A DNA stretch of 64,000 nucleotides from assembly GCA_035524255.1 (NCBI GenBank), contig DATKPG010000007.1, positions 3,270 through 67,269 on the forward strand, read 5' to 3'. Numbering within the stretch: position 1 is the first letter of the stretch; every line of letters begins with the position of its first letter. The position numbers were made by a program, and so were the translations under genes. Under the pieces are notes generated by a model, which did no database searches, was not told where the DNA came from, and was given only the letters and a program-made list of their open reading frames with translations. Below, piece after piece: positions 1 through 64,000 of the stretch. Source of the stretch: Smithella sp. (lineage in GTDB: Bacteria > Desulfobacterota > Syntrophia > Syntrophales > Smithellaceae).

Positions 1-21
1 TGATTTTTAAACCGGATGGAT

Positions 22-55
22 AAAAAAAGGTAAGCCGTCCGGAGGACGGCTTACC
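22..55 (-). terminator. Rho-independent terminator for the Big_1 adhesin gene
   Basis: Perfect 12-bp stem GGTAAGCCGTCC/GGACGGCTTACC (29-40/44-55) with a 3-nt loop. On the minus strand it is followed by T7 (plus-strand A-run 22-28). It lies 26 nt past the stop at 82-84. Confidence 0.8.
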
Positions 56-81
56 TGAAGTTACATTGTCTGGCAGATTTC

Positions 82-2871
82 TTATGGCGCTGTCACGGTG
101 ATGTTGACACTGTCTCCCATATGCACACCATTGTAGGTGGCCGTAGCGCTGACAGAATCCGAGGTCGATCCGGTGGTTCCCGCCTGATAAACCGCGGTGG
201 CCACTCCATTGCCTTGAGTCCTGCCCAAGTTAATGGGGGTTACAGGTGGTGCTCCGCTGTTATTTACTGTTAGCGCAAATGTTACAGTCACGCCTTCTAT
301 AATTCCGCCATTTCCATCATTAACAGTTGCTGATAGGGTGCTTGTCCCACTCGGTGCCACAGAAGTTGGATTAGCCACTAAAGTCAGGTAGGGGAACGTT
401 CCTTCCCAGTAAACGATACTGGCGGCGTCACCGCCATTGGTTGTTCCTCCAATCTGCGCTCTGACAAGCGTGTCACTCTGGCCGACACCCGGCCTTTGAA
501 AGTCAACGTAAGCCTGGCCGTTATTGTCGGTATTAACGACCAGAGGAGTATCTCCGGAAAATGCAACGTCATCATTGGCGCCTACGATACTCCCTTCTCC
601 GGCAATAATGGAGAAGTTCACGGGTACGCCCGCAACCGGTGTTGATAAATCATCTGTTGTCACCGTTGCCAGCATTGTAACATATTTATCGGGTGCCTTG
701 ACGGGATTAGCCGCCGTGGTTGACGGCGTTTGGGTAAAGGATATGATTCTGTTTCCCGTGCCCGCCTGGGGCAGAACAGAAATGATCGCCGCGTCCGCCG
801 CGCCGCTGGTCAGAGACGCCTGAACAGCGTCCTCAAGACTGACGGAAGTATTAAACGTTCCGGCTATGTAAACTGCCACGGCCTCGCCGGTGGCGTCTGT
901 TGTTGTATTAACATCGCTTATGGATGCTCCGCTGTTATTGGTTACTAATGAGAAGGTTACGGTTTGACCGGATACTTTATTCCCGTTTTGATCGACAACC
1001 GAAGCGATAAGAACGCTCATGGCTCCGGCAGGCAGAGAAACCGGCGTTGGCGTGAGCGTTATATTATAGCCGGAAACGGTGCTGCCTGACGTTCTGGTAA
1101 TGACAGCAGCGGCCGCGGTGCTGTATGTGCCGTCGGTGGCAGTCGCGCTGACGGTATCCTGCACGGTGGACGTAAGCGAACCCGTTCCTGCCGTATATTG
1201 CGCAACAGCTCTTCCGGCCGCGTCGGTTGTCGCGGTAACTGTTGTTCCGGTAACGATTGTTCCGGTAACGGTTGAAAGGATCGCGGTGCTGTTATTGGCC
1301 ACTAAAGTGAAGGTTACCGTCAATCCGCTGACGGGATTGCCCGAACCGTTCGTTACTTCCGCTGTAAGGATGCTTTGACCTCCCGCCGCCAGAGAAGACA
1401 CGCTGGGTGTTAAGGTCATCTTATATCCTGACGCCACAGTCGTCGAACTGGACCCTGTTCTGGTAATGACGGCAACTCCCGTGGAGCTGTAAGAACCGCT
1501 TGTGACAGAGGCCTGTATGGTATCCTGAACGTCCGCGGAGGGGTTTGTCGACCCCGCTGTGTAAACGGCGACGGCATTGCCGCTGGCATCGGTGATGCCG
1601 CTGTTGAGAGTTTGCAGACCCATGGTGCTGTTATCGATGAGTTTTGTGAATGTGACTGTCAATCCCTGAATCGGATTGTCCGAGGCGTCGGTCACCGTTG
1701 CTTTTACGATACTGATCTGCCCTTGATTCAGGGAGGTCGGGACCGCGTTTAAAGTCAAATTTATTCCACTGGAGGCTGTTCCCGTTACGGAGATGACCAC
1801 AGCTCCCGCGGCGCTGTACGAACCACTGGTGACAGAAGCCTGTATGGTATCCTGCACATTGCCGGATGCGCCCGTTCCCGCCGTGTAAACAGCTATGGCA
1901 TTGCCGCTGGCATCCGTTGTTCCGCTGTTGAGAGTTTGCAGAACCATGGTGCTGTTATCGATTAGTTTTGAGAATACGACGGTCAATCCCTGAGCGGGAT
2001 TGCCCGACCCATCCGTGACATTTGCCGTGATAATGCTGGTCTGACCCGCGCTCAGGGATGAAGCGGCTGACGTCACGGTCATCTTGTATCCTGATGCCAC
2101 GGTGGACGAATTTGTCGTTCCCGCTCTTGAGATAATAACAACTCCATAAGAAGAGCCGCCGGATATTTGCGCTTCGATCGTATCCTGAACATAAGTAGTC
2201 GGGTTTGTTGATCCCGCCGTGTAAACCGCTATGGCTTTGCCGCTGCCATCGGTGGTTCCGCTGTTGAGAGTTTGCAGAACCATGGTGCTGTTGTCTATAA
2301 GTTTTGTGAAGGTTACGGTCTGCCCCTGGACGGGATTGCCCAGGTTGTTCGTTACGGTTGCCGTGATGATACTGCTTTGCCCCGCGCCCAGAGAGGTGAT
2401 GCTCGCGGACATGGTAAGCGTATTGGATGTGGTGGCTATTCTGGTAATGATCAGGGCTGACGATGATGCCCCTGTGCAGGTTGCCTGGACAGTGTCTTCG
2501 AGGCTCAAAGATGTCGTGGTTGAACCGGCTGTGTAAATCGCTACGGCCTGACCGTTGGCATCGGTGATTCCGCCGTTGAGCGTGACCAGGGCGGGTGCGC
2601 CGCTATTGTTAGTCACAAACGAGAAACTTACAGTCTGACCGCTGACGGCAACGCCCGTACTATTGGTGACTTTAGCCGTAAGGATACTGCTTTGCCCTGC
2701 TGCAAGCGATGTTGGCGATCCTGAAAATGAAGAGATGGTAATACTGCTGGTTGACGGAGTGGGAGTTCCGGTACTACCGCTATTACCGCAGGCGATCAGA
2801 CAACAAAGCAGTGTAAGAGAAATCAACAGACTGAACAATCTAAATAATTTTACGTTCATTGATTTTATCAT
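82..2871 (-). CDS. Surface lipoprotein built of about nine tandem bacterial Ig-like (Big_1, invasin/intimin-type) repeats; putative adhesin
   Basis: 929-aa ORF with signal peptide and lipobox (LIAC|GNSG). Units of ~95 aa repeat the pattern 'L.AGQ.SI.TA.VT...G.P..GQTVTF...N.S....L..G.TD..G.A.A.YTAG....QDT.QA'. Three central units are nearly identical ('KLIDNSTM.LQTLNSG.TD.SG.A.AVYTAG'). Confidence 0.85.
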   Translation of the reverse strand: MIKSMNVKLFRLFSLLISLTLLCCLIACGNSGSTGTPTPSTSSITISSFSGSPTSLAAGQSSILTAKVTNSTGVAVSGQTVSFSFVTNNSGAPALVTLNGGITDANGQAVAIYTAGSTTTSLSLEDTVQATCTGASSSALIITRIATTSNTLTMSASITSLGAGQSSIITATVTNNLGNPVQGQTVTFTKLIDNSTMVLQTLNSGTTDGSGKAIAVYTAGSTNPTTYVQDTIEAQISGGSSYGVVIISRAGTTNSSTVASGYKMTVTSAASSLSAGQTSIITANVTDGSGNPAQGLTVVFSKLIDNSTMVLQTLNSGTTDASGNAIAVYTAGTGASGNVQDTIQASVTSGSYSAAGAVVISVTGTASSGINLTLNAVPTSLNQGQISIVKATVTDASDNPIQGLTVTFTKLIDNSTMGLQTLNSGITDASGNAVAVYTAGSTNPSADVQDTIQASVTSGSYSSTGVAVITRTGSSSTTVASGYKMTLTPSVSSLAAGGQSILTAEVTNGSGNPVSGLTVTFTLVANNSTAILSTVTGTIVTGTTVTATTDAAGRAVAQYTAGTGSLTSTVQDTVSATATDGTYSTAAAAVITRTSGSTVSGYNITLTPTPVSLPAGAMSVLIASVVDQNGNKVSGQTVTFSLVTNNSGASISDVNTTTDATGEAVAVYIAGTFNTSVSLEDAVQASLTSGAADAAIISVLPQAGTGNRIISFTQTPSTTAANPVKAPDKYVTMLATVTTDDLSTPVAGVPVNFSIIAGEGSIVGANDDVAFSGDTPLVVNTDNNGQAYVDFQRPGVGQSDTLVRAQIGGTTNGGDAASIVYWEGTFPYLTLVANPTSVAPSGTSTLSATVNDGNGGIIEGVTVTFALTVNNSGAPPVTPINLGRTQGNGVATAVYQAGTTGSTSDSVSATATYNGVHMGDSVNITVTAP

Positions 2872-3364
2872 ATTGCTCTCCTCGTAAGAGTACAGATGAT
2901 ATTTTTTACATTTAAGTTAATTTTCTCCGGGGCATTTCATTCCTTATCATGTTAACAAAAAATTTAATTTTCCCTGTTGTTGCTTACATATTTAAGGAAC
3001 AAATCCCTGGATGTTGTGGCCACGGAGTGTTTCTTTATAATCTTTATCTAAATTTGCGAGTGCAGATGGTATTTGCAATATTGTTTATGATTACCAGATA
3101 CGATAATGATTTTCAACCTTTTTTTACGTTGTCTTTCTTTCAGACAAATTCCTGCCCGGCATTTAAATAACGGTCATGCCGGCCGGGGCATTAAAATTTT
3201 CATGTTTGTCATGCTCAACGAACAGGTAAATATAAACGAAAGAATTCACGGATACGGCGTCCCGGGGGCATTTTACGTTTTTTGCCTGCGATAAGCAATA
3301 AAACATTCCGGAAGCGCCATTAAAAATGATGTTAAAAATATGAAGGCCTGCGCGATTAGCGCGA

Positions 3365-4855
3365 TCAGATAATCTCTCTGAATATTTTCCAGTCGTCGCC
3401 TGTTTTTCTTAATTCGAGTATCTTCCTGCCCTTGCTTCTGAGTCTTGAGGAACTGTAATGCTGAATAAATACCGCCTTCGCGATGTTTTCATCCGCGGAT
3501 ATCTGCAGATTATCAATGTGAATACTTATATTTTTATCGTTTTGATGGACATCGGATTTATGAGATATCCAGGCGTCCAAATTCATGTCTCTCGATTGAA
3601 AGTCTGCCGCGTAACAATCGCGGTAGGTTTTCATATCGCCTGATTCCCAACTGGTCAGCCATTTGGTTATCAAATCCCGTATGTCTTTCGAGGCGGAGGT
3701 CTTTGTTCCGCTTTGAACGCTCTCGGCCGCGGCAAGGTTCTTGCCGGTGACACGCGGCGGTGTCGCGTCATCCACGACATACCATTTGTTGTTGGCCCGC
3801 TCCAAAATCAGTTTATTGTAAAATCCCTGAAAATTATTGTCGCTGACCGCAAAGATTTGATCAAAAATAATAACGGCATTATTTTCTTCCTGTAAAATGG
3901 ATATATCCCGCGGCTGTAAATCAAAATGATTGTTGATGAATTTCATCTGTCTGATTTTATTGTAGAGCTCTTCGCGTCTCTTGCCCTTGATTTCCGAGCC
4001 TTGCCTGTACAGGGAATCAATCTTTTTAAAATCCTTTTCGGTAAAAGCCCTGTTCCAGGACAGCAAAATTTTTTCTAAATCATTTTTTGAGGGAAGAACA
4101 TAATTTTGGGGAACCCATTTTATGGACTCGGAAATAACGACCGGCGTTCTGTTTAAATAGATAAAATTGGCAAGCCGCTTCAGATCGCTGTCGTGCAAAA
4201 CGACACATCCGCTTGAATGTTTGGGCAACAGCTGCTTTGTCGTGCCGTGAATCCAGATGTTATTGCCGTACCGTCCCGCTCTTTTGTCGGAGAGTGTCGG
4301 ATAATCCAGAGGAAAAGCCATGGAGCCGTAAATTTCGGGCGGACCGGGGTTGTGCAGAATTTTTGTCGTAAAGAAAATGCCATTGGGAGTTTTCGCGTCT
4401 CCGGCAACCCGCTTGGAACCGGAATTTTTTCCGGTGGAACAGGGAACCTCGAATACTTTGGAAAAGGTTTCATCTTTATGAAAAACGTACAGCTTTTGAT
4501 ATTTCTTGTCCACGACGATAATGTAACCGGAAGACAGGTCAACTATCGAATCCGGTATTTTTCTGGCGCCGGAAGAAACCGCCGGATTCACTGTTTTGGG
4601 GGATTGCAGTGAGGCTGCCGGATCGGTTATTTCCGCGGAATCGCCTGCGGGTGCCGTATCCGGTGTTTTCTCGGAATAGGGGGAAATTGCCGTATCGGAA
4701 ATATTTTCGTTTTCGGGGGAAACCATTGATAAAGCGCAAAGCGGATAACAGAAAAATATAAATGATAATAAAATGATACAGCAAGCAGTAATTTTTATTT
4801 TGATCGTCATGACTATTACGAACCTCAGAAATCTTAATGAAAAAGTAAAGCTCAC
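3365..4855 (-). CDS. L,D-transpeptidase (YkuD domain) with two C-terminal NTF2/SnoaL-like modules
   Basis: 496-aa ORF with catalytic signature 'NIWIHGT...HSSGCVVL' (His ... Ser-x-Gly-Cys) and a hydrophobic N-terminus. The C-terminal halves read 'LLSWNRAFTEKDFKKIDSLY' and 'WLTSWESGDMKTYRDCYAADF', typical of NTF2-like folds. GTG start at 4855; an alternative ATG at 4810 gives MTIKIKITACC... Confidence 0.8.
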   Translation of the reverse strand: MSFTFSLRFLRFVIVMTIKIKITACCIILLSFIFFCYPLCALSMVSPENENISDTAISPYSEKTPDTAPAGDSAEITDPAASLQSPKTVNPAVSSGARKIPDSIVDLSSGYIIVVDKKYQKLYVFHKDETFSKVFEVPCSTGKNSGSKRVAGDAKTPNGIFFTTKILHNPGPPEIYGSMAFPLDYPTLSDKRAGRYGNNIWIHGTTKQLLPKHSSGCVVLHDSDLKRLANFIYLNRTPVVISESIKWVPQNYVLPSKNDLEKILLSWNRAFTEKDFKKIDSLYRQGSEIKGKRREELYNKIRQMKFINNHFDLQPRDISILQEENNAVIIFDQIFAVSDNNFQGFYNKLILERANNKWYVVDDATPPRVTGKNLAAAESVQSGTKTSASKDIRDLITKWLTSWESGDMKTYRDCYAADFQSRDMNLDAWISHKSDVHQNDKNISIHIDNLQISADENIAKAVFIQHYSSSRLRSKGRKILELRKTGDDWKIFREII

Positions 4856-5130
4856 ATAGCAAAAACTTAAATATCATTCAAGCACTTTAATCGAAAAATC
4901 CACAAGTCCTTTAAACGATAGACTCTAAAAATTATTTTAAAAAAAATAAAAAAATGATTTACAAATGGGTAAATAGCTATTATAAAAAATAGCCAGATAC
5001 AACCTCCAAAGGCCATCATAAAAAAAATTGTTGCAATAAGTCAAAAACATTGATAAATTTACCATTAGTTTTCTTGTCCAACCCAAAAAATGACGTAAAA
5101 GATACTTAAAAAAACACGAAGGGGAGTGTC

Positions 5131-6960
5131 TTGTCAGATTTGAAGAATGATATAAATTCAACCGAGAAACTTCTTAACGTCATACGCGGTAAGAATGAAG
5201 AATCTTTTGCCGCGCCTCGCGAACCGGAAGTTTCAGTGTCCGCAAACAAGCGGGCAACAAACATCAAGGTCGTCTCGCCCAAACGTTTTTTCGATAAAAA
5301 AAATTATACCGTGGGCGTTGATGTCAGCAGGGAATTTATTTGTCTGGTTAAGACATCTGATAATTCCGACGGCCCCCCGGTCCTGGTCGACAAAAAAATT
5401 ATCAAATACGGCTCCAAAATATCCGGCGATTCTCCTGAATTCAGCGCATTTTTAAAATCTTCCATTATTTCCTTTTGCGGTCAAATGGCCAATTGCGACA
5501 TCTGGACCAAGATATCAACGAGCGAGGTTAATGTCCATTTCCTGAAAGTTCCCCGGGTGCCGAAAAATAAACTGGATAATGTTGTTTACTGGACGGCGAA
5601 AAAAGAAGGGTTTATTGATGAAGAAAAATTAATTTTTGATTATGAACTGCAGAGCGAAATTGTTGAACAGGGAAATTCTAAATATTCCATCATGGCTTAC
5701 ACGGCGCCTAAATCGGAAATTGAAAGAATAAAATCCCTGTTTTTCGACATGGGCATAACGCTTGCCGGAATTACAACCGTTCCTTTTGCCATTCAGAATA
5801 TTTTCAGGTCAAAATGGATGCCGGTGACGGAAGAAATTTTTGCCAGTCTGTTTATCGGCAATAATTTTTCCCGGATTGATGTTTACGATAAAGACAATCT
5901 GGTAATGAGCCGGGGCATCAAAACGGGCAGCGGCAGCAGCATGGCGGAAGCCATTATCGCGTCTGTTTCGGAGAAAACAGGCAATATCAGGCTGACGTAT
6001 AATGAAGCCATGAAAATTCTTTTAAGTCTTAGTCCTGATTCGGAAAAGTTAACGAGTAAAGATGCCGGTTACGATTTAACAAAAGCGGAAATTCTGGAAA
6101 TGATTTCACCCGTATGGGAAAGACTGGCCCGTCAGGTGGACTTAACTTTAAAAACATCTTCCATCGGATACCAGAAGGTTGAAAAGATATATATCAGAAG
6201 TTCGGTGAATGTCGATAATTCCATTCTGGCATACATGAGTGATCAATTAGGAACTAAAACCGAATTTTTTGATCCCTTTAAACAGCAGTCATCCTATCGG
6301 TCCATGGAATCTTTAAGCGTTCAGGAAGCAGTGCTGCTGTCTCCCGCTTTGGGTTTTTCGCTGTCGAACAACAGTGACACGCCGAATGTTATTTTTACTT
6401 ATGTCGAAAAAAATAGAGAGATCCGGACGAAACGGATCGATAGAACGGTTTTTATGTCCTTCCTTGCGGCTTTAGTCATTTGCCTCTTGACGTTAATATA
6501 TCAGGTTTCGGAATTGAAAATTATTAAAGATAAGCGGGTAAAACTGGAAAATGAATTATCGCTCTTTAGTCCGTTATTATCCATGGAATCCGTAAATAAT
6601 ACGGCTGACAGGGCAAGGATACAGAAAATCATTATCCATCAATACGCGCAGAAGTACCTGGGTCTTGCGGCCATGGGGGAAGTTTCCGATCTTACGCCGT
6701 CCAATGTGCGCCTGCTCAGTTTTAAAATGACAGCGGGAAGCGCTGCTTCGAAAAACGAACCCGCGGGCGACGGTATCGCGATAGAGGGAATTATTTTTGA
6801 CAGCAAGGACAAGCTTGATTCGGATTTGTCGCAATATGTGATCAAGCTGGAAAATTCACCCATGTTTAAGCAGGTGTCGGTACAGAAAAACAGCATTATT
6901 ACTTTCAAAAAAGATGAAGTTCTTAATTTTATTTTAAGCGCTAAAACGGGTAAATCGTAA
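5131..6960 (+). CDS. Type IV pilus assembly protein, PilM (actin-like ATPase fold) fused to a PilN-like TM/periplasmic segment (MshI-like)
   Basis: 609 aa. 'YTVGVDVSREFICLVK' and 'VNVHFLKVPRVPKNKLDNVVYWTAKKE' are PilM-like. A single TM (VFMSFLAALVICLLTLIYQV) is followed by a coiled-coil/PilN-like tail. TTG start preceded by GAAGGGGA; first gene of a co-oriented pilus operon. Confidence 0.75.
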   Translation: MSDLKNDINSTEKLLNVIRGKNEESFAAPREPEVSVSANKRATNIKVVSPKRFFDKKNYTVGVDVSREFICLVKTSDNSDGPPVLVDKKIIKYGSKISGDSPEFSAFLKSSIISFCGQMANCDIWTKISTSEVNVHFLKVPRVPKNKLDNVVYWTAKKEGFIDEEKLIFDYELQSEIVEQGNSKYSIMAYTAPKSEIERIKSLFFDMGITLAGITTVPFAIQNIFRSKWMPVTEEIFASLFIGNNFSRIDVYDKDNLVMSRGIKTGSGSSMAEAIIASVSEKTGNIRLTYNEAMKILLSLSPDSEKLTSKDAGYDLTKAEILEMISPVWERLARQVDLTLKTSSIGYQKVEKIYIRSSVNVDNSILAYMSDQLGTKTEFFDPFKQQSSYRSMESLSVQEAVLLSPALGFSLSNNSDTPNVIFTYVEKNREIRTKRIDRTVFMSFLAALVICLLTLIYQVSELKIIKDKRVKLENELSLFSPLLSMESVNNTADRARIQKIIIHQYAQKYLGLAAMGEVSDLTPSNVRLLSFKMTAGSAASKNEPAGDGIAIEGIIFDSKDKLDSDLSQYVIKLENSPMFKQVSVQKNSIITFKKDEVLNFILSAKTGKS

Positions 6961-7493
6961 TGAATAAAAATAATGCCAGTGTAAATCAGAATAGTATCTT
7001 GCGTTTACTAATTTACGGCGGGATAATTTTGATTGTTATATTGGTCGGGATACTTCCTTTATATCTGAAAATTGCGAGTAACATTAAGGAAAATGAAAAA
7101 TTAACCTATCAAATTAAAGAACAAAATGAATTGAGACCTGTTTATGTATCCTTATTAACCGCGATGAAGGATAAGGATTTGCTTGTCCTGCCCAATCCCG
7201 AGAAAAAGCCCCTGCCCCGGCTGGACGCCGGAAAATTCCGGGATGATTTCCGCGCGGTGGCGAAGAAATCCGGGGTAACGATCGTTTCCTTTGTGCCGGA
7301 TACAAGCACATCGGCGGGTTCTTCAACCTCCCTTTTGCACGATATAGTGCTCAGGGGGGAATTTTCTGATTTTCGAAAAATGTTAATCGGACTGGGAGCC
7401 GTTCCTTATGTGGACAGGATTGAGGAAATTAGCTGTCTGCAGGGCAATTCTGCCATGGAATTTAAAATGAAAGTATGGATAGCGCTTAAGTAG
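6960..7493 (+). CDS. PilO-like pilus assembly protein (MshJ-like)
   Basis: 177 aa with an N-terminal TM (LLIYGGIILIVILVGILPLYL), a coiled-coil segment and an alpha/beta C-terminus. The start overlaps the upstream stop (TAATG). Position between PilM/N and the secretin. Confidence 0.6.
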   Translation: MNKNNASVNQNSILRLLIYGGIILIVILVGILPLYLKIASNIKENEKLTYQIKEQNELRPVYVSLLTAMKDKDLLVLPNPEKKPLPRLDAGKFRDDFRAVAKKSGVTIVSFVPDTSTSAGSSTSLLHDIVLRGEFSDFRKMLIGLGAVPYVDRIEEISCLQGNSAMEFKMKVWIALK

Positions 7494-7510
7494 TCAATCA
7501 AAAGGTATTT

Positions 7511-7999
7511 ATGGCCAGGTTAAAAACAAGGGAAATTGTCATTATAGTCATTGCCGTCTTATTTGTTTTGTACGCGGGCGTTGATTACTTCATTATTGGA
7601 CCGGCAAGTCATAAAAAAGTTAAATCCGGCGCCGAGGCCGTGAAAATCGAAACATTTACGAGCGGAATAACCGGTGATTTAAATAAAAATAAATTATCCG
7701 ATTTTGACAGATATGTTGTGAAGCGGGCGGGCATTGACATCGGGAACAATCCTTTTTTGAAAAGGGATGTGTATAGAGCCTGGGCGGCAAGAGATAATAA
7801 AGGCATTACGTCTAAATTCATTTATTCCGGCTTTGTGGAATCAGGAAAAAATAGAATGGCTGTGCTTAACGGCCTGGAATATAGAGCAGGGGAGCAATTG
7901 GTAGAGGAAGGCTATACCTTAAAACAGATTACGCCTTCGAAAGTTTTGATTTTTGATAAACGTACGGGAAATAGCTTCGAGGTTCCCATACAAGAATAA
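7511..7999 (+). CDS. PilP/GspC-like small pilus assembly protein (MshK-like)
   Basis: 162 aa with an N-terminal TM. The C-terminal 'MAVLNGLEYRAGEQLVEEGYTLKQITPSKVLIFD' matches the PilP/GspC homology-region pattern. Lies immediately upstream of the secretin. Confidence 0.55.
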   Translation: MARLKTREIVIIVIAVLFVLYAGVDYFIIGPASHKKVKSGAEAVKIETFTSGITGDLNKNKLSDFDRYVVKRAGIDIGNNPFLKRDVYRAWAARDNKGITSKFIYSGFVESGKNRMAVLNGLEYRAGEQLVEEGYTLKQITPSKVLIFDKRTGNSFEVPIQE

Positions 8000-8001
8000 A
8001 A

Positions 8002-9618
8002 TTGCAATTGGAGGTTGTCGATTTGAAATACTCTAAAAATATCTTAATGGCAGGCCTAAGTCTTTTAGTGCTGATATTTTTCTGCGGTTGTGCCGATGAA
8101 TTCAAGATGGAGAAAAAAGATCCTTTTTTTGAAAAATGGGGCACTCTTTCCGAGAATTCCGAGGGGCACTCTCCTAAATCCAGAGAAATTAATGAATCAG
8201 CAGTTTTAGCCAAGAAGCAGGTGACATCTTCTGAAGCGTCCGTGAAAAAATTGCCTACCGGGCCGATCAATTTAACCATGCGTCAGGCGGATCTCAAAGC
8301 GGTATTGAGAGCGATGGCCAAGTCGGTTGGTTTGAATCTCCTGGTGAAAAACGAACTCAAGGGCGAGATCAGCGTGGATTTCAAGGGCGTTCCCTGGGAT
8401 AAGGCATTTACCGGATTGTTGAGCACCTATGGTTTGTCTTATGTCTGGGAAGGCAATATCCTCAGGGTCATGACGATTGATGACGCGGAACAGGATTTGA
8501 AACGAAAGGTGCAATTGCGGGATATTCAGTGGGTTGAACCGCTTCTGGAGCCCGTGGTGATAGGCATTGATTACACCGATCCCAGGAAACTGGCGGACAC
8601 GCTTCAGGATTTTATAACGAAAGATAAGGATGGAAAACCCCGCGGTTCGGTCAAAGTTGACGAACACAGCAATTCACTGGTTATTTCCGCCCTGCATGAT
8701 GATTTGAAGAAAATGCTGCCGATTATTGAAAAGCTGGATAAACCTACACCTCAGATTCTCATTAAGGCCAATATCGTGGAAACCACAAAAACCGTGGCCA
8801 GAGATTTGGGCATTATGTGGGGAGGATACAATAAAGGGACGAATGTTTCCGGCAACAACGATCTTATTTTCTCAGGCGGCGGAACCACATCACCCACCGT
8901 AACGGGTGTTACTCCAACGGCAAATGGTCCTTTGGGTATAGGTGGCCAGGGTTTTGGTGTGAATATGCAGGCTAATAATCTGACATCCACGGCTGCTTCT
9001 TCTTTAGCTGTAATATTCGGGAAGGTTAGCGGAAACTTTTTAGAAGTGCAACTGCAAGCCCTGGAGAGTGATTCCAAGCTGAATATTCTTTCCAGTCCGT
9101 CCATTACAACTTTGGACAACCAGAAAGCCTTTACGGAAAACGGCGAAAGAGTTCCCTATGTAACCATTCAGTCTACCAGCGCCACTACCAGCGCTACGCC
9201 GACGTATACGACCAACTTTGTCGATGTCGTCATGCGTTTGGAGATTACGCCGCATGTCATTGACGGTAAACATTTAAAAATGACAATTTTTGTGCAAAAA
9301 GATGACATCGATCTGACGAGGAAAGATTTATTGGGAGATCCTTATATTATCAAGAAGCAAACGCAGACGGTGTTAATTGTTAAAGACGGAGAAACCATTG
9401 TTATTTCCGGTTTAACGAAACAAACCAAGTCCGCCTCGGGAAACGGCGTGCCGTGGTTACAAGATATTCCCGTTTTGGGTTGGGCTTTTAAATCGGATAG
9501 CAAGAGCGATGAAAAGGATGAAGTACTTATATTTATTACGCCTCACATACTGCCGGCGATCAGTAATAACCAGTCTTCATCAGACACTGGAAAATATAGT
9601 CTAAGTGAACAAAATTGA
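8002..9618 (+). CDS. Type IV pilus / T2SS-family secretin (PilQ/MshL-like), probable lipoprotein
   Basis: 538 aa with canonical secretin C-terminus 'VPWLQDIPVLGWAFKSDSKSDEKDEVLIFITPHIL' and N-terminal 'LLVLIFFCGC|ADE'. The likely true start is TTG at 8023 (GGAGG at 8010-8014), giving MKYSKNILMAGL... Confidence 0.9.
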   Translation: MQLEVVDLKYSKNILMAGLSLLVLIFFCGCADEFKMEKKDPFFEKWGTLSENSEGHSPKSREINESAVLAKKQVTSSEASVKKLPTGPINLTMRQADLKAVLRAMAKSVGLNLLVKNELKGEISVDFKGVPWDKAFTGLLSTYGLSYVWEGNILRVMTIDDAEQDLKRKVQLRDIQWVEPLLEPVVIGIDYTDPRKLADTLQDFITKDKDGKPRGSVKVDEHSNSLVISALHDDLKKMLPIIEKLDKPTPQILIKANIVETTKTVARDLGIMWGGYNKGTNVSGNNDLIFSGGGTTSPTVTGVTPTANGPLGIGGQGFGVNMQANNLTSTAASSLAVIFGKVSGNFLEVQLQALESDSKLNILSSPSITTLDNQKAFTENGERVPYVTIQSTSATTSATPTYTTNFVDVVMRLEITPHVIDGKHLKMTIFVQKDDIDLTRKDLLGDPYIIKKQTQTVLIVKDGETIVISGLTKQTKSASGNGVPWLQDIPVLGWAFKSDSKSDEKDEVLIFITPHILPAISNNQSSSDTGKYSLSEQN

Positions 9619-9692
9619 AAAAAACCGGAATAAAAAAATAGAGTTGGACTTTGAGCAATAGCGGATGTTAAAAAGCAAGATGGCGTTTAAAA

Positions 9693-11309
9693 ATGAATTA
9701 TTACAACATTCTCAATTTAAAAAAAGAGCCATTTTCCAACTCTCCGGAACCGGAATTTCTTTTTCAACTGCCACAGCATAGCGATTGCTTACAAAAGCTG
9801 GAACTGGCCGTCCGCCTGCGCCGCGGGATTAACGTTGTCATAGGGGACATCGGCACAGGGAAAACCACTTTATGCCGGAAACTTATTCAAAGCTTATCTT
9901 CCACATCGGCAGATTCCACTGAAATTGAGACTCATCTTTTGCTGGATCCCGCGTTTGACGGCGCTGTTGAATTTTTGCAGACGATTGCTTTAATGCTGGG
10001 CATTAAAGATTTAAAGGATTGCAAAAGCGAATGGACTTTAAAGGAAAGAATCAAGGATTATCTCTTTGACAAGGGGGTGGACGAAAAAAGAATCGTCGTC
10101 CTGATTATTGACGAAGGCCAGAAAATTCCGGAGAATTGCCTGGAAATCCTGCGGGAATTTCTTAATTACGAAACCAATAAATTCAAACTGCTGCAAATAA
10201 TCATATTTGCTCAAAAAGAATTCCAGACCATTCTTAAAAGGAAGGCCAATCTTCTTGACCGGGTTAACATCCTCTATCATCTTCAACCGCTCAATTTCAG
10301 GCAAATGCGGGCGATGGTAAATTATCGTTTAAGTGTCGCCAGAGACTTTGAAACAGCTCCAACTCTTTTCAGCTTTTTGGGTTTCGCGGCCATGTATATG
10401 GCGACCGGAGGCTATCCGCGCAGAGTGATATTTCTGTGCCATCATGTTGTTTTAAAGATGATCGTTCGCGGCCAAAAGAGGGCGGGCTGGTTTTTAGTCA
10501 GAAGCTCGCTTAGCGAAATGGCAACGCCGTTATTTAGAAAATTAAGATGGGCGCTGGCCAGTATTTTAATTATGGCTGTGCTGGGAATATCGATTGGCGC
10601 ATTGATCATGCAAAGCCGGAATGCCGACGCGTATAAACAAATAGCGACCATTATGGTCACAACCTCAACACCGGCGGCCCCGGCAGCGCCCGCGACCCCG
10701 GTGGTAACTCCGGCAACTCCGGCAACGGCTGTTGTTCCTGAAATTAAACAAGCGGAGCCAACCGGCCCTGTTGCCAATGCGCCTGTCGCCGGGGAAAATA
10801 AGAATCAGAATGTTAAAATGCCCGATAATATCGGATCGATACCCATGACAAAAAGAAGAACCCTTTGGTGGACAATGCACAACATATACGGCGACGTAAA
10901 TTCCGATATTACGAACGCGGTGTTTGCGGCTAATCCCCGCATTAAAGACAAAGACAGGGTCACGGAAGGAAGTATCATAACGCTTCCGTCAATCCCGGCG
11001 GCGATAAAGCCGATTGGCAGGGGCGATATCATTGTTGCCATAAAGAGTGGAAAAGATTTGGAAACGATGTATAATATTTACCGTAACAATCCTGACGAGA
11101 GGAAATTGCCTCCGCTGATGTTCCTTTCTTACTGGAATAAAAAAGAAGGCATGGAGTTCGCGATTGTTATCGATAAAAGTTTCAATAATAAATACTCGGC
11201 CGAAGAAGCAGTCGGCAAATTACCGCCGGTGATTGCCGCCAAAGCAAAAATCTTAGCTCAATGGGACGCGGATACCGTGTTTTTTAACCGTCAGGCGCTG
11301 CGTCATTGA
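9693..11309 (+). CDS. ExeA/GspA/MshM-like AAA ATPase with TM, Pro-rich linker and C-terminal LysM-like and SPOR-like segments
   Basis: 538 aa. N-terminus 'KKEPFSNSPEPEFLFQLPQHSDCLQKLELAV...VVIGDIGTGKTTLCRKL' (Walker A) and 'VVLIIDEGQ' (Walker B). TM 'LASILIMAVLGISIGALIM', then linker 'TPAAPAAPATPVVTPATPATAVVPE'. 'TLWWTMHNIYG...AANPRIKDKDRVTEGSIITLP' is LysM-like, and 'FAIVIDKSFNNKYSAEEAVGKLP' is SPOR-like. Confidence 0.75.
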   Translation: MNYYNILNLKKEPFSNSPEPEFLFQLPQHSDCLQKLELAVRLRRGINVVIGDIGTGKTTLCRKLIQSLSSTSADSTEIETHLLLDPAFDGAVEFLQTIALMLGIKDLKDCKSEWTLKERIKDYLFDKGVDEKRIVVLIIDEGQKIPENCLEILREFLNYETNKFKLLQIIIFAQKEFQTILKRKANLLDRVNILYHLQPLNFRQMRAMVNYRLSVARDFETAPTLFSFLGFAAMYMATGGYPRRVIFLCHHVVLKMIVRGQKRAGWFLVRSSLSEMATPLFRKLRWALASILIMAVLGISIGALIMQSRNADAYKQIATIMVTTSTPAAPAAPATPVVTPATPATAVVPEIKQAEPTGPVANAPVAGENKNQNVKMPDNIGSIPMTKRRTLWWTMHNIYGDVNSDITNAVFAANPRIKDKDRVTEGSIITLPSIPAAIKPIGRGDIIVAIKSGKDLETMYNIYRNNPDERKLPPLMFLSYWNKKEGMEFAIVIDKSFNNKYSAEEAVGKLPPVIAAKAKILAQWDADTVFFNRQALRH

Positions 11310-11327
11310 GTTGATAGTGGAGGATCA

Positions 11328-13031
11328 ATGAGAATCAAACAACGTCTTGGAGAAATACTTGTAAAACAAGGGGTTTTGACCGAAGAAATGCTCGCGAAAA
11401 TCCTGAATGATCAGAAGAAAACCAATTTAAAGATTGGCCAGTTTTTAATACGCCAGGGGATTCTTCAGGAAAAACAGATAATCGATTTATTATGCGAACA
11501 GCTCAATCTTCAGAAATATCAAGTAAACAAGTACCCTCTGGATCTGAATCTGGTCCGTTATATCCCCATTGATTTCGCGCAAAAAAATCAGGTTGTCCCT
11601 TTAAAATTGCAGGGGAATCTTTTAACCGTCGCGGTTGTTGATCCTCTGGAGACTAAAATTTTCGATTCCATTGAGAAATTAACCAACATGGAAGTTGAGC
11701 CCGTCATTTGTTCAGAAATGGAAATCAATCAGCTCATCAACAGCATGTACGGCATGCAATCCGATCTGGGCGATATCATGGAAGACATGGAGATAGAATC
11801 CAAGGAGAAGGAAGACTCCGAAACCCAGGAAGAAATCCAGATCACATCCCTGCAGGATCAGGCGGGAGAGGCGCTGGTTATCCGTTTGACAAATTCTATT
11901 TTCGCGCAGGCCGTTCGCAGCAGGGCAAGTGATATTCATATCTCTCCGCAACTAAATACCGTGCAGCTGCGTTTTCGCATTGACGGACGGCTGATTGAAA
12001 TGCCCTCGCCTCCCAAATCCATATTTTTATCCGTCATTGCCCGTCTCAAGATTATAGCCAACATGGATATCACCGTATCCAGAGTGCCTCAGGACGGCCG
12101 GTTCACGCTGAAACTGGAGAAAAAGGAAATTAATGTCAGGGTTTCCTCGATTCCCACCATATACGGAGAAAATATTGTCATGCGTCTCCTGGATATGAGC
12201 GCGGGTATTTATACCCTGGATAGTTTGGGCATGGATGCCGACGATATGGCTAAAATTGAAAGAATGAGCAATAAGCCTTACGGAATGATCTTAAGCACGG
12301 GACCGACAGGAAGCGGCAAAAGCACCAGTCTCTATGCGATCCTGAATTCCATCAACAAACCGGATATCAATATCATCACGCTGGAAGATCCGGTGGAATA
12401 CAGGGTCAATGATATCCGGCAGGTTCAGTTAAACACGAAGGCGGGTATGACTTTTGCCAGCGGTTTGCGTTCGATTCTCCGTCAGGATCCCGATGTCATA
12501 ATGGTCGGTGAGATCCGGGACGCGGAAACGGCCGCCGTATCGGTACAGGCGGCTCAAACAGGGCATAGAGTTCTCAGCACCGTTCATACGAATGATGCCG
12601 CGGGTGTCATCACGCGATTTATCGACATGGGCATTGAGCCTTTCCTGATCGCATCTGTTTTAATCGTTTCTTTCGCTCAAAGATTGGTGCGCACGGTTTG
12701 TCCTTATTGCAAGGAAAATTATGATCCACCCGTAAAAGCTCTTGAGCTTTTTGGAATAACGGAAAACGAAACAAAAAATGCTAATTTCCAGCGCGGTAAG
12801 GGCTGCAGCCAGTGCAAGAATACCGGCTACAAGGGAAGAACAGGCGTTTTTGAGGTTTTGGCTATTGATGAGATGATTCAGGATATGATTGTGAATCAAA
12901 GGTCGAGTCCCGAAATCACGCGTGCCGCGATAGCCGCCGGGAAATTAAAAACATTACAAAAACACGCGGCCCAAAAGGTTGTTCAGGGAATTACAACTCT
13001 GGAAGAAGCGGCTTCCGCCGTTATGACTTAA
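11328..13031 (+). CDS. GspE/PilB/MshE-family pilus extension ATPase with N-terminal MshEN-type domain
   Basis: 567 aa with Walker A 'GPTGSGKST', Asp box/Walker B 'DPDVIMVGEIRD', His box 'GHRVLSTVHTND' and a tetracysteine motif (CPYC ... CSQC). The N-terminal double 24-residue motif is described in the findings. Confidence 0.92.
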   Translation: MRIKQRLGEILVKQGVLTEEMLAKILNDQKKTNLKIGQFLIRQGILQEKQIIDLLCEQLNLQKYQVNKYPLDLNLVRYIPIDFAQKNQVVPLKLQGNLLTVAVVDPLETKIFDSIEKLTNMEVEPVICSEMEINQLINSMYGMQSDLGDIMEDMEIESKEKEDSETQEEIQITSLQDQAGEALVIRLTNSIFAQAVRSRASDIHISPQLNTVQLRFRIDGRLIEMPSPPKSIFLSVIARLKIIANMDITVSRVPQDGRFTLKLEKKEINVRVSSIPTIYGENIVMRLLDMSAGIYTLDSLGMDADDMAKIERMSNKPYGMILSTGPTGSGKSTSLYAILNSINKPDINIITLEDPVEYRVNDIRQVQLNTKAGMTFASGLRSILRQDPDVIMVGEIRDAETAAVSVQAAQTGHRVLSTVHTNDAAGVITRFIDMGIEPFLIASVLIVSFAQRLVRTVCPYCKENYDPPVKALELFGITENETKNANFQRGKGCSQCKNTGYKGRTGVFEVLAIDEMIQDMIVNQRSSPEITRAAIAAGKLKTLQKHAAQKVVQGITTLEEAASAVMT

Positions 13032-13050
13032 AAGCAGATAAGGATAAGAA

Positions 13051-14271
13051 ATGCCCAAATATACTTACCGTGCCATTAATCAGGTTGGAGAGGAAGTTTC
13101 CGGGAATATAGAGGCGGAATCATCTGAAATCGCGAATTTCATGCTGATTTCCCGCGAACTTATTCCATCAAAAATTACGGAGCGGCAGGGGGGCAGTAAT
13201 TGGTTGGATGCCGTATCGGTGATGGGCAAAGTTAAAACGACGGATCTGATCATGTTTACAAAACAGTTCCATTCCATGCTCGTCGCGGGGATACCGATAT
13301 TAAGAATTTTGTCCATTCTGGAAGATCAGACAGAGAGCAAAATTTTGAAGCAGGGGATTACGCAAATTATTAAAGATATCAATCAGGGTTTGTCCCTTTC
13401 CGATTCCATGCAAAAACACCCCAAAATATTTGACCGCCTTTACTGCGATATGATCAGGGCGGGTGAAGTCAGCGGAAATGTGCCGGTTGTTTTAGAGCGG
13501 CTGATTTACATTGTTGAACATGAGGCAAAAGTCAGGGCGGATATAAAATCGGCGCTCAGGTATCCCATGATAGTGCTTATAGCCTTAACCGGCGCGTTTG
13601 TTTTTCTTTTAACTTTTATCATACCGGTATTTGCCACGATGTTCTCCCACACCGGTTTGGAGCTGCCGTGGCCGACAAGAATTTCCATGATGCTATCCAA
13701 TTTTATCCACAACTACTGGTATTTGATTATTGGCGCAATAGCCATCATTGTTTTTAGCTTGCGTTTATATTTTAAAACAAGCAACGGCAAATTCGTAAAG
13801 GATTCTCTTTTATTAGAATTGCCGATCATAGGGCCGGTATTCAAAAAAGCGGCTTTATCACGTTTTGCCAGTATATTTGCTATCTTACAAACAAGCGGCG
13901 TTCCCATTATGCAATCATTGACCATCCTTTCGGCTACCATGGGCAATGAGGCCCTGACGCGCACGTTTGATAGTATCCGTGAGCGCATTAAAGAAGGGGC
14001 AGGAATTTCAGCGCCGTTAAAATCGTCCAAATATTTTACCCCGATGGTTATTGATATGATAGCGATTGGCGAAGAATCCGGAAAAATTGACGAAATGATG
14101 AGGGCCGTCGCCATGCATTATGATAGTGAAGTTGAGTACGCGGTTAAAGCGCTTTCCGACGCGATTGGCCCTATTCTGATCGTTGGTTTAGCCGCGGTTG
14201 TGGGATTTTTTGCTTTATCCGTATTTATGCCGATGTGGGATCTTATGAAACTGGCAACGCATCAATTCTAA
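13051..14271 (+). CDS. PilC/GspF/MshG-family inner-membrane platform protein
   Basis: 406 aa with two GspF-type repeats ('FTKQFHSMLVAGIPILRIL', 'FASIFAILQTSGVPIMQSL') and three hydrophobic segments. Follows the ATPase gene. Confidence 0.92.
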   Translation: MPKYTYRAINQVGEEVSGNIEAESSEIANFMLISRELIPSKITERQGGSNWLDAVSVMGKVKTTDLIMFTKQFHSMLVAGIPILRILSILEDQTESKILKQGITQIIKDINQGLSLSDSMQKHPKIFDRLYCDMIRAGEVSGNVPVVLERLIYIVEHEAKVRADIKSALRYPMIVLIALTGAFVFLLTFIIPVFATMFSHTGLELPWPTRISMMLSNFIHNYWYLIIGAIAIIVFSLRLYFKTSNGKFVKDSLLLELPIIGPVFKKAALSRFASIFAILQTSGVPIMQSLTILSATMGNEALTRTFDSIRERIKEGAGISAPLKSSKYFTPMVIDMIAIGEESGKIDEMMRAVAMHYDSEVEYAVKALSDAIGPILIVGLAAVVGFFALSVFMPMWDLMKLATHQF

Positions 14272-14274
14272 TTG

Positions 14275-14384
14275 CCGGTCTAATCACCGGTCTAATCGCC
14301 GGTTCAGCCGCGGTTGTGGGATTTTTTGCTTTATCCGTATTTATGCCGGTATGGGATCTTATGAAACTGGCAACACATTATTAA
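14275..14384 (+). pseudogene. Fossil duplicate of the pilC/gspF 3' end
   Basis: 14298-14384 aligns by eye with 14196-14271 ('...gccgcggttgtgggattttttgctttatccgtatttatgccg.tgggatcttatgaaactggcaac.ca...'). It would encode ...AAVVGFFALSVFMPVWDLMKLATHY*. It is preceded by the tandem 11-mer ccggtctaatc(a/g) x2 and has no upstream coding body. Confidence 0.7.
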
Positions 14385-14421
14385 TGTAAAAACATTGATC
14401 AATGAAATAAGCTGATATTTG

Positions 14422-14450
14422 TTGACTTTTTACGCGGAAATAATTAAAAT
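14422..14450 (+). promoter_or_regulatory. Sigma-70-type promoter for the pilin array
   Basis: TTGACT (14422-14427), a 17-nt spacer, then TAAAAT (14445-14450), about 80 nt upstream of the first pilin ATG. No comparable motif was seen in front of pilin copies 2 and 3. Confidence 0.55.
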
Positions 14451-14529
14451 AAAAGATATTAATTTTGTAAATGAAGTCTTAATAAGTGATCACCAAAAAA
14501 ACTAACGGGCATGAAGAAAGGAGAGGAAT

Positions 14530-14907
14530 ATGTTAAAAAATGAGAAAGGTTTTACGTTGATTGAAATCATCGCGGTTCTGGTTATTTTAGGAATTTTGGC
14601 CGCGGTAGCCGTTCCGAGGTATTTAAGTCTGCTGGACCAGTCAAGAATCTCCGCGGCGCAGGGCGCTATTGCTGAATTAAAATCACGCGCGAGCGCTGAA
14701 TACGGCAAATTGCTTCTGTCGGGCTCCGGTGCGGATCCCGGAGAAGCCGCGGTTCAGGCTTCAATAAGCACGGATGTCGGCAGTGATTTTTCGGGTATTT
14801 CAATGGCCGCCAGCGGCAGTAATATCGCCTTTACAATTACAACTGTGAAAGGCGCCACTTTAAGCACAAACGCTACCGGAACCTGGTATTATCCGACCCA
14901 GAGTTAA
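14530..14907 (+). CDS. Type IV major pilin, copy 1 (class III signal peptide, N-methyl-Phe type)
   Basis: 125 aa with leader MLKNEKG|FTLIEIIAVLVILGILAAVAVP (Gly-1, Phe+1, Glu+5). RBS AAAGGAGAGG. No Cys; C-terminal ...WYYPTQS. Confidence 0.92.
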   Translation: MLKNEKGFTLIEIIAVLVILGILAAVAVPRYLSLLDQSRISAAQGAIAELKSRASAEYGKLLLSGSGADPGEAAVQASISTDVGSDFSGISMAASGSNIAFTITTVKGATLSTNATGTWYYPTQS

Positions 14908-14926
14908 GTAAATAAGCATTTATAGA

Positions 14927-14960
14927 AAATAGCGCGAATAGAAATTCGCGCTATTTTTTT
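14927..14960 (+). terminator. Rho-independent terminator after pilin copy 1
   Basis: Stem AAATAGCGCGAAT/ATTCGCGCTATTT with AGAA loop, followed by a T-run to 14960. Confidence 0.8.
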
Positions 14961-15011
14961 GCCGGCATTTCAATACACCTTGAAGCGTTTCTTTAAGAAA
15001 AAGGAGGAAAA

Positions 15012-15389
15012 ATGTTAAAAAATGAAAAAGGTTTCACGTTGATTGAAATCATCGCGGTTCTGGTTATTTTGGGAATTTTGGCTGCGGTGGCTGTTCCGAG
15101 GTATTTAAGTCTGCTGGACCAGTCAAGAATCTCCGCGGCGCAGGGCGCTATTGCTGAATTAAAATCACGCGCGAGCGCTGAATACGGCAAATTGCTTCTG
15201 TCGGGCTCCGGAGCGGATCCCGGAGAAGCCGCGGTTCAGGCTTCAATAAGCACGGATGTCGGCAGTGATTTTTCGGGCATTTCCATGGCCGCCAGCGGCA
15301 GTAATATCGCGTTTACTATTACCACGGTGAAAGGCGCCTCTTTAAGCACAAACGCCACCGGAACCTGGTATTATCCGACCCAGAGCTAA
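15012..15389 (+). CDS. Type IV major pilin, copy 2
   Basis: 125 aa, identical to copy 1 except residue 110 (Ser vs Thr). RBS AAGGAGG. Confidence 0.92.
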   Translation: MLKNEKGFTLIEIIAVLVILGILAAVAVPRYLSLLDQSRISAAQGAIAELKSRASAEYGKLLLSGSGADPGEAAVQASISTDVGSDFSGISMAASGSNIAFTITTVKGASLSTNATGTWYYPTQS

Positions 15390-15406
15390 ATAAAACCATT
15401 CAGGAG

Positions 15407-15435
15407 AAAAAAGCGTGATAACTTCACGCTTTTTC
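15407..15435 (+). terminator. Weaker terminator-like hairpin after pilin copy 2
   Basis: Stem AAAAGCGTGA/TCACGCTTTT with TAACT loop. The T-run is short (5) and is followed by CCCC. Confidence 0.55.
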
Positions 15436-15488
15436 CCCTGCTGATTTTATAGTTCATTAGAAGCATTTTTTAGCGACCAGGAGGAAAA

Positions 15489-15866
15489 ATGTTAAAAAAT
15501 GAAAAAGGCTTCACGTTAATTGAAATCATCGCGGTTCTCGTTGTTTTGGGAATTTTGGCCGCGGTGGCCGTTCCGAGGTATTTGAGTCTGCTGGATCAGT
15601 CAAGAATCGCGGCGGCACAGGGCGCCATTGCGGAATTTAAATCGCGCGCGAGCGGCGTGTATGCCAACCTGCTTCTGTCGGGCGCCGGTGCGGATCCCGG
15701 AGAAGCCGCGGTTCAGGCTTCAATCAATACGGATGTCGGCAGTGATTTTGCGGGTATTTCAATATCCGCCAGCGGCAGCAATATCGTGTTCACAATTACA
15801 ACCGTGAAAGGTTTCTCTTTAAGCACAAATGCCACCGGAACCTGGTATTATCCGATACAAAGTTAA
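15489..15866 (+). CDS. Type IV major pilin, copy 3 (diverged paralog)
   Basis: 125 aa with the same leader and length. It carries about a dozen substitutions (e.g. AEFKSRASGVYANLLLSGAG, ISISASGSNIVF, KGFSL, YYPIQS). RBS AGGAGG. Confidence 0.92.
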   Translation: MLKNEKGFTLIEIIAVLVVLGILAAVAVPRYLSLLDQSRIAAAQGAIAEFKSRASGVYANLLLSGAGADPGEAAVQASINTDVGSDFAGISISASGSNIVFTITTVKGFSLSTNATGTWYYPIQS

Positions 15867-15892
15867 ATTATTATAATGCACTTATGGAAAAG

Positions 15893-15923
15893 TAGCGTGA
15901 ATAGAAATTCGCGCTATTTTTTT
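15893..15923. terminator. Terminator between the convergent pilin array and the GT-C gene (possibly bidirectional)
   Basis: Stem TAGCGTGAAT/ATTCGCGCTA with AGAA loop, then T7. The same hairpin family follows copy 1. It sits 9 nt from the stop of the minus-strand gene at 15932. Confidence 0.75.
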
Positions 15924-15931
15924 GCTTGTTT

Positions 15932-18055
15932 CTAATTAAGATAGGAACATCTTGCGGCAATCGATAAATAATTTTCAATTCTGGGAACGTAAACGTGCAA
16001 ATTTTCATCCTTATTCAATTGCCGGATATATTCTTTTAAATTTAAAGAACCTTTTAAATACAGCAGGAAGCGAATTTCCTGACTTTGCATTTTTGCGTCT
16101 TTGATTTTTCCGTATAATTCAATGAGGGCCAGATTGGCATAAGCATTTTGAGGGGCAAGCTCTCTTACGGATTTCCAGTAATAGATGGCCTGGGCATAAT
16201 TATTTTTCAGGCGGCAGACCTCGGCCATAATTTCCAGCGCGTTTAGTGAATCCGGATCTTTCGCGAGAATTTTTTGGGCGAAATTTTTAGCGGCATCAAT
16301 TTTACCGTCTTTTAACAGAATAAAACTGTATAAATCCATTAGTTTGGAATTATCGGGATATTCTCTGAATTTATTTTCGATAATTTGTCCCGCCTGGCTG
16401 ATTTGATCATGACGGAGCTTTATCTTGGCCATATAGATATAATTGGGAATATGTTGAGGATTTGTTTTAGAGGATTTTATAAAGTAGTCCATGGCCAGAT
16501 CATCCTGCCTTTGGGTAAAATATAAAAGGCCCAGATTATATTCCTGAAGCGATAAAGATATATTGCTTCCTCCAAAATTATTCAGGCTCATCGCTTTTTC
16601 ATACTCTTTTAATCCTTTTTCATTTTCATGATAATTGCAGTAAATGCTGCCCAGCATGGCATGCGGCCTGCTCAATCCCGGAGACTTTTCAGCGTTATCA
16701 AACCACAGGGAAAAATCGTCGGAGAATATTTTATTGCGGCTGTAGGTAATGTCGCCCAGGCCGAATATGATGATGGCTATTCCAAAGGCGACGATAATCT
16801 GCATCAGCTTTTTGTAGGAGAAGTAATCAATAACATAAATGATAAACTCCGTGCAGGGAACAAACAAAAGCATGGACGGCAGGTAATTGCGGTAGTCGTA
16901 TATTAACTCCAGATTAAAAATGGAGCCTTCAATAATATGATTCAAAAAAAAGAAAATAACGCAAAAAGACGAGAGCGGGCGCTTACGGGATATATAAAGG
17001 GCAAATCCGATGATTAAAAATATCGTTAAAATTGACGGAATGGTCGTCCAGGGATGGATTAAGGAGCGGGAGACTTCAAAATCGTAGAGAAAAGTCAAGC
17101 GCGAACTGACCGGATAAAAAAGCAGTGAAAGATAAAACAGGATGACGCGGGGTTCGGTTAAAAGCCTTTGCATCATCGTGAAGCCGCGTATTTTATATCC
17201 GGCTGATAAATCGCGGAAACCCAGGAAATTGGAAAAACCGCTTGTATAAATAAATCCAATCACTAAAATCAGCAACAAAGGCAGCGCGGAAATCCTGATA
17301 CATTTTTTAATGTTTTCTTTAGTTACGCCCTGAATTAAGAATAAATCGAATAATAGAATACTGACCGGAAGCATCGCGGCGTTTTCTTTGGAAAGCACTC
17401 CGGCTAAACCCGCAGCCACGCACAGGATAAAAAACAGGATGGAAGAAGTTTTAGTTTTAGATAGTTGCGCGGATGTCCGGCCTTTGAGATAAAAATACAT
17501 GGACATGATATAAAACAGTCCAGCCATGGACGTATATCTCTGCACTATGTAGGTAACACAGGTAACGTGAAGGGGATTTAATGCCCATAAAAACGAAGCC
17601 AGCAGCGACACGGGGTAGGCAATATTTTGATATTGATCTTTCAGCCGCGGAAGCTTCAGCATGTTGTAAATAAATAAAAAAAGAAATACTGAAGTGAGGT
17701 AATGGATGATAAAATTAACCACATGAAATCCGAAGACATCCATTCCGCCCAATTTATAATTCAGGGCGAAGCTCAAAACCGGCAGGGGCCGCCATAATCT
17801 GTTCTGGCTAATATCATGTACATATTGTTTTATTTCCGGCCAGGAAAATGATTTTATCTGAGTATGCGGATTATTAACGATGTTGCCGAAATCATCAAAA
17901 TGCCAGTCGCCGTGAAAACTGTTGGAGTAAATAATAAATAATGCCGCGAACAGCGCGATAAACGTGAAAATATATTTATGGGATTCAGGGAAGTTTATAT
18001 TAACAGGCGGGGCAAAACCATTTTCTTCGGATGGCATGATAATCTCCTGACTCAT
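15932..18055 (-). CDS. TMTC/PMT-like GT-C-fold membrane glycosyltransferase fused to C-terminal TPR repeats (paralog type A, copy 1)
   Basis: 707 aa with many hydrophobic helices in the N-terminal ~450 aa. The first-loop motif 'SNSFHGDWHFDDFGNIVNNP' has an acidic DD as in PMT/TMTC loop 1. The C-terminal ~230 aa are TPR-like. Collinear with and clearly alignable to 22201-24288. Confidence 0.7.
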   Translation of the reverse strand: MSQEIIMPSEENGFAPPVNINFPESHKYIFTFIALFAALFIIYSNSFHGDWHFDDFGNIVNNPHTQIKSFSWPEIKQYVHDISQNRLWRPLPVLSFALNYKLGGMDVFGFHVVNFIIHYLTSVFLFLFIYNMLKLPRLKDQYQNIAYPVSLLASFLWALNPLHVTCVTYIVQRYTSMAGLFYIMSMYFYLKGRTSAQLSKTKTSSILFFILCVAAGLAGVLSKENAAMLPVSILLFDLFLIQGVTKENIKKCIRISALPLLLILVIGFIYTSGFSNFLGFRDLSAGYKIRGFTMMQRLLTEPRVILFYLSLLFYPVSSRLTFLYDFEVSRSLIHPWTTIPSILTIFLIIGFALYISRKRPLSSFCVIFFFLNHIIEGSIFNLELIYDYRNYLPSMLLFVPCTEFIIYVIDYFSYKKLMQIIVAFGIAIIIFGLGDITYSRNKIFSDDFSLWFDNAEKSPGLSRPHAMLGSIYCNYHENEKGLKEYEKAMSLNNFGGSNISLSLQEYNLGLLYFTQRQDDLAMDYFIKSSKTNPQHIPNYIYMAKIKLRHDQISQAGQIIENKFREYPDNSKLMDLYSFILLKDGKIDAAKNFAQKILAKDPDSLNALEIMAEVCRLKNNYAQAIYYWKSVRELAPQNAYANLALIELYGKIKDAKMQSQEIRFLLYLKGSLNLKEYIRQLNKDENLHVYVPRIENYLSIAARCSYLN

Positions 18056-18152
18056 GAAATATCGTTTGGACTGTATGTTTTTCTTTCATGATGATCCGTC
18101 CCCGGAAAGAGGGGCCGCGATCGAGGTACAGTTACATAATTTCATTCGAAAA

Positions 18153-20249
18153 TCAACGGCAGTATTTTCTTTCTTTAGCCCATGCAAGCGCTGTGCAGTT
18201 TCCCATTTTACACGCCATCCGCGCGTCATAACAGCCGGGCTCTTTGTCGCCCAGATTAAAGTAAGCGCCCCCCCGGTTATTATAGGCGTCGGCATAGTCC
18301 GGTTTCAGACGGATGGCCTCGTTAAAATCCTTAACGGCGCTCTGATACCGGCGAAGTTTAAAGTAAACGCCCCCCCGGTTGTTAAAAGCTTCGGCATAGT
18401 CCGGTTTGAGGCGCAAGGCCTGGTTGAAATCATCAATGGCGCTTTGAAACCGGCTCATTTTGAAATACGCGATTCCCCTGTTGTAGAAAAAACCCGCGTC
18501 ATTTGGTTTCAGGCGCAGGGCTTCATTAAAATCATTAATGGCATCCTGGTACCGGAAAAGACTTTGGTTGGCAGCCCCCCTGATATTATAGAAATCCGCG
18601 TCAGCCGGCTTAAGTCGTATGGCCTGATTATAATCTTTCAGGGCAAGTTCGTATTGGCCTAGCTTTGCGTAAGCAATCCCTCTATCCGAGTAGTAAGAAG
18701 GATCGTCCGGCCTTAAATGTATCGCTTTACTAAAATAATCCACGGCCTTTTGGTTCAAACCGAGTTTGATATGGATAATTCCCAGATTGTAATAAGCCTC
18801 GGCAAAATCAGGATTCAGGCGGATCGCCACATGATAGTCTGCAATGGCAGGCTTGTACTGGTCCAGCGCGGCATAAGAATTTGCCCTGTTGTTGTAGAAA
18901 AGAGCATTGTCCTGTATCAGGACAATGGCTTTATTATAATGATCAATGGCCTCTTTTATTTTTCCATCGGTAAAGAGGGCCAGACCTAAATTGTTATGCG
19001 CCAGAGCGTTATTCTTTGTTATCCGCAAATTATAATTCCAAAGCTTGATGCTGTTTTGCCAGTAAGAGCACTGCTGCCAGGTTATACATGACAAAACGGC
19101 AATGAAAAGCGCTCCCAGTGGAAATAAAATCTTTTTGCGCAGATTTTGGTGTGTGAAGAAAAGGGGGAAGCCCCACGCAAGCATTACGGCAATACCTATT
19201 GCGGGCAGATAATGGTAGCGGTTGGCCATGGCCTGTTCGCCTGATTGAACGATGCCGATAACCGGCAGAAGGGTTATCGCGTACCACAGCCATCCCACAA
19301 AAAGATACGGCCGACGTTTAACCGCCGCGATAACCAAAACGCTGATAACGATAATCAGAAGCGCGGCTCCAAGGAATTGCCCCGGTGAAATATAAGCAGG
19401 ATACGGATAGAAAACGGCAAGATCGCGGGGCCATAATGTTTTCTCCAGATAAGATACAAAAGAAACAGACGCGTTGGCGATCCGCAAACTAAAAGGAAAA
19501 TGTTTTACGGATGGATTGTACTGCGTATAAATCGTGATGACGGAAAAAAGCGCCGACAGGATAAAGAAGGGTATTTTTTCTTTCAGTTGCCATGAAAAAC
19601 AATGGCCGTCCCCAAACTCAAAACGTTTCAGCGGCCAATAATCCAGAAGGATCATCACAACGGGCAGGGTGACAACCATGGGCTTGCTCATAAGCGCGCA
19701 CGCAAAGGACATCAAAACCGGCAGATATCTTCTGGTGATGGGTTTTTCCGTGTAATAGACATACAGGCACAAAGTCAGCATCCAGAAAAAGGCGCTTAAG
19801 ACGTCTTTACGCTCGGCTATCCAGGCAACCGATTCCACATGCATAGGATGCACGGCGAAAAACGCGGCGACAAACGCGCTTTTCCAGATCGTTCCTGTCA
19901 TGCGGCAAAATAGCCAGAAGAGTAATAGCGTGCTCAATATATGCAGGATAAGATTGGTGATATGATAGCCGCCGGCGTTTAGACCGAATAGCTGATGATC
20001 CAGCATGAGTGACAGCCATATCAGAGGATGCCATAACGAATCGGCATACGTTGTGGCAAACGCCCAGCAAATTCCGGAAAGTGTTATCCCGGACTGGATA
20101 TGGCTGTTGTCAGTTACATAAAGCGGATCATCGAAATTGATAAAGTCATAAAGATTGACCTGCCAGAAAACGGCAAAGGTGATAACGGTCAACGACAGAT
20201 AAACGATTAGTTTCTGTCTGTCGGAACTTATATTTATCCTGCTTAACAT
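18153..20249 (-). CDS. TMTC/PMT-like GT-C-fold membrane glycosyltransferase with long TPR array and Cys-rich C-terminal tail (paralog type B, copy 1)
   Basis: 698 aa with loop-1 motif 'WQVNLYDFINFDDPLYVTDNSHIQSG' and a polytopic N-domain. About 8 TPRs ('A..DYN.AI.L.P..A.AYNNRG.AY'). Tail 'GCYDARMACKMGNCTALAWAKERKYCR'. Confidence 0.7.
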   Translation of the reverse strand: MLSRINISSDRQKLIVYLSLTVITFAVFWQVNLYDFINFDDPLYVTDNSHIQSGITLSGICWAFATTYADSLWHPLIWLSLMLDHQLFGLNAGGYHITNLILHILSTLLLFWLFCRMTGTIWKSAFVAAFFAVHPMHVESVAWIAERKDVLSAFFWMLTLCLYVYYTEKPITRRYLPVLMSFACALMSKPMVVTLPVVMILLDYWPLKRFEFGDGHCFSWQLKEKIPFFILSALFSVITIYTQYNPSVKHFPFSLRIANASVSFVSYLEKTLWPRDLAVFYPYPAYISPGQFLGAALLIIVISVLVIAAVKRRPYLFVGWLWYAITLLPVIGIVQSGEQAMANRYHYLPAIGIAVMLAWGFPLFFTHQNLRKKILFPLGALFIAVLSCITWQQCSYWQNSIKLWNYNLRITKNNALAHNNLGLALFTDGKIKEAIDHYNKAIVLIQDNALFYNNRANSYAALDQYKPAIADYHVAIRLNPDFAEAYYNLGIIHIKLGLNQKAVDYFSKAIHLRPDDPSYYSDRGIAYAKLGQYELALKDYNQAIRLKPADADFYNIRGAANQSLFRYQDAINDFNEALRLKPNDAGFFYNRGIAYFKMSRFQSAIDDFNQALRLKPDYAEAFNNRGGVYFKLRRYQSAVKDFNEAIRLKPDYADAYNNRGGAYFNLGDKEPGCYDARMACKMGNCTALAWAKERKYCR

Positions 20250-20316
20250 AATCGAATTCAGTTTCCCTTATAATAATGTCCCGCATCCCATGCTGCACGT
20301 TAAACCCTGAACCGGT

Positions 20317-22158
20317 TTAACGGCAGAGGCCTTTAACTTTCGCGGCTTCCAGCGTTTTGCAATTTCCCAGTTTACACGCCAATTGCGCGTCATAACAGCC
20401 CTGTATTTTATCGCCCCGGTTTAAGTAAGATTCTCCCCGGCCGTTGTAAGCGCAGGCATTGTCCGGATTCAGTCGGATCGTTTTATTAAAATCATCAACG
20501 GCGCTTTGATACCGGTGAAGGCTATTGTAAACGGTTCCCCTTTTGCAGTAGGCATCGGCGTAAACCGGTTTCAGAGCAATGGCTTTATTGTAATCTTCAA
20601 TGGCCTGTTGAACCTGCCCCGTGAAAGCATAAGCATCTCCCCTGAAGGCGTAGGAATCCGCGTAGTCCGGTTTCAGAGCTATGGCTTTATTAAAGTCCGT
20701 AAGCGCCGGTTGATATCGGCCGAGCTGGGTGTACGCTCCGCCCCTGTTGTTGTATAAAACATAACCCACGTTGTTTCGCACCGTATCCGGCATCAGGCGG
20801 ATGGCTTCGCTGTAATGATACACAGCTTCTTCGATTTTGCCTTCACGGGCAAAAGCCGGAGCGATGTTGTTATGCGCGAGATAATTATTCTGTGTCACCC
20901 GCAGGGCATGGTTAAAGAGCGTGATGCTGTCCCTCCAATAACCGCATTGCCGCCACGCCATCAATGACAACAGGCCGATGAAAATCAATCCCGCCGGGAA
21001 TAAAATCCTTTTGCGCGCGTTTTCGCTTTTAAAAAAAAGCGGTATGCCCCACGCGAGCATTACGGCAATGCCGATAGAAGGCAGATATTGATAGCGGTCG
21101 GCTCCTGCGAAGCCTCCCACCTGAAGGATTCCGATGACCGGCAGAAGCGTTATCGCGTACCACAGCCATCCTACAAAAAGATACGGCAGGCGTCTCCTCA
21201 TCATAATGACGGCGGCGCTGATAACCAGAATCCCAAGGGCGGCGCCTGTGACCTGCCAGTGGGGAAGTTGTTCAGAAAATGGATAGAAAATTGTCAAATC
21301 ATAAGGCCATAATGTTTTCTCCAGATAGGTCATCAAAGAAACAGGCATGTTAGCCAGACGCGAAGCCAGGGGAAAAACTTTTACAGATTGACTGTCCGGA
21401 GAATAAAGTGTGATGATAATAACGGCTGACGACAAGATCAAAAAAGGTATTTTTTCCCATAGCGGCCATAATGAAACTTTAACCGGCAAAATTTCCTTTA
21501 AATTGTTTTCGGTTTTTTTTGCTTCAAAACGTCCAAGCGGCCAGTAATCCAGAAGAAGCATAACAACGGGCAGGGTGACAACCATGGGCTTGCTCATAAG
21601 GGCGCAGGCAAAGGAAATCACAACCGGCAGATATCTTCTGAGGAGGGGTTTTTCCGTGTAGTAGACATAAAGGCACAAAGTCAGCATCCAGAAAAAAGCG
21701 CTTAATACATCTTTGCGCTCGGCAATCCACGCGACCGATTCCACATGAAGCGGGTGAAGCGCGAAGAGCGCGGCGACAAAAGCGCTCTTATATATCGCTT
21801 GGGTCATGCGGTTAAAAAGCCAGAAGAGCAAAAGCGCGCTGAAAATATGCAGGATAAGGTTGGTGATATGATAGCCGCCTGCATTTGGGCCTGCCAGTTT
21901 ATAATCCAGCATAAAAGACATCCACACCAGAGGATGCCATAAATCGAAATACTTTGTGCCAAACGCCCAGCGAATACTGTCCGGCGTTATTCCGGACTTA
22001 ATATGGCTGTTCCCCGTTACATAAACCTGATCGTCGAGATTAACAAAGTCATAAAGATTTACCTGCCAGAAAACGGCAAGCGTAATAATCGTTAAAGCGA
22101 TATAAATAAACAGAGTGTTTGTCTGATGATCAGAGCCGATATTTATCTTCTTTAACAT
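20317..22158 (-). CDS. TMTC/PMT-like GT-C-fold membrane glycosyltransferase with TPRs and Cys-rich tail (paralog type B, copy 2)
   Basis: 613 aa with loop-1 'WQVNLYDFVNLDDQVYVTGNSHIKSG', collinear with 18153-20249 but with fewer TPRs. Tail 'GCYDAQLACKLGNCKTLEAAKVKGLCR'. Confidence 0.7.
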   Translation of the reverse strand: MLKKINIGSDHQTNTLFIYIALTIITLAVFWQVNLYDFVNLDDQVYVTGNSHIKSGITPDSIRWAFGTKYFDLWHPLVWMSFMLDYKLAGPNAGGYHITNLILHIFSALLLFWLFNRMTQAIYKSAFVAALFALHPLHVESVAWIAERKDVLSAFFWMLTLCLYVYYTEKPLLRRYLPVVISFACALMSKPMVVTLPVVMLLLDYWPLGRFEAKKTENNLKEILPVKVSLWPLWEKIPFLILSSAVIIITLYSPDSQSVKVFPLASRLANMPVSLMTYLEKTLWPYDLTIFYPFSEQLPHWQVTGAALGILVISAAVIMMRRRLPYLFVGWLWYAITLLPVIGILQVGGFAGADRYQYLPSIGIAVMLAWGIPLFFKSENARKRILFPAGLIFIGLLSLMAWRQCGYWRDSITLFNHALRVTQNNYLAHNNIAPAFAREGKIEEAVYHYSEAIRLMPDTVRNNVGYVLYNNRGGAYTQLGRYQPALTDFNKAIALKPDYADSYAFRGDAYAFTGQVQQAIEDYNKAIALKPVYADAYCKRGTVYNSLHRYQSAVDDFNKTIRLNPDNACAYNGRGESYLNRGDKIQGCYDAQLACKLGNCKTLEAAKVKGLCR

Positions 22159-22200
22159 AGACAGTTTTAGTTCCTCTGATTTTGGAGAAAAAAGCCCGAA

Positions 22201-24288
22201 TCAATGCGCGCTGTTTCCCCGGTTAATGTATTCGCATTTTTTAATAATATCTGAATAATGCTCAATTTTGGGAACGTAAGCCATTAACTTTTCATCCCTG
22301 TTTAACTTATCAATATATTCATTTAAATTTAAAGAATCCTGCAGATAAGACAAGATGCGGATTTCCTGATCAAGCATCTTTTTGTCTTTCATTTTATCAT
22401 ATAATTCAATAAGCGCCAGATTGGCATAAGCATTTTGCGGGGCAAGCCCCCGGACGGATTTCCAGTAATAGATGGCGCAGGCGTCGTTATTTTTCAGGCG
22501 GCAGCCCCCGGCCAGAATTTCGAGCGCAAAAAGAGAATTCGGATTTTTTGCCAGAGTTTTTTTGGCGAAGCGTTGAGCATCATCAATCCTGCCGTCTTTC
22601 AGCAGAATTAAACTGTATAGTTCCAACAATTCAGAATTATCAGGATATTTTTTTAATTTATCTTCGATGATTTGTCTGGCTTCTTTCATTTTATTTTGTC
22701 TGAGTTTAATTTTCGCCATATGAATATAATTGGGGGGATATTCAGGAATTATTTCAGAAGATTTTTTAAAGCAGTCCAGAGCCTCGTCATCCCGTGTTTT
22801 TTCAAAATAATAAAGACCCAGATTGGATTCCTGAATCGCGAGCGCTTCCCGGCTTCCAAAATTATTTAATGTCATCGCTTTTTGATATTCATGATAAGCC
22901 TTTTCTTTCTCGTTATTCATATAATAAATTCTACCCGCGTTGGTATGCGGTCTGCTGAGTCCCGGGGACTTGTCAATGTTGTCAAGCCAAAGGAGCAAAT
23001 CGTCAGAAACCGTTTTATTGCGGCCATATGTAATATCGCCTTCTCCAAACAATATTAAAGCTATTCCGAGAGCGATCATAAATCTGATGATTTTTTTATA
23101 GGAGAAATAATCCATGGCGTGAATAATGAATTCCGCGAAGGGTACAAACAAAAGCATGGACGGCAGATAGTTGCGATGTTCATAAATCAGTTCAAGAGAA
23201 AAAAAAGAACCTTCAATGATATGATTCAAGAAATAAAAAATAATGCAAAAAGACAGCATCGGCCGCTTTCGGGCAATATAAAAGGCAAAAACGATTATAG
23301 CCGGTATCAATAAAATTGAAGGAATGGTCGTCCAGGGGTGCAGCAATGACCTGGAAACCTCTACATCATAGAGAAGCGTCAGGCGCGAACTAACCGGATA
23401 AAAAAGCAGGGAAAGATAAAAAAGGATGACGCGGGGTTCGGTTAAAAGCCTTTCGCCCATTGTGAAATCACGTATTTTATAGTCATGGATTATTTTGGAG
23501 AAATCAACGTAAATAAATGCCGCGATGATCATAATAATGACGGGCAGGATGGCAATTTTGACACATTTTATAATATTTTCTTTTGTGAAGCCCTGAATTA
23601 AAAATAAATCAAACAGCAAGATGCTCACCGGGAGCATGGCCGCGTTTTCCTTGGTGAGTATCGCGGCCATACCGGAGACGATGCACAGGGTAAAAAACAG
23701 GATAGATGAAGTCAATCGGCCCGACATTCGGCCTTTGAGATAAAAATACATGGACATGATGTAAAATAATCCGGCCATGGAAGCCATCCGCTGAACGATG
23801 TAAGTGACGGAAGTCACCCAAACGGGATTTAACGCCCAGAAAAACGAAGCCAGCAGCGCCACCGGATAGGCTGTATTTTCATATTGATCCCTCAGCCGCG
23901 GAAGCCTGAGTGTGTTGTAAATGAATAGAAAAAGAAACACGGCCGCGAGGTAATGGATGATAAAATTAACCGCGTGAAATCCGAAGACATCCATGCCGCC
24001 CGATTTATAATTCAGGGCGAAGCTCAAAAATGATAACGGCCGTGAAGGTCTTGCGTGTTCAATCCCGTAAATGCAATGTTTTATTTCGGGCCATGAAAAA
24101 GAGTTTATCCGGATATATTGATTGTCAACAATATTGGCATAGTCGTCAAAATGCCAATCGCCGTAAAAACTGTTCGAATAAATCAGAAACAGCGTGATGA
24201 AAAGAGCGATAAACGTGAACGCGTATTTGCCGGAAGCATCTGTTCCAAAATGAAAGGGAAACGTAAATCCGTTATTTTTGTTTAACAT
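22201..24288 (-). CDS. TMTC/PMT-like GT-C-fold membrane glycosyltransferase fused to TPR repeats (paralog type A, copy 2)
   Basis: 695 aa with loop-1 'SNSFYGDWHFDDYANIVDNQ'. Same architecture as 15932-18055. Confidence 0.7.
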   Translation of the reverse strand: MLNKNNGFTFPFHFGTDASGKYAFTFIALFITLFLIYSNSFYGDWHFDDYANIVDNQYIRINSFSWPEIKHCIYGIEHARPSRPLSFLSFALNYKSGGMDVFGFHAVNFIIHYLAAVFLFLFIYNTLRLPRLRDQYENTAYPVALLASFFWALNPVWVTSVTYIVQRMASMAGLFYIMSMYFYLKGRMSGRLTSSILFFTLCIVSGMAAILTKENAAMLPVSILLFDLFLIQGFTKENIIKCVKIAILPVIIMIIAAFIYVDFSKIIHDYKIRDFTMGERLLTEPRVILFYLSLLFYPVSSRLTLLYDVEVSRSLLHPWTTIPSILLIPAIIVFAFYIARKRPMLSFCIIFYFLNHIIEGSFFSLELIYEHRNYLPSMLLFVPFAEFIIHAMDYFSYKKIIRFMIALGIALILFGEGDITYGRNKTVSDDLLLWLDNIDKSPGLSRPHTNAGRIYYMNNEKEKAYHEYQKAMTLNNFGSREALAIQESNLGLYYFEKTRDDEALDCFKKSSEIIPEYPPNYIHMAKIKLRQNKMKEARQIIEDKLKKYPDNSELLELYSLILLKDGRIDDAQRFAKKTLAKNPNSLFALEILAGGCRLKNNDACAIYYWKSVRGLAPQNAYANLALIELYDKMKDKKMLDQEIRILSYLQDSLNLNEYIDKLNRDEKLMAYVPKIEHYSDIIKKCEYINRGNSAH

Positions 24289-24313
24289 GTGTTCGCCTGA
24301 AAATAATTATGAA

Positions 24314-25249
24314 TTACCCTTTCCGGGATTTGGAAAAATATTCGATCATGGGAAATAATGCGGCCAGGATTATTTCCACAAAGGTTATCAAAAAACGGGT
24401 CAGGATGGTTCCGAAAATAACGACCGGTTGCGCCATAAATGCCGGAAGAATGAGGAGGGCAAAGCCCTCACGGACGCCGATGCCTGCAGGGGCAAAAAGG
24501 GCGGCTACGCCGATAAGCGATGCGGCATAGTAAACGCCGGTTAACGTGAGAAAAAGATTCCAGCCGACAGGGTGGAAACAATTAAAGGCAAAATAAATTC
24601 CCAAACCGTAAGGCAAACCGATTATAATATTGGCAAGGACAAATTTAATCAGCAATCCGTAGGTGGGCAATTCAGTAAGCGGTTCTTTATGGATCAGCTT
24701 AAAAATAACGGCGGAAATCTTTTTCAGAACGGGAGGATATAATATCAGCAGAAAAAATATAACAAAAGAGACCGCGGCCGTTCGCACATAACCCGGCATG
24801 GTTTTAGGAAGAAAGGCGATGGAAATTAAAACAATAATAAACGCCGCCGTCATCGAAGTAATGAATTCGACTCCGGTCGCGAAGGCGACAACCCGTTTGC
24901 TCACGTTGCCGTACAAATCCATTCGCACAAGAAATAAACCGACTTTGCCCGGTATGTATTTCCCCAGTTGAGATAAACTCCAACATTTGGCCGTCGGCAG
25001 AAAAGAAGCTTTGAGGCCGAACGACGCGGCCAGACGAAACCAGATGAATATCTGCAACAGATAAGATATAAGAAAGGATAATATGCTGTAGAATAAATAG
25101 ATCCACTCTAAATCATATTGGAAGCGGCGTATGTCCGAAAAATTTAAATATATATAATAGCCGACGAAAAAAAATACCAGAAGCAAAAGCAGTCTGCTGT
25201 ACCATTTTCTGATATTCGGAGAAATGATTAATCGTTTAAGCTTCATCAT
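24314..25249 (-). CDS. Flippase-like polytopic membrane protein (UPF0104 / LPG_synthase_TM-type domain)
   Basis: 311 aa with ~8 hydrophobic segments and the motif 'LSQLGKYIPGKVG', characteristic of the MprF-flippase-like family as I recall it. No soluble domain. Confidence 0.55.
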   Translation of the reverse strand: MMKLKRLIISPNIRKWYSRLLLLLVFFFVGYYIYLNFSDIRRFQYDLEWIYLFYSILSFLISYLLQIFIWFRLAASFGLKASFLPTAKCWSLSQLGKYIPGKVGLFLVRMDLYGNVSKRVVAFATGVEFITSMTAAFIIVLISIAFLPKTMPGYVRTAAVSFVIFFLLILYPPVLKKISAVIFKLIHKEPLTELPTYGLLIKFVLANIIIGLPYGLGIYFAFNCFHPVGWNLFLTLTGVYYAASLIGVAALFAPAGIGVREGFALLILPAFMAQPVVIFGTILTRFLITFVEIILAALFPMIEYFSKSRKG

Positions 25250-25339
25250 GGATGCCTTCGCTCTCTTCGCATTATTTGTATATATTGAACTCCGCAGAAT
25301 TTTTTACAAGCATCAATCCGGCTCTGTTAGCCTGTTCTA

Positions 25340-26140
25340 TTATTTTTGGATCAGATAGAATAACCATAACGTCGGGAGCCTGTATTTTTTCAGAAGATGA
25401 TCCATTAAATTCAGAGGACGGAAAAAAAACGCGGCAATTTTTTCAGGCAATAACTTTCCCAGGATGTACATGGGGAGAAAGAAAAAAGTTGTCGCAGGTA
25501 TCCGTTCCTCTTTGATAATTAATCCTCCTGAGGCTTGAATCAGATTAGTCAGTTCGGCAGACGAAAAACACCGGCCTCCCGTATGAATATTACCGGATGA
25601 AGCATTATTTTTTAAATAATTTAAAATGCCGAAACCAGTTTGATAATTTATTCCTGAAATGTCGGGTTCGATGAGGATTAATTTGCCGCCGGAATTCAAT
25701 TTTTCTAAAAGATTTTTTATGACGATGGGGCGCTGATTTCTTTGAACATACATCATGACCGTAACCGATATAATCAGATCGAACAGGCCTATATCTTCAG
25801 GGATTTTTTCCAGGGAACCCACAAAAGCATTCTTCCCGGTATTTTTTTTATACAGGGATACATAAGCGGGGCTGATATCCATTCCGATAATTTCAGCTTC
25901 TGGCAGTTTTTGCGCCACAGGCATGGTTATCCTGCCCCAGCCGCAGCCGACATCTAAAATTCTGCAGTCTTTTTTTACAGGATGAATACTGTCAAATATA
26001 AAATTAAGATGAGCAAAATGGAAATGCCTGTTGGCCGCCTCCGGCATGTTTTTAAATAACACACTTTTGCAGGAGCTGCCGTATAAAATGCCGCGTTTTT
26101 CCCATTCCTCCATGTTGACGTCATGACAGGTCACAAGCAT
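25340..26140 (-). CDS. Class I SAM-dependent methyltransferase
   Basis: 266 aa with motif I 'ILDVGCGWGRIT', post-I 'IIGMDIS' and motif II-like 'FDLIISVTVMMYV'. Confidence 0.8.
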   Translation of the reverse strand: MLVTCHDVNMEEWEKRGILYGSSCKSVLFKNMPEAANRHFHFAHLNFIFDSIHPVKKDCRILDVGCGWGRITMPVAQKLPEAEIIGMDISPAYVSLYKKNTGKNAFVGSLEKIPEDIGLFDLIISVTVMMYVQRNQRPIVIKNLLEKLNSGGKLILIEPDISGINYQTGFGILNYLKNNASSGNIHTGGRCFSSAELTNLIQASGGLIIKEERIPATTFFFLPMYILGKLLPEKIAAFFFRPLNLMDHLLKKYRLPTLWLFYLIQK

Positions 26141-26157
26141 ATCTCCATCCGGCGCGT

Positions 26158-27300
26158 TTATTTTTCGAAATACTTCAGTAAAAAATTAATGACACTTTCC
26201 TGCTGGTATCCGGTGATGCCCGGGTACATGGGAAGTGTCAGTTCGTGCAGTCCAACGTATTCCGTAAGCGGCAGTTCATGATTAAAACTAAAATTCTTAT
26301 AAAAACTGAATTGATGGATAGGCGGGTAATGGATGCTTGTTTGAATGCCATTTTGCCGAAGATACGTCATCAAATCATTCCTGTTAACGCTTTTGTCTAA
26401 AAGAACGGGGAAGATGTGATAGTTGGCTTCATCGGCCCTGCCGGTAAAAGGAATCGTTATTTGATCAATTTTACTTAATCCTTTTTTATAGATTGCGGCC
26501 GCTTTTAGACGTAAATGATTACCATCCTGCAGTTTTTTTAGTTGAACCCTTGCCAGGGCGGCGTGAATTTCATCAATGCGATAGTTATATCCCAGGGAGA
26601 CGACGTCATAATTGTAAGCGTGACCCCTATGGCGATCCAGTGTCTGGCTGGTCATGCCGTGCGACCTCATCAGCCTGATCTTTTCGGCGTATTCGCCTTC
26701 ATTCGTGCAGATCATGCCGCCTTCACCCGTGGAAATATTTTTATTGGAAAAAAATGAAAAGCATGAAATATCGCCCAGAGACCCCAGCGGCCTGCCGCTG
26801 CAGGTTGCGCCGGGCGCGTGAGCCGCGTCTTCGATGACTGGAAGAGAATGTCGATGGGCAATGCGCGCGATCTCATCCATATCGCAGGCAAAGCCTCCGT
26901 AATGCATAACGATAATCGCTTTTGTCCGATCCGTTATTTTTCTTTCGATACCGGAAGGCGATAGGGTCCAGTCGTTCAAAGATTCAATATCGGCAAAAAC
27001 CGGCGCTCCCCCCGCGTACAGTATCGAATTCGACGTGGCGACAAAGCTCAAAGATGGGCAGATGACCTCATCGTTTTGTTTGACGCCGACGACAAGGTTC
27101 GCCAGATGCAGGGCCGTTGTGCAATTGCTTACGGCTATCGCGTGTTTGACTTCGCAGAATTCCGCGAACTCTCTCTCCAACGCCTCCGTTTCCGGCCCCA
27201 TGGTTAACCATTTGCCGCGCAACACCCGCAGCACGGCTTCCTCTTCTTCCTTTCCATAATTAAGATCGAAGAGAGGTATCGTCGGATTCGAGCCGCTCAT
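26158..27300 (-). CDS. DegT/DnrJ/EryC1/StrS-family PLP-dependent sugar aminotransferase
   Basis: 380 aa with 'AVSNCTTALHLA', 'VIEDAAHA' and 'SFFSNKNISTGEGGMI' (PLP-lysine context). The start overlaps the downstream gene by 4 nt. Confidence 0.88.
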   Translation of the reverse strand: MSGSNPTIPLFDLNYGKEEEEAVLRVLRGKWLTMGPETEALEREFAEFCEVKHAIAVSNCTTALHLANLVVGVKQNDEVICPSLSFVATSNSILYAGGAPVFADIESLNDWTLSPSGIERKITDRTKAIIVMHYGGFACDMDEIARIAHRHSLPVIEDAAHAPGATCSGRPLGSLGDISCFSFFSNKNISTGEGGMICTNEGEYAEKIRLMRSHGMTSQTLDRHRGHAYNYDVVSLGYNYRIDEIHAALARVQLKKLQDGNHLRLKAAAIYKKGLSKIDQITIPFTGRADEANYHIFPVLLDKSVNRNDLMTYLRQNGIQTSIHYPPIHQFSFYKNFSFNHELPLTEYVGLHELTLPMYPGITGYQQESVINFLLKYFEK

Positions 27301-27995
27301 AAAACGTCCTTCATTTTTTCATAATCATCGATAGCCTGTTCGTAATCTTCCGGACGGCCGATATCCATCCAGTATCCGTTATAGGCGTGACAATGGACAG
27401 GCCTGTTGAGCAATAGAAGTTTCTGAACCAGATCGGGAAAATCAAACCGGCCTTTAGCCGGAATAAGAGGCAAAACCCTGCTCGAAAGAATATAAATTCC
27501 CATGCTGACATTGAAATCAAGGGAGGGTTTCTCCCGAAATCCGGTGAGTCTCCCGTCTTTGGAGTAATTAAGCGTTCCGTAATTCACGTTTTGTGTTCGT
27601 TTATGGGTGGCGATGGTTAAGTCGGCTTTTTTGTCTTTATGAATTTTAAAAAGTTTTTTTAATGACAAATCCGTCAGAATATCGCCGTTCATCATCAGGA
27701 AGTCATCATCAAGATTTTTCATGTGCCTGATCGGCGCGGCCGTGCCCAGCGGTTCTTTTTCAATATAATACTCGATGGGTATTCTCCATTTTTCGCCGCT
27801 TCCGAAAAAGGCGACAAAAAGATCGTGTTGATGCCCGATGGCCATCGTTATTTTTTTAAATCCGTTTTTCTTCAATTGCTTTACAACGACTTCCAAAATC
27901 GGACAATCGCCGATGGGCATGAGCGGTTTGGGCAATACGGTCGTGTAGGGTTTTAATCTTGTGCCTCTTCCTCCAGCCAGAATAATCGCCTGCAT
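27297..27995 (-). CDS. Sugar-1-phosphate nucleotidyltransferase (NTP_transferase family)
   Basis: 232 aa with N-terminal 'MQAIILAGGRGTRLKPYTTVLPKPLMPI' signature and '...YWMDIGRPEDY'. Confidence 0.88.
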   Translation of the reverse strand: MQAIILAGGRGTRLKPYTTVLPKPLMPIGDCPILEVVVKQLKKNGFKKITMAIGHQHDLFVAFFGSGEKWRIPIEYYIEKEPLGTAAPIRHMKNLDDDFLMMNGDILTDLSLKKLFKIHKDKKADLTIATHKRTQNVNYGTLNYSKDGRLTGFREKPSLDFNVSMGIYILSSRVLPLIPAKGRFDFPDLVQKLLLLNRPVHCHAYNGYWMDIGRPEDYEQAIDDYEKMKDVL

Positions 27996-28002
27996 AAGTC
28001 AC

Positions 28003-28983
28003 CTATTTAATGTAAAGTTCCGTTTTGTAATGATGCAGATTGTCTTTTATCCAGTCAATGGTTTGTTTGAGCCCCTGCCGCAGCGTAAACCGCGGCTGCC
28101 ATTTTGTGTTTTGCGCGAGTTTGCTGTTGTCGCAATACAGTCTTTCGACTTCGCTTTTTGGGGGCCGCTTGCGGTCTTTGGAGAGATGAAAACCGATTTT
28201 TACCCCGCAAATATCCGCTATTTCCAGCGCGAGATCTTTTACGGATATTTCAAATCCGGAGCCGATGTTCGTGACGGAGCCGCTCAGTTTTTTGCAGCGG
28301 GAAATTTTAATCATGCCATCCACCGTATCCGTTACATACGTCAGGTCCCTGGTGGGAGAAAGATTGCCCAGATTTAACGATCTCCTCCCTGCCAGAATCT
28401 GGCCCGCGATGGTGGGAATAATCGCTCTTGATGACTGGCGCGGGCCGAACGTATTGAACGGCCTGGCGATTTTGACAGGTAGTCCGAAAGATAACCAGTA
28501 ACTGAGCGCCAGTTGATCGGCGGCAACTTTGGACGCGGAGTAGGGCGATTGTCCGACGAGGGGATGATTTTCGGTTATGGGAACGAACTGCGCGGTTCCA
28601 TAAGTTTCACTGGTGGATGTGACCATGATATTGCCGATATTTAAATCACGGGCATTTTCCAGCACATTATAGGTTCCTTCAATATTTGTTTTAATATAGG
28701 CCAGCGGCGAATCGTAGGAATAGGGGATGCCGATCAACGCGGCGAGATGAAAAACTTCCCGGCAGCCTTTCATGGCCCTGCGGACGGAATCGAAATCCCG
28801 TATATCGCCGCTGAATATTTCCATATCTTTGATGAATGGAGAATGCTCCAGCCAACCCCAGTCGCTTTCGGAATTATAGCGGACAAAAGCCCGGACGTCA
28901 TATCCCAGCTTTGTGAGTCTCTCCGCCAGATGGCTGCCGATGAATCCTCCCGCGCCTGTAACCAGTATTTTTTTCGCGCTCAT
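28003..28983 (-). CDS. NAD-dependent sugar epimerase/dehydratase (extended SDR)
   Basis: 326 aa with 'KILVTGAGGFIGSHL' Rossmann motif, 'TSTSETYG' and the catalytic 'YSASKVAADQL' (YxxxK). Confidence 0.88.
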   Translation of the reverse strand: MSAKKILVTGAGGFIGSHLAERLTKLGYDVRAFVRYNSESDWGWLEHSPFIKDMEIFSGDIRDFDSVRRAMKGCREVFHLAALIGIPYSYDSPLAYIKTNIEGTYNVLENARDLNIGNIMVTSTSETYGTAQFVPITENHPLVGQSPYSASKVAADQLALSYWLSFGLPVKIARPFNTFGPRQSSRAIIPTIAGQILAGRRSLNLGNLSPTRDLTYVTDTVDGMIKISRCKKLSGSVTNIGSGFEISVKDLALEIADICGVKIGFHLSKDRKRPPKSEVERLYCDNSKLAQNTKWQPRFTLRQGLKQTIDWIKDNLHHYKTELYIK

Positions 28984-30146
28984 CTCTTATGCAGTAGCTC
29001 CTTTATTTTTTCATAAATGGTTTTCGCGCCATTCTCAACAGACAGGATGGTTGCCAGCTCTTCATATCTTGCTTTATCGTAAAACGAATCCCGCGTTTTT
29101 GAATCGCTCATGGAAACCAGAGCCTCCGCGAGTTTATCATAATCTTCCGGCGGAATAATATAGCCTAAATTATACTTTCGCGCAAGAAATCCCATGTCTC
29201 CCACATTGGTTAATATTAAAGGTTTCCCGGCATTTACAGCTTCCAGCATGATCATGGGGATGCTCTCCGAGCGAGATGGTATGACAATACTGTCAACTTT
29301 TTGCAAAAGATACGTTATGTCTCCGTCTTCGAGATGTCCGGTTAATATCACATCGTTTTGGATGGAATAACGCTCGATGAGCCCTGCCAGATTATTTTTT
29401 TCATCGCCCGATCCCACAAGATAACAGCGAAACGCCGCTCCCTTACGGCGCAATATATCGCAGGCCCTGATAAGAATGTCCTGTCCCTTAACAGGATGAA
29501 GACGGCCGACTAAGCAGAAGGTAAAGCGGTTGGAATCATCGGCAAAAGAGAAATCCGATCTTTTGTCATCCGGATATCTCGCGGTTGCCGCGAAATGACA
29601 GGGTTTGCCATCCGCCAGAGCGGACGTCCTTTCGCACAAATCAAGTCCGTCGGCAAATAAAAGAGAACTGTTTTTCGCGACATTTTTGATGATTGGCATT
29701 AGCAAAGCATTTTCGGCCGCCACGTAGACATCCGAGCCTAACGCGCGGCAACAGTAAGGCGTCTTTGTCGCGAAAGACAGCAATCGCGCGAGGAGTCCCG
29801 CTGGAATCAGCCACTCTGCAAATAGAATATCGGGCTTCCACTTGCGGCATATAGACCTGCCTGCCCTAAAACCGCGCAGAAAATACTGGAGCGCAAGAAT
29901 AAGTCCGTAGGGTCCGCGATTCTTAAATAACGATACAAGAGGGGTATCGCCTCCGCCCCATCCAAAATAGGTCACCCGGCAGCCGGGCCATAATTCTTCG
30001 TGATGCGTCTTGGGGGAGTCACAGTTTTGAGTTAAGACATGGACATCTACACCCAGTTTATTTAAATGGCGGATTGTATCGGGAATGAACATGCCGCTGA
30101 TTCGTCCGGACCGGGGGAAACTGCTTGTCAGCAGCAGCATCTTCAT
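28980..30146 (-). CDS. GT-B glycosyltransferase (GT4-like)
   Basis: 388 aa. The C-terminal half, '[11 protein letters not shown]...[32 protein letters not shown]', is the typical GT4 E-x7-E region. 4-nt overlaps on both sides. Confidence 0.8.
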
Positions 30147-31732
30147 TTTATTTTACCCAGTGTTTTTTTATGGTTGAATTTATAACGGGTGCCGCAGGAG
30201 GGGCATTCGAATTTTTTATTGAGTTGATAACCGCAGGCGCACATCCAGCCCTTCTGGAGGGCGGGATTGCCTATCATTAAAGCGTGATCGGGAACATCCT
30301 TTGTAACGACGGCGCCGGCGGCGATAAAAGCATAACTTCCGATAGTGTGTCCGCAGACGATGGTTGAATTGGCGCCAAGGGACGCGCCCTTTTTGACCGA
30401 TGTGGGCCTGATCTCATCCATCCGGCGAATTTCGGAGCGCGGATTTATCACATTGGTAAAGACGGCCGAGGGTCCGCAAAATACAAAGTCTTCAAGCGTT
30501 ACGCCCTTATAGACCGAAACGTTATTTTGAATTTTACAGCCGTTACCGATGACGGCGTCGGGGCCGATCACAACATTCTGGCCGATCGAGCAGTTTTTGC
30601 CGATGCGTGAACCGGAAATGACGTGTGAATAATGCCATATCTTTGTTCCCGCGCCGATTTCGACGTCATCGTCGATTTCCGACGTCGGATGAACCGATAC
30701 AGAATCATCACCGGTTTTATCAAGAGCGCCGTTTTGCAGCCTTATTCTCGTCGCGTTTTCGTTTAAAGAATGCTGGGCGGCATTGAGAACTTTAAGCACC
30801 CGCAATCCTTCCTTGCCATTCGTTACAGGTTGTTTTTTCCCCGCGATGCAGTCAAGAAAATGCTGGCATTCCACCTTCAGGGGTTCCGCGTAAGGCACAG
30901 ACACTTTTTCCGGCACTCCGCGAGCCGGTATGGGAAGATTATTTTCCCAGTTGACGTGATGAGGATAGACGAGCAGTTTTTCTTCCCAGGGAAGCGTGTC
31001 GTCAAAAACAGCCATTTTCTGATCTCCGACAATCACCAGTTTTTGATCTTTAAAGGGGTGAAGCCAGGACACAAAAACATGCGCTTTGAGGCCGGAAGAA
31101 AATTCCAGATGGGTGGTGGTGACATCGGCTATTTTCTTATGCAGGTAATAACCGCCTGTGGCCAGGACACTTTCCGGTTCTTCGTCCGCGAGAGCAAGAA
31201 TCATCGATATATCGTGCGGCGCGAACGACCATAGAATGTTCTCTTCTCTTCTGATTTTACCGAGGTTGAGTCTGTGGGAATAAATATAATTGATGCGCCC
31301 TAAATCGCCCGCGGATGCCATTTGCTTGATTTTTATAAAAGCCGGATGATACTGGAGGAGATGTCCGACCATCAATATCAACTTATGTTTCGCGGCCAGG
31401 GCAATCAGTTCTTCCGCGTCTTTCTCGGTCAGCGTCATCGGTTTTTCCACAAAAACATGTTTGCCGGACAGCAGAGCTTCTCTCGCCTGTAAAAAATGAG
31501 TTTCCGCGGGGGTGGCGATGACGATTCCATCGATGTCTTTGCGGGAAATTACATCTTTGATAGACGTTCCGGTGTCGCAGGAGGGATAGAGCGTTTTGAT
31601 TTGTTGCAACGCCTGCGCGTTCTTATCGATGACAGCCTTTAACGAACCCAGTTCAAAAAAATTCCGGATTAAATTTTTCCCCCAGTAGCCCGCGCCGGCA
31701 ACGGCAATATTTTGTTTTGTTTTTTTCGTCAT
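30143..31732 (-). CDS. Fusion: Gfo/Idh/MocA NAD(P) sugar oxidoreductase + left-handed beta-helix (hexapeptide) N-acetyltransferase + C-terminal 4-Cys ribbon
   Basis: 529 aa. N-terminus '[17 protein letters not shown]...VFVEKPMTL' is Gfo/Idh/MocA-like. Residues ~350-490 show hexapeptide periodicity ('[49 protein letters not shown]'). The tail '[22 protein letters not shown]' has CxC...CxxC. Confidence 0.8.
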
Positions 31733-31756
31733 TTTAAGCTCTTCCCCCGGGCGTGT

Positions 31757-32857
31757 TTAAGATTTGTAAAGCCGTTCGTTATCCTGAATATCCATCCACA
31801 TGGCAAACAGAAGCGACTGAAAGCTGCTGGTAAACAGAAAGAAAAAAGCAAGCATGGTGGCCGGTGAAACGGAGCCGCCGGAGATCATGATGGAAATTAT
31901 TTTACAGGCGTAGGGTATTGTAAAAATACCTATGAAAAAGGAAAAATGATAAAGCAAAAAAAGCGGATGAAAGTCACGGAAAAGATACTTTATCCACAGC
32001 CTTTTGAAAAAAGATTTAAAAAGCAGCCATGCAATGCGGGGAATCACCTTATGCACTTTCATTTTGGACGTTTCGCCGATGTTGTAAACCGGTTTTATTT
32101 TAACTTCCTTCAGGGTGCAGAAGGCTATATTTAATTTGACGAGCATATCATTGGGCATGCCGTACCGGGGATAAATATCATGGATCGTAATCGCGCTTAA
32201 TGCGGAAAGGGAAATGGCGGTATAACCGGTTTGAGTGTCGGACACGTGCCAGAAACCGGAAGCAATTTTGGTCAATATGGACAAAATTGAATTGCCGAAG
32301 AAGCGGGTTTTGGGCATCACAAGCCTCGCGCCGCCGTGAATAAGACGGTTCCCTTTTACATAATCAATATCTTCGGTCAGAACGGGTACGCAAATCGATT
32401 TTAACTCAGCCGGATCCATTTGACCGTCACCCGCCATAACGGCCGTGCAATCGATTGCGTGATCCAGGCACCATTTGTAGCCGCGGGCGATTGCCGCGCC
32501 CACGCCTCCGTTTTTCAGATTATTGATTAAAATGACGCGATCGGAATCAGGATTTTTATTGGCTATTTCCGAAGGGATATAATAGCCCATGTCCGTTTGC
32601 TGTTTTTCTTTGAGCATATTTTCCGCGCGATCATACTTGCTTTGGCAGGCAATCCCCTCGTTATTATTAAGAATTGATTGAACGGGCCCCTGCCTACTGA
32701 TATAATCCAGAACCACCGTGGCTGTATTATCGCCGGAACAATCGTTGACAACGATTACGCGATCGACAAAATCAGGCATGGTTTCCAAAACCTGCCGGAT
32801 TTGTTTTTCTTCATTATACGCGGGAACGACAACGGCAACAGTTTTATTAAGTAACAT
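31757..32857 (-). CDS. Membrane-anchored GT2 (GT-A) glycosyltransferase, polyprenyl-phosphate-sugar synthase-like architecture
   Basis: 366 aa with 'VAVVVPAYNEEKQI', 'VIVVNDCSGDNT' and 'MAGDGQMDP' (DxD-type), plus C-terminal hydrophobic helices ('LFLLYHFSFFIGIFTIPYACKIISIMI', 'MLAFFFLFTSSFQSLLFAMWM'). RBS GGGAG. First gene of the minus-strand block. Confidence 0.75.
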   Translation of the reverse strand: MLLNKTVAVVVPAYNEEKQIRQVLETMPDFVDRVIVVNDCSGDNTATVVLDYISRQGPVQSILNNNEGIACQSKYDRAENMLKEKQQTDMGYYIPSEIANKNPDSDRVILINNLKNGGVGAAIARGYKWCLDHAIDCTAVMAGDGQMDPAELKSICVPVLTEDIDYVKGNRLIHGGARLVMPKTRFFGNSILSILTKIASGFWHVSDTQTGYTAISLSALSAITIHDIYPRYGMPNDMLVKLNIAFCTLKEVKIKPVYNIGETSKMKVHKVIPRIAWLLFKSFFKRLWIKYLFRDFHPLFLLYHFSFFIGIFTIPYACKIISIMISGGSVSPATMLAFFFLFTSSFQSLLFAMWMDIQDNERLYKS

Positions 32858-33207
32858 CGAATACGGCTCCCATTTTCAGGCGTGTATGCAACTTACTATT
32901 TTTATGATCATTTGTCCAAAAAAATTTCACGATTATCTTTCTTTAAGGGATTGATATTCAACTTTACGGGTATTATATTAAACCGGCGTTCCAAAGGTGG
33001 AGGCGGCAAGTAATCGTAAATCGGGCAACCGGCCCCCGGCCTTGCGCGGGTGCCATTATGAGCCCGGGGTGGCCTGTAGACGATGAAATATCATCGAAAA
33101 ATGTCCTTTGAACAGATGGCGGAGTTGCCGCAAATCTATGGGCGCGTTAAAATGAGCCTCTGCTTTGGAGTGGAGTATTTGAAAAAAATGGTTAAAAATT
33201 AAATATT

Positions 33208-33239
33208 TTGTAACTTTTTTTTCAAAAAAGTTGTATAAT
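33208..33239 (+). promoter_or_regulatory. Possible promoter of the minor-pilin operon
   Basis: Perfect -10 TATAAT (33234-33239) immediately preceded by TG. The only -35-like hexamer, TTGTAA (33208-33213), sits at a non-optimal 20-nt spacing. Confidence 0.3.
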
Positions 33240-33301
33240 AACGTATCAAGAAAAAATGTAGTGCTTGTCCTTATCAAAAAGAGATTGGAATTGAGACCGG
33301 T

Positions 33302-33778
33302 ATGATAAGAAGAAGACAAATCGTTAAAAACAGACTGAAAAATAATAGTGGTTTCACAATGATTGAGACTATTGCCGTAATGGTCATTCTCATCATTTTA
33401 GCCGCCATCGCCGTCACCCGCGGCCTGTCCACGCAAAATGATCTTATTCCTCAGGCGGATACCGTGAAAACGCACCTGAGATTTGCCGAGATGAAAGCGT
33501 TGAATGATGATGTCAATACCTGGAGCGTGGCTTTTACACCCACTAACTATACCCTGTCCTGCACGGGTTCAAACTGCCCTACAAAGGCAATACAACTGCC
33601 GTCTGAAAGTTCCAACACCCATACTTTCCCAAGCGATGTTACGGTAAATACGGCTGCGAACGTTACTTTTGATAGTTGGGGGAGCCCCGGCGGTAGCAAT
33701 GTGGTCATCAATCTTGTGCAGGGCTCTCAGACCATTCCCATTACTATTGCCGCAAATACAGGATATATAACGCCATGA
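33302..33778 (+). CDS. Minor pilin / pseudopilin (GspH/FimT-like size class)
   Basis: 158 aa with prepilin leader MIRRRQIVKNRLKNNSG|FTMIETIAVMVILIILAAIAV (Gly-1, Phe+1, Glu+5). Confidence 0.85.
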   Translation: MIRRRQIVKNRLKNNSGFTMIETIAVMVILIILAAIAVTRGLSTQNDLIPQADTVKTHLRFAEMKALNDDVNTWSVAFTPTNYTLSCTGSNCPTKAIQLPSESSNTHTFPSDVTVNTAANVTFDSWGSPGGSNVVINLVQGSQTIPITIAANTGYITP

Positions 33779-34686
33779 AAACAATGAAAAATATTTTAGA
33801 GCGCGGGTTCACTCTGATAGAAGTGATCATTACCCTTGTCGCGATCGCGCTTGTCGCGGCCATGATGGCAGTCTATTTCGGAACATCAATTGAGCAAAGC
33901 TCTTCACCCATTGCCAAATTAAAAGCGGCAGAAAACCTGAATAAGATTATGGAAAAAATAACTGCCAACTATAATAATACTCCCGCGACCTGGAGCCCCA
34001 GCACCGCCTACACGTTGAGTTCCAATACGGATCCCCCCACCGTCGTTCTTCCCACGGAGGCCAATAGAAACGGAGTTCAGTATATTTGCACAACGCAGGG
34101 TACCAGCGGCGCCACTGAACCCACGTGGCCCATAACGGTCGGTTCTACGGTAAACGATGGCGGTGTAGTATGGACTTTCAGCGGCCCCACGCCGCCAAAT
34201 CTTTGGACGTCGGGTGCGTCATATACCTTAAATCAGATTATTTATCCTGCCAACGGGTATCAGTATATTTGCACCGTCGCCGGAACCAGCGGCACCACTG
34301 AACCCACGTGGCCTACAACGATAGGTTCAACAATTACCGAAACCACAGGGTCCACTCCCAAGGTGCAATGGAAATGCTACGGTCACCAGCCGCTGACTGC
34401 CTTGCAGACCAGAATCGGCGCGGAAGTAACGGGGGGGCAGGATTATACGCAGACCTTTAACGGCGTTTCCATAAGCTATCGCGTGATTCAGAACAGGTTC
34501 ATCACATTCGATGCCGGTGCGAACATCACGGAAGATGACACTTGCACGTCGAGTTCATGCAACATGGTAATATCCGGAGTGAATACTAACGTATATGGGA
34601 GATATCTCAAGGTTACTATTGGACTGCCGCTCACGGCATCTCCCAGAACGACGGATACCCTGACGACTTTATTTGTAAGGCGGTGA
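33775..34686 (+). CDS. Minor pilin with two internal carbohydrate-binding-like repeats
   Basis: 303 aa with leader MKTMKNILERG|FTLIEVIITLVAIALVAA. Two ~60-aa repeats end in 'YICT..GTSG.TEPTWP...GST'. Start overlaps the upstream stop (ATGA). Confidence 0.85.
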   Translation: MKTMKNILERGFTLIEVIITLVAIALVAAMMAVYFGTSIEQSSSPIAKLKAAENLNKIMEKITANYNNTPATWSPSTAYTLSSNTDPPTVVLPTEANRNGVQYICTTQGTSGATEPTWPITVGSTVNDGGVVWTFSGPTPPNLWTSGASYTLNQIIYPANGYQYICTVAGTSGTTEPTWPTTIGSTITETTGSTPKVQWKCYGHQPLTALQTRIGAEVTGGQDYTQTFNGVSISYRVIQNRFITFDAGANITEDDTCTSSSCNMVISGVNTNVYGRYLKVTIGLPLTASPRTTDTLTTLFVRR

Positions 34687-34689
34687 AAA

Positions 34690-35244
34690 ATGGTTCGTGA
34701 AATTACCGGGCGCCTGTTGGATGAGAAGGCATTCACACTGATTGAAATGATTGTCTCCCTGGTCCTGATCAGCATTTTTGCCACGGCTGCGGGGTTGGGC
34801 ATTGCTAAAATCAGTCAAGGCTATATTTTCGCGAAACAGGACACGGAAACCCAGCAGAAAGCGCAGGTCGCCATGGCCAGAATGGTCAAGGAACTGGGCT
34901 GGGCTGCGCCGCAGACCAGTACGGCAACCGCCATCACGGCAGCCACGGCATCTTCGGTTACTTACACACGGCCGCAATCCATAGGTTCAAGCACATTTGT
35001 GACAAATACTCTGACTATCTCCGGCTCTTCAGTCCTACTAAGCGGAAACGCCAGCGGAACCCTCGTTAACAATGTTGTAAGCGGCTCTTCCTCATTTGCT
35101 TATTATGATACCAACGGCGCGACGCTGGCCACGCCGGTGGCGCTTTCCAGAATCCGGCGGATTGATATCACGCTAAGTCTGACCGGCGCGGACAATTTAA
35201 CATCCCAGTTTACAAACAGCGTGTGGATAAATGAATCCTATTAG
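34690..35244 (+). CDS. Minor pilin (PilW/GspJ-like)
   Basis: 184 aa with '...LLDEKA|FTLIEMIVSLVLISIFATAAG'. It has Ala rather than Gly at -1, with Phe+1 and Glu+5 present. Confidence 0.75.
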   Translation: MVREITGRLLDEKAFTLIEMIVSLVLISIFATAAGLGIAKISQGYIFAKQDTETQQKAQVAMARMVKELGWAAPQTSTATAITAATASSVTYTRPQSIGSSTFVTNTLTISGSSVLLSGNASGTLVNNVVSGSSSFAYYDTNGATLATPVALSRIRRIDITLSLTGADNLTSQFTNSVWINESY

Positions 35245-35262
35245 CCATTAAGGGAGAATAAT

Positions 35263-37299
35263 ATGTGCCTTAAAAATAACAAAGGGAGTATCCTGATTAC
35301 ACTCATCGTTACCATACTTATTATGGCGGTGCTTGGTCTGGGCATCTACGGTCTGTTTTCATCCTCCACCATCAGTGAATTTCTGTCCAACAGAAACGAT
35401 AACGCGTATCAACTCGCGAAAGCCGGCATTCGTTACGCCGTCAACACCAACGGCGCCAACCTGGGCAACTTTTTTATGCCCGATGCCAAGCATGTATTTA
35501 ACCTTGCCAGAAACGGCCAGGTCATTACATCCACGGGTATCGTGAATGCGGGCACTTTTCTGGAGGCCAGGAGAGTGCTTACCTATACTCTTACGGGAGC
35601 ACTATACGATCCTCGTATTCATCAGAATGATCTTGTCGTCCCAACCAATAACAATATTGTCTCCAATCCAACGGGCGCGATCGCGATCAGCGGAACAACG
35701 ATCACGCTGGGCGGAAGCCAAAGCCCCGGCGTCTCTCAAAGTTATGCCGCCATCTGGTATAACGGGAATAATGCCAATGCCAGCTGCAACTCAGGCAACT
35801 GCTTATTCGGCACGGGCCTGCGAGCGTATTTTGAATTCCAGTTTCCCGGTACTACGGGTTCGGGCGATGGATTTACTTTCGCGATTATGAGCGCGCTGAC
35901 CAATACAAATACCCGCGTAGGGGGGTTTTCTAAAAATGACTTCCCCGGCACTTATACGCGTACAGACGGCACCCAAACATCGGTTGCCGGCGGTGAATTA
36001 CAGGGGTATGCCGGACCGGGCAATACGTATCTGTCGAATGGAACCGATGGCCAGGGGCTCCGGCCGCCGAAAATGGCCCTGCAGTTTGATACCTTTACAA
36101 ATTTGACCGGTTCACCCATATATCTCGCGGGGACCAGGAATGATCCGTCCTGTACGGCGACTTACGGCGATTATGTGGCCCTCCAGTTCTGGGGCGATTA
36201 TTTAACCGGCCAAAATACGCCAGCGCTTAATTATTCCGGAGGCGGGACGCGTATTTTCCCCTTGAGCAGTTTTGACGACAATATCCATGGCGCATATCCG
36301 GCAAGCGCCTATGGATCGTCCACCTCCTGTGTCAACGCGACGGCAAACGTAACCACAACACCCGCGACATCAATATCATGTCCGCCTGTAAATGGTCTCG
36401 GCGCGATGTGTTATTTACTGGAAGATCATCAGGTTCGTAGTTGCAGGATAGAAATTACCCGTCCGACGAGCGTTTCAAACAGCGGCGCCTGCGCGGGTAT
36501 GTACGCGTATCAAATCAATGTCTGGATCGAAGTTACAGGCAGTCTTTCCGGTCTTACGTTAAGCCATCTCCAGGATGTGCTTGTGCCGTTTGTCGATCCT
36601 AATACTCCCGCTATTTCTAAAAAAATCAGCCAGACGGTCTGCTTTACCTCGGCAGACAACTCTAACCTGGCAACCATCATTTGGGGTTTTACGCAAGGCA
36701 CGGGCGATGCCGTTCAGCAGGTGCCGATTACAAACTCCGATGTCTTTTTCCCGAATGCGGGGTCGTCAACATGCACTTATTCAATTAACCCCTCGAACGC
36801 GTATTTTCCGGTAGCGGGCGGATCAGGAACCGTTGCCGTGTCGTCTTCAAGCAATGTTTGTTACTGGGCGGTATCGAGCCTTGCCAGCTGGATCACCATT
36901 ACCTCAACTCCGTTATTCGGCTTAGGCAATGGAACGGTCAGCTATACCGTCGCCGCCAACAATACAGGAGCTATCCAGATCGGTGTTATGAACATAGCCG
37001 GACAGACCTTCACCGTCACACAATGCGGGTCTCTCTCCAGTTACACGATAACGAATAGTACAGGAGCGACAATTTACAGGCAGTCAGGAGGGAATTGTTC
37101 AAACGGAAATGCTATCTCTAACGGCAGCACGTATACACTATCTTCCAGTGGTACGGTTACGTTTTATCAAACCAGGGGCGGCGGTAACAGCTGCCAGGGC
37201 AATACAATTACCGTAACCGGCGCTCAGGCTCAGGCCGCGGATACTAATTGCGACGGTAACGTACAGATAAATAGTTCCTGGAGTTTGGTAGACAAATAA
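35263..37299 (+). CDS. Large PilX/GspK/MshQ-like pilus-associated protein with lectin-like (ConA-fold-like) and BACON/Ig-like modules; candidate tip adhesin
   Basis: 678 aa. The N-terminus MCLKNNKG|SILITLIVTILIMAVLGLG is a pilin-like helix lacking Glu+5, as in GspK/PilX. 'YFEFQFPGTTGSGDGFTFAI...ALQFDTFTN...NDP' is legume-lectin-like. 'CTYSINPS...GGSGTVAVSSSSNVCYWAVSS.ASWITIT...GNGTVSYTVAANNTG...GQTFTVTQ' follows. Confidence 0.7.
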   Translation: MCLKNNKGSILITLIVTILIMAVLGLGIYGLFSSSTISEFLSNRNDNAYQLAKAGIRYAVNTNGANLGNFFMPDAKHVFNLARNGQVITSTGIVNAGTFLEARRVLTYTLTGALYDPRIHQNDLVVPTNNNIVSNPTGAIAISGTTITLGGSQSPGVSQSYAAIWYNGNNANASCNSGNCLFGTGLRAYFEFQFPGTTGSGDGFTFAIMSALTNTNTRVGGFSKNDFPGTYTRTDGTQTSVAGGELQGYAGPGNTYLSNGTDGQGLRPPKMALQFDTFTNLTGSPIYLAGTRNDPSCTATYGDYVALQFWGDYLTGQNTPALNYSGGGTRIFPLSSFDDNIHGAYPASAYGSSTSCVNATANVTTTPATSISCPPVNGLGAMCYLLEDHQVRSCRIEITRPTSVSNSGACAGMYAYQINVWIEVTGSLSGLTLSHLQDVLVPFVDPNTPAISKKISQTVCFTSADNSNLATIIWGFTQGTGDAVQQVPITNSDVFFPNAGSSTCTYSINPSNAYFPVAGGSGTVAVSSSSNVCYWAVSSLASWITITSTPLFGLGNGTVSYTVAANNTGAIQIGVMNIAGQTFTVTQCGSLSSYTITNSTGATIYRQSGGNCSNGNAISNGSTYTLSSSGTVTFYQTRGGGNSCQGNTITVTGAQAQAADTNCDGNVQINSSWSLVDK

Positions 37300-37323
37300 T
37301 AAAAAAATCAAGCTTTACACAAA

Positions 37324-37365
37324 AGAAGTCCGGCCGGGTCAGAAAGGCCCGGCCGGACTTCTTTA
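37324..37365 (+). terminator. Terminator after the minor-pilin operon
   Basis: 15-bp GC-rich stem AGAAGTCCGGCCGGG/CCCGGCCGGACTTCT (37324-37338/37348-37362) with a 9-nt loop, followed by a short TTT. Confidence 0.65.
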
Positions 37366-37578
37366 TGGCGTTTGAAAAACACACTTTACGGAGCGCTCAG
37401 GGATAATCTGTGAAAGCCCGTGCGCGACCCGAATCCATCAACTGCCTTGGTCGCCGCAATCCGCGAAAAACACGTAAAAATTAATTACTGTGAAACATTT
37501 GACTTTTTTGTTTATATGATATTTAAAATAATAAATCGGGCCTGAACAAGGCGATTTTTTTAAAAGGGGGATGGTGGC

Positions 37579-39078
37579 GTGAATATACTTGTCAAAAAAG
37601 GAGTGCTTGCCGATACAAAAAGCGAGGCCGTTATACTGACGTTGTTTGAAGACAGCAAGAAACTGACTGGGGCGGCGCTGGAAATTGATAAAAAAAGCGG
37701 CGGATTGATAAGCGATTTGATCGCCAGCCGCGATTTCGAGGGTAAGCCGTCTCAAATATCCGTCATTTATACGAGAGGAACGCTTCCCGCGAAAAGAATA
37801 GCATTGCTTGGCCTGGGAAAACAAAGTGAATTCAATCTGGAGAAGCTTCGCGCGGCCTTCGCGATGGTCTGCGGGTATCTGCGGGATATGAACATTCAGG
37901 AGGCGGCAACGTCCGTCAAATTGAATCTTGTCCCCGGGAAAAAAGATCAGGCTGCGCAGGCGGCGGCGGAAGGCGCTTTGCTTGGGCTCTACCAATATAC
38001 GCCGTATAAAACGGTTGATCGTGAAGATTTAAAAGACATGAAAGAATTAAATATCATTGCCGACGGGAAAGATTTTGCCCTGATTGAATCGCAGGTTAAA
38101 AAAGCGCGGATCATTGCCGATGCCGTTTGTTTCGCGCGCGATCTGGTTTCCGCTCCCGCCAACGAAATGACGCCGACGATGATGGCGCAAAAAGCGCGGG
38201 AACTTGCTAACAGAAAAAATGTGACCAGCACAATCCTGGATAAGAAAAAAATGAAAGAATTGGGGATGAACGCGCTGCTTGGCGTAGCGTCGGGGAGCTG
38301 TGAGGAACCGAAGTTTATTATTCTGGAATACGCGGGCGGCCCCAAAAACGCCGCGCCTATAGTGCTGGTGGGGAAAGGCCTGACTTTCGACAGCGGCGGA
38401 ATTTCCATCAAACCGGCCGATAAGATGGATGAAATGAAAACGGACATGTCCGGCGGGGCGGCGGTGATGGGAGCCATCATGGCGGCAGCCGACCTGAAGC
38501 TTCCCCTGAATATTACCGGACTTATTCCCGCCACGGAAAATCTGCCGGGCGGCTCCGCTTTAAAACCGGGGGATATCTTAAAATCGTATTCCGGAAAAAC
38601 CATTGAAGTGATTAATACGGACGCCGAGGGCCGCCTGATTCTGGCCGATGCCCTGGCGTACGCGTCCCGATACAAGCCGGAGGCGGTTATTGATCTGGCA
38701 ACCCTGACCGGGGCCTGCATTATCGCTCTGGGCGATGATGTCATCGGCATGCTGGGAACGGACGATAAACTCAAAAAAGAAATAGACAGGGCCGCCCAAA
38801 ATACGGGCGAGAGGGTGTGGGAACTGCCCCTGTGGGAGAGCTATCACGAACTCATCAAGAGCGATATTGCCGATTATAAAAACAGCGGCGGCCGGGCGGC
38901 AGGCACCATTACCGCCGCCGCGTTCTTAAGCAAATTTGTAGGAGATTATCCCTGGGTGCATCTGGATATCGCGGGACCTGCCTGGATTAACAAAGACAAG
39001 GCTTATATCCCCAAGGGGGCATCGGGCGTCGGTGTCCGGCTGCTTGTGGATTTCCTGCGCAATCGTGTCCGAAAATAG
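37579..39078 (+). CDS. pepA: Leucyl aminopeptidase (M17)
   Basis: 499 aa with signature 'NTDAEGRLILADAL', 'VGKGLTFDSGGISIKP' and 'MKTDMSGGAAV'. GTG start. Confidence 0.93.
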   Translation: MNILVKKGVLADTKSEAVILTLFEDSKKLTGAALEIDKKSGGLISDLIASRDFEGKPSQISVIYTRGTLPAKRIALLGLGKQSEFNLEKLRAAFAMVCGYLRDMNIQEAATSVKLNLVPGKKDQAAQAAAEGALLGLYQYTPYKTVDREDLKDMKELNIIADGKDFALIESQVKKARIIADAVCFARDLVSAPANEMTPTMMAQKARELANRKNVTSTILDKKKMKELGMNALLGVASGSCEEPKFIILEYAGGPKNAAPIVLVGKGLTFDSGGISIKPADKMDEMKTDMSGGAAVMGAIMAAADLKLPLNITGLIPATENLPGGSALKPGDILKSYSGKTIEVINTDAEGRLILADALAYASRYKPEAVIDLATLTGACIIALGDDVIGMLGTDDKLKKEIDRAAQNTGERVWELPLWESYHELIKSDIADYKNSGGRAAGTITAAAFLSKFVGDYPWVHLDIAGPAWINKDKAYIPKGASGVGVRLLVDFLRNRVRK

Positions 39079-39081
39079 AAT

Positions 39082-40083
39082 ATGCCGCCGCTTCTGGAAA
39101 TAAAAGATTTAATGACGGTATTTGATACCGTCCGGGGAAGAATCAGAGCCGTTGACGGAGTTTCGTTAAGTATCGATTGCGGCGAAACGCTGGGGATTGT
39201 CGGCGAATCCGGCTGCGGAAAAACCATGCTGGCCCTGTCGGTCATGCGTCTGATTCCCGCCAGCGGCAAAATCATCAACGGTGAAATTCTGTTTTCCGGC
39301 AGTGATCTGTTAAAAATATCAGAGGAACAAATGCGGGCGCGCCGCGGCAGTGAAATCTCCATGATCTTTCAGGAGCCGATGACCTCCCTGAATCCCGTTT
39401 TTCGCGTGGGCGACCAGGTAGCCGAAGCCATCCGGCTGCATCAAAATCTTCCGGCAAAACAGGCGCTGGATCTGAGCGTTTCGCTGCTTAGTGATGTGGG
39501 AATTACCGATCCGCAAAAACGGGCGCGGGATTATCCGCACAACTTAAGCGGCGGCATGCGGCAGCGGGTCATGATCGCCATGGCCATGTCCTGCAACCCC
39601 AGGCTGCTTCTGGCCGATGAGCCCACAACGGCGCTGGATGTGACCATTCAGGCGCAAATTCTGGATTTGATCTCCGCGCTCAAGCAGAAAAATAATATGG
39701 CGGTTATTCTCATCACGCATGATTTGGGCGTGGTGGCTCAGGCCGCCCAAAAAGTCGCCGTCATGTACGCGGGCAAAATCGTGGAGAGTTCGGAAGTGGA
39801 AGAAATATTTGCCCGTCCCCTGCATCCCTATACGCAGGGGCTCCTGGAATCGATACCGGCACGATGCGTGAAATCGCGGGAGCCGGAAGATCATCTGAAA
39901 ACGATTCCGGGTTCTGTTCCCAGTTTATATGATCTGGCGCCGGGATGCCGTTTTCGCGACAGATGCCCCTACGCGGAGGAAGTTTGTTCACGGATAGAGC
40001 CGCCGCTGATGGAAACGGGGGCCCGGCATCTGGTTGCCTGCTGGAGGTACAACTCCAAAAAAAATAAAGAGGTCTGTGAGTAG
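39082..40083 (+). CDS. Oligopeptide/dipeptide-type ABC transporter ATP-binding protein (OppD/DppD-like)
   Basis: 333 aa with Walker A 'GESGCGKT', signature 'LSGGMRQR' and Walker B '[12 protein letters not shown]', plus the Opp-type C-terminal extension containing Cys residues. Confidence 0.9.
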
Positions 40084-40086
40084 ATC

Positions 40087-41055
40087 ATGCCCGATGTCCT
40101 TGTAGAAATCAGGGAGTTGAATAAAAAATTTTCTTTGAGTAGCGGTTTTTTTAATTCTGCAAAAAGAATTATTTACGCGGTTAACAATATTAACCTGCAG
40201 ATTTTTAAAGGCGAGACGCTGGGCTTGGTCGGCGAATCCGGCTGCGGCAAATCAACGCTCGCGCGTCTGATCACGAGGCTGGAGAAGCCTACCTCCGGCA
40301 TCGTGAATTTTAAAGGTGAAAACATTTACGCCTACGATAAAGAAGCGCTAAAATCTTACCGCCGCAATGTTCAGATCATTTTTCAGGATACGTATTCTTC
40401 GCTCAATCCCAGAAAGTCCGCGATAAGCACGATTAAAGAACCCCTGACGATTCATCATCTGGGCGATAAGGCAGGCCGCGCGGATAAGGCGCTTGAAATC
40501 ATGGCAAAAGTCGGCCTGAATAAAGAGCAGGCCAACCGTTATTCGCACGAGTTCAGCGGCGGGCAGCGCCAGCGTATCGGAATCGCGCGGGCGCTTGTTT
40601 TGAATCCGGAATTGATCATTGCCGATGAGCCGGTTTCGTCCCTTGACGTTTCCATCCAGGCGCAGATTCTGAATCTGCTCAAGGATTTAAAAAAAGATTT
40701 TCATTTAACCTATTTATTTATTTCGCATGATCTCAATGTTATCCGGTTTATCTCCGACCGCGTGGCCGTCATGTATCTGGGTAAAATTGTCGAGCTCGGC
40801 CCGAACCGCGATATCTATAACCGGCCGCTCCATCCCTATACCCGCATGCTGCTTTCGGCTGTGCCGTCCTGCGATCCGGGCCAAAAAGAAAGAATCGAAA
40901 AAATAAAAGGGGAGGCCGGATTTGAAAATGATCAGGGTTGTCCTTTTCAAAACCGCTGCCTTTATAAAATTGATATTTGCGCGAAAGTTGAACCGAAGCT
41001 GGAAAAATCGGATGAACACAACTTTTGCGCCTGTCACCGGGCGGGATCAATTTAG
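40087..41055 (+). CDS. Oligopeptide/dipeptide-type ABC transporter ATP-binding protein (OppF/DppF-like)
   Basis: 322 aa with 'GESGCGKST', 'FSGGQRQRIGIARAL' and 'LIIADEPVSSLD'. Confidence 0.9.
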   Translation: MPDVLVEIRELNKKFSLSSGFFNSAKRIIYAVNNINLQIFKGETLGLVGESGCGKSTLARLITRLEKPTSGIVNFKGENIYAYDKEALKSYRRNVQIIFQDTYSSLNPRKSAISTIKEPLTIHHLGDKAGRADKALEIMAKVGLNKEQANRYSHEFSGGQRQRIGIARALVLNPELIIADEPVSSLDVSIQAQILNLLKDLKKDFHLTYLFISHDLNVIRFISDRVAVMYLGKIVELGPNRDIYNRPLHPYTRMLLSAVPSCDPGQKERIEKIKGEAGFENDQGCPFQNRCLYKIDICAKVEPKLEKSDEHNFCACHRAGSI

Positions 41056-41066
41056 GGGAGATTGTC

Positions 41067-41690
41067 ATGCCGGAAGAAAGGATCAACATTCAAAACGGCC
41101 GTGAAATCATCGAAGGACTGTTAAGCTTGGCATCGGCGGAAAAAGGCGTTGTGATTTGCCATCCGCATTCCCTGATGGGCGGTTCCATGCATAATAATGT
41201 TGTTGAAGCCCTGCAGAGCGCTTTTGCCGCTGAAAAATTTTCGACTCTAAGATTCAACTTCCGGGGAGTGGGCGCAAGCACTGGCTTATACGATGAAGGA
41301 AGGGGCGAGAAAGAAGATATTCTTGCCGTTTGCGCCTATCTGAAAAACATCGGGCTGAAAGAATTGATTTTCGCGGGTTACTCATTTGGCGCCTGGGTCG
41401 GATCTAAAATTCTTCAGGAGAGCGATAATCCTTTTAGCTTTAACATCTGCGTTTCGCCTCCCGCCGATTATTTTAATTTTGAATGGGATCAGTTAAAAAA
41501 TAAAATTAACTTATTGATTTGCGGAGATCGCGACCAGTTTTGCGCACTGAATGTTTTGAGGACAGCCGCGAAAAAAATCAGCGCGCCCCTGGAAATAATA
41601 TCCGGCGCGGATCATTTTTATATGGGGAAAGAAAAAGAACTAATAAAAATTTTGCAAAAATATATAATTGACATACCAAGTAAAATGTAA
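41067..41690 (+). CDS. Alpha/beta-fold hydrolase (small, single domain)
   Basis: Nucleophile elbow 'GYSFGAW', 'CHPHSLMGGSMHNNV' and a late 'GADHFY'. I prefer ATG 41067 (RBS AGGGGAG at 41054-41060) over the listed 41025 start, which overlaps the upstream gene. Confidence 0.75.
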   Translation: MPEERINIQNGREIIEGLLSLASAEKGVVICHPHSLMGGSMHNNVVEALQSAFAAEKFSTLRFNFRGVGASTGLYDEGRGEKEDILAVCAYLKNIGLKELIFAGYSFGAWVGSKILQESDNPFSFNICVSPPADYFNFEWDQLKNKINLLICGDRDQFCALNVLRTAAKKISAPLEIISGADHFYMGKEKELIKILQKYIIDIPSKM

Positions 41691-41785
41691 TAGTTACAAT
41701 AAAACAATCATTTCAAAACAGCAATATTCATAAAAAGATAATGTTTATATAGTAATAATAATTATATATTTATTTTAAAAAAAGC

Positions 41786-41813
41786 TTGATTTTGATAAAA
41801 AAAGTGATATGAT
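41786..41813 (+). promoter_or_regulatory. Sigma-70 promoter (extended -10) for the cold-shock gene
   Basis: TTGATT (41786-41791), a 16-nt spacer, then TGaTATGAT (TG 41805-41806; -10 41808-41813). This predicts a ~200-nt leader, typical of csp genes. Confidence 0.5.
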
Positions 41814-41921
41814 TTGCCAGCAGGGTAACAAAACCGCAGATTTATTGTGTATTTCCACACATGAAAAGAGCGGTATTTATCAGGAAGTAGTTAGTGTTAA
41901 GTTTTATAAAAAAGAGAAATT

Positions 41922-41997
41922 AACCGCAAAGAAATATTCTATTTATGATAGAATTCGTGCGGTTTTTTTTGTTCCTTGATGACTATTATCATGGAAC
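41922..41997 (+). promoter_or_regulatory. Structured csp leader: terminator-like two-tier hairpin + T8, then a second hairpin just before the RBS
   Basis: AACCGCA (41922-41928) pairs with TGCGGTT (41958-41964). Inner stem ATTCTAT/ATAGAAT (41936-42/41948-54). T8 at 41963-41970. Second hairpin GTTCC..GGAAC at 41971-41997. Confidence 0.4.
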
Positions 41998-42026
41998 AAA
42001 ATACATTTTAAAGGAGGGTTTTAGCT

Positions 42027-42227
42027 TTGGCAGAAGGAAAAGTGAAGTGGTTCAATGAGAAGAAGGGGTTTGGTTTTATCGAAAACGATGAGGGTGGAGA
42101 TGTGTTTGTACATTATAGTGCTATTGCCGGAACAGGATTCAAGACACTTTATGAGGGTCAGAAGATCCGTTTCGATATTGAACAGGGAAATAAGGGGCCC
42201 AGCGCAACAAATGTTCAGCCGCTATAA
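42027..42227 (+). CDS. cspA: Cold-shock protein (CspA family, CSD)
   Basis: 66 aa '[32 protein letters not shown]' with RNP1/RNP2 motifs. TTG start with AAGGAGGG 8 nt upstream. Confidence 0.93.
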
Positions 42228-42258
42228 TAATCTCGATTAATCAAGAATTCTTCAACTA

Positions 42259-42291
42259 AAAATGCCTCGTTAAACCGGGGCATTTTTATTT
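42259..42291 (+). terminator. Rho-independent terminator after csp
   Basis: Stem AATGCCTCG/CGGGGCATT (42261-69/42276-84) with a 6-nt loop, followed by TTTTATTT. Confidence 0.75.
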
Positions 42292-42375
42292 CTACTCTTT
42301 TTAAACATTTCTTACAGCATCCGATGGCGCGTCTCGCGTCTTTACATTCAAGGACAAATCATCTAATAGAAGAAC

Positions 42376-43287
42376 ATGACCAATAAACTCATTGTAATTC
42401 TGGGGCCGACGGCATCCGGTAAAACGCAACTGGCGGCGCGGCTTGCCCATGACCTGCAAGGCGAAATAATTTCCGCCGATTCCCGCCAGGTTTATAAAAA
42501 TATGGATATCGGCACCGGCAAAGACCTGAATCAATATATTATCGAAGGCCGGCAGATTCCTTATCATCTGATCGATGTGGCGGGGCCGGAAGATGAATTT
42601 AACCTGTTTGAATTTCAAAGCAGATTTTACAAAATATTCAGCGATCTTACAAAGAGGAAAATTCTGCCCATTCTGGCCGGGGGGACAGGCCTTTATCTGG
42701 AATCCGTGCTCAGAGGGTATGAACTGCCCCACGCTCCGCTTGATGATGCATTCAGGGAAAATCTGCGCCGAAAATCAAAAGCTGAACTGCAAAAAATACT
42801 TCTTGATTTAAAACCGCGTCTGCATAACAGGACCGACCTCGAAGATTCCGAGCGACTCATCCGGGCCATAGAAATCGAACAGGCGAGGACTTCAAAAAAC
42901 AGGGCAGCGCGCGAAAATCCCCCCATCGACGCTCATGTGTTCGGCATCCGCTGTGAAAGATCGGTGCTAAGGCAGCGCATCGCGGCGCGGCTTTCGGAGA
43001 GGCTGCAAAACAAGATGGTGGAGGAGGTTGTTAGTCTGCATGCCGCGGGAGTTGGTTACGAAAGACTGGAGAGCTTCGGGCTGGAATACCGGTTTATCGC
43101 CCGATATCTGCAGGGGAAAATTACCTTCGATGAAATGAAAAACAGATTATATACCGCCATCTGCCAGTTTGCCAAAAGACAGGAAACGTGGTTTAGGCGC
43201 ATGGAGAGAAACGGGATAGAAATTCACTGGCTGGGGATCGATGACTATCCCATCCTGAAAGAGAGCGTGATAAATTTTCTGCGATGA
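42376..43287 (+). CDS. miaA: tRNA dimethylallyltransferase
   Basis: 303 aa with 'LIVILGPTASGKTQLA', 'IISADSRQVYKNMDIGTGK' and 'PILAGGTGLY'. Confidence 0.93.
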   Translation: MTNKLIVILGPTASGKTQLAARLAHDLQGEIISADSRQVYKNMDIGTGKDLNQYIIEGRQIPYHLIDVAGPEDEFNLFEFQSRFYKIFSDLTKRKILPILAGGTGLYLESVLRGYELPHAPLDDAFRENLRRKSKAELQKILLDLKPRLHNRTDLEDSERLIRAIEIEQARTSKNRAARENPPIDAHVFGIRCERSVLRQRIAARLSERLQNKMVEEVVSLHAAGVGYERLESFGLEYRFIARYLQGKITFDEMKNRLYTAICQFAKRQETWFRRMERNGIEIHWLGIDDYPILKESVINFLR

Positions 43288-44648
43288 AAAGAGATTCTTT
43301 AATTGACACGTATCTGCAAAATTATTCCGCCGGGGAAAAATGGAAATTAACCGCCAATGACACGGAGAATATTTCTCAGGTGGTTGTCATCCCGGCTTAC
43401 GCGGAAAAAGAAATGCTTTTTCACACCCTGGCATCTTTAGCGCAGAATCCGCCCGCGTCTCTGGAATATTCGTTGATCCTGTGCGTCATTAACAATAAGG
43501 ATGATTCCCCTCGCGAGGCAAAAGATAATAACCTGCAGACCCTTGAATATCTTGACGCGCTGGTGAGAAAAACTTCCTTAAAAAAATTCAGTGCCGATAA
43601 GGAATTGCATCCGCTGTTGACCGGCGTGTCCGGCGCGGGGATGAAACTCGGCTACATCGATGCCGCATCCGTTGGATGTGAAATGCCGCGAAATACAGCA
43701 GGCGTAGGTATGGCGCGAAAAATCGGCATGGATATGGCTTTGCGCCTATTGCGAAACAGTTCCGCTTCGCACCCTCTGATTTTGAGTCTTGACGCCGATA
43801 CGCTGGTCCAAAATAATTATCTTGCCGCGGTAAAAAACTATTTTAAGCGGGGCGTCAAAACCGCGATTGTGGCTTATGAACACCAGATGCCTTCGGATGA
43901 AGCTCAACGGGCCGCGATCTGCTGTTATGAAATTTTTCTGCGTTACTGGGTGCTGGGACTGACATACGCGAAATCCCCCTGGGCGTTTCATTCCATAGGT
44001 TCAACTATTATTACATCAACCGAAGCGTATCTTGATGTAAGAGGTATGAACAGGCGCGCGGCGGGCGAAGATTTTTATTTTTTAAGCAAACTCGCCAAGA
44101 CCGGTAAAATTCATTATATCAGGGATACCTGCGTTTATCCGTCGGCGCGATCTTCGAGCCGTGTTGCCTTCGGGACGGGAAAAAGGATACAAAGATTTCT
44201 CGCGGGCCATTCGGCCGGCCGTCACAGGGAAGAATATTGCCTGTACGATCCGCGGATATTTGAAGTACTGGCCGGTTGGCTGCAACTTATGAAAAGTCCG
44301 TTTATCCGCTCTGAGGATGAAATTTTAACAAAAGCCAGGCGAATCCATCCCCGGTTGAGGACTTTTTTGGAAGATTGCGGCTTTCCCGCCATCTGGACAA
44401 AAATATGCCGCAATGTAAAAGACGAAAAAACCCTCGCGCGGCAGTATCATGACTGGTTTGACGGTTTTAAAACCTTAAAATTGATTAATTATTTTACGGC
44501 CGAAGTTTATCCCCAGATTAATATGTTCGAAGCTCTGGGGCGGATTCTTTCCATGTCGGGGAAGCCTATGAAATTCAATGCGGATGGGGAAATTCCTACG
44601 CTTTCCGAACAATTCAAAATTCTTCAATATTTACGCGAGATAACATAA
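43284..44648 (+). CDS. Soluble GT-A-like glycosyltransferase of unknown specificity
   Basis: 454 aa with 'VVVIPAYAEKEMLFHTLASL', 'LSLDADTLV' (DxD) and 'AGEDFYFLSKL'. No TM segments. The start overlaps the miaA stop (ATGA). Confidence 0.55.
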   Translation: MKRDSLIDTYLQNYSAGEKWKLTANDTENISQVVVIPAYAEKEMLFHTLASLAQNPPASLEYSLILCVINNKDDSPREAKDNNLQTLEYLDALVRKTSLKKFSADKELHPLLTGVSGAGMKLGYIDAASVGCEMPRNTAGVGMARKIGMDMALRLLRNSSASHPLILSLDADTLVQNNYLAAVKNYFKRGVKTAIVAYEHQMPSDEAQRAAICCYEIFLRYWVLGLTYAKSPWAFHSIGSTIITSTEAYLDVRGMNRRAAGEDFYFLSKLAKTGKIHYIRDTCVYPSARSSSRVAFGTGKRIQRFLAGHSAGRHREEYCLYDPRIFEVLAGWLQLMKSPFIRSEDEILTKARRIHPRLRTFLEDCGFPAIWTKICRNVKDEKTLARQYHDWFDGFKTLKLINYFTAEVYPQINMFEALGRILSMSGKPMKFNADGEIPTLSEQFKILQYLREIT

Positions 44649-44773
44649 CGGGTTGGGGCGCTTTTTCAACATCCCCCGTTGAAACAATATTCCTTGACGT
44701 AGAGAGTGCTTTTACATATACATATAACCCACAAAACAGACAAAAAAATAAAAATATTTTCGGGAGAATATTC

Positions 44774-45535
44774 ATGAAAAATCAAATTAGTAAAATCTGT
44801 ATGGCTGTTTTTGTTTTATTGGTTTTTGCGCTGGTTTCAGGCTGCTCGAATAACGATAAAAACAAACAGGCATCTTCCGCGCCGGCAATTGGCGCGAACC
44901 AGACCCAGCTTCCGGCTTCCAACGTTACGCCCGCGGTTAACGCGCCGCAGGTTGATATGAGCAATCTTGTTGTCAGTGTTGATGGAAAAGTATTGACAAA
45001 ATCGGAACTGGAAAAAAACATTAACGCGAGAATGGAAATGTTCAAAGATAAAATACCGGCCGATAAACAAAAAGAAGCCCGGGAAACCGTGAAGAAGCAG
45101 TTGACGGACGCGTTTGTCGCGCGCACCCTCCTGACGGATGAATTCGCGAGAAGAAAAATTGAGGTAAGCCCCCAGGAAATTAAGGCAGCCACGGATCAAA
45201 TAGCGGCCCAAATGCCCCCGGGTAAAAAATTAGAGGATTTCTTAAAAGAAAATAAAGTGTCTCAGGATGATATTGTATTTGAAGCTAAAGTACAAAAGTT
45301 CGTGAAAACGGAAATCGGTGAAAAAGCAAAGCCGACTCAAAAAGAAATAAAAGAATTTTATAAAACAAATCGTGAAAAATTGTTCACAGACCCGAAAAGC
45401 GGAAAAGTAATGACTTTCGATGAAGCTAAAGCCAGAATATCCGCTTATTTGCAGCAGCAAAAAACTCTGCAAGCCTTCAAGACTATTTTGATAAATTTGC
45501 AGCAAAAAGCAAAAATAATAGTCAATAATAAATAA
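44774..45535 (+). CDS. SurA-N/PpiD-like periplasmic chaperone lipoprotein
   Basis: 253 aa with lipobox 'LVSGC|SNN'. 'VSVDGKVLTKSELEKNI...' and a Lys/Glu-rich helical body resemble SurA N-terminal domain proteins. No parvulin motif was recognised. Confidence 0.6.
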   Translation: MKNQISKICMAVFVLLVFALVSGCSNNDKNKQASSAPAIGANQTQLPASNVTPAVNAPQVDMSNLVVSVDGKVLTKSELEKNINARMEMFKDKIPADKQKEARETVKKQLTDAFVARTLLTDEFARRKIEVSPQEIKAATDQIAAQMPPGKKLEDFLKENKVSQDDIVFEAKVQKFVKTEIGEKAKPTQKEIKEFYKTNREKLFTDPKSGKVMTFDEAKARISAYLQQQKTLQAFKTILINLQQKAKIIVNNK

Positions 45536-45587
45536 AAACGGTTAATTTTTGTTATCTAAAAACAAAAGCTCTCCATGGGTATAAAAG

Positions 45588-46671
45588 AGGGACACCCTTA
45601 AATAATTAAGTTGACAGATTAGTCGGTTTCAGACATAAGATAACGCATGCCGAGATCAGCACGAATAGACGCGCCGGGCGCCCTTCATCATATTATGATC
45701 CGGGGAATGGAGCGCAAACAGATATTTCGGGACAACAGCGACCGGGAAGACTTTCTGGTGCGACTGGAGAAACTTCTGCCTGCAACTCAGACATCCTGTT
45801 TTGCCTGGGCTATGATTCCCAATCATGCCCATTTTCTCTTCCGCACCGGTAACGTTCCTGTCGTCACCCTGATGAGCAGACTTCTGACCGGTTACGCCAT
45901 GCATTTTAATATGCGGCACAAACGGAGCGGCCGGCTTTTTCAGAATCGTTACAAATCCATCCTCTGCCAGGAAGATACTTATTTGACTGAACTGGTGCGA
46001 TACATACACTTGAATCCGCTCAGGGCCGGACTAGTAAAGACGATGGGTGAGTTGAATCGCTATGCCTACTGCGGCCACAGTGTTCTCATGGGGAATAAAA
46101 AGCGGGACTGGCAGGATACAGATTATGTGCTGAATTATTTCGGAAAACATCGCGCTGGGGCAATCAGGCATTACAATGAATTTGTCACAGCGGGAATCGA
46201 GCAGGGACGTCGCACCGACTTAACCGGCGGAGGACTTATCCGCAGTCTGGGCGGGTGGAAAGCAATCAACAAGAGAGAATTAACAGATACGTTCATGAAG
46301 AGTGATGAGCGGATTTTGGGCGATAGTGATTTTGTAGACGAGGTGCTTTCTTCGGCAAATGAAAAATACGAACGTTTTCATAAAATAAAGCGTTTAGGTT
46401 ACGATATCGATAAGACTGCCGCACGTGCCGCAGGTGTTTGCGGAATTGCACCAGAGGACATCTTTTCCAGAAGCAGACAGAAAACAAAAGTCAGGGCAAG
46501 AAGTGTTTTTTGTTACTGGGCATCCCGGGAATTGGGCATTTCCTATGCAGAGTTGGCCCGACGACTGGATATCAGCATGCCGGCGGTCAGTTATTCGGTT
46601 GATCGTGGAGAGAAAATTGTGAAAGAACAGGGGTATAAACTTCCAGATACTTAAATACTTAAGGGTGTCCC
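45588..46671 (+). mobile_element. Compact Y1(HUH)-transposase-like unit bracketed by 24-bp inverted repeats (RAYT/REP-style)
   Basis: Left AGGGACACCCTTAAATAATTAAGT (45588-45611). The reverse complement of the right copy (46648-46671) is AGGGACACCCTTAAGTATTTAAGT, so 22/24 match. The core GGGACACCCTTAA is perfect. The right repeat overlaps the stop codon. Confidence 0.6.
45647..46654 (+). CDS. IS200/RAYT-like Y1 (HUH) transposase-family protein with C-terminal DnaA-C-like HTH
   Basis: 335 aa with 'GALHHIMIRG', HUH 'PNHAHFLF', 'FQNRYKS' and catalytic-Tyr context 'LVRYIHLNPLRAGLV'. C-terminal 'RSVFCYWASRELGISYAELARRLDISMPAVSYSV'. Confidence 0.8.
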   Translation: MPRSARIDAPGALHHIMIRGMERKQIFRDNSDREDFLVRLEKLLPATQTSCFAWAMIPNHAHFLFRTGNVPVVTLMSRLLTGYAMHFNMRHKRSGRLFQNRYKSILCQEDTYLTELVRYIHLNPLRAGLVKTMGELNRYAYCGHSVLMGNKKRDWQDTDYVLNYFGKHRAGAIRHYNEFVTAGIEQGRRTDLTGGGLIRSLGGWKAINKRELTDTFMKSDERILGDSDFVDEVLSSANEKYERFHKIKRLGYDIDKTAARAAGVCGIAPEDIFSRSRQKTKVRARSVFCYWASRELGISYAELARRLDISMPAVSYSVDRGEKIVKEQGYKLPDT

Positions 46672-46746
46672 TTTAACTGTTTTTAATCGAATCCTTTTTC
46701 GAGCCTGACTGGAATAATAGGCCGCTGTCCCTGTTATCCCAATCCC

Positions 46747-47565
46747 TTATTTGAAGCTGTGTTCGGCGTCCGGGAAGGCGCCTGTTTTTACTTCCTGGAT
46801 GTAACTCTTCACGGCGTCTCTGATTTGCGGGTTCAGATTGGCATATTTTTTTACAAACTTCGGCGTCATTTTATCGTACATTCCCAGCATGTCGTTTACG
46901 ACCAGAACCTGTCCGTCGCACTGCACGCCGGCTCCGATGCCGATGGTGGGGATGGACAGCGCGCCGGTAATTTCCCCGGCCAGTTTCTCCGGCACGCATT
47001 CCAGCACCACCGAAAAAGCGCCCGCTTCTTCCAGGGCCATGGCGTCCTGCATCATCTTTTGGGCCGCGTCTTCTTTTTTGCCCTGCACTTTAAAACCGCC
47101 CAACTGGTGGATCGATTGCGGCGTCAACCCCAGATGCGCCATAACGGGAATTCCCGCCTGGGTGATTTTGCGGACGGTTTCAGCCTGTTCAATGCCCCCT
47201 TCGAGTTTAACGGCCTGCGCGTCGGCTTCTTTTAAAAAGCGTCCGGCATTGGCAACCGCCGTCTCCGGAGAAACATGATACGATAAAAACGGCATATCCG
47301 CGACAATCATCGATTTATGCGCGCCGCGCGCCACCGCCTTCGTGTGATGCAGCATATCTTCCATGGTGACAGGCAGGGTCGTGTCGTAACCCAGAACAAC
47401 GTTGCCCAGCGAATCGCCGACCAGGATGATGTCGATGTCGCATTCGTCGAGGATTGAGGCTATACCGTAATCATAAGCCGTCAACATGGAGATTTTTTCT
47501 CCCTGCGTTTTCATTTTTTTAATGTCGAGAATGGTTTTCCGGGTGATTTTAGTTTGAGCGCTCAT
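46747..47565 (-). CDS. panB: 3-methyl-2-oxobutanoate hydroxymethyltransferase
   Basis: 272 aa with 'MLTAYDY', 'ILVGDSLGNVVLGYDTTLPVTMEDMLHHTKAV' and 'VKLEGG'. Confidence 0.93.
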   Translation of the reverse strand: MSAQTKITRKTILDIKKMKTQGEKISMLTAYDYGIASILDECDIDIILVGDSLGNVVLGYDTTLPVTMEDMLHHTKAVARGAHKSMIVADMPFLSYHVSPETAVANAGRFLKEADAQAVKLEGGIEQAETVRKITQAGIPVMAHLGLTPQSIHQLGGFKVQGKKEDAAQKMMQDAMALEEAGAFSVVLECVPEKLAGEITGALSIPTIGIGAGVQCDGQVLVVNDMLGMYDKMTPKFVKKYANLNPQIRDAVKSYIQEVKTGAFPDAEHSFK

Positions 47566-48452
47566 GATTTTTTATCTCCTTTCAAGATAGCGTTGATTTT
47601 TTTCGCCCCCGCGGCGCTCAGCGTTCCTTTCTGACGCGCGATCTTAACGGTTGTTAATCCCAGCGACGCGTACAGCGAAGAATACTGCGGCAGATTTTTA
47701 TGAAGGGCCGTGACATGTTTTTTTATCGTGCCCGCATCGCCGCGGGCGATGGGGCCTGTCAGGGATGAAACCGAACCTGACTTTTCTATATTTTTCAGAC
47801 AGCCGTAAACCAGAGGCAGAAACGCCGCCCTGGCGTCTTTTTCATTTAATCCGATGGCCTGATAAATGGATTCAACCACATTCATCAAAGACACCAGATA
47901 ATTGGAAGCAAAGCACGCGGCCGCGTGATAAAGCGGTTTTTGTTCAGGGGAAATGACAAGAGGAATCCCTCCCAAATCGCGGACGATATTTTTCGCGGAG
48001 CCTTCAGCTTTTTTATCCGCCGTCACTCCGAAGTAACTGCCGGGAATATTTCCAATCGCCTGATCGATGGATGAAAAACTCTGCAGGGGATGAATGCTGG
48101 CGACCGAAGCGCCCGCATTTTGCGCGGGCGCCAGTAAATCCAGACCGCCCGCGCCGCTCATGTGGAAAACGAATTTTCCTTTTATATCGGCTGCGGCGGC
48201 GATTTCCCCGCAGGCTGATAAAATAAGGTCGTCGGGAGTGGTTATTAAAACGCCGTCGGCATTTTGCAGAGCCTCGCGGAGGGTGGGGGAAGCTTTTGCC
48301 CCGATATAGGAATGCGCTCTTTTTGCGGCGGCGGAGGATTTGTCGTAAACAGATACGACTTTATAGCCGGATTTATTCAGAAGGAAACCGATTGCCGTTC
48401 CCACCATGCCGGTCCCGATGATGGCAAAGTTATTCAAGCGCCGTTTTTTCAT
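47562..48452 (-). CDS. Rossmann-fold NAD(P)-binding oxidoreductase coupled to panB (possible PanG-type ketopantoate reductase)
   Basis: 'NFAIIGTGMVGTAIGFLL' dinucleotide-binding motif. The stop overlaps the panB start (ATGA). I prefer ATG 48452 (MKKRRLNN...) over the listed 48551. Confidence 0.6.
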   Translation of the reverse strand: MKKRRLNNFAIIGTGMVGTAIGFLLNKSGYKVVSVYDKSSAAAKRAHSYIGAKASPTLREALQNADGVLITTPDDLILSACGEIAAAADIKGKFVFHMSGAGGLDLLAPAQNAGASVASIHPLQSFSSIDQAIGNIPGSYFGVTADKKAEGSAKNIVRDLGGIPLVISPEQKPLYHAAACFASNYLVSLMNVVESIYQAIGLNEKDARAAFLPLVYGCLKNIEKSGSVSSLTGPIARGDAGTIKKHVTALHKNLPQYSSLYASLGLTTVKIARQKGTLSAAGAKKINAILKGDKKS

Positions 48453-48778
48453 AATCAAACCACGGGCATCTTCAAAATTTTCCGCCCCGCAAATATTACA
48501 ATCCCGTGCCGGTAATATCTGCGTCCCGAAAATAAAAAAGGCCTTCCGCAAAATAGTAGAAGACCTTTGTTCGACATTTTATTTAACAACTATACCGTCT
48601 CAGTCGAGTAAAAGGGATCCAAGCGGTTTCGTTATATGTAGCACCGGGCGGACATTTAGTCAAACAATATTTGATTTTATGGCCGCACAATTATATAAAA
48701 GACCAATTCTGAAGGAAGTTTTCGCCCAAAATGCGCTCTGGCAAACTGCCCTGCATGCTATAATAAAAAGGTGAGTTG

Positions 48779-49423
48779 ATGAAAGAACTGGATTTAATGA
48801 TATTTGATTTTGACGGCACCCTTGTCACAACAGGCACCGATCTGGCCTTAAGCATTAATCATACATTGGAGGCGCTGGGCCTTGAAAAAAAACCGGAAAA
48901 GGAGATTATCAGTTTTGTCGGCGACGGCATAGCCACGCTGATTCAAAGGGCGCTGGGGCCGGATCATGTTCAATTTCAGGATCAGGCCCTGATCATCTTT
49001 GTCGATTATTACAGCAAGCATCTTCTGGATAACGCGGCATTGTATCCGCACGTGGAAGACGTCCTGAAGCATTTTGAAAATAAAACAAAAGTTATTCTCA
49101 CCAACAAAAGTTATGATTTTACGATGATGATAGTCAGGCGATTAAATATCGAAAAATATTTTACGGAAATCGTCGGCATCGATTCCACGCCCTTTGCGAA
49201 ACCGGATGGCCGCGTCATTGACTATCTGCTAAATAAGTATGGAGTTGTTAAGGAAAAGGCGCTGATGACAGGCGACGGCAAAAATGATATTCTGGTTGCC
49301 AGAAATTCCGGAATACTAAGCATGGCTTATTTAAACGGCTTGGGCGGCAGGGAGGATTTGCTGAATCTTCATGCCGATTATTATTGCGAGGATCTTCTGG
49401 AGATCAATTCTTTATTTAATTAA
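48779..49423 (+). CDS. HAD-superfamily phosphatase (phosphoglycolate phosphatase-like)
   Basis: 'LMIFDFDGTLV' (DxD motif I), 'ILTNKS' (motif II) and 'GDGKNDILVARNSG' (motif III/IV). Confidence 0.85.
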   Translation: MKELDLMIFDFDGTLVTTGTDLALSINHTLEALGLEKKPEKEIISFVGDGIATLIQRALGPDHVQFQDQALIIFVDYYSKHLLDNAALYPHVEDVLKHFENKTKVILTNKSYDFTMMIVRRLNIEKYFTEIVGIDSTPFAKPDGRVIDYLLNKYGVVKEKALMTGDGKNDILVARNSGILSMAYLNGLGGREDLLNLHADYYCEDLLEINSLFN

Positions 49424-50805
49424 TGATGATTAAAAAAGTCCGCAAAACTATCGAAAAATATCAACTGCTTGCGCGGGGCGAGCGGGTTGTTGTGGCTCTC
49501 TCCGGCGGGCCCGATTCCACGGCGCTTCTGGCGGCTCTGGCCTCCATGGCTGAAGAACTGGATATTAACCTGATCGCCGCGCATTTCAATCATGGATTGC
49601 GGGGCGCCGAATCCGATGAGGATGAAAAATTCTCCCGCGATTTGGCCGAGGGTCTGGGGCTGATTTTCTGCACCGCGAAAATGGAGCGGAATAACCATAA
49701 AAAGGGAATTTCGCCCGAAGATTTTTACCGGCGGGAAAGATATGCTTTCTTAAATCAAGTTGCCGCTGATTATCAGGCGCAAAAAATCGCGCTGGGGCAT
49801 AATCTGCAGGATCAGGCCGAAACGGTTCTGCTCAATCTTTTACGCGGCAGCGGCCTCGAGGGCCTCAAAGGTATTTTACCCAAACGAGACGGCAATATTA
49901 TCCGGCCGCTGATTGAAACCTCCCGGCGGGAGATCATTGGTTACCTGAATAAAGCCGGTATTTCATATCGCGAGGATAGTTCCAACAAAAGCAAAATGTA
50001 CCTGCGGAATCAAATCAGGACTGACCTGATTCCGTATCTGAAAGAAAAGTATAATCCCAAAATCGAAGAAAATCTGGCCCAAATGGCGGAAATACTGCGC
50101 GCGGAAGATGAATTCATCAGGCAGCACACGGTCCAGGCCCTGCAATCGTCGTTTATTCAAAAACAGCCAAATCGTGTTTTATTAAATATAGCGTATATCA
50201 ATAAATTGCCTTCTGCCGTAAGACTTCGGTTATTTAAAACAATTTTAGAGGATTTCAGTCCCGAAAAAAACGGATTCTCCTATATCCATATAAAATCACT
50301 GGATAATTTATCGAAAATGAACGGATCGGGCAAAAGGCTAATCTTGCCTCTGGGGATTGAAATAAGGCGCGAATATGAGAATTTAATTATCGAGCGCAAA
50401 AAAGCCCGGATAAAACAGACTCTGTATGAATATCCCATGACTATTCCGGGATCGGTTCATGTAAAAGAGAGAAATGTTACCCTCCGCGCGGAACTCACGC
50501 CAAGAAAAGGTATTGATTTAAAAAGCAAAAATGAAGTTTATCTGGATTTGGATAAAATTCAGCAGCCTGTAGTGGTACGCAACAGAAGGGATGGGGATAG
50601 ATTTCAGCCCCTCGGCATGGCGGGACGGCAAAAAATTAAAGATTTTTTCATCGACCGCAAAATTCCCCAAGGCAAACGTAATGATATCATGCTGCTTGCG
50701 GATCGTGTTTCTGTAATATGGATTGAAAATATGCATTTAAACGACCGGGTCAAAATAACCAAAGATACAAAAAACGTTCTGAAACTGGAAATTACGAACC
50801 CGTAA
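49423..50805 (+). CDS. tilS: tRNA(Ile)-lysidine synthetase
   Basis: 460 aa with PP-loop 'VVVALSGGPDSTALL', 'HFNHGLRG' and the C-terminal TilS substrate-binding region 'VRNRRDGDRFQPLGM..RQKIKDFFID'. Confidence 0.92.
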   Translation: MMIKKVRKTIEKYQLLARGERVVVALSGGPDSTALLAALASMAEELDINLIAAHFNHGLRGAESDEDEKFSRDLAEGLGLIFCTAKMERNNHKKGISPEDFYRRERYAFLNQVAADYQAQKIALGHNLQDQAETVLLNLLRGSGLEGLKGILPKRDGNIIRPLIETSRREIIGYLNKAGISYREDSSNKSKMYLRNQIRTDLIPYLKEKYNPKIEENLAQMAEILRAEDEFIRQHTVQALQSSFIQKQPNRVLLNIAYINKLPSAVRLRLFKTILEDFSPEKNGFSYIHIKSLDNLSKMNGSGKRLILPLGIEIRREYENLIIERKKARIKQTLYEYPMTIPGSVHVKERNVTLRAELTPRKGIDLKSKNEVYLDLDKIQQPVVVRNRRDGDRFQPLGMAGRQKIKDFFIDRKIPQGKRNDIMLLADRVSVIWIENMHLNDRVKITKDTKNVLKLEITNP

Positions 50806-50946
50806 ATACCGGCAAATTTGCATTGTTTTATACGTAATATTATTATAAAGGCTATATAAATTAGCTTTTTACTGATGACATTATCCGCTTCATGGTTATC
50901 TTATAGAAGCAAAACGACTTATAAGGATACATAAAGGAGAAAAACA

Positions 50947-52767
50947 TTGAATCAGTTCCAGAAAAACATAGCTCTTGTTCTCACGGTCGCGCTAGTGGGC
51001 CTGCTTGTCTGGCAACTCTATAACCAGCCCAAAGCCGGGACAAAAGAAATAATTTACAGCGATATGACGTCCTATCTGGATAAAGGCGAAATCAGTGAAG
51101 TAACCATTCAGGGCGACAGCATTACCGGAAAATTCACAAACGGCAATCTTTTTAAGACATTCGCTCCCAAAGACGATAAACTGGTGGCGCAGTTCAGGGA
51201 AAAAGGCGTCAAGATTACGGCCAAACCCAACGATGATTCGCCCTGGATTACGGTTTTGATTTCGTGGGTTCCGATGATTCTTTTGATAGGCGTCTGGATA
51301 TTTTTTATGCGCCAGATGCAATCCGGCGGAGGCAAAGCCATGGCCTTCGGCAAGAGCAGGGCGCGTTTGATGACCGATAAAACCAAGCGGGTCACGTTTG
51401 CCGACGTAGCCGGCATCGATGAGGCCAAGGCCGAGCTCGAAGAGATTATCGATTTTTTAAGGGATCCTAAAAAATACACAAAACTCGGCGGCAGAATTCC
51501 CAAGGGACTTCTGCTTGTCGGCCCTCCCGGCACGGGTAAAACACTATTGGCGCGCGCCATAGCCGGTGAGGCGGAGGTACCGTTTCTCAGCATCAGCGGA
51601 TCGGATTTTGTGGAAATGTTTGTCGGCGTCGGAGCGTCCCGCGTGCGGGATCTTTTCAGCCAGGCCAAAAAGAACGCCCCCTGCATCGTTTTTATCGACG
51701 AAATCGACGCGGTGGGACGTCACCGCGGCGCGGGTTTAGGCGGCGGTCATGATGAAAGGGAACAAACGCTCAATCAATTGCTTGTGGAGATGGACGGATT
51801 CGAATCCAACGAAGGCGTGATTTTAATTTCCGCGACCAACCGCCCCGATGTTCTTGATCCGGCGCTTCTGCGTCCGGGCCGGTTTGACAGGCAGGTTATC
51901 GTGCCGCTGCCCGATGTAAAAGGCAGGGAAAAAATATTTGAAGTTCACGCGCGCAAAGCGCCGATTGACACGGACGTTGATTTTTCGGTTCTGGCGCGGG
52001 GAACGCCCGGCACTTCCGGAGCCGATATCGAAAATCTGATTAACGAAGCCGTGCTCAACGCGGCCCGCGCCAATAAAGAAAAAGTCAACATGAGCGATTT
52101 CGAGTTCGCCAAAGACAAGATTTTAATGGGCACGGAAAGAAAAAGCATGGTGATCAGCGATGAAGAAAAACGCAACACCTCTTATCATGAAACAGGCCAC
52201 GCTCTGGTCGCGCGCCTGATGCCGGGAACCGATCCGATTCACAAGGTGACCATTATTCCCCGCGGCAGGGCGCTGGGCTTAACCCAGCAGCTGCCGATTG
52301 ACGAAAAGCATACCTATCCCCGCGAGTATCTGGAAAACAACATCGCTATCTTGCTGGGCGGACGCGCCGCCGAAGATATCGTTTTGCATGATTTCACCAC
52401 CGGCGCGGGCAATGATATCGAACGGGCGACCAATCTGGCCCGGAAGATGGTCTGTGAGTGGGGCATGAGCGAAGTCATGGGACCGCTGAGTTACGGCAAA
52501 AAAGAAGAGCAGATTTTCCTGGGACGTGAATTTGCCACGCACAAGGATTACAGTGAAGAAACGGCAAAAAAAATTGACGAGGAAGTTGTTTCCATCGTCA
52601 AGACAAACTATGAAAAAGCGAAAAAGCTCATCAATGACCACATAGAAATCCTGCATAAGATTGCCGGGGAACTTCTCGAAAAGGAAGTTTTAAACGGAGT
52701 GGAAATAGACGCCATCATCGGCGATGCTTTGCCCGAATTTAACCGGGCTGAAAAAGCATTGGCTTAA
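50947..52767 (+). CDS. ftsH: ATP-dependent zinc metalloprotease FtsH
   Basis: 606 aa with two TMs, '[11 protein letters not shown]', 'IVFIDEIDA', SRH '[19 protein letters not shown]' and 'HETGHAL'. TTG start after AGGAG. Confidence 0.95.
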
Positions 52768-52826
52768 CGACTTCATTTTTCTTCTTAAAAGATATTTATT
52801 TTCACTTTTTATATCGGTGTTGCCGC

Positions 52827-54035
52827 GTGAGAACCATCAAAATTAATAATCCGGAAGACGCTTCGGCGATCTTCAGAAAAATAGGCGTTGATCCTTACGG
52901 GATTGACGCTATGGCGCGAAAAACTATTAACGTTAACCTGCTGCTGGAGAAACAACCCTGCAAAATTGCGAACATCATCAAGCAGGAAATGCTCTCCATC
53001 GGCGGGGACGCCGCCGTCGCCCGCGGCAGCGTTGCCTGCAGTGTGCCCGCGAGCGATATTTTAATTATGGGCACGGTAAAGCAGATCATCGCCCTGGCTA
53101 AAAAAATCGAGAAACAGCCCTTCGGCCTCAACCTTATCGCCCGTGAAATCTTTGATACATTAAAAAACATACACATGAGCGTTTATGTCTGGAGGACATC
53201 CCGCCGCAAAATAATTCTGGGCGGAAAAACAGCGGTGATGGGCATTTTAAATGTGACTCCCGATTCGTTTTCCGACAGCGGCCAATATTTTCCGCCCCAA
53301 AAGGCCATTGATCATGGACTTCGCATGGCGGACGAGGGGGCGGATATGATTGACATCGGCGGCGAATCCACGCGGCCGGGTTCGCGCTCTGTCCCGGCTA
53401 AGACTGAATTAAAAAGAGTGCTTCCCGTCATTGAAGGTCTGGCTAAAAAAATAAAGATACCCCTGTCGGTTGATACCAAAAAAGCGGAAGTCGCGAGGCT
53501 TGCCGTTGATTTCGGCGCGGAAATCATCAACGACATAAGCGCCCTGAAAGGCGACAAAAATATGGCCGAAGCTGTAAAGAGCACGCGCGCGGCGGTCATC
53601 CTTATGCATATGCGGGGCAAACCCAAAAACATGCAAAAGGGCGATCTGGCGTATGATGATCTGATGGGGGAAATTTCGGATTGCTTAAAACAGGGCTGTG
53701 AAAAAGCTCTGAAGGCCGGTATAGAAAAAGACCGCATCGCCATCGATCCCGGAATCGGATTTGGAAAAACGCCCGAGGACAATTATAAAATTATCAGGGA
53801 TCTTTGTGAATTAAAGGCGCTGGGGATGCCGATACTGATCGGAACATCCCGGAAATCTTTTATCGGAAAGATAACCGGCGGCGAACCGGATGAAAGAATG
53901 GAAGGCACTGCGGCGACGGTGGCCGCGGCCATCATGAACGGCTGCCATATTATCCGGGTGCATGACGTCGCGGCCATGAAAAAAGTTGCCGCCGTCACGG
54001 ACGCCATTGTTCACGCGGCGCGGGTGAAATCATGA
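52827..54035 (+). CDS. folP: Dihydropteroate synthase with ~125-aa N-terminal extension
   Basis: 402 aa with 'VMGILNVTPDSFSDSG', 'DIGGESTRPG', 'IINDISA' and 'GTSRKSFIG'. Residues 1-125 lie upstream of the pterin-binding barrel. Confidence 0.9.
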   Translation: MRTIKINNPEDASAIFRKIGVDPYGIDAMARKTINVNLLLEKQPCKIANIIKQEMLSIGGDAAVARGSVACSVPASDILIMGTVKQIIALAKKIEKQPFGLNLIAREIFDTLKNIHMSVYVWRTSRRKIILGGKTAVMGILNVTPDSFSDSGQYFPPQKAIDHGLRMADEGADMIDIGGESTRPGSRSVPAKTELKRVLPVIEGLAKKIKIPLSVDTKKAEVARLAVDFGAEIINDISALKGDKNMAEAVKSTRAAVILMHMRGKPKNMQKGDLAYDDLMGEISDCLKQGCEKALKAGIEKDRIAIDPGIGFGKTPEDNYKIIRDLCELKALGMPILIGTSRKSFIGKITGGEPDERMEGTAATVAAAIMNGCHIIRVHDVAAMKKVAAVTDAIVHAARVKS

Positions 54036-54412
54036 TTTACGGCATTGGAATAGACCTTGTTGAAAACAGCCGTCTGGATAAAATCATCGCCAAATGGGGT
54101 CCGAAATTTTTAGACAGAATTTATTCCGAAGGGGAAATTCAGTACTGCGGGAGGCACGCGCAAGCATCACCGCATTACGGAGCCAGATTCGCGGCCAAGG
54201 AATCTTTTTTGAAAGCCCTGGGTCTTGGCCTGGGCATGGGCGTTCATTTAAATGATATTGAAGTTGTGCGTGATGAAAACGGCAAGCCCGCTTTGTCGCT
54301 TTACGGGGAAGCGAAAGCTCAGATTAAAAAAAGAAAGATTACAAAAATTCATTTGAGTTTGACGCATACGAAAAAATACGCTACAGCTTTGGTTGTGCTG
54401 GAGACAAAATAA
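54032..54412 (+). CDS. acpS: Holo-[acyl-carrier-protein] synthase
   Basis: 126 aa with 'MIYGIGIDLVE', 'FAAKESFLKALG' and 'SLTHT'. Start overlaps the folP stop. Confidence 0.92.
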   Translation: MIYGIGIDLVENSRLDKIIAKWGPKFLDRIYSEGEIQYCGRHAQASPHYGARFAAKESFLKALGLGLGMGVHLNDIEVVRDENGKPALSLYGEAKAQIKKRKITKIHLSLTHTKKYATALVVLETK

Positions 54413-54439
54413 ATACTAAGCCCATAGCCGCTTTGTTAG

Positions 54440-54928
54440 ATGACTAAGAAAAAGACAAAGATTGAAATTATAACCGATAGCGCCGCAAAGACGTCAGATA
54501 CAGCCTGCCTGATCGGCGGGCGGTTGAAAAAAGGCGATATCCTGGCGTTATCGGGGGAACTTGGTTCCGGCAAGACCTGCTTTACCGGGGGGCTCGCTCG
54601 CGGCCTGGGAGTGGATGAAAAATACCGGATTACGAGCCCGACGTTTACCCTGATTAATGAATATCCGGCAAGGTGTAAGCTTTATCACTTCGATGTCTAC
54701 CGGCTGAAAGACTATTCCGAATTCGAAGATCTGGGCTACGAGGAATATTTTGGGGGCAGCGGCGTTGCCGTCATCGAATGGGCGGAAAAAATCGCCAGGG
54801 TTTTGCCGCCGGACGCTTTATTTATAAATTTTGAATATCTGGATGAAAATAAAAGAAGAATCATCATTCAAGGACCGGAAAAAAGGTTACGGGAAGTAAC
54901 AGAAGATATAAAAATGGAGGTTGTTTAA
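54440..54928 (+). CDS. tsaE: tRNA t6A biosynthesis ATPase TsaE
   Basis: 162 aa with 'LSGELGSGKTCFTGGLARGLG', 'SPTFTLINEY' and 'YHFDVYRL'. Confidence 0.9.
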   Translation: MTKKKTKIEIITDSAAKTSDTACLIGGRLKKGDILALSGELGSGKTCFTGGLARGLGVDEKYRITSPTFTLINEYPARCKLYHFDVYRLKDYSEFEDLGYEEYFGGSGVAVIEWAEKIARVLPPDALFINFEYLDENKRRIIIQGPEKRLREVTEDIKMEVV

Positions 54929-54929
54929 G

Positions 54930-56150
54930 ATGGCTTTAATTGTTCAAAAGTTCGGTGGAACATCGGTCGCGGATATCGACAAGATAAAGAACGTGGCCCA
55001 GAAGGTAATCAATGTTAAAAAAGCCGGCAATAAGGTGGTGGTGGTTCTGTCGGCCATGGCGGGGGAGACCGACCGGCTCATTGACATGGCGCACAAGGCC
55101 GCCGACACGCCCAATGAAAGAGAATACGATTCCCTGATTTCAACGGGCGAGCAGGTGACGATCACGCTTCTTTCGATTGTCTTGAATTCCATGGGTCACG
55201 CGGCAAAATCGTTTTTGGGATTTCAGGTTAAGGTATTAACGGATAAATCGCACAAAAAGGCGAGAATCTCGCTGATCGATACGGATGTCATCAAGAAGGA
55301 ACTCAAAAAAGGAACCATTATCATCGTGGCCGGTTTTCAGGGCGTTGACGAACACAACAATATTACGACGCTGGGGCGCGGCGGTTCCGATACAAGCGCG
55401 GTGGCGCTGGCCGCGGCATTAAAGGCGGATCAATGCGACATCTTTACGGACGTGGACGGCGTTTACACCACCGATCCCAATGTCTGCAACAAGGCGCGGC
55501 GGCTGGATAAAATATCCTACGATGAAATGCTGGAAATGGCCATGACAGGGGCCAAGGTACTGCATCCGCGTTCGGTGGAAATGGCTAAAAAATATAATGT
55601 GCGCGTTTATGTTAAATCAACATTTTCTGATAAAGGAGGAACTCTTGTGACCAAAGAAGATAAAGATATGGAGAGGGAAATAATTTCAGGCGTAACTTAT
55701 GACCGCGATCAGGCTAAAGTAACGGTCGTCTGCGTTCCGGACAAGCCGGGCGTGGCCGCCGATATATTTTCGCCTTTGTCGGATAAAAATATTTTCGTCG
55801 ATATGATTATTCAAAATTCGAGCCTGCAGGGACATACCGATCTTACGTTTACCGTATCCAAAAAAGATCTGAAGGAAGCGCAAAAGATAGTTGAAGGCAC
55901 GGCCAAAAAAATCGGAGCCAAAAAAGTCGAAATCGACGATCAGGTCGCCAAGATTTCCGTCATCGGCGTGGGCATGGCCAGCCATTCGGGCGTGGCGGCA
56001 AAGATGTTCAAGACACTGGCGAAAGAGGGTGTGAACATCATGATGATCAGCACATCGGAAATTAAAATATCCTGCGTCATAGAGCGAAAGTATATGGAGC
56101 TTGCGGTATCGGTGCTTCATGAGGCTTTCAATCTGGCGAAGAAAAAATAG
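54930..56150 (+). CDS. lysC: Aspartate kinase (monofunctional, two ACT domains)
   Basis: 'ALIVQKFGGTSV', 'VVVLSAMAGETDRL', 'GRGGSDTSAVALAA' and a C-terminal ACT pair. ATG 54930 sits 9 nt after GGAGG; the listed TTG 54921 is less likely. Confidence 0.93.
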   Translation: MALIVQKFGGTSVADIDKIKNVAQKVINVKKAGNKVVVVLSAMAGETDRLIDMAHKAADTPNEREYDSLISTGEQVTITLLSIVLNSMGHAAKSFLGFQVKVLTDKSHKKARISLIDTDVIKKELKKGTIIIVAGFQGVDEHNNITTLGRGGSDTSAVALAAALKADQCDIFTDVDGVYTTDPNVCNKARRLDKISYDEMLEMAMTGAKVLHPRSVEMAKKYNVRVYVKSTFSDKGGTLVTKEDKDMEREIISGVTYDRDQAKVTVVCVPDKPGVAADIFSPLSDKNIFVDMIIQNSSLQGHTDLTFTVSKKDLKEAQKIVEGTAKKIGAKKVEIDDQVAKISVIGVGMASHSGVAAKMFKTLAKEGVNIMMISTSEIKISCVIERKYMELAVSVLHEAFNLAKKK

Positions 56151-56154
56151 CTTG

Positions 56155-56712
56155 ATGACCATATCCGAAAATAAACTAAGGGGACTGATCGCCGTTTGTT
56201 TGATACTAGCGATCATCCCCTTTATTATTTTCGGTTATCGAACGTTGCACAAATACAAAATCCCCCCTTTGGCCGATCAGTGCGACGGCTGCCTCGCGAT
56301 AGAAGTTTTTAAGGGCGATCAAAACACCGGAGTATATTTTGCCCCGCCGGGAACCACCGCAAACGGGTTATTGAAATCGGCAGGTATCGGAGGGCCTATC
56401 AATACCGACTTCCCGCTTATGACGGGCATGAAATTAATTTTGAATTCCGCTTCGGGTGATAAGGATATTGTCGTCGCGGAGATGCCCGCGGCTGATAGAT
56501 TATCCCTCGGATTGCCTATTGATATTAATCGGGCGACTGAAGACGATTTGCTTTTGATAAAAGGGGTTGGTCAGGCAACCGCTCAAAACATTCTGGATTT
56601 CCGCAAAAAAATAAACCGCTTTAAAGATATCAGGCAATTGATGGAAATCAAGGGAATCAAAGAAAAGAAATTGGCGGAGCTACAGAAATATTTGTACGTG
56701 GAGAAAAAATAG
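56155..56712 (+). CDS. comEA: ComEA-like helix-hairpin-helix DNA-binding membrane protein
   Basis: N-terminal TM 'LIAVCLILAIIPFIIF' and C-terminal HhH 'INRATEDDLLLIKGVGQATAQNILDFRKK..F..I.QLMEIKGIKEKK'. ATG 56155 is preferred over the listed 56101, which overlaps lysC. Confidence 0.85.
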   Translation: MTISENKLRGLIAVCLILAIIPFIIFGYRTLHKYKIPPLADQCDGCLAIEVFKGDQNTGVYFAPPGTTANGLLKSAGIGGPINTDFPLMTGMKLILNSASGDKDIVVAEMPAADRLSLGLPIDINRATEDDLLLIKGVGQATAQNILDFRKKINRFKDIRQLMEIKGIKEKKLAELQKYLYVEKK

Positions 56713-56713
56713 C

Positions 56714-56835
56714 ACCGCTCCCGCATCAAAGCGCTATTTTTGTTGGCGTCGTCGTCGGTCTCCTCAACGTATAACTAATACGCCTCGTCGCCTCCTCCTA
56801 GCCGCCTCAATATCATCTTTGATGCAGAAGCGGTA
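56714..56835. repeat. Long-range 18-bp inverted repeat enclosing an ~86-nt pyrimidine-rich core
   Basis: ACCGCTCCCGCATCAAAG (56714-56731) versus CTTTGATGCAGAAGCGGT (56818-56835), 16/18 complementary. The interior has direct repeats CGTCGTCGGTCTCCTC / CGCCTCGTCGCCTCCTC around the small palindrome CGTAT-AACTA-ATACG. It is followed by TATATTATTTTT. Confidence 0.5.
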
Positions 56836-56902
56836 TATTATTTTTATCAAGGATTTGTTGGCCCGATTATCATCTCATATTTCATATCAATATTTACTTT
56901 AG

Positions 56903-57115
56903 CTAATCCCTCGAAAGAGGGATATATAATGTCTTAATATCTATAATCATTTCTCTTGCAATATTTTCAAAAAAGGTTTTAATAATTTCGTCCCACATTA
57001 TGCGGAGGGTGTCGCTGACACCTTTGGTTCCGCATGTTTCATGAAAATATAAATTTGTAATATTAATGAACACTGATGAATGATATTTCAAGACCTCATC
57101 CCAATTACACATCAT
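56903..57115 (-). CDS. Small hypothetical protein in the AT-rich island (doubtful)
   Basis: 70-aa ORF divergent from the KAP NTPase gene, with AT-rich codon usage like its neighbour. No recognisable motif. Confidence 0.25.
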   Translation of the reverse strand: MMCNWDEVLKYHSSVFINITNLYFHETCGTKGVSDTLRIMWDEIIKTFFENIAREMIIDIKTLYIPLSRD

Positions 57116-57189
57116 TATTGATGAATACTTCGTCTTCGAAATATCTCAAATTATTTGTGCATAACTTATATGAATATTCTTAAATAATT

Positions 57190-59844
57190 ATGATGAATGC
57201 TTTTTTTAAAAAAGAATTATTAACGTCAAAGAAGTACGTGCTGAAAAATTGGCGGATACTTTTTCTTTCAGTAGCAATAGGTCTATTTTTATTCTGGATA
57301 CTTTCTGTGGTTGAACAGACGATCGAAGCGAAAACATTTAATTTCACAAATTATCTACCAAATATAAATTATTTTTTGATCATGATATGGTTATTACTAA
57401 TTACGATTTTCAATATAATATCTAATCTTTTTGTCCGTTATCGAAATTCCTATTTCTTAAATCAACCTGATTTTCTGCTTATTGACGCATTATTAATCAT
57501 TACAATCACAATTCTCTCTCTTTGCTATGTTTCTCATACTCTTCCCAGTAGGGCATCAATATATTTTTGGCGTCCCATGATCTCTATTTGTGTATTTATT
57601 TTTTTTACGTATATCTCAGCAACATTTCCTCTCATTAAAAAAGAGCTAAATAAATATTGTGCTCACGAAAATGATACATTTCCTGAACAAATTAAACTTT
57701 TTTCTGATGAACCGATAAACGACGAAATGGATGATTTAATCGGACGACGAAACTTTGCTAGTACTTTAAAGGAGCATATCTATGATCTTTCCATAGAAGA
57801 ATCATTTGTTATGGCATTATATGGTAGATGGGGTGAGGGTAAAACTTCTATATTAAATCTGCTAAAAAAAGAAATGAGGGAAGAGCCACATTTGTTAATT
57901 TATGAGTTCGATCCATGGTATTTCGGAGACAATGAAGCTTTAACAGCAAATTTTTATTATGGGCTAAACGACTTATTGGAGGAAAAATATTTTCTCTCGA
58001 AGAAAATTAAGAATGCGCTGACCTTTTACCCAGAGGTACTCTTGAAAGGGTTTGCTATTCGTTTTCATAAATCAGTAACAGATGAGCGGCCATTAGAAAT
58101 CAAGAAAGATATTGAACAATTCATTGCATCTATCGATAAAAAAGTTTTGGTTGTTATTGATGACATTGATCGTTTGCAACGAGAACAGATATTAGCTGTA
58201 TTTCAGTTAATAAAATTAACAAGTAAAATTAAAAATATGATTTTTCTTTTAAGCTTTGACCCAGACAAAGTTGCAGCAGCCATAAAATGTACACAAGAAA
58301 TGCGTGATTCGCACGACTATATTGAAAAGATTGTGCAACTACCAATAAATATTCCCATGACTGATCAAAGTATAATAGACAAATTTATATATTATTCTTA
58401 TCCAGAAACTGGTCATATATCAGAAATTGATAAACTATTTGATAGATGAAAAATTGATAAAAACAGAATAAAAGATTTCGATGAACAATTTGGTCCACTC
58501 TATCAATCAGAATTGAGACAAATATTTTCTACATTTAGGGCAGCAAAACGTTATCTAAATAGCATATATTTTAGATTGCCACCTATATTAGAAGAAGTTT
58601 ATCTTTTTGATTTTTTTATAGTAGAAATATTTCAAACTTTCTTTCCCGAAATTTATGGAGATATGAAAAAAGCACCTTGGTATTATGTATCAAAATGGTC
58701 CTTTGAGACCCTTTTAAGTTCACCATTGCCTCATGATGCCAAACAAAAATATCAAGCAATTAAAGAACATATTGAGGGACTAACTAAAACTAATTCCTTC
58801 AGAAACCTTATTATTTCACTCTTAGGATGTATTTATCCAGAAGTAGAGAAGGCTTTTTCTACCAGTGGATATGGTAGTGATCATGAATCATCGGCAAGAG
58901 ATTATAGGATCAAGCATAGAATCGCGCATGGGGATTGTTTCCTTAAATACTTTATGCTCGGTGTCCGCAAAGGCGTTATATCCGACTCTGAATTTGATAC
59001 CATGATAAAACTTTGGAAGGATGCGGAATCTACAGAAGATGAAATAAGAAAATCTCTAATCATGAAATATCAGAAAGAATTCAAATTACTCGAAATACTT
59101 AAACGTCTAAAAATATATTCAGATTTTCTTGATGCGAAATTAGTTTTACCGTTAATTAAAACACTTTATAAGAATTGTGACAATTTTCGCCGCGAAGGTG
59201 ATTTATGGGATACTGAACTTGATCAAGCTGAAATGCTGATTATGATTTTAATAGAGAACAATAAGGGGATAGCGGATAATAAAATAAATGATATTCTTCA
59301 CGAAGTTGTTAATAATGTAGTACGTTTTGATCTTGCTTCCAAAATAGTTTTATATTCCAATAGGGTGAGAAATAATTCTTTTTATAGAATAAGAAATAAC
59401 GTGAATATTGACAGTTTAAGAAATAGTCTTGCTGATAGATTGAATAAATATTTTATAGAAGGGGAAAGAGACATTTTTGATGAATATAAGCAAGCGAGGG
59501 AATTTGGTTTTATTCTTTATCAGTGGGCTACACGATGGGAGGATGAAAATAAAAATTATAAAGAAGAAGTAACAGATTATCTAATAAAGATATTTAAAAA
59601 GAAAAGTAATAAAATTGGATTTTATTTACTTCATTTTATGAAAAATAGAATGCATACTTATGATATTGATAGTTTTGATTATAGCGATTTTATTAAAGCT
59701 TATAATGCAGATAAGTTTGCACAGTTTCTAGATACTTTAGAAGATAAAGAAGCAGCATATTCTACAATAAACGAAAAAGAAGCTATTGATTTGTTTTTGA
59801 AGGCACATGCTGAAGCTTCTAAAAATTTACCAATTTCTTCCTAA
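57190..59844 (+). pseudogene. KAP-family (Kidins220/ARMS-PifA) P-loop NTPase with N-terminal TM helices, interrupted by a single in-frame TGA
   Basis: ORFs 57190-58449 and 58513-59844 share one reading frame. The only interruption is TGA at 58447-58449 (..KLFDR*KIDKNRIKDF..). Walker A 'GRWGEGKTS' (from 57823), Walker B 'VLVVIDDIDRL', the KAP hallmark 'FRAAKRYLNSIYF' after the stop, and ~4 N-terminal TM helices. Confidence 0.75.
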
Positions 59845-59929
59845 TAGAACGAAAAAAAGATTTAGTTAAAAGATTTAGAATTCTGGGGATAGTTTACTTA
59901 ATTAATCATAAGAATGTGAATTTTTAAAT

Positions 59930-60108
59930 CCGGCTATTCGGTCGATTGAAGGCCTCCCAAGGCAAGCCTTGGGAGAGACTTCGATTCTCGGGGAAAGTAA
60001 TAGTTTATTAAACGCTTGCTTACCCCTGTGCAGGCTGCGGTGGGTGCACTCGCTGCCGAATTCAAAAAGACTCGACCTAACTTGGCAATGACAGTGGGGC
60101 AGGGTTGG
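59930..60108. repeat. REP-like hairpin cluster
   Basis: Contains the perfect hairpin CTCCCAAGG-CAAG-CCTTGGGAG (59954-59975) within a longer imperfect palindrome, a GGCTGCG..CGCTGCC hairpin (~60032-60056) and a 'GGCAATGACA' motif shared with the 62.3-62.6 kb repeats. Confidence 0.6.
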
Positions 60109-60150
60109 CCCTCCCCCGTCGCTTTGCGACACCCCCTCCAAAGGGGGACA
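60109..60150 (+). repeat. 42-bp double-hairpin repeat, copy 1
   Basis: CCCTCCCCCGTCGCTTTGCGACACCCCCTCCAAAGGGGGACA, with hairpins GTCGC-TTT-GCGAC and CCCCCT-CCAA-AGGGGG. It lies 50 nt upstream of the 60201 ATG. Confidence 0.85.
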
Positions 60151-60200
60151 TTTGAGGAAATCCGGCGGCGGTATATTGGTTTTTCAGGAAAGGAGTTCAA

Positions 60201-61361
60201 ATGAATCCAGACGTGATCATCTCTGGCGCGGGTCCGGCGGGGCTGGCCTGTGCCATCTTCTGCGCCAGATCCGGACTCAGCGTTTTAGTTCTGGAGAAAG
60301 CAGACCGGCCGGGGCCTGAGCCCAGAGGCGAAACTGCTCGGCCGCACGAGATATTCGAGGATCTTCTCGGCAAAGACTTCATGAGCTCTATCAGCCTGCA
60401 CCGCACCTCCGCGCGGCGCTTTAACAGTCCGGGGGCCGAAAAAAGTTTCGAAATACAACGAAAGCATTCGTCCTACATTTTTGACTGGCATGTATTCATT
60501 GCCAGGCTCTTTGAAGAAGCCCTTAAGGCCGGCGTCAAATTCAGCATGGGCACCTCAGTCGCCGGGGCGATTATTGAAAACGGCATCTGCCGTGGCGTTG
60601 TGACCGCAAACGGCGAAGAGCTCATGGCGCATACCATTCTGGACTGCATGGGGCATACATCGGTGCTTGGCAAAAAAGCGGGAATCGATTATCGACGCCT
60701 CAACAATCCCATGATCAAGAGCCTGATCTCGAATTTCAAGGGTGAATACCGTGGAATGGAGTTTTTCTTCATTCCGGCGGGCTCGCTTCATTACGCGCCG
60801 TCTTTTCCGCCCTGCCTGACCTTCATTTTTCCGCGAAACGATGACAAGTGCGAAATAGGACTGATGATCATGAGCGGCCCGGCCGCCAAACTGGGACTGC
60901 GCCTGCCGGATAGCGCCGAACAGCTCAGGGTCTGGCACGAGCTCAAATCCGGCTATCCTCGTTTCAGCGGGCAGATCAAAGGTTCAAGGGTGGATTACGA
61001 AGGTCTGACCTGCCTGACCATGGCAGGGTTGCAGCCTGAGGGCGTAATCATTCCGGGTCTGATTCATCTGGGCGACGCGATCGGCTTTGTGGAAGCATCC
61101 GGAGGCTGCGGCCTGGCCTCGTCCCTCCAGAATGCCCGTTTCGCCGCCGATTTCGCGGCCTGCAACCGCGCACATGCTTGGAATGCCGAACGGCAGGACG
61201 CTTACAACCGGTCGTTTCGGGCCTCCCTCATCTACAGGCATATCCGGAAGGTTTACAGACTGGTGCTTCCGGCGCTTAATTTCATCTTCGCCCGCCTCAA
61301 AACTCCCGGACGCGTCAATCGCCACTGGTGGCTGGTGAAACTCTTCTACAAGCTGGGCTGA
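60201..61361 (+). CDS. FAD-dependent oxidoreductase (geranylgeranyl-reductase/UbiH-like class)
   Basis: 386 aa with 'DVIISGAGPAGLACAIFCARSGLSVLVLEK' (GxGxxG + acidic end) and 'GDAIGFVEASGGCG'. RBS AAAGGAG. Confidence 0.85.
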   Translation: MNPDVIISGAGPAGLACAIFCARSGLSVLVLEKADRPGPEPRGETARPHEIFEDLLGKDFMSSISLHRTSARRFNSPGAEKSFEIQRKHSSYIFDWHVFIARLFEEALKAGVKFSMGTSVAGAIIENGICRGVVTANGEELMAHTILDCMGHTSVLGKKAGIDYRRLNNPMIKSLISNFKGEYRGMEFFFIPAGSLHYAPSFPPCLTFIFPRNDDKCEIGLMIMSGPAAKLGLRLPDSAEQLRVWHELKSGYPRFSGQIKGSRVDYEGLTCLTMAGLQPEGVIIPGLIHLGDAIGFVEASGGCGLASSLQNARFAADFAACNRAHAWNAERQDAYNRSFRASLIYRHIRKVYRLVLPALNFIFARLKTPGRVNRHWWLVKLFYKLG

Positions 61362-61481
61362 CAGTCTGAAGTTCAACAATAAATTTACCGCGTCCTGAAA
61401 CTCGCACTTTTATAATTTCAATTTTATGCTAGAGTAAAACGCGCGGGGATAGAATTGCCCGCGTGATAAGGGGATTCCGAT

Positions 61482-62273
61482 ATGGCCGGACATACAACGG
61501 TGGGAACAGTGGCATGGGAGGCGCAGGGCGGACCGCCTCTTTCGCTTTATCAAAAAGCCGGGCTTCTGCTCGGCTACGGTTCTATCTTAACTGCAAATCT
61601 CATGACCCGGTTTTGGCTGCTTGTCAGTCGAAGATTTCCGCTTGAAGGCAAAGACGCCGCGAGGCATTTAGACCTGGAGGCGTGGGCTCCTCCCGATAGT
61701 CAGATAGCGCGTGATGCCGAAGAGTACGCGCGTGAATTTTCCAGCATCGCTATGGTGAATCACTGCTATCGGACGTACTATTTTGCCGCCCTGATGTATG
61801 AACAAAGCAAAACAAAAACGCGCATGGATAAAGAAGCCCTGTACGTCGCCTCAATCCTGCACGACGTGGGCCTCTTTCAATCGAAAAGACCGCAAGGCGA
61901 ACATTGTTTTACCGTGGGGAGCGCGAGCGTTGCCAGGCGGATCGCCAAATCCGCGGGTTGGGATAGCGCGCGCGTTGACGGCGTCGCGGAGGCGATAATG
62001 CTGAATCTGAATCCATGGGTTCCCCTGCAAAAATACGGGCCGGAGGCTCATTTTATGAGTGTCGGCGGACAACTGGAGGTCCTCGCGCAATACTGGAAGG
62101 TACCTCCGGATGATTCTCGGGAAATCCTCGCCCGGTATCCGCGCGCCGATTTTGCATCCGACAGCAGCCTCCATGTTAAAAATGAAGCCAGGCAAAACCC
62201 GGGAAGCCGCTTCGGCTGTCTGTGTCCGCTGTATACTTTTTTTGTGCCGAAGTTAGCCTTTAAAGTAACATGA
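61482..62273 (+). CDS. HD-domain metal-dependent phosphohydrolase-like protein
   Basis: 263 aa with 'NHCYRTYYF' (His) and 'ASILHDVGL' (HD dyad). RBS AAGGGGA 8 nt upstream. Confidence 0.7.
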   Translation: MAGHTTVGTVAWEAQGGPPLSLYQKAGLLLGYGSILTANLMTRFWLLVSRRFPLEGKDAARHLDLEAWAPPDSQIARDAEEYAREFSSIAMVNHCYRTYYFAALMYEQSKTKTRMDKEALYVASILHDVGLFQSKRPQGEHCFTVGSASVARRIAKSAGWDSARVDGVAEAIMLNLNPWVPLQKYGPEAHFMSVGGQLEVLAQYWKVPPDDSREILARYPRADFASDSSLHVKNEARQNPGSRFGCLCPLYTFFVPKLAFKVT

Positions 62274-62281
62274 GCGGCGCA

Positions 62282-62323
62282 CCCTCCCCCGTCGCTTCGC
62301 GACACCCCCTCCAAAGGGGGACA
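62282..62323 (+). repeat. 42-bp double-hairpin repeat, copy 2
   Basis: CCCTCCCCCGTCGCTTCGCGACACCCCCTCCAAAGGGGGACA. Starts 9 nt after the HD gene stop. It differs from copy 1 only in the first hairpin loop. Confidence 0.85.
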
Positions 62324-62372
62324 GGTAAGGAAGCTTCGCTTTTATCCTTGCAAAGAGGGACAGGTAAAGGAA

Positions 62373-62459
62373 GAGATTGCCACGGAACGCGAGGCGTTCC
62401 TCGCAATGACAAAAACGAGTAAGCTGTCATTGCGAGAAGCGAAGCGACGAAGCAATCCC
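62373..62459. repeat. Inverted pair of 'GATTGCCACG...CTCGCAATGACA' REP-like hairpin elements
   Basis: GAGATTGCCACGGAACGCGAGGCGTTCCTCGCAATGACA (62373-62411) and the inverted relative TGTCATTGCGAGAAGCGAAGCGACGAAGCAATCCC (62425-62459). Each is internally palindromic. Confidence 0.8.
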
Positions 62460-62466
62460 TACGATA

Positions 62467-62508
62467 CCCTCCCCTGTCGCTACGCGACACCCCCTCCAAA
62501 GGGGGACA
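62467..62508 (+). repeat. 42-bp double-hairpin repeat, copy 3
   Basis: CCCTCCCCTGTCGCTACGCGACACCCCCTCCAAAGGGGGACA. Confidence 0.85.
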
Positions 62509-62519
62509 TTTAAAAGTAG

Positions 62520-62627
62520 GGCGCGTTTCCCAAACGCGCCGCTTCGGATTGATCGGGGATCAATCCCCACATTATAAAAAATTAAAAGAGAGATTGCCAC
62601 GACTCGCAAGGCTCGCCTCGCAATAAC
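62520..62627. repeat. Further REP-like hairpins
   Basis: GGCGCGTTT-CCC-AAACGCGCC (62520-62540), GGATTGATC-GGG-GATCAATCC (62546-62566), and a third copy of the GAGAGATTGCCACG..CTCGCAATAACA element (62588-62627). Confidence 0.8.
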
Positions 62628-62714
62628 AAACCGTCGATAAGAGACGGTGCGCAATGAAAAATTCTTTTTCAGTTCGAGTCAATAAGACTCGGCCTGACAA
62701 AGATTTTAGTTGGT

Positions 62715-63098
62715 TTAAGGGGTTTGGGTTTCGCCGATACTTCTTTGTGATCCTGCTGCTATTTCCGAAATCCGGTGATTTTTGACAACACCCGATTCAT
62801 CAAAAACAATGCTCAATTGATTTATATACGTTGTTTTTCCTTTATATAAAGGAATTTTCATTTCACTTTCTTCAGTCCATTCATAGAAAAACATCTTTTC
62901 ATTATCAACAGTTTTTGTCGGAGCGCCAAACTCAAGCAGAACTTCCTGCTTCGTTGTCTTGCCATCAATGATACTGCGGGCAATTCTATCATCGCTGATT
63001 GATACACCGTGTTTAATTGTTGTGTATCCGCAGGCGGAAATCAGCAGCAATAAAGTGCATAAAACAAACAATGGATAAAGATGTCTTTTGGTATTCAT
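62715..63098 (-). CDS. Small lipoprotein, BamE/SmpA-OmlA-like
   Basis: MNTKRHLYPLFVLCTLLLLISAC|GY lipobox. 'IIDGKTTKQEVLLEFGAPTK' resembles the SmpA/OmlA motif. ATG 63098 is preferred over the listed 63137. Confidence 0.55.
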   Translation of the reverse strand: MNTKRHLYPLFVLCTLLLLISACGYTTIKHGVSISDDRIARSIIDGKTTKQEVLLEFGAPTKTVDNEKMFFYEWTEESEMKIPLYKGKTTYINQLSIVFDESGVVKNHRISEIAAGSQRSIGETQTP

Positions 63099-63304
63099 AA
63101 TTGTGCCTTTATGTGAGTGTGCAAAAATTTTGTACATATATAAACCTTTCCAATCTTTTCAGCAAGCCTCAAAGTCCAAAGGAGGACAATAGGGGGTTTT
63201 CAGAAATCATCATTTGCAAAATTATGCTTTTATGATAGATTATAGCCGGTAATGGTGATGTGAAGATTCAGGGTATTATGCCGCAATCTTAAGGGATGCA
63301 TTTT

Positions 63305-64000
63305 ATGCCGCGCGAAAAAATCGCCGCACTTGTTATCTTTTCCGCTTTTGTCTCTACCTTCCTTTGCGCACTGCCCGTCCGGGCCGATGTAGAAGTGTTC
63401 GAACGGGAATACACCTATCAGGCAACCAAAATCGACACCAAAGAATCCTCCAGGGCAATTGCTCTGGAGCAGGTCAAGAATCAACTCCTGGATGAATTGG
63501 GCATTTACGTGGAAAGCACGTCGGTTGTGGAAAATGATCAGATACAAAAAAATGAAATCAAGGTCCTGACCGCGGGAATTGTCAAGACGGATATTCTGGA
63601 TGAAAAGTGGGACGGCTCCAAGTACTGGATCAAAGTAAAGCTGGAAGCCGATCCGAACGACGTGGCAAAATCGATAGCCGAACTCCGCAAGAATCAGGAG
63701 ATGGTCAAGGAGCTCGAACAGACCAAAAAGGATAAAGAAAGCGCTCTTCAGGAAATCGATAATCTGAAAGCCCAGCTTGCCTCTTCGCAGGAGGATATCA
63801 CCGCGCAGAAACAGCAATATAACACCGCGGTCAATAATCTGGTTGCCGCCGATGTGAAGGGAAACGGCGACACGGCAATGATCTACGGCGATTATGATGC
63901 CGCCGCGGCTTCTTATACGCAGGTCGTTGAAATGCAGCCCACTAATGCAGTCGCCTTTTATAACCTGGGCATTGTCTATATCTATCTGGGAAACTACACC
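63305..64000 (+). CDS. Secreted coiled-coil/TPR protein, 3'-truncated by the window edge (absent from the supplied ORF track)
   Basis: My translation from ATG 63305 (AAGGGA 8 nt upstream, in-frame TAA at 63290) runs 232 codons to the window end without a stop. It reads MPREKIAALVIFSAFVSTFLCALPVRA|DVEVFEREYTY...KELEQTKKDKESALQEIDNLKAQLASSQEDI...AFYNLGIVYIYLGNY, i.e. signal peptide, coiled coil, then TPR start. Confidence 0.7.
   Translation, partial: MPREKIAALVIFSAFVSTFLCALPVRADVEVFEREYTYQATKIDTKESSRAIALEQVKNQLLDELGIYVESTSVVENDQIQKNEIKVLTAGIVKTDILDEKWDGSKYWIKVKLEADPNDVAKSIAELRKNQEMVKELEQTKKDKESALQEIDNLKAQLASSQEDITAQKQQYNTAVNNLVAADVKGNGDTAMIYGDYDAAAASYTQVVEMQPTNAVAFYNLGIVYIYLGNYT

Follow-up and report, generated by a model that had tools for sequence, protein, structure and literature searches.

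A stretch of Smithella sp. DNA (assembly GCA_035524255.1, contig DATKPG010000007.1, positions 3,270 to 67,269 of the forward strand; 64,000 nt, hereafter the window) probably holds three MshA-like type IVa major-pilin genes in a functional tandem array at the end of a pilus assembly operon (Table 1). Apart from T110S, the mature subunits encoded by copies 1 and 2 are the same, and purifying selection keeps them so. Copy 3 encodes a variant subunit that is itself conserved (omega approximately 0.15).

Table 1. Features of the pilin array and its surroundings, in window positions
Feature	Position	Strand	Evidence
Pilus assembly ATPase, PilB/MshE type	11328..13031	+	Pfam T2SSE 439 bits
Platform protein, PilC/GspF/MshG type	13051..14271	+	Pfam T2SSF 192.6 bits, two stretches
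Non-coding duplicate of pilC 3' end	14291..14378	+	88-nt direct repeat of 14175-14262, 92% identity
Sigma-70-type promoter candidate TTGACT-17-TAAAAT	14422..14450	+	10/12 matches, best in region
Conserved 5' leader with Shine-Dalgarno AAAGGAG	14451..14529	+	Alignment of upstream regions
Pilin copy 1, 125 aa, leader MLKNEKG, mature 118 aa, T110	14530..14907	+	ORF; PF07963 35.5 bits (cut-off 21.2)
Hairpin and T7 run 3' of copy 1	14924..14962	+	-21.5 kcal/mol, z -4.69
Pilin copy 2, 125 aa, S110	15012..15389	+	ORF; codon comparison with copy 1
Hairpin and T5 run 3' of copy 2	15408..15434	+	-21.1 kcal/mol, z -6.41
Pilin copy 3, 125 aa, variant subunit	15489..15866	+	ORF; 15-16 replacements versus copies 1/2; two extra Phe
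Hairpin and T7 run 3' of copy 3	15885..15925	+	-20.1 kcal/mol; convergent-gene interval
Three prepilin-like minor pilin genes and 678-aa gene	33302..37299	+	PF07963 in all three; weak pilin matches

The start codons of the three pilin genes are 482 and 477 nt apart, which agrees with the period of about 480 bp given in the initial annotation. Its count of differences between copies 1 and 2 is also exact: there are 16 nucleotide differences, 15 of them synonymous third-position changes and one an ACT to TCT change that produces T110S. The central block of identity between these two copies is present, although it spans 119 nt (CDS nt 82-200) and not the approximately 130 nt first described; a run of this length has a permutation p of ∼0.03, which is of marginal significance only. 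Copy 3 is more diverged, as had been noted, differing by 46 nt and 16 residues from copy 1 and by 47 nt and 15 residues from copy 2. Its replacements lie mostly in the sheet and in the latter half of helix alpha-1, and they include two extra aromatics. Each copy has its own Shine-Dalgarno sequence (GGAG or AGGAGG, 6 to 8 nt 5' of the ATG), and all three proteins are free of Cys and end in YYP(T/I)QS, again as annotated. The peptides GATLSTNATGTWYYPTQS, GASLSTNATGTWYYPTQS, and GFSLSTNATGTWYYPIQS tell the three products apart. Two antisense ORFs that encode identical proteins (14502-14708 and 14993-15190, minus strand) were treated as spurious, because their wobble positions are also the wobble positions in the pilin frame, the six differences between them are all transitions, and copy 3 has no such ORF.

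The array closes a run of genes in the order PilM-like (5131), small genes, secretin (8002), AAA_22 ATPase (9693), assembly ATPase (11328), platform protein (13051), and pilins. The N-terminus of the assembly ATPase carries an MshE-related c-di-GMP-binding motif (Pfam MshEN, 66.7 bits), and the protein matches NCBIfam NF053729 at 52.9 bits (cut-off 38). The platform protein scores 348 bits with TIGR02120, which is under the cut-off of that model. The secretin passes the PilQ subfamily model (313.7 versus a cut-off of 284.35) and fails as MshL, with only 112 bits against the cut-off of 250 for TIGR02519. A PilD-type prepilin peptidase is encoded elsewhere in the genome, on contig C31 (PF01478, 86.8 bits). 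Three minor-pilin-like genes (33302-35241) are found 17 kb from the array, behind a glycosylation island; together with the 678-aa gene they are the remainder of the pilus cluster. The array and the GT-C/TPR genes are convergent, with the hairpin of copy 3 in between. The duplicate of the pilC 3' end is a recombination scar just 5' of the pilin promoter. It is missing in the sister lineage (L033), where the pilC-pilin spacer measures 151 nt versus 258 nt in the window.

The prepilin character of the three products is clear from their profile scores (35.5 and 32.6 bits for PF07963, cut-off 21.2; 32.8 bits for TIGR02532, cut-off 16.3) and from the intact G/FTLIE processing site. The common cleavage site, between MLKNEKG and FTLIEIIAVLVILGILAAVAVP, belongs to a class III signal peptide. 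The AlphaFold2 model of copy 1 (pLDDT 91.4) has a pilin fold, with helices at 10-64 and 72-78 and a three-stranded sheet formed by strands 87-95, 98-106, and 109-119. The top Foldseek match of this model is the gonococcal pilin 1ay2 (probability 0.96), though with a TM of just 0.45 and an E of 0.045. By sequence, the top PDB match is MshA 9lab (E 1.3e-11), which covers pilin residues 2-66 only, and homologues carry the JGI name "MSHA pilin protein MshA." The absence of Cys rules out a C-terminal D-region disulfide in all three copies. This disulfide is not universal in type IV pilins, and Cys pairs do occur in the pilins of other Smithella tandem pairs (L024, L025). The three genes are predicted to encode major rather than minor pilins, with indirect support from their place after pilB/pilC, their strong Shine-Dalgarno sequences and terminators, and the existence of separate minor-pilin-like genes.

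The statement that only copy 1 has a recognizable sigma-70-type promoter holds up: 10 of 12 positions match there, and the spacers reach 7 to 8 of 12 at most. Both hexamers and their spacing are kept 5' of the first pilin in five species (the window species, W; the sister lineage, J; and G018, G004, and G010). No sigma-54-type GG-N10-GC element was seen by eye in the spacers, and an Rfam scan of 14200-16000 gave nothing above gathering scores; a Thr_leader match (30.8 bits versus 55) is merely the terminator. The terminator-like hairpins reported 3' of every copy were recovered, with z values from -4.7 to -6.4 and none of 200 shuffles reaching the same stability. This comparison of folding energies with shuffles shows all three, and a consensus terminator scanner listed just the third. 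The hairpins of copies 1 and 3 are 95% identical. That of copy 1 is a predicted intrinsic terminator or attenuator and, having an A-tract upstream, is possibly bidirectional.

These elements suggest how subunits may be supplied, along the lines of the dosage and terminator read-through that the initial annotation proposed. Transcription would start at the single conserved promoter 5' of copy 1, and the hairpins would terminate some transcripts or stabilize processed ones, giving a graded supply in which copy 1 is at least equal to copy 2 and copy 2 at least equal to copy 3. Having both copies 1 and 2 would increase main-subunit supply or make it more secure, and copy 3 would enter the same filament in smaller amounts or serve as an alternative subunit. 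Given three strong terminator-like hairpins and no promoter in the spacers, copies 2 and 3 could also be barely transcribed.

The strength of selection on copies 1 and 2 was estimated by the Nei-Gojobori method, which gave a dS of 0.183, a dN of 0.0035, and an omega of 0.019 (binomial p of 9e-9). Omega lies between 0.13 and 0.43 for all remaining pairs in the pilin clade, paralogous or orthologous, with 0.13 to 0.16 for copy 3 versus copies 1 and 2. Orthologues at a similar synonymous distance (dS 0.22 to 0.23) differ by 15 to 18 replacements, against one between copies 1 and 2, which indicates selection for near-identical proteins (Fisher tests, p 0.002 to 0.025). Since the synonymous differences have not been erased, this identity arises from selection on the product and not from ongoing homogenization of the DNA. 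When polarized by copy 3, the changes divide into about 7 for copy 1 and 8 for copy 2, an even split by which neither copy resembles a decaying duplicate. The synonymous differences show no consistent trend to common codons (summed ln RSCU over the 15 sites of -1.8 versus +1.0), and whole-gene means are alike, so codon adaptation was set aside. The initial annotation had proposed that two genes encoding essentially one protein are under long-term purifying selection; the analysis supports the purifying selection but not "long-term," the dS of the pair being only about 0.4 of the distance between species W and J (0.48 in flanking genes). Moreover, copies 1 and 2 of the sister lineage are 9 residues apart, with an omega of 0.43, which shows that two identical subunits are no general rule.

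The initial annotation had named a single copy in relatives as a finding that would count against it, and the relatives do not bear this out. Among 36 species of the genus, 13 have two or three adjacent copies and 15 have one, within a range of 0 to 3. The window arrangement (pilB, pilC, three pilins, GT-C/TPR) recurs in the sister lineage, in contigs from three JGI samples. The three window copies form one clade (support 97/96), and an AU test, for which the groups were named after the distances had been seen, rejects positional orthology of the third copies of W and J (p-AU 0.0009). This indicates that the copies were re-duplicated or homogenized within the lineage of the window. Identity among the paralogues of relatives is segmental and mosaic, with the nearest neighbor switching by segment, and identity runs are significant between copies 1 and 2 of J (p 0.004 to 0.007), between its copies 1 and 3 (p 0.0001 to 0.001), and in G010 (p 0.0008 to 0.005). 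The clustering within genomes and the mosaic pairs in relatives show that, across the genus, the array evolves by tandem duplication or unequal crossing-over, repeatedly, plus partial gene conversion. Within the window genome alone, where the 119-nt run is of marginal significance, gene conversion and lineage-specific re-duplication cannot be told apart. Simple conversion from copy 3 was rejected, because positions shared by copies 2 and 3 are interspersed with positions at which copy 3 stands alone.

One unlikely alternative is that copy 2 arose rather recently by duplication in this lineage and that having several copies brings no benefit, in an array that shrinks again by recombination. Replacements would then be purged only because an expressed altered pilin poisons assembly in a dominant-negative manner. 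Such transient redundancy fits the variable copy number, with 15 of the 36 species managing with one gene, and the single clade of the three copies, which makes them young or homogenized. The chance of no nonsense mutation at the observed distance is 0.05 to 0.22, so that the open frames of both copies are weak evidence alone and their retention by chance is not improbable. Against this, the sister lineage keeps its three-gene array identically across three samples, the changes are spread evenly over copies 1 and 2, each copy has kept its Shine-Dalgarno sequence and hairpin, and a dS of 0.18, about 0.4 of the species distance, represents long survival for an unstable direct repeat.

It is likewise improbable that the array is a recombination-driven contingency locus in a free-living syntroph, where unequal crossing-over keeps making 2, 3, 4, or more copies and hybrids of copies 2 and 1. 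Two loop contigs from ENA, L039 and L041, can be pieced together without mismatch from the alleles of copies 1 and 2, and their periods equal the array units of 482 and 477 nt. Recombination of this kind would have left its mark in these loops and in a contig break that falls precisely where the identical block begins; selection on the product would keep the main copies identical, and their synonymous divergence would make loss by recombination slower. Standing variation in pilin dose and surface would then be expected in the population. As proof of recombinants the loop contigs were not accepted, since an assembler that merges low-k bubbles in a collapsed repeat could make such contigs.

Alternative pilin use is found in Thermus (PilA4/PilA5) and Legionella (PilA1/PilA2). 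By analogy, copy 3, or copy 2, may build a second fiber or be expressed under other conditions, which we consider quite unlikely. The 15 to 16 replacements of copy 3, with their concentration in alpha-1 and the sheet and the two extra aromatics, are in its favor, and of the neighboring pilins of Legionella pneumophila just one serves as the pilus subunit (PMC13170364). This explanation is inapplicable to copies 1 and 2, which are one conservative residue apart; for copy 3, no separate promoter was seen, and a single assembly machine adjoins the array.

That the downstream copies are mainly donors for recombination into an expressed copy 1, varying the pilus surface in the manner of Neisseria pilE/pilS, is highly unlikely, even with the mosaic identity between paralogues of relatives and the hybrid copy-2/copy-1 genes on the two short ENA contigs. 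Every copy is complete, with start codon, leader peptide, Shine-Dalgarno sequence, and terminator, unlike the truncated silent pilS cassettes. Exchange between copies 1 and 2, which encode the same protein, varies nothing, and each hybrid contig is a loop whose length is exactly one repeat period, a possible collapsed-repeat artifact. The array is no assembly artifact: arrays of several relatives do lie at contig ends and loop contigs exist, but the chance that an assembler strung together strain variants of one pilin gene is practically negligible, given that the three spacers are mutually different, that an ENA assembly made independently from a different sample (L040) matches window positions 14611-18389 at 100% identity (3779 nt, spanning copies 1 to 3), and that sister-lineage contigs from three samples have the same structure.

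A functional tandem array of major-pilin genes remains the preferred reading, and among its closest counterparts is the MSHA system of Vibrio cholerae and Shewanella. The order mshI-J-K-L-M-(N)-E-G followed by pilins, and the MshEN-bearing MshE, are matched by the PilM-like protein, secretin, AAA_22 MshM-like ATPase, MshE-type c-di-GMP ATPase, platform protein, and pilins of the window. The similarity to MshA is limited to the N-terminal helix of the pilin, in contrast, and the secretin scores as PilQ and not as MshL. MSHA loci have one mshA with dissimilar minor pilins on its flanks; the window has three near-identical major-pilin genes, with minor pilins 17 kb off. Synechocystis pilA1/pilA2, Xylella pilA1/pilA2, and Thermus PilA4/PilA5 are, besides the Legionella pair, further adjacent major-pilin paralogues, and they share with the window the presence of at least two full-length major-pilin-like genes side by side in one pilus locus. 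Those paralogues clearly differ in protein and role, whereas copies 1 and 2 differ at 1 of 125 residues despite a dS of 0.18.

In tufA/tufB, bacterial paralogues undergo concerted evolution by gene conversion. The pilin paralogues likewise cluster by genome and not by position, with segmental, mosaic identity, but the synonymous differences between window copies 1 and 2 persist. Archaellin (flaB1/B2/B3) and flagellin arrays consist of tandem co-oriented genes with an upstream promoter, whose major and minor variants are incorporated together. They resemble the window in having tandem subunit genes for one filament; they belong to another filament family, and the copy roles and stoichiometry there are known from experiment. 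The e-pilins of Geobacter and of Syntrophus aciditrophicus, a syntroph of the same order, are also type IVa pilins. Under the empirical e-pilin criteria of at least 9% aromatics in the mature protein and no aromatic-free gap above 40 residues (10.1101/479683), the window pilins have a longest gap of 28 residues, within the limit, but only 6.8% (copies 1 and 2) or 8.5% (copy 3) aromatics. An e-pilin reading was therefore rejected; the window pilins also differ in their mature form of 118 aa with a beta-sheet head.

The array is a new example among already known repeated surface-filament genes and not a new system, and it leaves the knowledge of how type IV pili work unchanged. Our literature search found no paper describing tandem pilins in Smithella; a PilA survey (PMC13685792) deals with conductivity only. 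The pili of Syntrophales syntrophs are debated as attachment organelles and possible electron conduits, and surveys of MAGs usually score a single "the" PilA per genome. This locus shows two or three tandem major-pilin genes in many Smithella, and since fragmented assemblies tend to break or collapse such arrays, pilin copy number and diversity are underestimated. Copies 1 and 2 offer a clean natural case of one protein sequence made from two genes (omega 0.02), with the orthologues of neighboring species diverging fast. That the two are held to one sequence while orthologues diverge argues that subunits within one cell must match, as probably must the glycosylation they receive from the adjacent GT-C enzymes.

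The three tandem pilin genes of the window each encode 125 residues and succeed one another with start-to-start spacings of 482 nt (copy 1 to copy 2) and 477 nt (copy 2 to copy 3). Position-by-position comparison of copies 1 and 2 revealed differences at 16 of 378 nt: one is a replacement (ACT to TCT, T110S), and the other 15 are synonymous and at third positions, as counted in the initial annotation. The central block of identity that it described is present at nucleotides 82 to 200 of the genes, with a length of 119 nt and not the proposed ∼130 nt; an identical run of this length is marginally unusual (p ∼0.03). Copy 3 is indeed more diverged, lying 46 to 47 nt and 15 to 16 residues apart from copies 1 and 2, and all three copies lack Cys, end in YYP(T/I)QS, and have their own Shine-Dalgarno sequence (GGAG or AGGAGG) 5′ of the ATG. 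Two antisense ORFs of 68 and 65 residues overlie pilin 5′ ends, and their first 61 residues are identical although six nucleotides differ. They share their wobble positions with the pilin frame and copy 3 has no counterpart, so these ORFs are probably spurious.

Coordinates of features of the pilin region and of the spacers compared
Feature	Position	Strand	Remarks
pilC 3′-end repeat units	14175-14262, 14291-14378		second unit non-coding
Sigma-70-type site	14422-14450		TTGACT-17-TAAAAT
Pilin copy 1	14530-14907	+	125-aa ORF
Pilin copy 2	15012-15389	+	125-aa ORF
Pilin copy 3	15489-15866	+	125-aa ORF
Antisense ORFs	14502-14708, 14993-15190	-	68 and 65 aa
Four paralogous polytopic membrane proteins with TPR tails, then sugar-modification genes	15932-24288, 24314-32857	-	weak PMT_2 matches
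Three minor-pilin-like genes	33302-35241		beyond the 17-kb island
Inter-pilin spacers of sister lineage J	L033 3896-4000, 4379-4484		compared with L009 and L012 spacers

Nei-Gojobori estimates for copies 1 and 2 gave a dS of 0.183, a dN of 0.0035, and an omega of 0.019, with a marked synonymous excess (p = 9e-9). Polarisation by copy 3 assigns about seven of the changes to copy 1 and eight to copy 2, which indicates that both copies have been evolving under constraint. Every other paralogous or orthologous pair of the clade has an omega of 0.13 to 0.43, and orthologues at comparable dS (0.22 to 0.23) differ by 15 to 18 residues, versus one for copies 1 and 2 (Fisher tests against three reference pairs, p = 0.002 to 0.025). 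This pair is an outlier in its clade. The low omega, the constraint on both copies, and the outlier status of the pair therefore support the proposal of two genes retained to encode essentially one protein, and the contrast with the rapid divergence between species strengthens it beyond what the window alone could show.

The prepilin motif was recognised in all three copies (PF07963 above cut-off and also TIGR02532), with a seven-residue leader (MLKNEKG), F at +1, and E at +5. The AlphaFold2 model, obtained with 80 homologues as input (pLDDT 91.4), has a lollipop fold comprising a helix at residues 10 to 64, a short helix at 72 to 78, and three strands. The closest structure is the gonococcal pilin (probability 0.96, modest TM), the top PDB sequence match is the MSHA major pilin, limited to the N-terminal helix, and close homologues are labelled Smithella sp. 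or “MSHA pilin protein MshA.” Genes for a PilM-like protein, a secretin, an AAA_22 (MshM/ExeA-like) ATPase, an assembly ATPase with an MshE-type c-di-GMP motif, and a platform protein lie 5′ of the pilins. The genes around the array fit a pilus cluster; the prepilin peptidase gene is on a different contig of the same genome, a MAG of 3.28 Mb in 46 contigs. We file the three genes as MshA-like type IVa major pilins, with MSHA proper not established as their class, since the secretin passed the PilQ model and failed that for MshL. An e-pilin reading was rejected, given aromatic contents of 6.8% and 8.5%, below the 9% of the empirical criterion (10.1101/479683). The major and minor pilins are separated by 17 kb of GT-C/TPR and sugar genes, an island on the opposite strand, and because Ser and Thr make up 22% of pilin residues, pilin O-glycosylation is a reasonable guess. 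Two other species of the genus (G013, L024; G011, L025) have the same N-terminal helix with a different pilin head containing Cys pairs (...C...CGS(Y)). These pilins likewise sit as tandem pairs, so that tandem duplication has recurred in the genus with pilins of more than one type.

The three-copy array is real. An ENA contig from an independent assembly of another sample (L040) is identical to the window over 3779 nt (14611-18389), a stretch that runs from within copy 1, most of which it includes, through both spacers, the other two copies, and the gene after them. Contigs from three JGI samples represent the sister lineage J, whose arrangement is the same: pilB, pilC, three 125-aa pilins, and the convergent GT-C/TPR gene. 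Two further contigs, L039 (ENA ERZ27256511, 618 nt) and L041 (ENA ERZ27256600, 623 nt), are loop-like. The two ends of each are the same 141 nt, and the resulting periods, 477 and 482 nt, match the two array unit lengths exactly. The pilin gene on either contig is a copy-2/copy-1 hybrid, perfectly mosaic for the alleles of the two copies, with the same spacer type on both flanks, and L040 starts exactly where the identical block of copies 1 and 2 does. Such contigs would be expected from unequal crossing-over or from copy-number variants in the population, and could equally arise when a de Bruijn assembler works on a partly collapsed repeat.

The dS between copies 1 and 2 is ∼0.4 of the distance between the window lineage and J at flanking genes (0.48 for pilB and pilC, 0.61 for the GT-C/TPR gene). 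Paralogues within a genome are closer than positional orthologues: copy 1 differs from copies 2 and 3 of the window by 16 and 46 nt, and comparisons between the two lineages give 68 to 85. The three window copies form a clade in the maximum-likelihood tree (support 97/96). AU tests of groups chosen after the distances were seen rejected monophyly of the two third copies (p = 0.0009) and that of all “last-copy” genes (p = 0.0006). Mosaics are unmistakable in the arrays of relatives. In J, copies 1 and 2 barely differ at their two ends or in the spacers that follow them (102/104), but their middle part has 22 differences, including nine replacements. The second copies of species G018 and G010 are orthologous to each other in their 5′ and central parts, and their 3′ third resembles the first copy of their own genome. 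Identity runs are significant in several pairs of relatives (p = 0.0001 to 0.007). Given the within-genome clustering and these mosaics, the locus family evolves through recurrent duplication or unequal crossing-over together with partial gene conversion. For the window genome taken by itself, the data fit homogenisation and re-duplication alike. Close homologues across 36 species of the genus number none in 8, one in 15, two in 11, and three in 2, as lower bounds, since several arrays end at contig breaks; copies sharing a contig are adjacent.

The only good sigma-70-type site lies before copy 1 (10/12), as initially annotated, and five species conserve the promoter hexamers, their spacing, and the ∼80-nt leader 5′ of the first pilin gene. 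Close by, an 88-nt direct repeat (92% identical) includes a non-coding duplicate of the pilC 3′ end just past the pilC stop. The 3′ flank of this unit aligns with the true pilC end of J, which is without the extra ∼107 nt. The repeat is a recombination scar adjoining the pilin promoter.

The hairpins noticed 3′ of each gene, with an A-tract before and a T-run after, are borne out by folding energies of −21.5, −21.1, and −20.1 kcal/mol (z −4.7 to −6.4), which 0 of 200 shuffled controls equalled. No promoter-like site is visible in the inter-pilin spacers, where the best sigma-70-type matches reach 7 to 8/12. In J, G018, and G010 the spacers are nearly identical to each other and share the hairpin and a GAAGCATTTTTTAGC motif about 10 to 25 nt 5′ of the Shine-Dalgarno sequence, which argues that they are functional. 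These spacers, from three Smithella species other than that of the window, appear more conserved than pilin synonymous sites, which points to a regulatory or RNA-processing element so far unrecognised. Since the spacers show no promoter-like site, the likeliest design is that one transcript start would serve the whole array, and each hairpin would terminate part of the transcripts or be a site where they are processed and stabilised; the amounts of downstream products would then fall stepwise. Such graded output would weaken a simple “double dose” reading of copies 1 and 2.

Adjacent major-pilin paralogues are known in Synechocystis, Xylella, and Thermus, as are concerted evolution of bacterial paralogues and multi-copy archaellin and flagellin arrays. 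Legionella PilA1/PilA2 are a further adjacent pair (PMC13170364). No mention of Smithella pilin arrays was found in the literature searched. The observation of tandem pilins is confirmed and its interpretation is partly supported: selection acts on the product, and dosage and stoichiometry stay proposals. The fuller picture is that of a dynamic pilin array of variable copy number.

Follow-up and report, generated by a model that had tools for sequence, protein, structure and literature searches.

The window analysed here, a 64,000-nucleotide stretch of DNA, derives from an uncultured, syntrophic Smithella sp., the genome being a MAG. It carries an MSHA-type type IV pilus locus (5131–14271) on the plus strand, with three tandem 125-aa pilin genes at its tail end. 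The locus opens with a PilM/MshI-like assembly protein (5131–6960; 609 aa; weak Pfam PilM_2 and TIGR01175 pilM matches, syntenic homologues in related loci) and two small assembly proteins in the MshJ/K position (6960–7999; 177 and 162 aa), each with a single, N-terminal TM helix; the second gives a weak T2SSB match and both are kept in related loci. These are followed by a secretin (8002–9618; 538 aa; Pfam Secretin 6.6e-50, also Secretin_N and STN), an ExeA/MshM-like AAA_22 ATPase (9693–11309; 538 aa; AAA_22 5.6e-19, TIGR03015 138 bits, below cut-off), an MshE-type extension ATPase with a c-di-GMP-binding MshEN domain (11328–13031; 567 aa; T2SSE 1.3e-131, MshEN 1.9e-18; c-di-GMP motif NF053729 at 52.9 bits, cut-off 38), and a PilC/MshG-type platform protein (13051–14271; 406 aa; two copies of Pfam T2SSF, 2.7e-57). 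The MshEN domain, the ExeA/MshM-like protein and the secretin, as identified by Pfam and NCBIfam profiles, mark the machinery as MSHA-type.

The pilin genes form a plus-strand array with a 482-bp unit (2.8 copies), preceded by a sigma-70-like promoter match (14422–14450, plus strand; TTGACT-17-TAAAAT, 10/12 positions) which is a consensus match only. Copy 1 (14530–14907) encodes 125 aa (118 aa mature) with the leader MLKNEKG/FTLIE (N_methyl 6.4e-9), lacks Cys, and is 29% Ser/Thr past residue 50. Copies 2 (15012–15389; 99% identity with copy 1) and 3 (15489–15866; 87–88% identity with copies 1 and 2) also have canonical leaders and N_methyl matches. A gap of 65 bp separates the third pilin gene from the converging gene for GTC1, and contains a terminator-like hairpin (15885–15924, plus strand; 18-pair stem then a T-run), likewise a consensus match only.

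GTC1 is the last gene of a minus-strand block of twelve ORFs (15932–32857) with gaps of 7–97 bp and three 4-nt overlaps (27297–27300, 28980–28983 and 30143–30146). A minor-pilin operon (33302–37299, plus strand) diverges from this block across 444 bp (32858–33301). The arrangement described in an earlier note on this DNA, with major pilins, a gap-poor 12-gene block with several 4-nt overlaps and a minor-pilin operon, was recovered in full. The operon encodes three minor pilins (33302–35244; 158, 303 and 184 aa; N_methyl motifs, TIGR02532), with syntenic homologues in 13 surveyed loci, and ends with a 678-aa protein (35263–37299) that has a TM helix at residues 10–28 and, in Pfam and NCBIfam searches, no family match except a weak BACON match. 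Homologues of the latter come after minor pilins in L034, L037, L058, L059 and L062, and it is possibly a tip or MshQ-position protein.

The first eight genes of the block, read from its divergent end, resemble genes for sugar activation, tailoring and membrane transfer. A GT2 (31757–32857; 366 aa; Glycos_transf_2 5.7e-16) has C-terminal membrane helices (hydrophobic segments in residues 296–353); its NCBIfam matches to AglJ, PpgS and dolichyl-P-hexose transferase are weak and its BLAST match to E. coli ArnC is confined to the N-terminal part, but by these matches and by analogy it is a candidate polyprenyl-phosphate sugar synthase. The adjoining gene (30143–31732; 529 aa; Pfam) encodes a GFO/IDH/MocA sugar 3-dehydrogenase-like domain (NF040723 UDP-GlcNAc 3-dehydrogenase, 148 bits, below cut-off) fused to a WlbB-like hexapeptide N-acetyltransferase, residues 345–517 of which match an LPS biosynthesis acetyltransferase (PDB 3mqg; 1.3e-60). 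Then come a GT4 (GT-B, Leloir) glycosyltransferase (28980–30146; 388 aa; Glycos_transf_1 3.1e-30), a LegB-like NDP-sugar 4,6-dehydratase (28003–28983; 326 aa; TIGR04180 456 bits, cut-off 475, GDP_Man_Dehyd 1.4e-69), a sugar-1-phosphate nucleotidylyltransferase (27297–27995; 232 aa; NTP_transferase 9.2e-41) which NCBIfam places closest to guanylyltransferases, at scores under the model cut-offs, a DegT/PseC/ArnB-type sugar aminotransferase (26158–27300; 380 aa; DegT_DnrJ_EryC1 1.3e-117), for which the PseC, ArnB and LegC models each score below their own cut-off, and a SAM-dependent methyltransferase (25340–26140; 266 aa; Methyltransf_25 2.1e-15). The eighth gene encodes an LPG_synthase_TM (UPF0104) protein (24314–25249; 311 aa; PF03706 34.8 bits, cut-off 33.4) with about 8 hydrophobic helices, found in the equivalent position in related islands; weak matches and analogy make it a candidate flippase for a lipid-linked sugar. 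Pfam and NCBIfam profiles found no initiating phosphoglycosyltransferase, Wzx/Wzy, ABC exporter or Wzy_C oligosaccharyltransferase in the island, absences that make an O-antigen, EPS or PglL-type route less likely. The same profiles confirmed the gene content previously proposed (sugar synthesis and tailoring, a GT4, a GT2, a flippase-like membrane protein and four polytopic proteins with TPR), and the block does read, as had been suggested, as a lipid-linked, periplasm-facing glycosylation system.

The other four genes, all on the minus strand, encode GTC1 (15932–18055; 707 aa), GTC2 (18153–20249; 698 aa), GTC3 (20317–22158; 613 aa) and GTC4 (22201–24288; 695 aa). Each has a polytopic N-terminal, GT-C-like domain of about 11 TM helices (about residues 1–440 in GTC1) followed by C-terminal TPR repeats (Pfam, residues 468–651 in GTC1; about 8 repeats in GTC2, TPR_1 7.2e-64). 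They constitute two paralogue pairs (GTC1/GTC4, 67% identity; GTC2/GTC3, 59%) which share ~25% identity and are mutually homologous by BLAST (9e-21 to 3e-23). In all four, every Pfam and NCBIfam glycosyltransferase model stays under its threshold. PMT_2 comes close for GTC2 (22.6 bits, residues 83–201) and GTC3 (24.4–25.9 bits; cut-off 26.1), with E-values of 1e-5 to 1e-4 and in the expected region, whilst GTC1 and GTC4 match neither it nor any other glycosyltransferase model; PF13231 is recorded for many homologues at 60–70% identity to GTC3. At the profile level, the GT-C identity proposed earlier stands near threshold for one pair and finds no match for the other. The description ‘TMTC-like’ holds for the architecture and one short motif, but the TMTC-defining DUF1736 model does not match.

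PDB sequence and profile searches with the GTC proteins gave no match, and an hhalign comparison with E. coli ArnT fell short of significance. Conservation in these proteins is highest in the 400-aa polytopic domain. An Asp-Asp pair in the loop after TM1 (D54-D55 in GTC1, D42-D43 in GTC3) is invariant in two alignments of 60 and 55 homologues, and so are Y-L-x5-P and further loop residues. AF2 models of GTC1 and GTC3 (pLDDT 78 and 75; pTM 0.81 and 0.79, respectively) gave high-probability Foldseek matches to GT-C enzymes only (STT3, PglB, AglB, ArnT, AftD, DPY19 and Pmt1/2/4), with weak E-values (best 0.014) and TM-scores of 0.40–0.48; for GTC1 these were STT3, ArnT, AglB and Pmt4, and for GTC3 the top 10 were all STT3/PglB. 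The assignment of all four as GT-C enzymes is moderately supported by the sub-threshold PMT_2 matches, the invariant Asp-Asp and the predicted folds.

The neighbourhoods of GTC1/4-type genes were surveyed in 42 evaluable loci from species representatives, each flanked by 3 kb or more on both sides. In 33 of these a type IV pilin gene is at most 3 kb away, and in 27 at most 1 kb, in support of the pilus link drawn in the earlier note; no pilin occurs within 10 kb in eight, and in L049 a sensor kinase comes after the GTC1/4-type gene. The pilin motif had no matches in 73 kb of control loci. Orthologues at 82%, 75%, 70% and 63% identity adjoin pilin and MshG/MshE genes, and pilin adjacency persists to about 35–40% identity, in Desulfobacterales and Desulfatiglandales; the link is not an accident of the window's genome. 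The gene has the same placement as in the window, with the major pilin on one side and the minor-pilin operon on the other, in at least 11 loci; in L037, L041, L051, L059, L060 and L062 the GT-C gene stands by itself between major and minor pilins. The islands themselves vary: relatives have none, smaller ones or ones with different genes, the content ranging over 1–6 TPR GT-C genes, an extra GT87 or different sugar genes, whilst the pilin adjacency is maintained. The island is not the conserved unit, contrary to how it had first been presented. Since adjacency holds in 33/42 loci, often where sugar genes are absent, the conserved core is the pilin and GT-C/TPR pair; the sugar island is a variable insert.

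The associated pilins are small, mostly lack Cys, and have a Ser/Thr content of 26%, N-terminal helix excluded, compared with 11% for proteins encoded nearby. A C-terminal Ser, previously taken as an acceptor cue, is present in only 9/68 related pilins and is not conserved; that cue belongs to TfpO/PilO, a different class of enzyme from the GT-C/TPR proteins.

Gene content, predicted fold and synteny together suggest, with a probability of about 0.6, that the MSHA-type pilus has a dedicated O-glycosylation system in the periplasm, TfpW-like and of the ‘three-component’ kind. In the outlined mechanism, six cytoplasmic activities (nucleotidylyltransferase, LegB-like 4,6-dehydratase, 3-dehydrogenase-like domain, DegT aminotransferase, WlbB-like acetyltransferase domain and methyltransferase) would yield an N-acetylated, possibly methylated, amino-deoxy-hexose nucleotide. 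The membrane-anchored GT2 would place this sugar on undecaprenyl phosphate, in the manner of GtrB, ArnC or PpgS, with a second sugar perhaps added by the GT4, and the LPG_synthase_TM protein would flip the loaded lipid across to the periplasmic side. There, the four GT-C/TPR enzymes, with ~11 TM helices, a predicted catalytic Asp-Asp in periplasmic loop 1 and a TPR domain on the periplasmic side, would move the sugar from its lipid carrier to Ser/Thr of pilins still in the inner membrane, prior to assembly by the Msh machine. The core transferase linked to pilins is presumably the GTC1/4 subfamily, with GTC2/3-type paralogues probably serving further sites or glycan extension. The system may also be self-contained, and its TPR domains may pick the acceptor, as the earlier note proposed.

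A less probable reading is general envelope glycosylation, in which LPS, another glycan or a broad set of periplasmic or surface proteins is modified and the pilus neighbourhood is incidental. ArnT and GtrC-type GT-C enzymes, which follow the same three-component logic, act on lipid A and O-antigen. The GTC family is huge (38,643 cluster representatives at E ≤ 1e-3), and GTC3-type paralogues of 60–66% identity occur far from pili, in housekeeping contexts or tandem arrays with their own sugar genes (L009–L012); the eight loci lacking a nearby pilin point the same way. However, GTC1/4 pilin adjacency holds across genera and orders whilst sugar genes come and go, standalone pilin/GT-C pairs occur without other envelope genes (L065–L068, L075–L079), TPR domains suit a protein acceptor or partner better than lipid A, and TfpW, a known pilA-adjacent enzyme of the same architecture, is pilin-specific. 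It is rather unlikely that the acceptors are instead minor pilins or the 678-aa protein, in a tip or priming complex: the GT-C genes do lie between major and minor pilin genes, here as in the relatives with equal placement, and island and operon have a putative divergent promoter region in common, but the GTC1/4-type gene is mostly directly beside the major pilin (typically 50–200 bp), is retained where a locus has a pilin yet lacks a minor-pilin operon within 10 kb (L065–L068, L075, L077 and L087), and the major pilins are markedly Ser/Thr-rich. That the GT-C/TPR proteins are inactive as transferases and serve as membrane-bound TPR scaffolds in assembling or stabilising the pilus (cf. PilF/PilW/TadD/MshN), with the island as unrelated cargo, is very improbable, since the automatic JGI names that suggest it (‘Tfp pilus assembly protein PilF’, ‘Flp pilus assembly protein TadD’) stem from the TPR region only and, although glycosyltransferase HMMs all fall below threshold, the conserved polytopic domain, with its invariant Asp-Asp and loop residues typical of GT-C catalytic sites, the structural matches and the co-occurrence of sugar-donor genes in many lineages argue against it.

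A dedicated pilin-glycosylation system would have precedents in TfpW and in known three-component systems. The GT-C enzyme TfpW (646 aa; P. aeruginosa Pa5196/PA7) is predicted to have 11 TM helices, carries a DDx motif and ends in a TPR domain located in the periplasm; its gene lies directly 3′ of pilA, it is needed for pilin O-glycosylation, and pilA-tfpW is clustered with sugar-synthesis genes in some species (bioRxiv 10.1101/2020.04.19.049825). The Smithella GTC proteins have in common with it ~11 TM helices, the DD motif, the C-terminal TPR and the neighbouring pilin gene, the likeness being one of architecture and gene position; in L065–L068 and L079 the pilin gene lies directly 5′ of the GT-C gene, the pilA to tfpW order. 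The earlier note named TfpW but missed its GT-C plus TPR architecture. Its claim of an undescribed system was hence overstated, and its statement that bacterial TPR-bearing GT-C proteins have no assigned substrate does not hold for TfpW. The Smithella system is most likely, by analogy, a relative of the Pseudomonas TfpW pilin-glycosylation system rather than a new kind of system, and its pilin/GT-C association is conserved across a whole bacterial order.

The island lies within a type IV pilus locus of MSHA type. On the plus strand, positions 5131–14271 encode the pilus machine, assigned by domain content, in the order PilM/MshI-like protein, two small single-transmembrane (TM) proteins, secretin, AAA_22 ATPase resembling ExeA/MshM, extension ATPase with an MshEN c-di-GMP domain, and T2SSF platform protein. 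The MshEN ATPase, the ExeA/MshM-like AAA protein, the secretin and the separation of the major- from the minor-pilin set identify the locus as MSHA-type. Three major pilin genes (pil1–pil3; 14530–14907, 15012–15389 and 15489–15866, plus strand) form a 482-bp tandem array; each encodes 125 aa with the leader MLKNEKG/FTLIE, and product identities are 99% and 87–88%. The 12 minus-strand ORFs of the island (15932–32857) converge with the pilin genes and are separated by gaps of 7–97 bp or joined by 4-nt overlaps (n = 3). A convergent gap of 65 bp, containing a terminator-like hairpin (consensus match), lies between pil3 and GTC1, one of the four polytopic, TPR-bearing candidate GT-C transferases of the island (GTC1–4). 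The minor-pilin operon (33302–37299, plus strand), consisting of three N_methyl pilin-like genes and a gene for a 678-aa single-TM protein, diverges from the island. The layout described in the earlier note, with pilin array, 12-gene island and divergent minor-pilin operon, was accurate at these coordinates.

In three relatives (L005, L013 and L014), a gene with Sigma54_activat and HTH_8 domains follows an MshG-type gene and directly precedes the pilin genes, which motivated a search for a sigma-54 promoter upstream of the window's pilins. Such a promoter is not supported: consensus matches were fewer than in shuffled sequences, and none fell within 14272–14530. The window does not carry the activator gene; a sigma-70-like consensus match is located at 14422–14450. 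Just upstream of the pilus locus are two minus-strand genes. The product of the first (82–2871; 929 aa) contains six Big_1 repeats besides an invasin D3 domain and may be another surface adhesin; that of the second (3365–4855) joins a YkuD L,D-transpeptidase to a Cds6_C/NTF2-like domain.

GTC1–4 (613–707 aa) each have a polytopic N-terminal region of 400–440 residues followed by C-terminal TPR repeats (residues about 410–670), with Pfam E-values ranging from 7e-64 for GTC2 to about 1e-10 for GTC1 and GTC4. They form two paralogue pairs (GTC1 and GTC4, 67% identity; GTC2 and GTC3, 59%), and between pairs identity is about 25% across the membrane domain (E 9e-21 to 3e-23). Profile matches stayed below threshold: PMT_2 (PF13231) falls short of its gathering threshold of 26.1 bits for GTC2 (22.6 bits) and GTC3 (24.4–25.9 bits), at residues about 83–202, whereas GTC1 and GTC4 gave no PMT_2 match. 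PF13231 is recorded for many homologues 60–70% identical to GTC3, and reaches 40.4 bits in a neighbouring TPR-bearing GT-C protein at one related locus (L043). DUF1736 (PF08409) was matched neither by GTC1–4 at E ≤ 0.01 nor by 13 N-terminal domains at E ≤ 1. The term 'TMTC-like' in the earlier note is apt for the architecture and one short motif, without demonstrating that the proteins belong to the TMTC family.

An Asp-Asp pair just after TM1 (D42-D43 in GTC3, D54-D55 in GTC1) is invariant or nearly so in alignments of 60, 13 and 55 sequences, and the topology places this DDx motif, by inference, in the first periplasmic loop. Other loop residues invariant in both subfamilies (60 and 55 homologues) are H-x2-N-x3-H, R148, K190, L-P197, D204, Y-L-x5-P285 and Y-L-P360. 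AlphaFold2 models of the N-terminal domains of GTC3 (1–403) and GTC1 (1–440), with pLDDT of 75 and 78 and pTM of 0.79 and 0.81, respectively, both show about 11 membrane helices, and hydropathy is likewise polytopic. All Foldseek matches in the PDB with a probability of at least 0.9 are GT-C proteins (STT3, PglB, AglB, ArnT (5f15), AftD, DPY19, Pmt1/2 and Pmt4), with weak E-values (0.014 at best) and TM-scores of 0.40–0.48. Searches of all PDB sequences with the GTC3 N-terminal domain (phmmer) and with an HMM of 13 N-terminal domains returned no match at E ≤ 10, and alignment of the family profile to E. coli ArnT (hhalign) was not significant (probability 0.1, E 0.5). Full-length GTC2 retrieved only TPR proteins from the PDB, such as OGT, which is uninformative on the catalytic domain; a tblastn search of 72,556 plasmids with the GT-C domain gave one weak archaeal match and no annotated relative. 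Taken together, the case from sequence and predicted fold for GTC1–4 being divergent GT-C enzymes (GT-C_A-like) with a TPR domain is good but not conclusive. Since the N-terminus is predicted to be cytoplasmic and the number of TM helices odd, we infer that the TPR domains face the periplasm.

The earlier note linked these genes to the pilus, and a survey of gene neighbourhoods upholds that link. GTDB species representatives were scanned with a GTC1-type profile, and the best 77 of 318 loci, mostly contigs of metagenome-assembled genomes, were annotated by BLAST against the window proteins and by a prepilin-motif search; control loci totalling 73 kb contained 0 matches to the motif, and the window one false match. 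Among these best 77 of 318, 42 loci were evaluable, the sequence extending 3 kb or more to either side of the gene. A pilin ORF lies within 1 kb of the GTC1/4-type gene in 27 of the 42, within 3 kb in 33 and within 10 kb in 34; in the other 8 evaluable loci no pilin is found within 10 kb. The adjacency spans Smithella, Syntrophales, Desulfobacterales and Desulfatiglandales, and persists down to 35–45% identity.

The closest loci (L001–L004, 82% identity to GTC3) carry the same island, adjoined by MshG/MshE and just one pilin gene. In L005–L008 (70% identity to GTC3), the pilin is adjoined by six TPR GT-C genes together with a GT-C gene of the GT87 family; this last gene (PF09594, 466 aa; about 14354–15754 in those loci) sits between the six-gene array and the pilin gene, so that a second GT-C family has been recruited to the same spot. 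Four GT-C genes adjoin two pilin genes in L014 (75% identity to GTC1). In L013 (63% identity to GTC1; a 4.78-Mb chromosome), one GT-C gene adjoins two pilin genes and is followed by a different glycan set, with GT2 and GT4 genes, epimerases and a Polysacc_synt_3 protein. Six further loci (L037, L041, L051, L059, L060 and L062) lack sugar genes and have the major pilin and the minor-pilin operon immediately on either side of one or more GT-C genes; in L065–L068 and L079 the gene just before the GT-C gene encodes a pilin. Because pilin adjacency recurs across species, also where sugar genes are missing, the pilin and the GT-C/TPR gene form the conserved unit; the genes inserted beside it vary between lineages, the window's 17-kb island being one such insert.

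Some members of the family have other neighbours. A sensor kinase follows the GT-C gene in L049; after that of L043 come additional sugar genes and a further PMT_2/TPR gene. GTC3-type paralogues of 60–66% identity are found away from pili (L009–L012). One of these loci, L012, contains six tandem GTC3-type TPR GT-C genes (4884–15097) with no pilin near, flanked on one side by small DUF6160 proteins and on the other by a DegT/dehydratase/NTP-transferase/GT2 set; this array may act in parallel on some other protein substrate. Four close GTC1-type homologues (L067, L072, L078 and L080) sit on short contigs assigned to bins labelled Actinomycetota, 'beta proteobacterium', 'archaeon' and Ignavibacteriales; binning errors are probably a better explanation than horizontal transfer.

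In transcription order, the island encodes a GT2, a GFO/IDH/MocA-acetyltransferase fusion, a GT4, a LegB-like 4,6-dehydratase, a nucleotidylyltransferase, and then seven proteins comprising a DegT aminotransferase, a SAM methyltransferase, an LPG_synthase_TM (UPF0104) protein and the four GT-C/TPR proteins. The GT2 (domain score 59 bits) has hydrophobic C-terminal helices at residues 296–353, and its more specific matches (AglJ, PpgS and dolichyl-P-hexose transferases) are all weak; the BLAST alignment with E. coli ArnC is confined to the N-terminal nucleotide-binding stretch, and a PDB search yielded nothing beyond generic GT2 N-termini (E about 0.003). The best match of the GFO/IDH/MocA domain is UDP-GlcNAc 3-dehydrogenase (148 bits, under the cut-off), and the acetyltransferase domain fused to it is WlbB-like (PDB 3mqg, 1.3e-60). 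The dehydratase scores 456 bits against TIGR04180 (cut-off 475), and the sugar-1-phosphate nucleotidylyltransferase matches guanylyltransferases best. These predicted activities point to an N-acetylated amino-deoxy-hexose, possibly methylated, as the donor; the island has one aminotransferase, yet both 3-oxidation and 4,6-dehydration routes are represented. The LPG_synthase_TM protein (34.8 bits, cut-off 33.4), which keeps its position in related islands, is the sole flippase candidate, no flippase of the GtrA, ArnE/F or MATE type being present in the island. Neither the 12 island genes nor the flanking genes match a Wzy_C oligosaccharyltransferase, an initiating phosphoglycosyltransferase or Wzx. 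An O-antigen or EPS cluster was rejected as a reading of the island: a polymerase, an exporter, a chain-length regulator and an initiating phosphoglycosyltransferase are all missing from it.

Candidate acceptors were considered in 68 pilins adjoining GT-C/TPR genes, the window's three included. Their mature forms are 110–138 aa long, 57 of the 68 are Cys-free, and Ser/Thr makes up 26% of the residues beyond the N-terminal helix, compared with 11% for proteins encoded nearby. A C-terminal (S/T)GTW-x-x-P motif recurs in many of them, from many species (14860–14907 in the window; homologues in L016–L092), and may be structural or serve as an acceptor or recognition element. The C-terminal Ser that the earlier note took as a cue for TfpO-like glycosylation is not borne out as such, since just 9 of the 68 related pilins end in Ser. 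Similarly, N-glycosylation at the pilin 'NAT' sequon is rejected as the main mode: close orthologues do not keep the Asn (…STTPSGTW…, …STNAMGTW…), and the number of sequons is not unusual for proteins this rich in Ser/Thr. As the pilins are rich in Ser/Thr, seldom end in Ser and do not keep the sequon, O-linked attachment at internal Ser/Thr residues is predicted to be the more likely mode.

The closest known system is that of TfpW, the group IV pilin glycosyltransferase of Pseudomonas aeruginosa Pa5196 and P. paraeruginosa PA7. TfpW (AAM52060.1; 646 aa) is predicted to have 11 TM helices and carries a DDx motif as well as a TPR domain located in the periplasm; its gene lies immediately after pilA, and it is required for O-glycosylation of the pilin with D-arabinofuranose at multiple sites. 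Clusters that combine pilA-tfpW with the sugar genes are known from P. indica and Kingella denitrificans (bioRxiv 10.1101/2020.04.19.049825). GTC1–4 share the polytopic GT-C domain of about 11 TM helices, the DDx motif and the large C-terminal TPR domain. The transferase gene is likewise directly beside a major pilin gene (65 bp between pil3 and GTC1 in the window), and the clustering of sugar-synthesis genes with the pilin–transferase pair recalls that in some TfpW-bearing species. By analogy, a polyprenyl-phosphate-linked monosaccharide donor and modification of several Ser/Thr residues would be expected in the window as well. Set beside the proline-rich motif of TfpW periplasmic loop 4 as printed (Y-x6-P-F-x7-P), GTC2/3 read Y-x6-P-[YH]-x6-P, and GTC1/4 do not have the second Pro; Y278-L279-x5-P285 is invariant in 60 of 60 aligned sequences.

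The systems also differ. TfpW acts on a PilA T4aP pilus, whereas that of the window is MSHA-like; TfpW is single, whereas the window has four paralogues of two subfamilies, and relatives up to six plus a GT87. The TfpW donor is D-arabinofuranose derived from PRPP, in contrast to the N-acetylated amino-deoxy-hexose predicted here, and the flippase candidate, an LPG_synthase_TM protein, is unlike that of the TfpW system. Finally, tfpW is co-oriented with its pilin gene, while in the window, as in most Smithellaceae loci, the transferase and pilin genes converge.

TfpW is already counted among the 'three-component' extracytoplasmic glycosylation systems, which combine a lipid-phosphate sugar synthase, a flippase and an extracytoplasmic GT-C, and the window holds a candidate for each. 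The logic is common to GtrA/B/C, ArnC/ArnEF/ArnT, the ORF15/MATE/GT-C pentofuranose systems (Kelly et al. 2024) and the streptococcal PgfS-type systems. These mostly decorate glycans or lipid A, whereas the conserved neighbour of the window GT-C is a pilin gene; moreover, the flippase candidate belongs to a family other than GtrA, ArnE/F or MATE, and the window GT-C bears TPR repeats. The eukaryotic O-mannosyltransferases TMTC1–4 resemble GTC1–4 in their 11-TM N-terminal domain and non-cytoplasmic C-terminal TPR region, in a short motif ('FAVHPIHT' in human TMTC3, 'FALHPLHVE' in GTC2/3) and, for GTC1–4 by prediction, in having a folded adhesion protein as acceptor. They differ in that GTC1–4 have no DUF1736 match and a predicted donor other than Dol-P-Man, and the two groups can be linked only at the level of the GT-C clan. 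Pilins are also modified by PglL of Neisseria and TfpO/PilO of P. aeruginosa 1244, and tfpO is linked to pilA, but these are Wzy_C enzymes that use pre-assembled, Und-PP-linked oligosaccharides and need an initiating phosphoglycosyltransferase and Wzx, of which the island has none; nor is the acceptor rule of TfpO, a C-terminal Ser, conserved in window-type pilins.

It follows that the premise of the earlier note, by which bacterial TPR-bearing GT-C homologues had no assigned substrate, is wrong, TfpW being a pilin glycosyltransferase of just this architecture, and that the system is not of an undescribed kind. On the whole, the observation in that note is confirmed and its interpretation partly supported. 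No description of TfpW-like pilin glycosylation in Desulfobacterota was found in the literature searched. What is new is its setting and composition (an MSHA-type pilus, Desulfobacterota, multiplied transferases, a predicted amino-sugar donor and another flippase family), not the mechanism.

What is observed comprises the gene content, a GT-C-like fold carrying the DD motif, the TPR domains and a pilin neighbour that is conserved; the mechanism proposed on this basis takes its steps, by analogy, from the TfpW, ArnC/ArnT and Gtr systems. An NDP-sugar would be made in the cytoplasm and moved by the anchored GT2 onto undecaprenyl phosphate; the LPG_synthase_TM protein, as candidate flippase, would then flip the lipid-linked sugar. 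The GT-C enzymes, with their TPR domains in the periplasm, would glycosylate Ser/Thr residues of the membrane-anchored pilin, and the Msh machine would assemble the modified pilin. The GTC1/4 clade, with its constant pilin partner, is the best candidate for the initiating transferase, and the GTC2/3-type copies, which vary in number, probably add sites or extend the glycan.

Elsewhere in the window, the G+C content falls to 0.30–0.36 at 56700–60000, from about 0.46 around it. This region encodes a KAP-family P-loop NTPase (57190–58449) and a 443-aa ORF with no Pfam match (58513–59844), and looks like a small foreign or defence-type insertion. A 335-aa ORF combining an IS200-like Y1 transposase with a DnaA C-terminal helix-turn-helix (45647–46654) lies amid housekeeping genes, and a 454-aa ORF with a borderline Glyco_trans_2_3 match (43284–44648) lies beside miaA, unconnected to the island.

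The pili of Smithellaceae, Syntrophales and Desulfobacterales are discussed in the context of attachment and interspecies interactions. If the pilin is the substrate, TfpW-type glycosylation would be conserved in MSHA-type loci of these groups, beyond a few Pseudomonas and Kingella strains. A likely substrate class would then be available for at least one clade of a huge, mostly unannotated family, which numbers 38,643 cluster representatives at E ≤ 1e-3 and whose database names are 'tetratricopeptide repeat protein' or 'PilF/TadD'. The order-wide conservation of pilin and GT-C/TPR gene is a useful, testable annotation for this family, and the loci, with 1 to 6 paralogues, with or without GT87, and with swappable sugar islands, offer natural experiments on acceptor choice by GT-C/TPR enzymes.

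A broader reading, to which we give a probability of roughly one in four, is that the pilin–GT-C/TPR module is ancestral and order-wide in the MSHA pili of Syntrophales and Desulfobacterales. One to seven TMTC-like paralogues and interchangeable sugar islands would then give syntroph pili a glycan coat that covers multiple sites and is specific to the lineage, with a different pilin surface or partly glycosylated intermediate read by each TPR domain. In P. aeruginosa, pilus glycosylation blocks pilus-specific phages (bioRxiv 10.1101/150227); that the variable island content reflects a similar diversifying pressure would fit, but is speculation. Were the ancestral-module reading true, the family would provide a tractable bacterial model of TMTC-type acceptor choice on folded proteins, and the glycan coat would amount to a hitherto unrecognised layer of surface variation, with a bearing on phage evasion or partner recognition in syntrophic consortia.

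What the first reader, a model, noticed from the sequence alone, without database searches (positions are those of the whole stretch)
15932..24288. Four paralogous GT-C/TPR genes arranged A-B-B-A, with a 4-Cys tail only in type B
Seen: the outer genes (707 and 695 aa) share loop-1 'SNSF(H/Y)GDWHFDD'. The inner genes (698 and 613 aa) share 'WQVNLYDF(I/V)N(F/L)DD'. Types A and B are much less similar to each other. Type B proteins end in GCYDA(R/Q)(M/L)ACK(M/L)GNC..L..AK.....CR (C-x7-C-x4-C-x13-C). Copy B1 has roughly three more TPRs than B2. On the + strand the TPR regions generate long antisense ORFs (e.g. 18054-18662). Inference: the order A-B-B-A is not a simple tandem duplication of an A-B pair. 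Two enzyme types with different TPR lengths suggest different acceptors or sequential sugar additions. The Cys tail could be a disulfide-stabilised periplasmic cap.
Basis: partly seen in the sequence, partly recalled or inferred. Interest (0 to 1): 0.7.

Follow-up and report, generated by a model that had tools for sequence, protein, structure and literature searches.

The report
Pilus-linked membrane glycosyltransferase gene array
Four related membrane enzymes that probably attach sugars to proteins sit inside a pilus gene cluster of a Smithella bacterium, next to the pilin genes and a sugar-synthesis operon, so they most likely glycosylate the pilus subunit; this resembles a system already known in Pseudomonas.

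Summary
Four same-strand genes (15932-24288, minus strand) fall into two types. A1 and A2 are 67% identical, B1 and B2 59%, and A versus B about 24%, yet collinear across the whole membrane domain. The 4-Cys tail is real and occurs in 105 of 120 close type B relatives. Its spacing is C-x6-C-x4-C-x11-C, not x7/x4/x13.

All four proteins have 11 predicted membrane helices, an invariant DD in the first outward loop and a C-terminal TPR domain. K+R counts in the loops place the DD loop, the TPRs and the Cys tail in the periplasm. This is the architecture of Pseudomonas TfpW and animal TMTC enzymes.

The main new result is context. The genes end a 12-gene operon for an amino-sugar pathway, a membrane GT2 and a flippase-like protein. 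That operon lies between the major pilin genes and the minor pilin genes of an MSHA-like type IV pilus cluster. In 39 of 49 related species, a type A gene lies within 500 bp of the pilin gene.

The A-B-B-A order is not conserved; one relative has A-B-A-B. The most likely function is pilin glycosylation. I rate this a new variant of a known kind, of moderate interest. No structural or significant sequence match to a solved GT-C enzyme was obtained.

The parts
15932..18055 (-). Type A1 membrane enzyme with TPR domain (707 aa ORF; likely 701 aa from the start at 18037). DD is at nt 17891-17896. Its stop codon lies 65 nt from the stop codon of pilin copy 3, and the two genes converge.
18153..20249 (-). 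Type B1 membrane enzyme with TPR domain (698 aa). DD is at nt 20127-20132. It has about 8 TPRs plus a capped last repeat. The 4-Cys tail is encoded at nt 18156-18236.
20317..22158 (-). Type B2 membrane enzyme with TPR domain (613 aa). DD is at nt 22030-22035. It has about three fewer TPRs than B1. The 4-Cys tail is encoded at nt 20320-20400.
22201..24288 (-). Type A2 membrane enzyme with TPR domain (695 aa). DD is at nt 24142-24147. In a neighbour-joining tree it appears as the lineage-specific paralogue of A1.
24314..25249 (-). Polytopic membrane protein of the LPG_synthase_TM (flippase-like) family. It is the candidate flippase for the lipid-linked sugar.
   Evidence: PF03706, 34.8 bits against a cut-off of 33.4; found next to type A in many loci
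25340..26140 (-). SAM-dependent methyltransferase.
26158..27300 (-). DegT/PseC/LegC/ArnB-type sugar aminotransferase.
27297..27995 (-). Sugar-1-phosphate nucleotidyltransferase.
28003..28983 (-). LegB-like NAD-dependent NDP-sugar 4,6-dehydratase.
   Evidence: TIGR04180, 456 bits against a cut-off of 475
28980..30146 (-). GT4 glycosyltransferase (cytoplasmic type).
30143..31732 (-). Fusion of a GFO/IDH/MocA sugar dehydrogenase with a NeuD/PglB/VioB-type hexapeptide N-acetyltransferase.
31757..32857 (-). GT2 enzyme with two C-terminal membrane helices. It is the first gene of the operon and the candidate polyprenyl-phosphate sugar synthase. This role is inferred from architecture only.
14530..15866 (+). 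Three tandem major pilin genes (14530-14907, 15012-15389, 15489-15866), each 125 aa with a G|FTLIE prepilin motif. Copy 1 is 96% identical in DNA to copy 2; copy 3 is about 88% identical to copies 1 and 2.
15885..15924 (+). Terminator-like hairpin in the convergent gap between pilin copy 3 and A1.
   Evidence: a consensus match only
5131..14271 (+). MSHA-like type IV pilus assembly genes. In order: PilM-like, two small membrane proteins, secretin, AAA_22 ATPase, MshE-type ATPase with a c-di-GMP-binding N-terminal domain, and GspF-type platform protein.
33302..37299 (+). Four minor-pilin-like genes. Three carry prepilin motifs (GFTMIE, GFTLIE, AFTLIE); the fourth is a 678-aa protein with an N-terminal hydrophobic segment.

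Best explanation
The four genes most likely encode integral-membrane protein glycosyltransferases built like Pseudomonas TfpW and animal TMTC enzymes. Each has 11 membrane helices with the N-terminus in the cytoplasm, a catalytic DD at the start of the first periplasmic loop, and a periplasmic TPR domain that holds the protein acceptor.

They are the last four genes of a 12-gene operon.
1. The operon's cytoplasmic enzymes make an amino-deoxy sugar nucleotide. The enzyme set suggests a 2,4-diamino-2,4,6-trideoxyhexose (bacillosamine type), possibly N-acetylated and methylated.
2. The membrane GT2 loads the sugar onto a polyprenyl phosphate.
3. The flippase-like protein moves it to the periplasmic face.
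4. The A and B enzymes transfer it to Ser or Thr residues of periplasmic proteins.

For type A, the acceptor is most likely the major pilin of the MSHA-like type IV pilus encoded next door. Type B belongs to a large, dispersed family with variable TPR length. It either adds further or different sites on the pilins or serves other envelope proteins.

The 4-Cys tail decorates the last TPR helix and the capping helix of one type B subclade. It most likely forms two disulfide staples, C1-C4 and C2-C3.

Shown here: paralogy, motif conservation, predicted helix count, loop charge bias, operon structure and conserved synteny with pilin genes. Inferred: the fold family, the donor, the acceptor, the identity of the sugar and the disulfides.
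For: Architecture:
- The AlphaFold2 models give 11 long hydrophobic helices followed by TPR helices. Mean pLDDT is 84.7 for B1 and 74.9 for A1.
- Loops assigned to the cytoplasm carry 16.4 K+R in 72 residues, against 10.2 in 174 residues for periplasmic loops (type B). Type A gives 15.3 in 80 against 13.7 in 185.
- In B1, the first outward loop (33-96) has 0 K+R and 6 D+E.

Conserved residues:
- DD, N48, N99, H103, P135, R147, K189, P196, R256, P274, P314 and Y347 are invariant across 17 diverse relatives.
- These map onto the TMTC motifs DD, xRP, RxD, KE..T and ERxxY described in PMC7801869.
- They also map onto the Y-x6-P motif reported for periplasmic loop 4 of TfpW and Emb: Y267/P274 in type B and Y302/P309 in type A.

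Family links:
- Pfam PMT_2 matches B1 and B2 just below its cut-off (22.6 and 24.4 bits against 26.1).
- PMT_2 matches 7 of 17 relatives, best E = 3.8e-8.
- Many relatives carry a precomputed PF13231 assignment, and JGI names members of both types 'protein O-mannosyl-transferase'.

Operon: 12 same-strand genes with gaps of -4 to 97 nt. They include sugar-pathway enzymes, a GT2 with two C-terminal membrane helices and an LPG_synthase_TM protein.

Context:
- The operon lies between the major pilins plus assembly genes and the minor pilins.
- In GTDB species genomes, 39 of 49 loci with at least 3 kb on both flanks have a pilin homologue within 500 bp of a type A gene, and 43 of 49 within 3 kb.
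- In several Syntrophales genomes type A sits on the same strand inside the pilus operon, between pilin and minor pilins, with no sugar genes nearby.
- The six loci without a pilin still pair type A with the sugar and flippase genes.

Precedent: TfpW is 646 aa with 11 membrane helices, a DDx motif and a periplasmic TPR domain. It is encoded directly downstream of pilA and is required for pilin glycosylation.
Against: - No significant match to any solved GT-C structure was obtained. Sequence and profile searches of the PDB with the membrane domain found nothing real.
- hhalign against E. coli ArnT was insignificant, with probabilities of 0.1% and 1.3%.
- Both fold searches were swamped by TPR hits because full-length models were used.
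- Type A has no direct Pfam GT-C hit. Neither type hits the TMTC-specific DUF1736 model.
- In type B, the Glu of the TMTC KE motif, proposed to bind metal, is replaced by Pro (SKPMVVT).
- The GT2 resembles ArnC only in its N-terminal 70 residues.
- No Ser or Thr of the pilin is strongly conserved; the best positions are 62-64% Ser/Thr.
- Type B paralogues elsewhere are not next to pilins.
- The operon also contains a GT4 whose role in a single-sugar scheme is unexplained.
- There are no experimental data for this lineage.
Confidence: 0.55

Rival explanations
1. The enzymes are protein glycosyltransferases, but the pilin is not their main acceptor. They would modify other envelope or surface proteins such as adhesins or secretin-associated proteins. 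The pilus neighbourhood would then reflect only a shared surface-structure island.
For: Type B is a dispersed multi-copy family. At least four paralogues lie on one 2.78-Mb Smithella contig. Two of them were examined and sit alone beside Adhesin_E, Lcl_C or hypothetical genes. Six type A loci have sugar genes but no pilin within 10 kb. The window also encodes a 929-aa adhesin-like protein with Big_1 and Invasin domains. The pilins have no strongly conserved Ser or Thr.
Against: Type A lies within 500 bp of the pilin in 39 of 49 loci, spanning genomes labelled Smithella, Syntrophales and Desulfobacterales. It often sits inside the pilus operon on the same strand. That is hard to explain without a pilus-related role. 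TfpW sets a direct precedent.
Confidence: 0.22
2. The acceptor is a lipid or a glycan rather than a protein. This would resemble ArnT modifying lipid A, or a polymerase or transferase acting on a surface polysaccharide.
For: The only curated family with any match is PMT_2, the family model that Pfam names dolichyl-phosphate-mannose-protein mannosyltransferase; from my own knowledge, untested here, it also covers ArnT-like lipid A transferases. The operon follows Arn-like logic: an aminotransferase scoring 286 bits to the ArnB model, a GT2, a flippase-like protein and a membrane transferase. The operon also contains a GT4.
Against: Every member has a long periplasmic TPR domain, which is a protein-binding module. 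The characterised enzymes with this architecture, TfpW and TMTC, act on proteins. The conserved pilin synteny is not expected for a lipid A or polysaccharide enzyme.
Confidence: 0.1
3. The proteins, type A in particular, are pilus assembly or stability factors that work through their TPR domains. They would be analogues of PilF, PilW or MshN, with little or no catalytic role.
For: The cluster has no separate TPR protein at the position where, from my own knowledge of Vibrio MSHA clusters, MshN lies. JGI names many members 'Tfp pilus assembly protein PilF'. Type A TPRs score weakly against PilW and PilF models.
Against: The membrane domain is more conserved than the TPR domain. The DD, Lys, Arg and Y-x6-P positions are invariant across diverse relatives, which points to catalysis. 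Type A co-occurs with sugar-pathway and flippase genes even where no pilin is nearby. The PilF names derive only from the TPRs.
Confidence: 0.07
4. The 4-Cys tail is not a disulfide cap. It could be a metal-binding site, an intermolecular disulfide or a redox-sensing site.
For: Four invariant Cys in 27 residues could bind a metal. The host is a strict anaerobe (my own knowledge), and no disulfide-forming machinery was examined.
Against: In the B1 model, C673 and C680 lie seven residues apart within one helix (669-681). C685 precedes the capping helix (686-693) and C697 follows it. The local pLDDT blocks read 93-96. This puts the C1/C4 and C2/C3 pairs at opposite ends of a helical hairpin. That arrangement suits two staples and does not suit one tetrahedral site. 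Only one of 106 tails lacks a single Cys. Model coordinates could not be inspected, so this argument rests on geometry inferred from sequence positions.
Confidence: 0.25

Closest known systems
Pseudomonas aeruginosa TfpW (group IV pilin D-arabinofuranosyl transferase)
   Same: About 650-700 aa, with a cytoplasmic N-terminus, 11 membrane helices, a DD(x) motif in a periplasmic loop, a Y-x6-P motif in periplasmic loop 4 and a C-terminal periplasmic TPR domain. The gene lies next to the major pilin gene, and in some species the sugar-pathway genes are clustered with it (compared).
   Different: The host genomes here are labelled Smithella, Syntrophales and Desulfobacterales, and the pilus cluster is MSHA-like. 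The sugar pathway is an amino-deoxy-hexose type rather than D-Araf. There are four enzymes of two diverged types instead of one. One type carries a 4-Cys cap. Direct sequence homology to TfpW could not be tested because no TfpW sequence was available in the tools.
Metazoan TMTC1-4 protein O-mannosyltransferases
   Same: An 11-helix membrane domain followed by luminal or periplasmic TPRs. The DD motif in loop 1 is present. An xRP-L..LSF.LN stretch is close to the TMTC1 sequence SHKSYRPLCVLTSFRLN. Also present are RxD (type B), KE..T (type A) and an ERxxY-like motif (compared). JGI names members of both types 'protein O-mannosyl-transferase'.
   Different: There is no hit to the DUF1736 model that marks TMTCs. 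Type B has Pro in place of the motif Glu. The donor cannot be dolichyl-phosphate-mannose. The likely acceptor is a pilin rather than a cadherin.
ArnT / PMT_2 family GT-C transferases and the Arn pathway
   Same: Weak PMT_2 matches over residues 83-201. The operon logic is the same: aminotransferase, GT2, flippase and periplasmic GT-C enzyme.
   Different: ArnT has no TPR domain and acts on lipid A. The profile comparison with E. coli ArnT was not significant.
PglL / TfpO (PilO) O-oligosaccharyltransferases
   Same: They glycosylate type IV pilins in the periplasm. TfpO is encoded directly downstream of pilA. From my own knowledge, Neisseria pilin glycans start with a bacillosamine-type sugar, as the pathway here suggests.
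   Different: From my own knowledge, they belong to an unrelated family (Wzy_C domain) that transfers preassembled oligosaccharides from undecaprenyl diphosphate. No such domain was found in these proteins.

Membership tests
GT-C glycosyltransferase superfamily (PMT_2 / ArnT / PMT clan) | Polytopic N-terminal membrane domain with the active site facing away from the cytoplasm | tested here: met
   11 predicted helices in both models. K+R density is 3.9-fold (type B) and 2.6-fold (type A) higher in the loops assigned to the cytoplasm.
GT-C glycosyltransferase superfamily (PMT_2 / ArnT / PMT clan) | Conserved acidic motif (DD, DxD or ExD) in the first extracytoplasmic loop | tested here: met
   DD is invariant in 86 type B sequences, 65 type A sequences and 17 diverse relatives.
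GT-C glycosyltransferase superfamily (PMT_2 / ArnT / PMT clan) | Significant match to a curated GT-C family model | tested here: inconclusive
   PMT_2 scores 22.6 and 24.4 bits for B1 and B2, against a cut-off of 26.1. It matches 7 of 17 relatives, best E = 3.8e-8. Type A has no direct hit and is linked only through its homology to type B, E = 2e-24.
GT-C glycosyltransferase superfamily (PMT_2 / ArnT / PMT clan) | Structural similarity to a solved GT-C enzyme | tested here: inconclusive
   Foldseek searches with the full-length models returned only TPR proteins. PDB sequence and profile searches with the membrane domain found nothing real. hhalign against ArnT gave probabilities of 0.1-1.3%.
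GT-C glycosyltransferase superfamily (PMT_2 / ArnT / PMT clan) | Uses a polyprenyl-phosphate-linked sugar donor | not testable with these tools
   Only indirect support: a GT2 with two C-terminal membrane helices and a flippase-like protein lie in the same operon.
TMTC-type protein O-glycosyltransferases | 11 membrane helices followed by a luminal or periplasmic TPR domain | tested here: met
TMTC-type protein O-glycosyltransferases | Motifs M1-M7 of PMC7801869 (DD, SHKSYRP, RxD, KE(T/Q)xxT, DW, PxxP, ERxxY) | tested here: inconclusive
   M1 is present in both types. M2 appears as xRP in type A and WHP in type B. M3 is complete in type B (ERKD); type A keeps only the Arg. M4 is SKEN in type A and SKPMVVT in type B, where the Glu is lost. 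M7 is DRYHY in type B and EHRNY in type A. M5 and M6 were not identified with confidence.
TMTC-type protein O-glycosyltransferases | [quoted passage not shown] | tested here: not met
   No DUF1736 hit at E up to 1 in 16 members or at E up to 0.1 in 17 members.
TfpW-like pilin glycosyltransferases | Gene immediately adjacent to the major pilin gene | tested here: met
   A1 lies 65 nt from pilin copy 3. A pilin lies within 500 bp of a type A gene in 39 of 49 related loci. For type B, this holds only through its position in the array.
TfpW-like pilin glycosyltransferases | 11 membrane helices, a periplasmic DDx motif, a Y-x6-P(F)-x7-P motif in periplasmic loop 4 and a C-terminal TPR domain | tested here: met
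   Helices, DD and TPR as in the rows above. Type B has Y267-x6-P274-x7-P282. Type A has Y302-x6-P309, with no second Pro.
TfpW-like pilin glycosyltransferases | Detectable sequence homology to TfpW | not tested
   No TfpW sequence was available in any accessible collection.
TfpW-like pilin glycosyltransferases | Required for pilin glycosylation | not testable with these tools
   This needs genetics or mass spectrometry.

The most novel reading that the evidence does not exclude
Type A enzymes define a widespread, undescribed pilin-glycosylation system built into the MSHA-like type IV pilus operon of genomes labelled Smithella, Syntrophales and Desulfobacterales. They would be bacterial relatives of the animal TMTC O-mannosyltransferases. 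In Smithella the system has grown into a multi-enzyme array, in which Cys-capped type B enzymes with different TPR lengths add further sites or sugars. That would make these pili heavily and variably glycosylated. Syntrophus pili have been proposed to carry electrons between species (10.1101/479683). If the pilus here is related to those pili, which was not tested, such glycosylation would bear directly on that debate.
Probability: 0.25. Interest if true: 0.7.

Novelty: new variant of a known kind. Interest (0 to 1): 0.5.

Why it matters
Pilin glycosylation by a TPR-bearing membrane transferase encoded beside the pilin gene is established for Pseudomonas TfpW. Full-text searches of the held paper library found no description of it in Syntrophus or its relatives, or in connection with TMTC-like enzymes.

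The superfamily is very large: 108,742 clusters at 50% identity match the membrane-domain profile with E up to 0.001. Yet the searches made here turned up only one characterised bacterial enzyme of this architecture, TfpW. A conserved neighbour, the pilin, gives a concrete and testable acceptor for one clade. It also offers a tractable bacterial model for the TMTC enzyme class, some of whose human members are linked to disease.

If these pili are glycosylated, models of pilus function in methanogenic consortia would need to take it into account. That includes adhesion, phage resistance and the proposed electron transfer.

The clade-specific 4-Cys cap is a small structural curiosity. It sits on a periplasmic TPR domain in what is, from my own knowledge, a strict anaerobe.

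Tried and rejected
1. Fold comparison. I modelled the full-length B1 and A1 proteins and searched the PDB with them. The top 50 hits in both searches were TPR proteins. Both structure-prediction jobs were then spent, so the membrane domain could not be modelled alone. This was a planning error on my part.

2. PDB sequence and profile searches with the membrane domain only. Single sequences gave nothing. A 16-sequence profile hit only the PP2A B56 subunit at E about 0.02, which is spurious. A more diverse 17-sequence profile gave nothing.

3. hhalign of the family profiles against E. coli ArnT. The probabilities were 0.1% and 1.3%. The alignment does place the family's SK(E/P) on ArnT's TKG, but it is not significant.

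4. Pfam DUF1736, DUF2723 or PMT hits that would tie the family to TMTC, TMEM260 or PMT. No DUF1736 or DUF2723 hit appeared, and a single relative matched PMT at E = 0.0025.

5. Comparison of the operon's GT2 with ArnC and with the PDB. Only the N-terminal motif region is similar to ArnC, and there were no PDB hits. Its role as a lipid-sugar synthase therefore rests on architecture alone.

6. The antisense ORF 18054-18662 as a possible gene. I rejected it as a mirror of the TPR repeats that is not conserved in the orthologue.

7. A-B-B-A as a meaningful palindromic arrangement. I rejected this because the order varies among relatives.

8. A link between this pilin and the Syntrophus pili proposed to conduct electrons. 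No Syntrophus pilin sequence could be retrieved. The mature pilin here is 6.8% aromatic, below the 9% criterion quoted in that paper. I therefore claim no link.

Full report
**What is in the sequence**

Four ORFs lie head to tail on the minus strand:
- A1, 15932-18055, 707 aa
- B1, 18153-20249, 698 aa
- B2, 20317-22158, 613 aa
- A2, 22201-24288, 695 aa

A1 and A2 are 67% identical over their whole length. B1 and B2 are 59% identical. A and B proteins share 24-26% identity, with BLASTP E = 2e-24 over about 600 residues. In a joint alignment they are collinear across the whole membrane domain.

Three details need correction.
- The Cys spacing is C-x6-C-x4-C-x11-C plus one final residue.
- A1 probably starts at Met7, giving 701 aa as in NCBI's call for the identical protein.
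- The antisense ORF 18054-18662 is a by-product. Its translation repeats every 34 residues, with 27.8% self-identity at that lag. The 80%-identical orthologue keeps at most 92 codons open.

**Source organism and family size**

B1, A1 and A2 are identical to proteins annotated in a Smithella sp. metagenome-assembled genome, on a 139,876-bp contig.

- **Type B** is a very large family. The search returned 8000 scored hits, all with E below 1e-5. The best 120 are all at least 62% identical in the membrane domain. Total lengths range from about 495 to 700 aa because the number of TPRs varies. At least four paralogues lie on one 2.78-Mb Smithella contig. Two of these were examined and sit alone in unrelated neighbourhoods.
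- **Type A** had 2165 hits. Its length is nearly constant at about 690 aa.
- **Both together.** A profile of both membrane domains matched 108,742 clusters at 50% identity with E up to 0.001, and 39,125 with E up to 1e-30. The architecture is therefore common, although the literature searches made here turned up only one characterised bacterial example, TfpW.

**Architecture and topology**

Pfam recognises only TPRs above threshold. PMT_2, a GT-C family, matches B1 and B2 just below its cut-off. It matches 7 of 17 diverse relatives, with a best E of 3.8e-8.

The AlphaFold2 models have mean pLDDT of 84.7 (B1) and 74.9 (A1). Both show 11 long hydrophobic helices. Short helices lie in the first outward loop, and a TPR superhelix follows.

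With the N-terminus placed inside, the loops assigned to the cytoplasm hold 16.4 K+R in 72 residues. The outward loops hold 10.2 in 174 residues (type B, mean of 86 sequences). Type A gives 15.3 in 80 against 13.7 in 185. The 64-residue DD loop of B1 has no Lys or Arg at all.

This places the DD loop, the TPRs and the Cys tail in the periplasm.

**Conserved residues**

Fourteen positions are invariant across 17 diverse relatives. In B1 numbering they are D40, D41, N48, N99, H103, P135, R147, F155, K189, P196, R256, P274, P314 and Y347.

Several correspond to the TMTC motifs listed in PMC7801869:
- DD in loop 1.
- An xRP-L..LSF.LN stretch in type A that resembles the TMTC1 sequence SHKSYRPLCVLTSFRLN.
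- RxD in loop 2 (ERKD in type B).
- KE..T in loop 3 (SKEN in type A; SKPMVVT in type B, where the Glu is lost).
- An ERxxY-like motif in loop 5.

Both types also carry an invariant Y-x6-P in the fourth outward loop. A motif of this kind is reported for TfpW and the Emb arabinosyltransferases.

**Limits of the fold-family evidence**

I could not show a match to a solved GT-C structure.
- Fold searches with full-length models returned only TPR proteins.
- PDB sequence and profile searches with the membrane domain found nothing real.
- Profile comparison with E. coli ArnT was not significant.
- DUF1736, the Pfam marker of TMTCs, was not hit.

The GT-C assignment therefore rests on weak PMT_2 matches, motif and topology agreement, and source annotations. 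It is likely but not proven here.

**Genomic context, the most informative result**

The four genes end a 12-gene minus-strand operon (15932-32857) with gaps of -4 to 97 nt. In transcription order it encodes:
1. a GT2 with two C-terminal membrane helices;
2. a sugar dehydrogenase fused to a NeuD-type acetyltransferase;
3. a GT4;
4. a LegB-like 4,6-dehydratase (456 bits);
5. a sugar-1-phosphate nucleotidyltransferase;
6. a PseC/LegC/ArnB-type aminotransferase;
7. a methyltransferase;
8. an LPG_synthase_TM flippase-like membrane protein;
9. then A2, B2, B1 and A1.

The enzyme set suggests an amino-deoxy sugar of the bacillosamine type. This is an inference from family matches that are mostly below equivalog cut-offs.

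On the left, converging on A1, lie MSHA-like type IV pilus assembly genes and three tandem 125-aa pilin genes. A terminator-like hairpin occupies the 65-nt gap. On the right, diverging from the operon, lie four minor-pilin-like genes. The glycosylation operon is thus inserted between the major and minor pilin genes of one pilus cluster.

**Conservation of the context**

Close relatives (80-87% identity) keep the whole arrangement, with one pilin copy. A scan of one genome per GTDB species found 77 loci with type A homologues. Their records are labelled Smithella, Smithellaceae, Syntrophales, Desulfonema magnum, Desulfococcaceae and Desulfobacterales.

Among the 49 loci with at least 3 kb on both flanks:
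- 39 have a pilin homologue within 500 bp of a type A gene, and 43 within 3 kb;
- 38 also contain the MshE-type ATPase;
- only 9 contain a type B gene;
- only 10 contain the sugar genes.

In several Syntrophales genomes the order is assembly genes, pilin, type A, minor pilins, all on one strand. The six loci without a pilin still pair type A with the sugar and flippase genes.

Type A is therefore a conserved component of this pilus cluster. The sugar operon, type B and the second type A copy are additions in the Smithella lineage.

**History of the array**

A genome about 75% identical has the order A2-like, B, A1-like, B1-like, which is A-B-A-B. Other Smithella genomes show A-A, A-B-B, A-A with a reversed B, or a single A.

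In a neighbour-joining tree, A1 and A2 share an ancestor that covers only 21 of 82 type A sequences, all from loci L006-L023, whose records are labelled Smithella, Syntrophaceae or unclassified delta proteobacterium. The A2 clade has four members. The single-copy genes of the other genomes in this group fall with A1. This is a distance tree without support values, so it is indicative only.

The A-B-B-A order has no evident functional meaning.

**The 4-Cys tail**

It is present in 105 of 120 close type B relatives, nearly always with identical spacing. Among diverse type B-like cluster representatives it occurs in only 3 of 60, and never in type A. It is therefore a clade-specific addition.

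In the B1 model, C673 and C680 lie in the last TPR B-helix (669-681). C685 precedes the capping helix (686-693) and C697 follows it. The local pLDDT blocks read 93-96. In an antiparallel hairpin this brings C1 near C4 and C2 near C3. That favours two disulfide staples over a single metal site.

I could not read the model coordinates, so this remains an inference.

**Closest known system and verdict**

Pseudomonas TfpW is 646 aa. It has 11 membrane helices, a DDx motif and a periplasmic TPR domain. It is encoded directly downstream of pilA and is required for pilin glycosylation. In some species the sugar-pathway genes are clustered with it. The genes here share that design and that synteny.

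They differ in four ways:
- the lineage and the pilus type;
- the sugar pathway;
- the four-gene, two-type array;
- the Cys cap.

I could not test direct homology to TfpW. Full-text searches found no paper linking TMTC-like enzymes with pilins, or describing pilin glycosylation in Syntrophus and its relatives.

I rate this a new variant of a known kind. Interest is moderate, because a conserved candidate acceptor makes a very large uncharacterised enzyme family experimentally approachable.

Noticed in passing
window 14530-15866: Three tandem copies of the major pilin gene. Copy 1 is 96% identical in DNA to copy 2; copy 3 is about 88% identical to copies 1 and 2. The proteins differ at a few surface positions. 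Related genomes carry one to three copies.
   Followed up: partly
window 15932-24288: The type A genes are 39.5-40.2% GC and the type B genes 46.6-47.5% GC, although they lie in the same operon. This may reflect amino-acid composition or a different history.
   Followed up: no
window 18054-18662 (+): A 202-aa antisense ORF over the B1 TPR region. Its translation repeats every 34 residues, and the ORF is not conserved in the orthologue. It is an artefact of the repeats.
   Followed up: yes
window 82-2871 (-): A 929-aa ORF with Big_1, YtkA-like and Invasin_D3 domains, probably a surface adhesin, lies beside the pilus cluster. It could be another acceptor for the glycosyltransferases. This was not examined.
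   Followed up: no
window 9693-13031 (+): The AAA_22 ATPase scores against the XrtA/PEP-CTERM-associated ATPase model. The pilus ATPase carries an MshE-type c-di-GMP-binding N-terminal domain, which suggests that c-di-GMP controls this pilus.
   Followed up: no
window 45647-46654 (+): A 335-aa ORF whose N-terminus matches an IS200-like Y1 transposase domain.
   Followed up: no
window 56001-60000: A GC trough of 30-36%, against about 46% elsewhere in the window, covers ORFs 57190-59844. It may be acquired DNA.
   Followed up: no
L083 10001-11680 and L084 10001-11899: Type B paralogues with the Cys tail in another Smithella genome sit alone next to Adhesin_E, Lcl_C and hypothetical genes, not next to pilins or sugar genes.
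   Followed up: partly
L009, L015, L027, L036, L039: In these loci a type B-like gene lies on the opposite strand to type A. Where a pilin is also present (L009, L015, L027, L036), the type B-like gene sits between type A and the pilin, on the pilin's strand.
   Followed up: no
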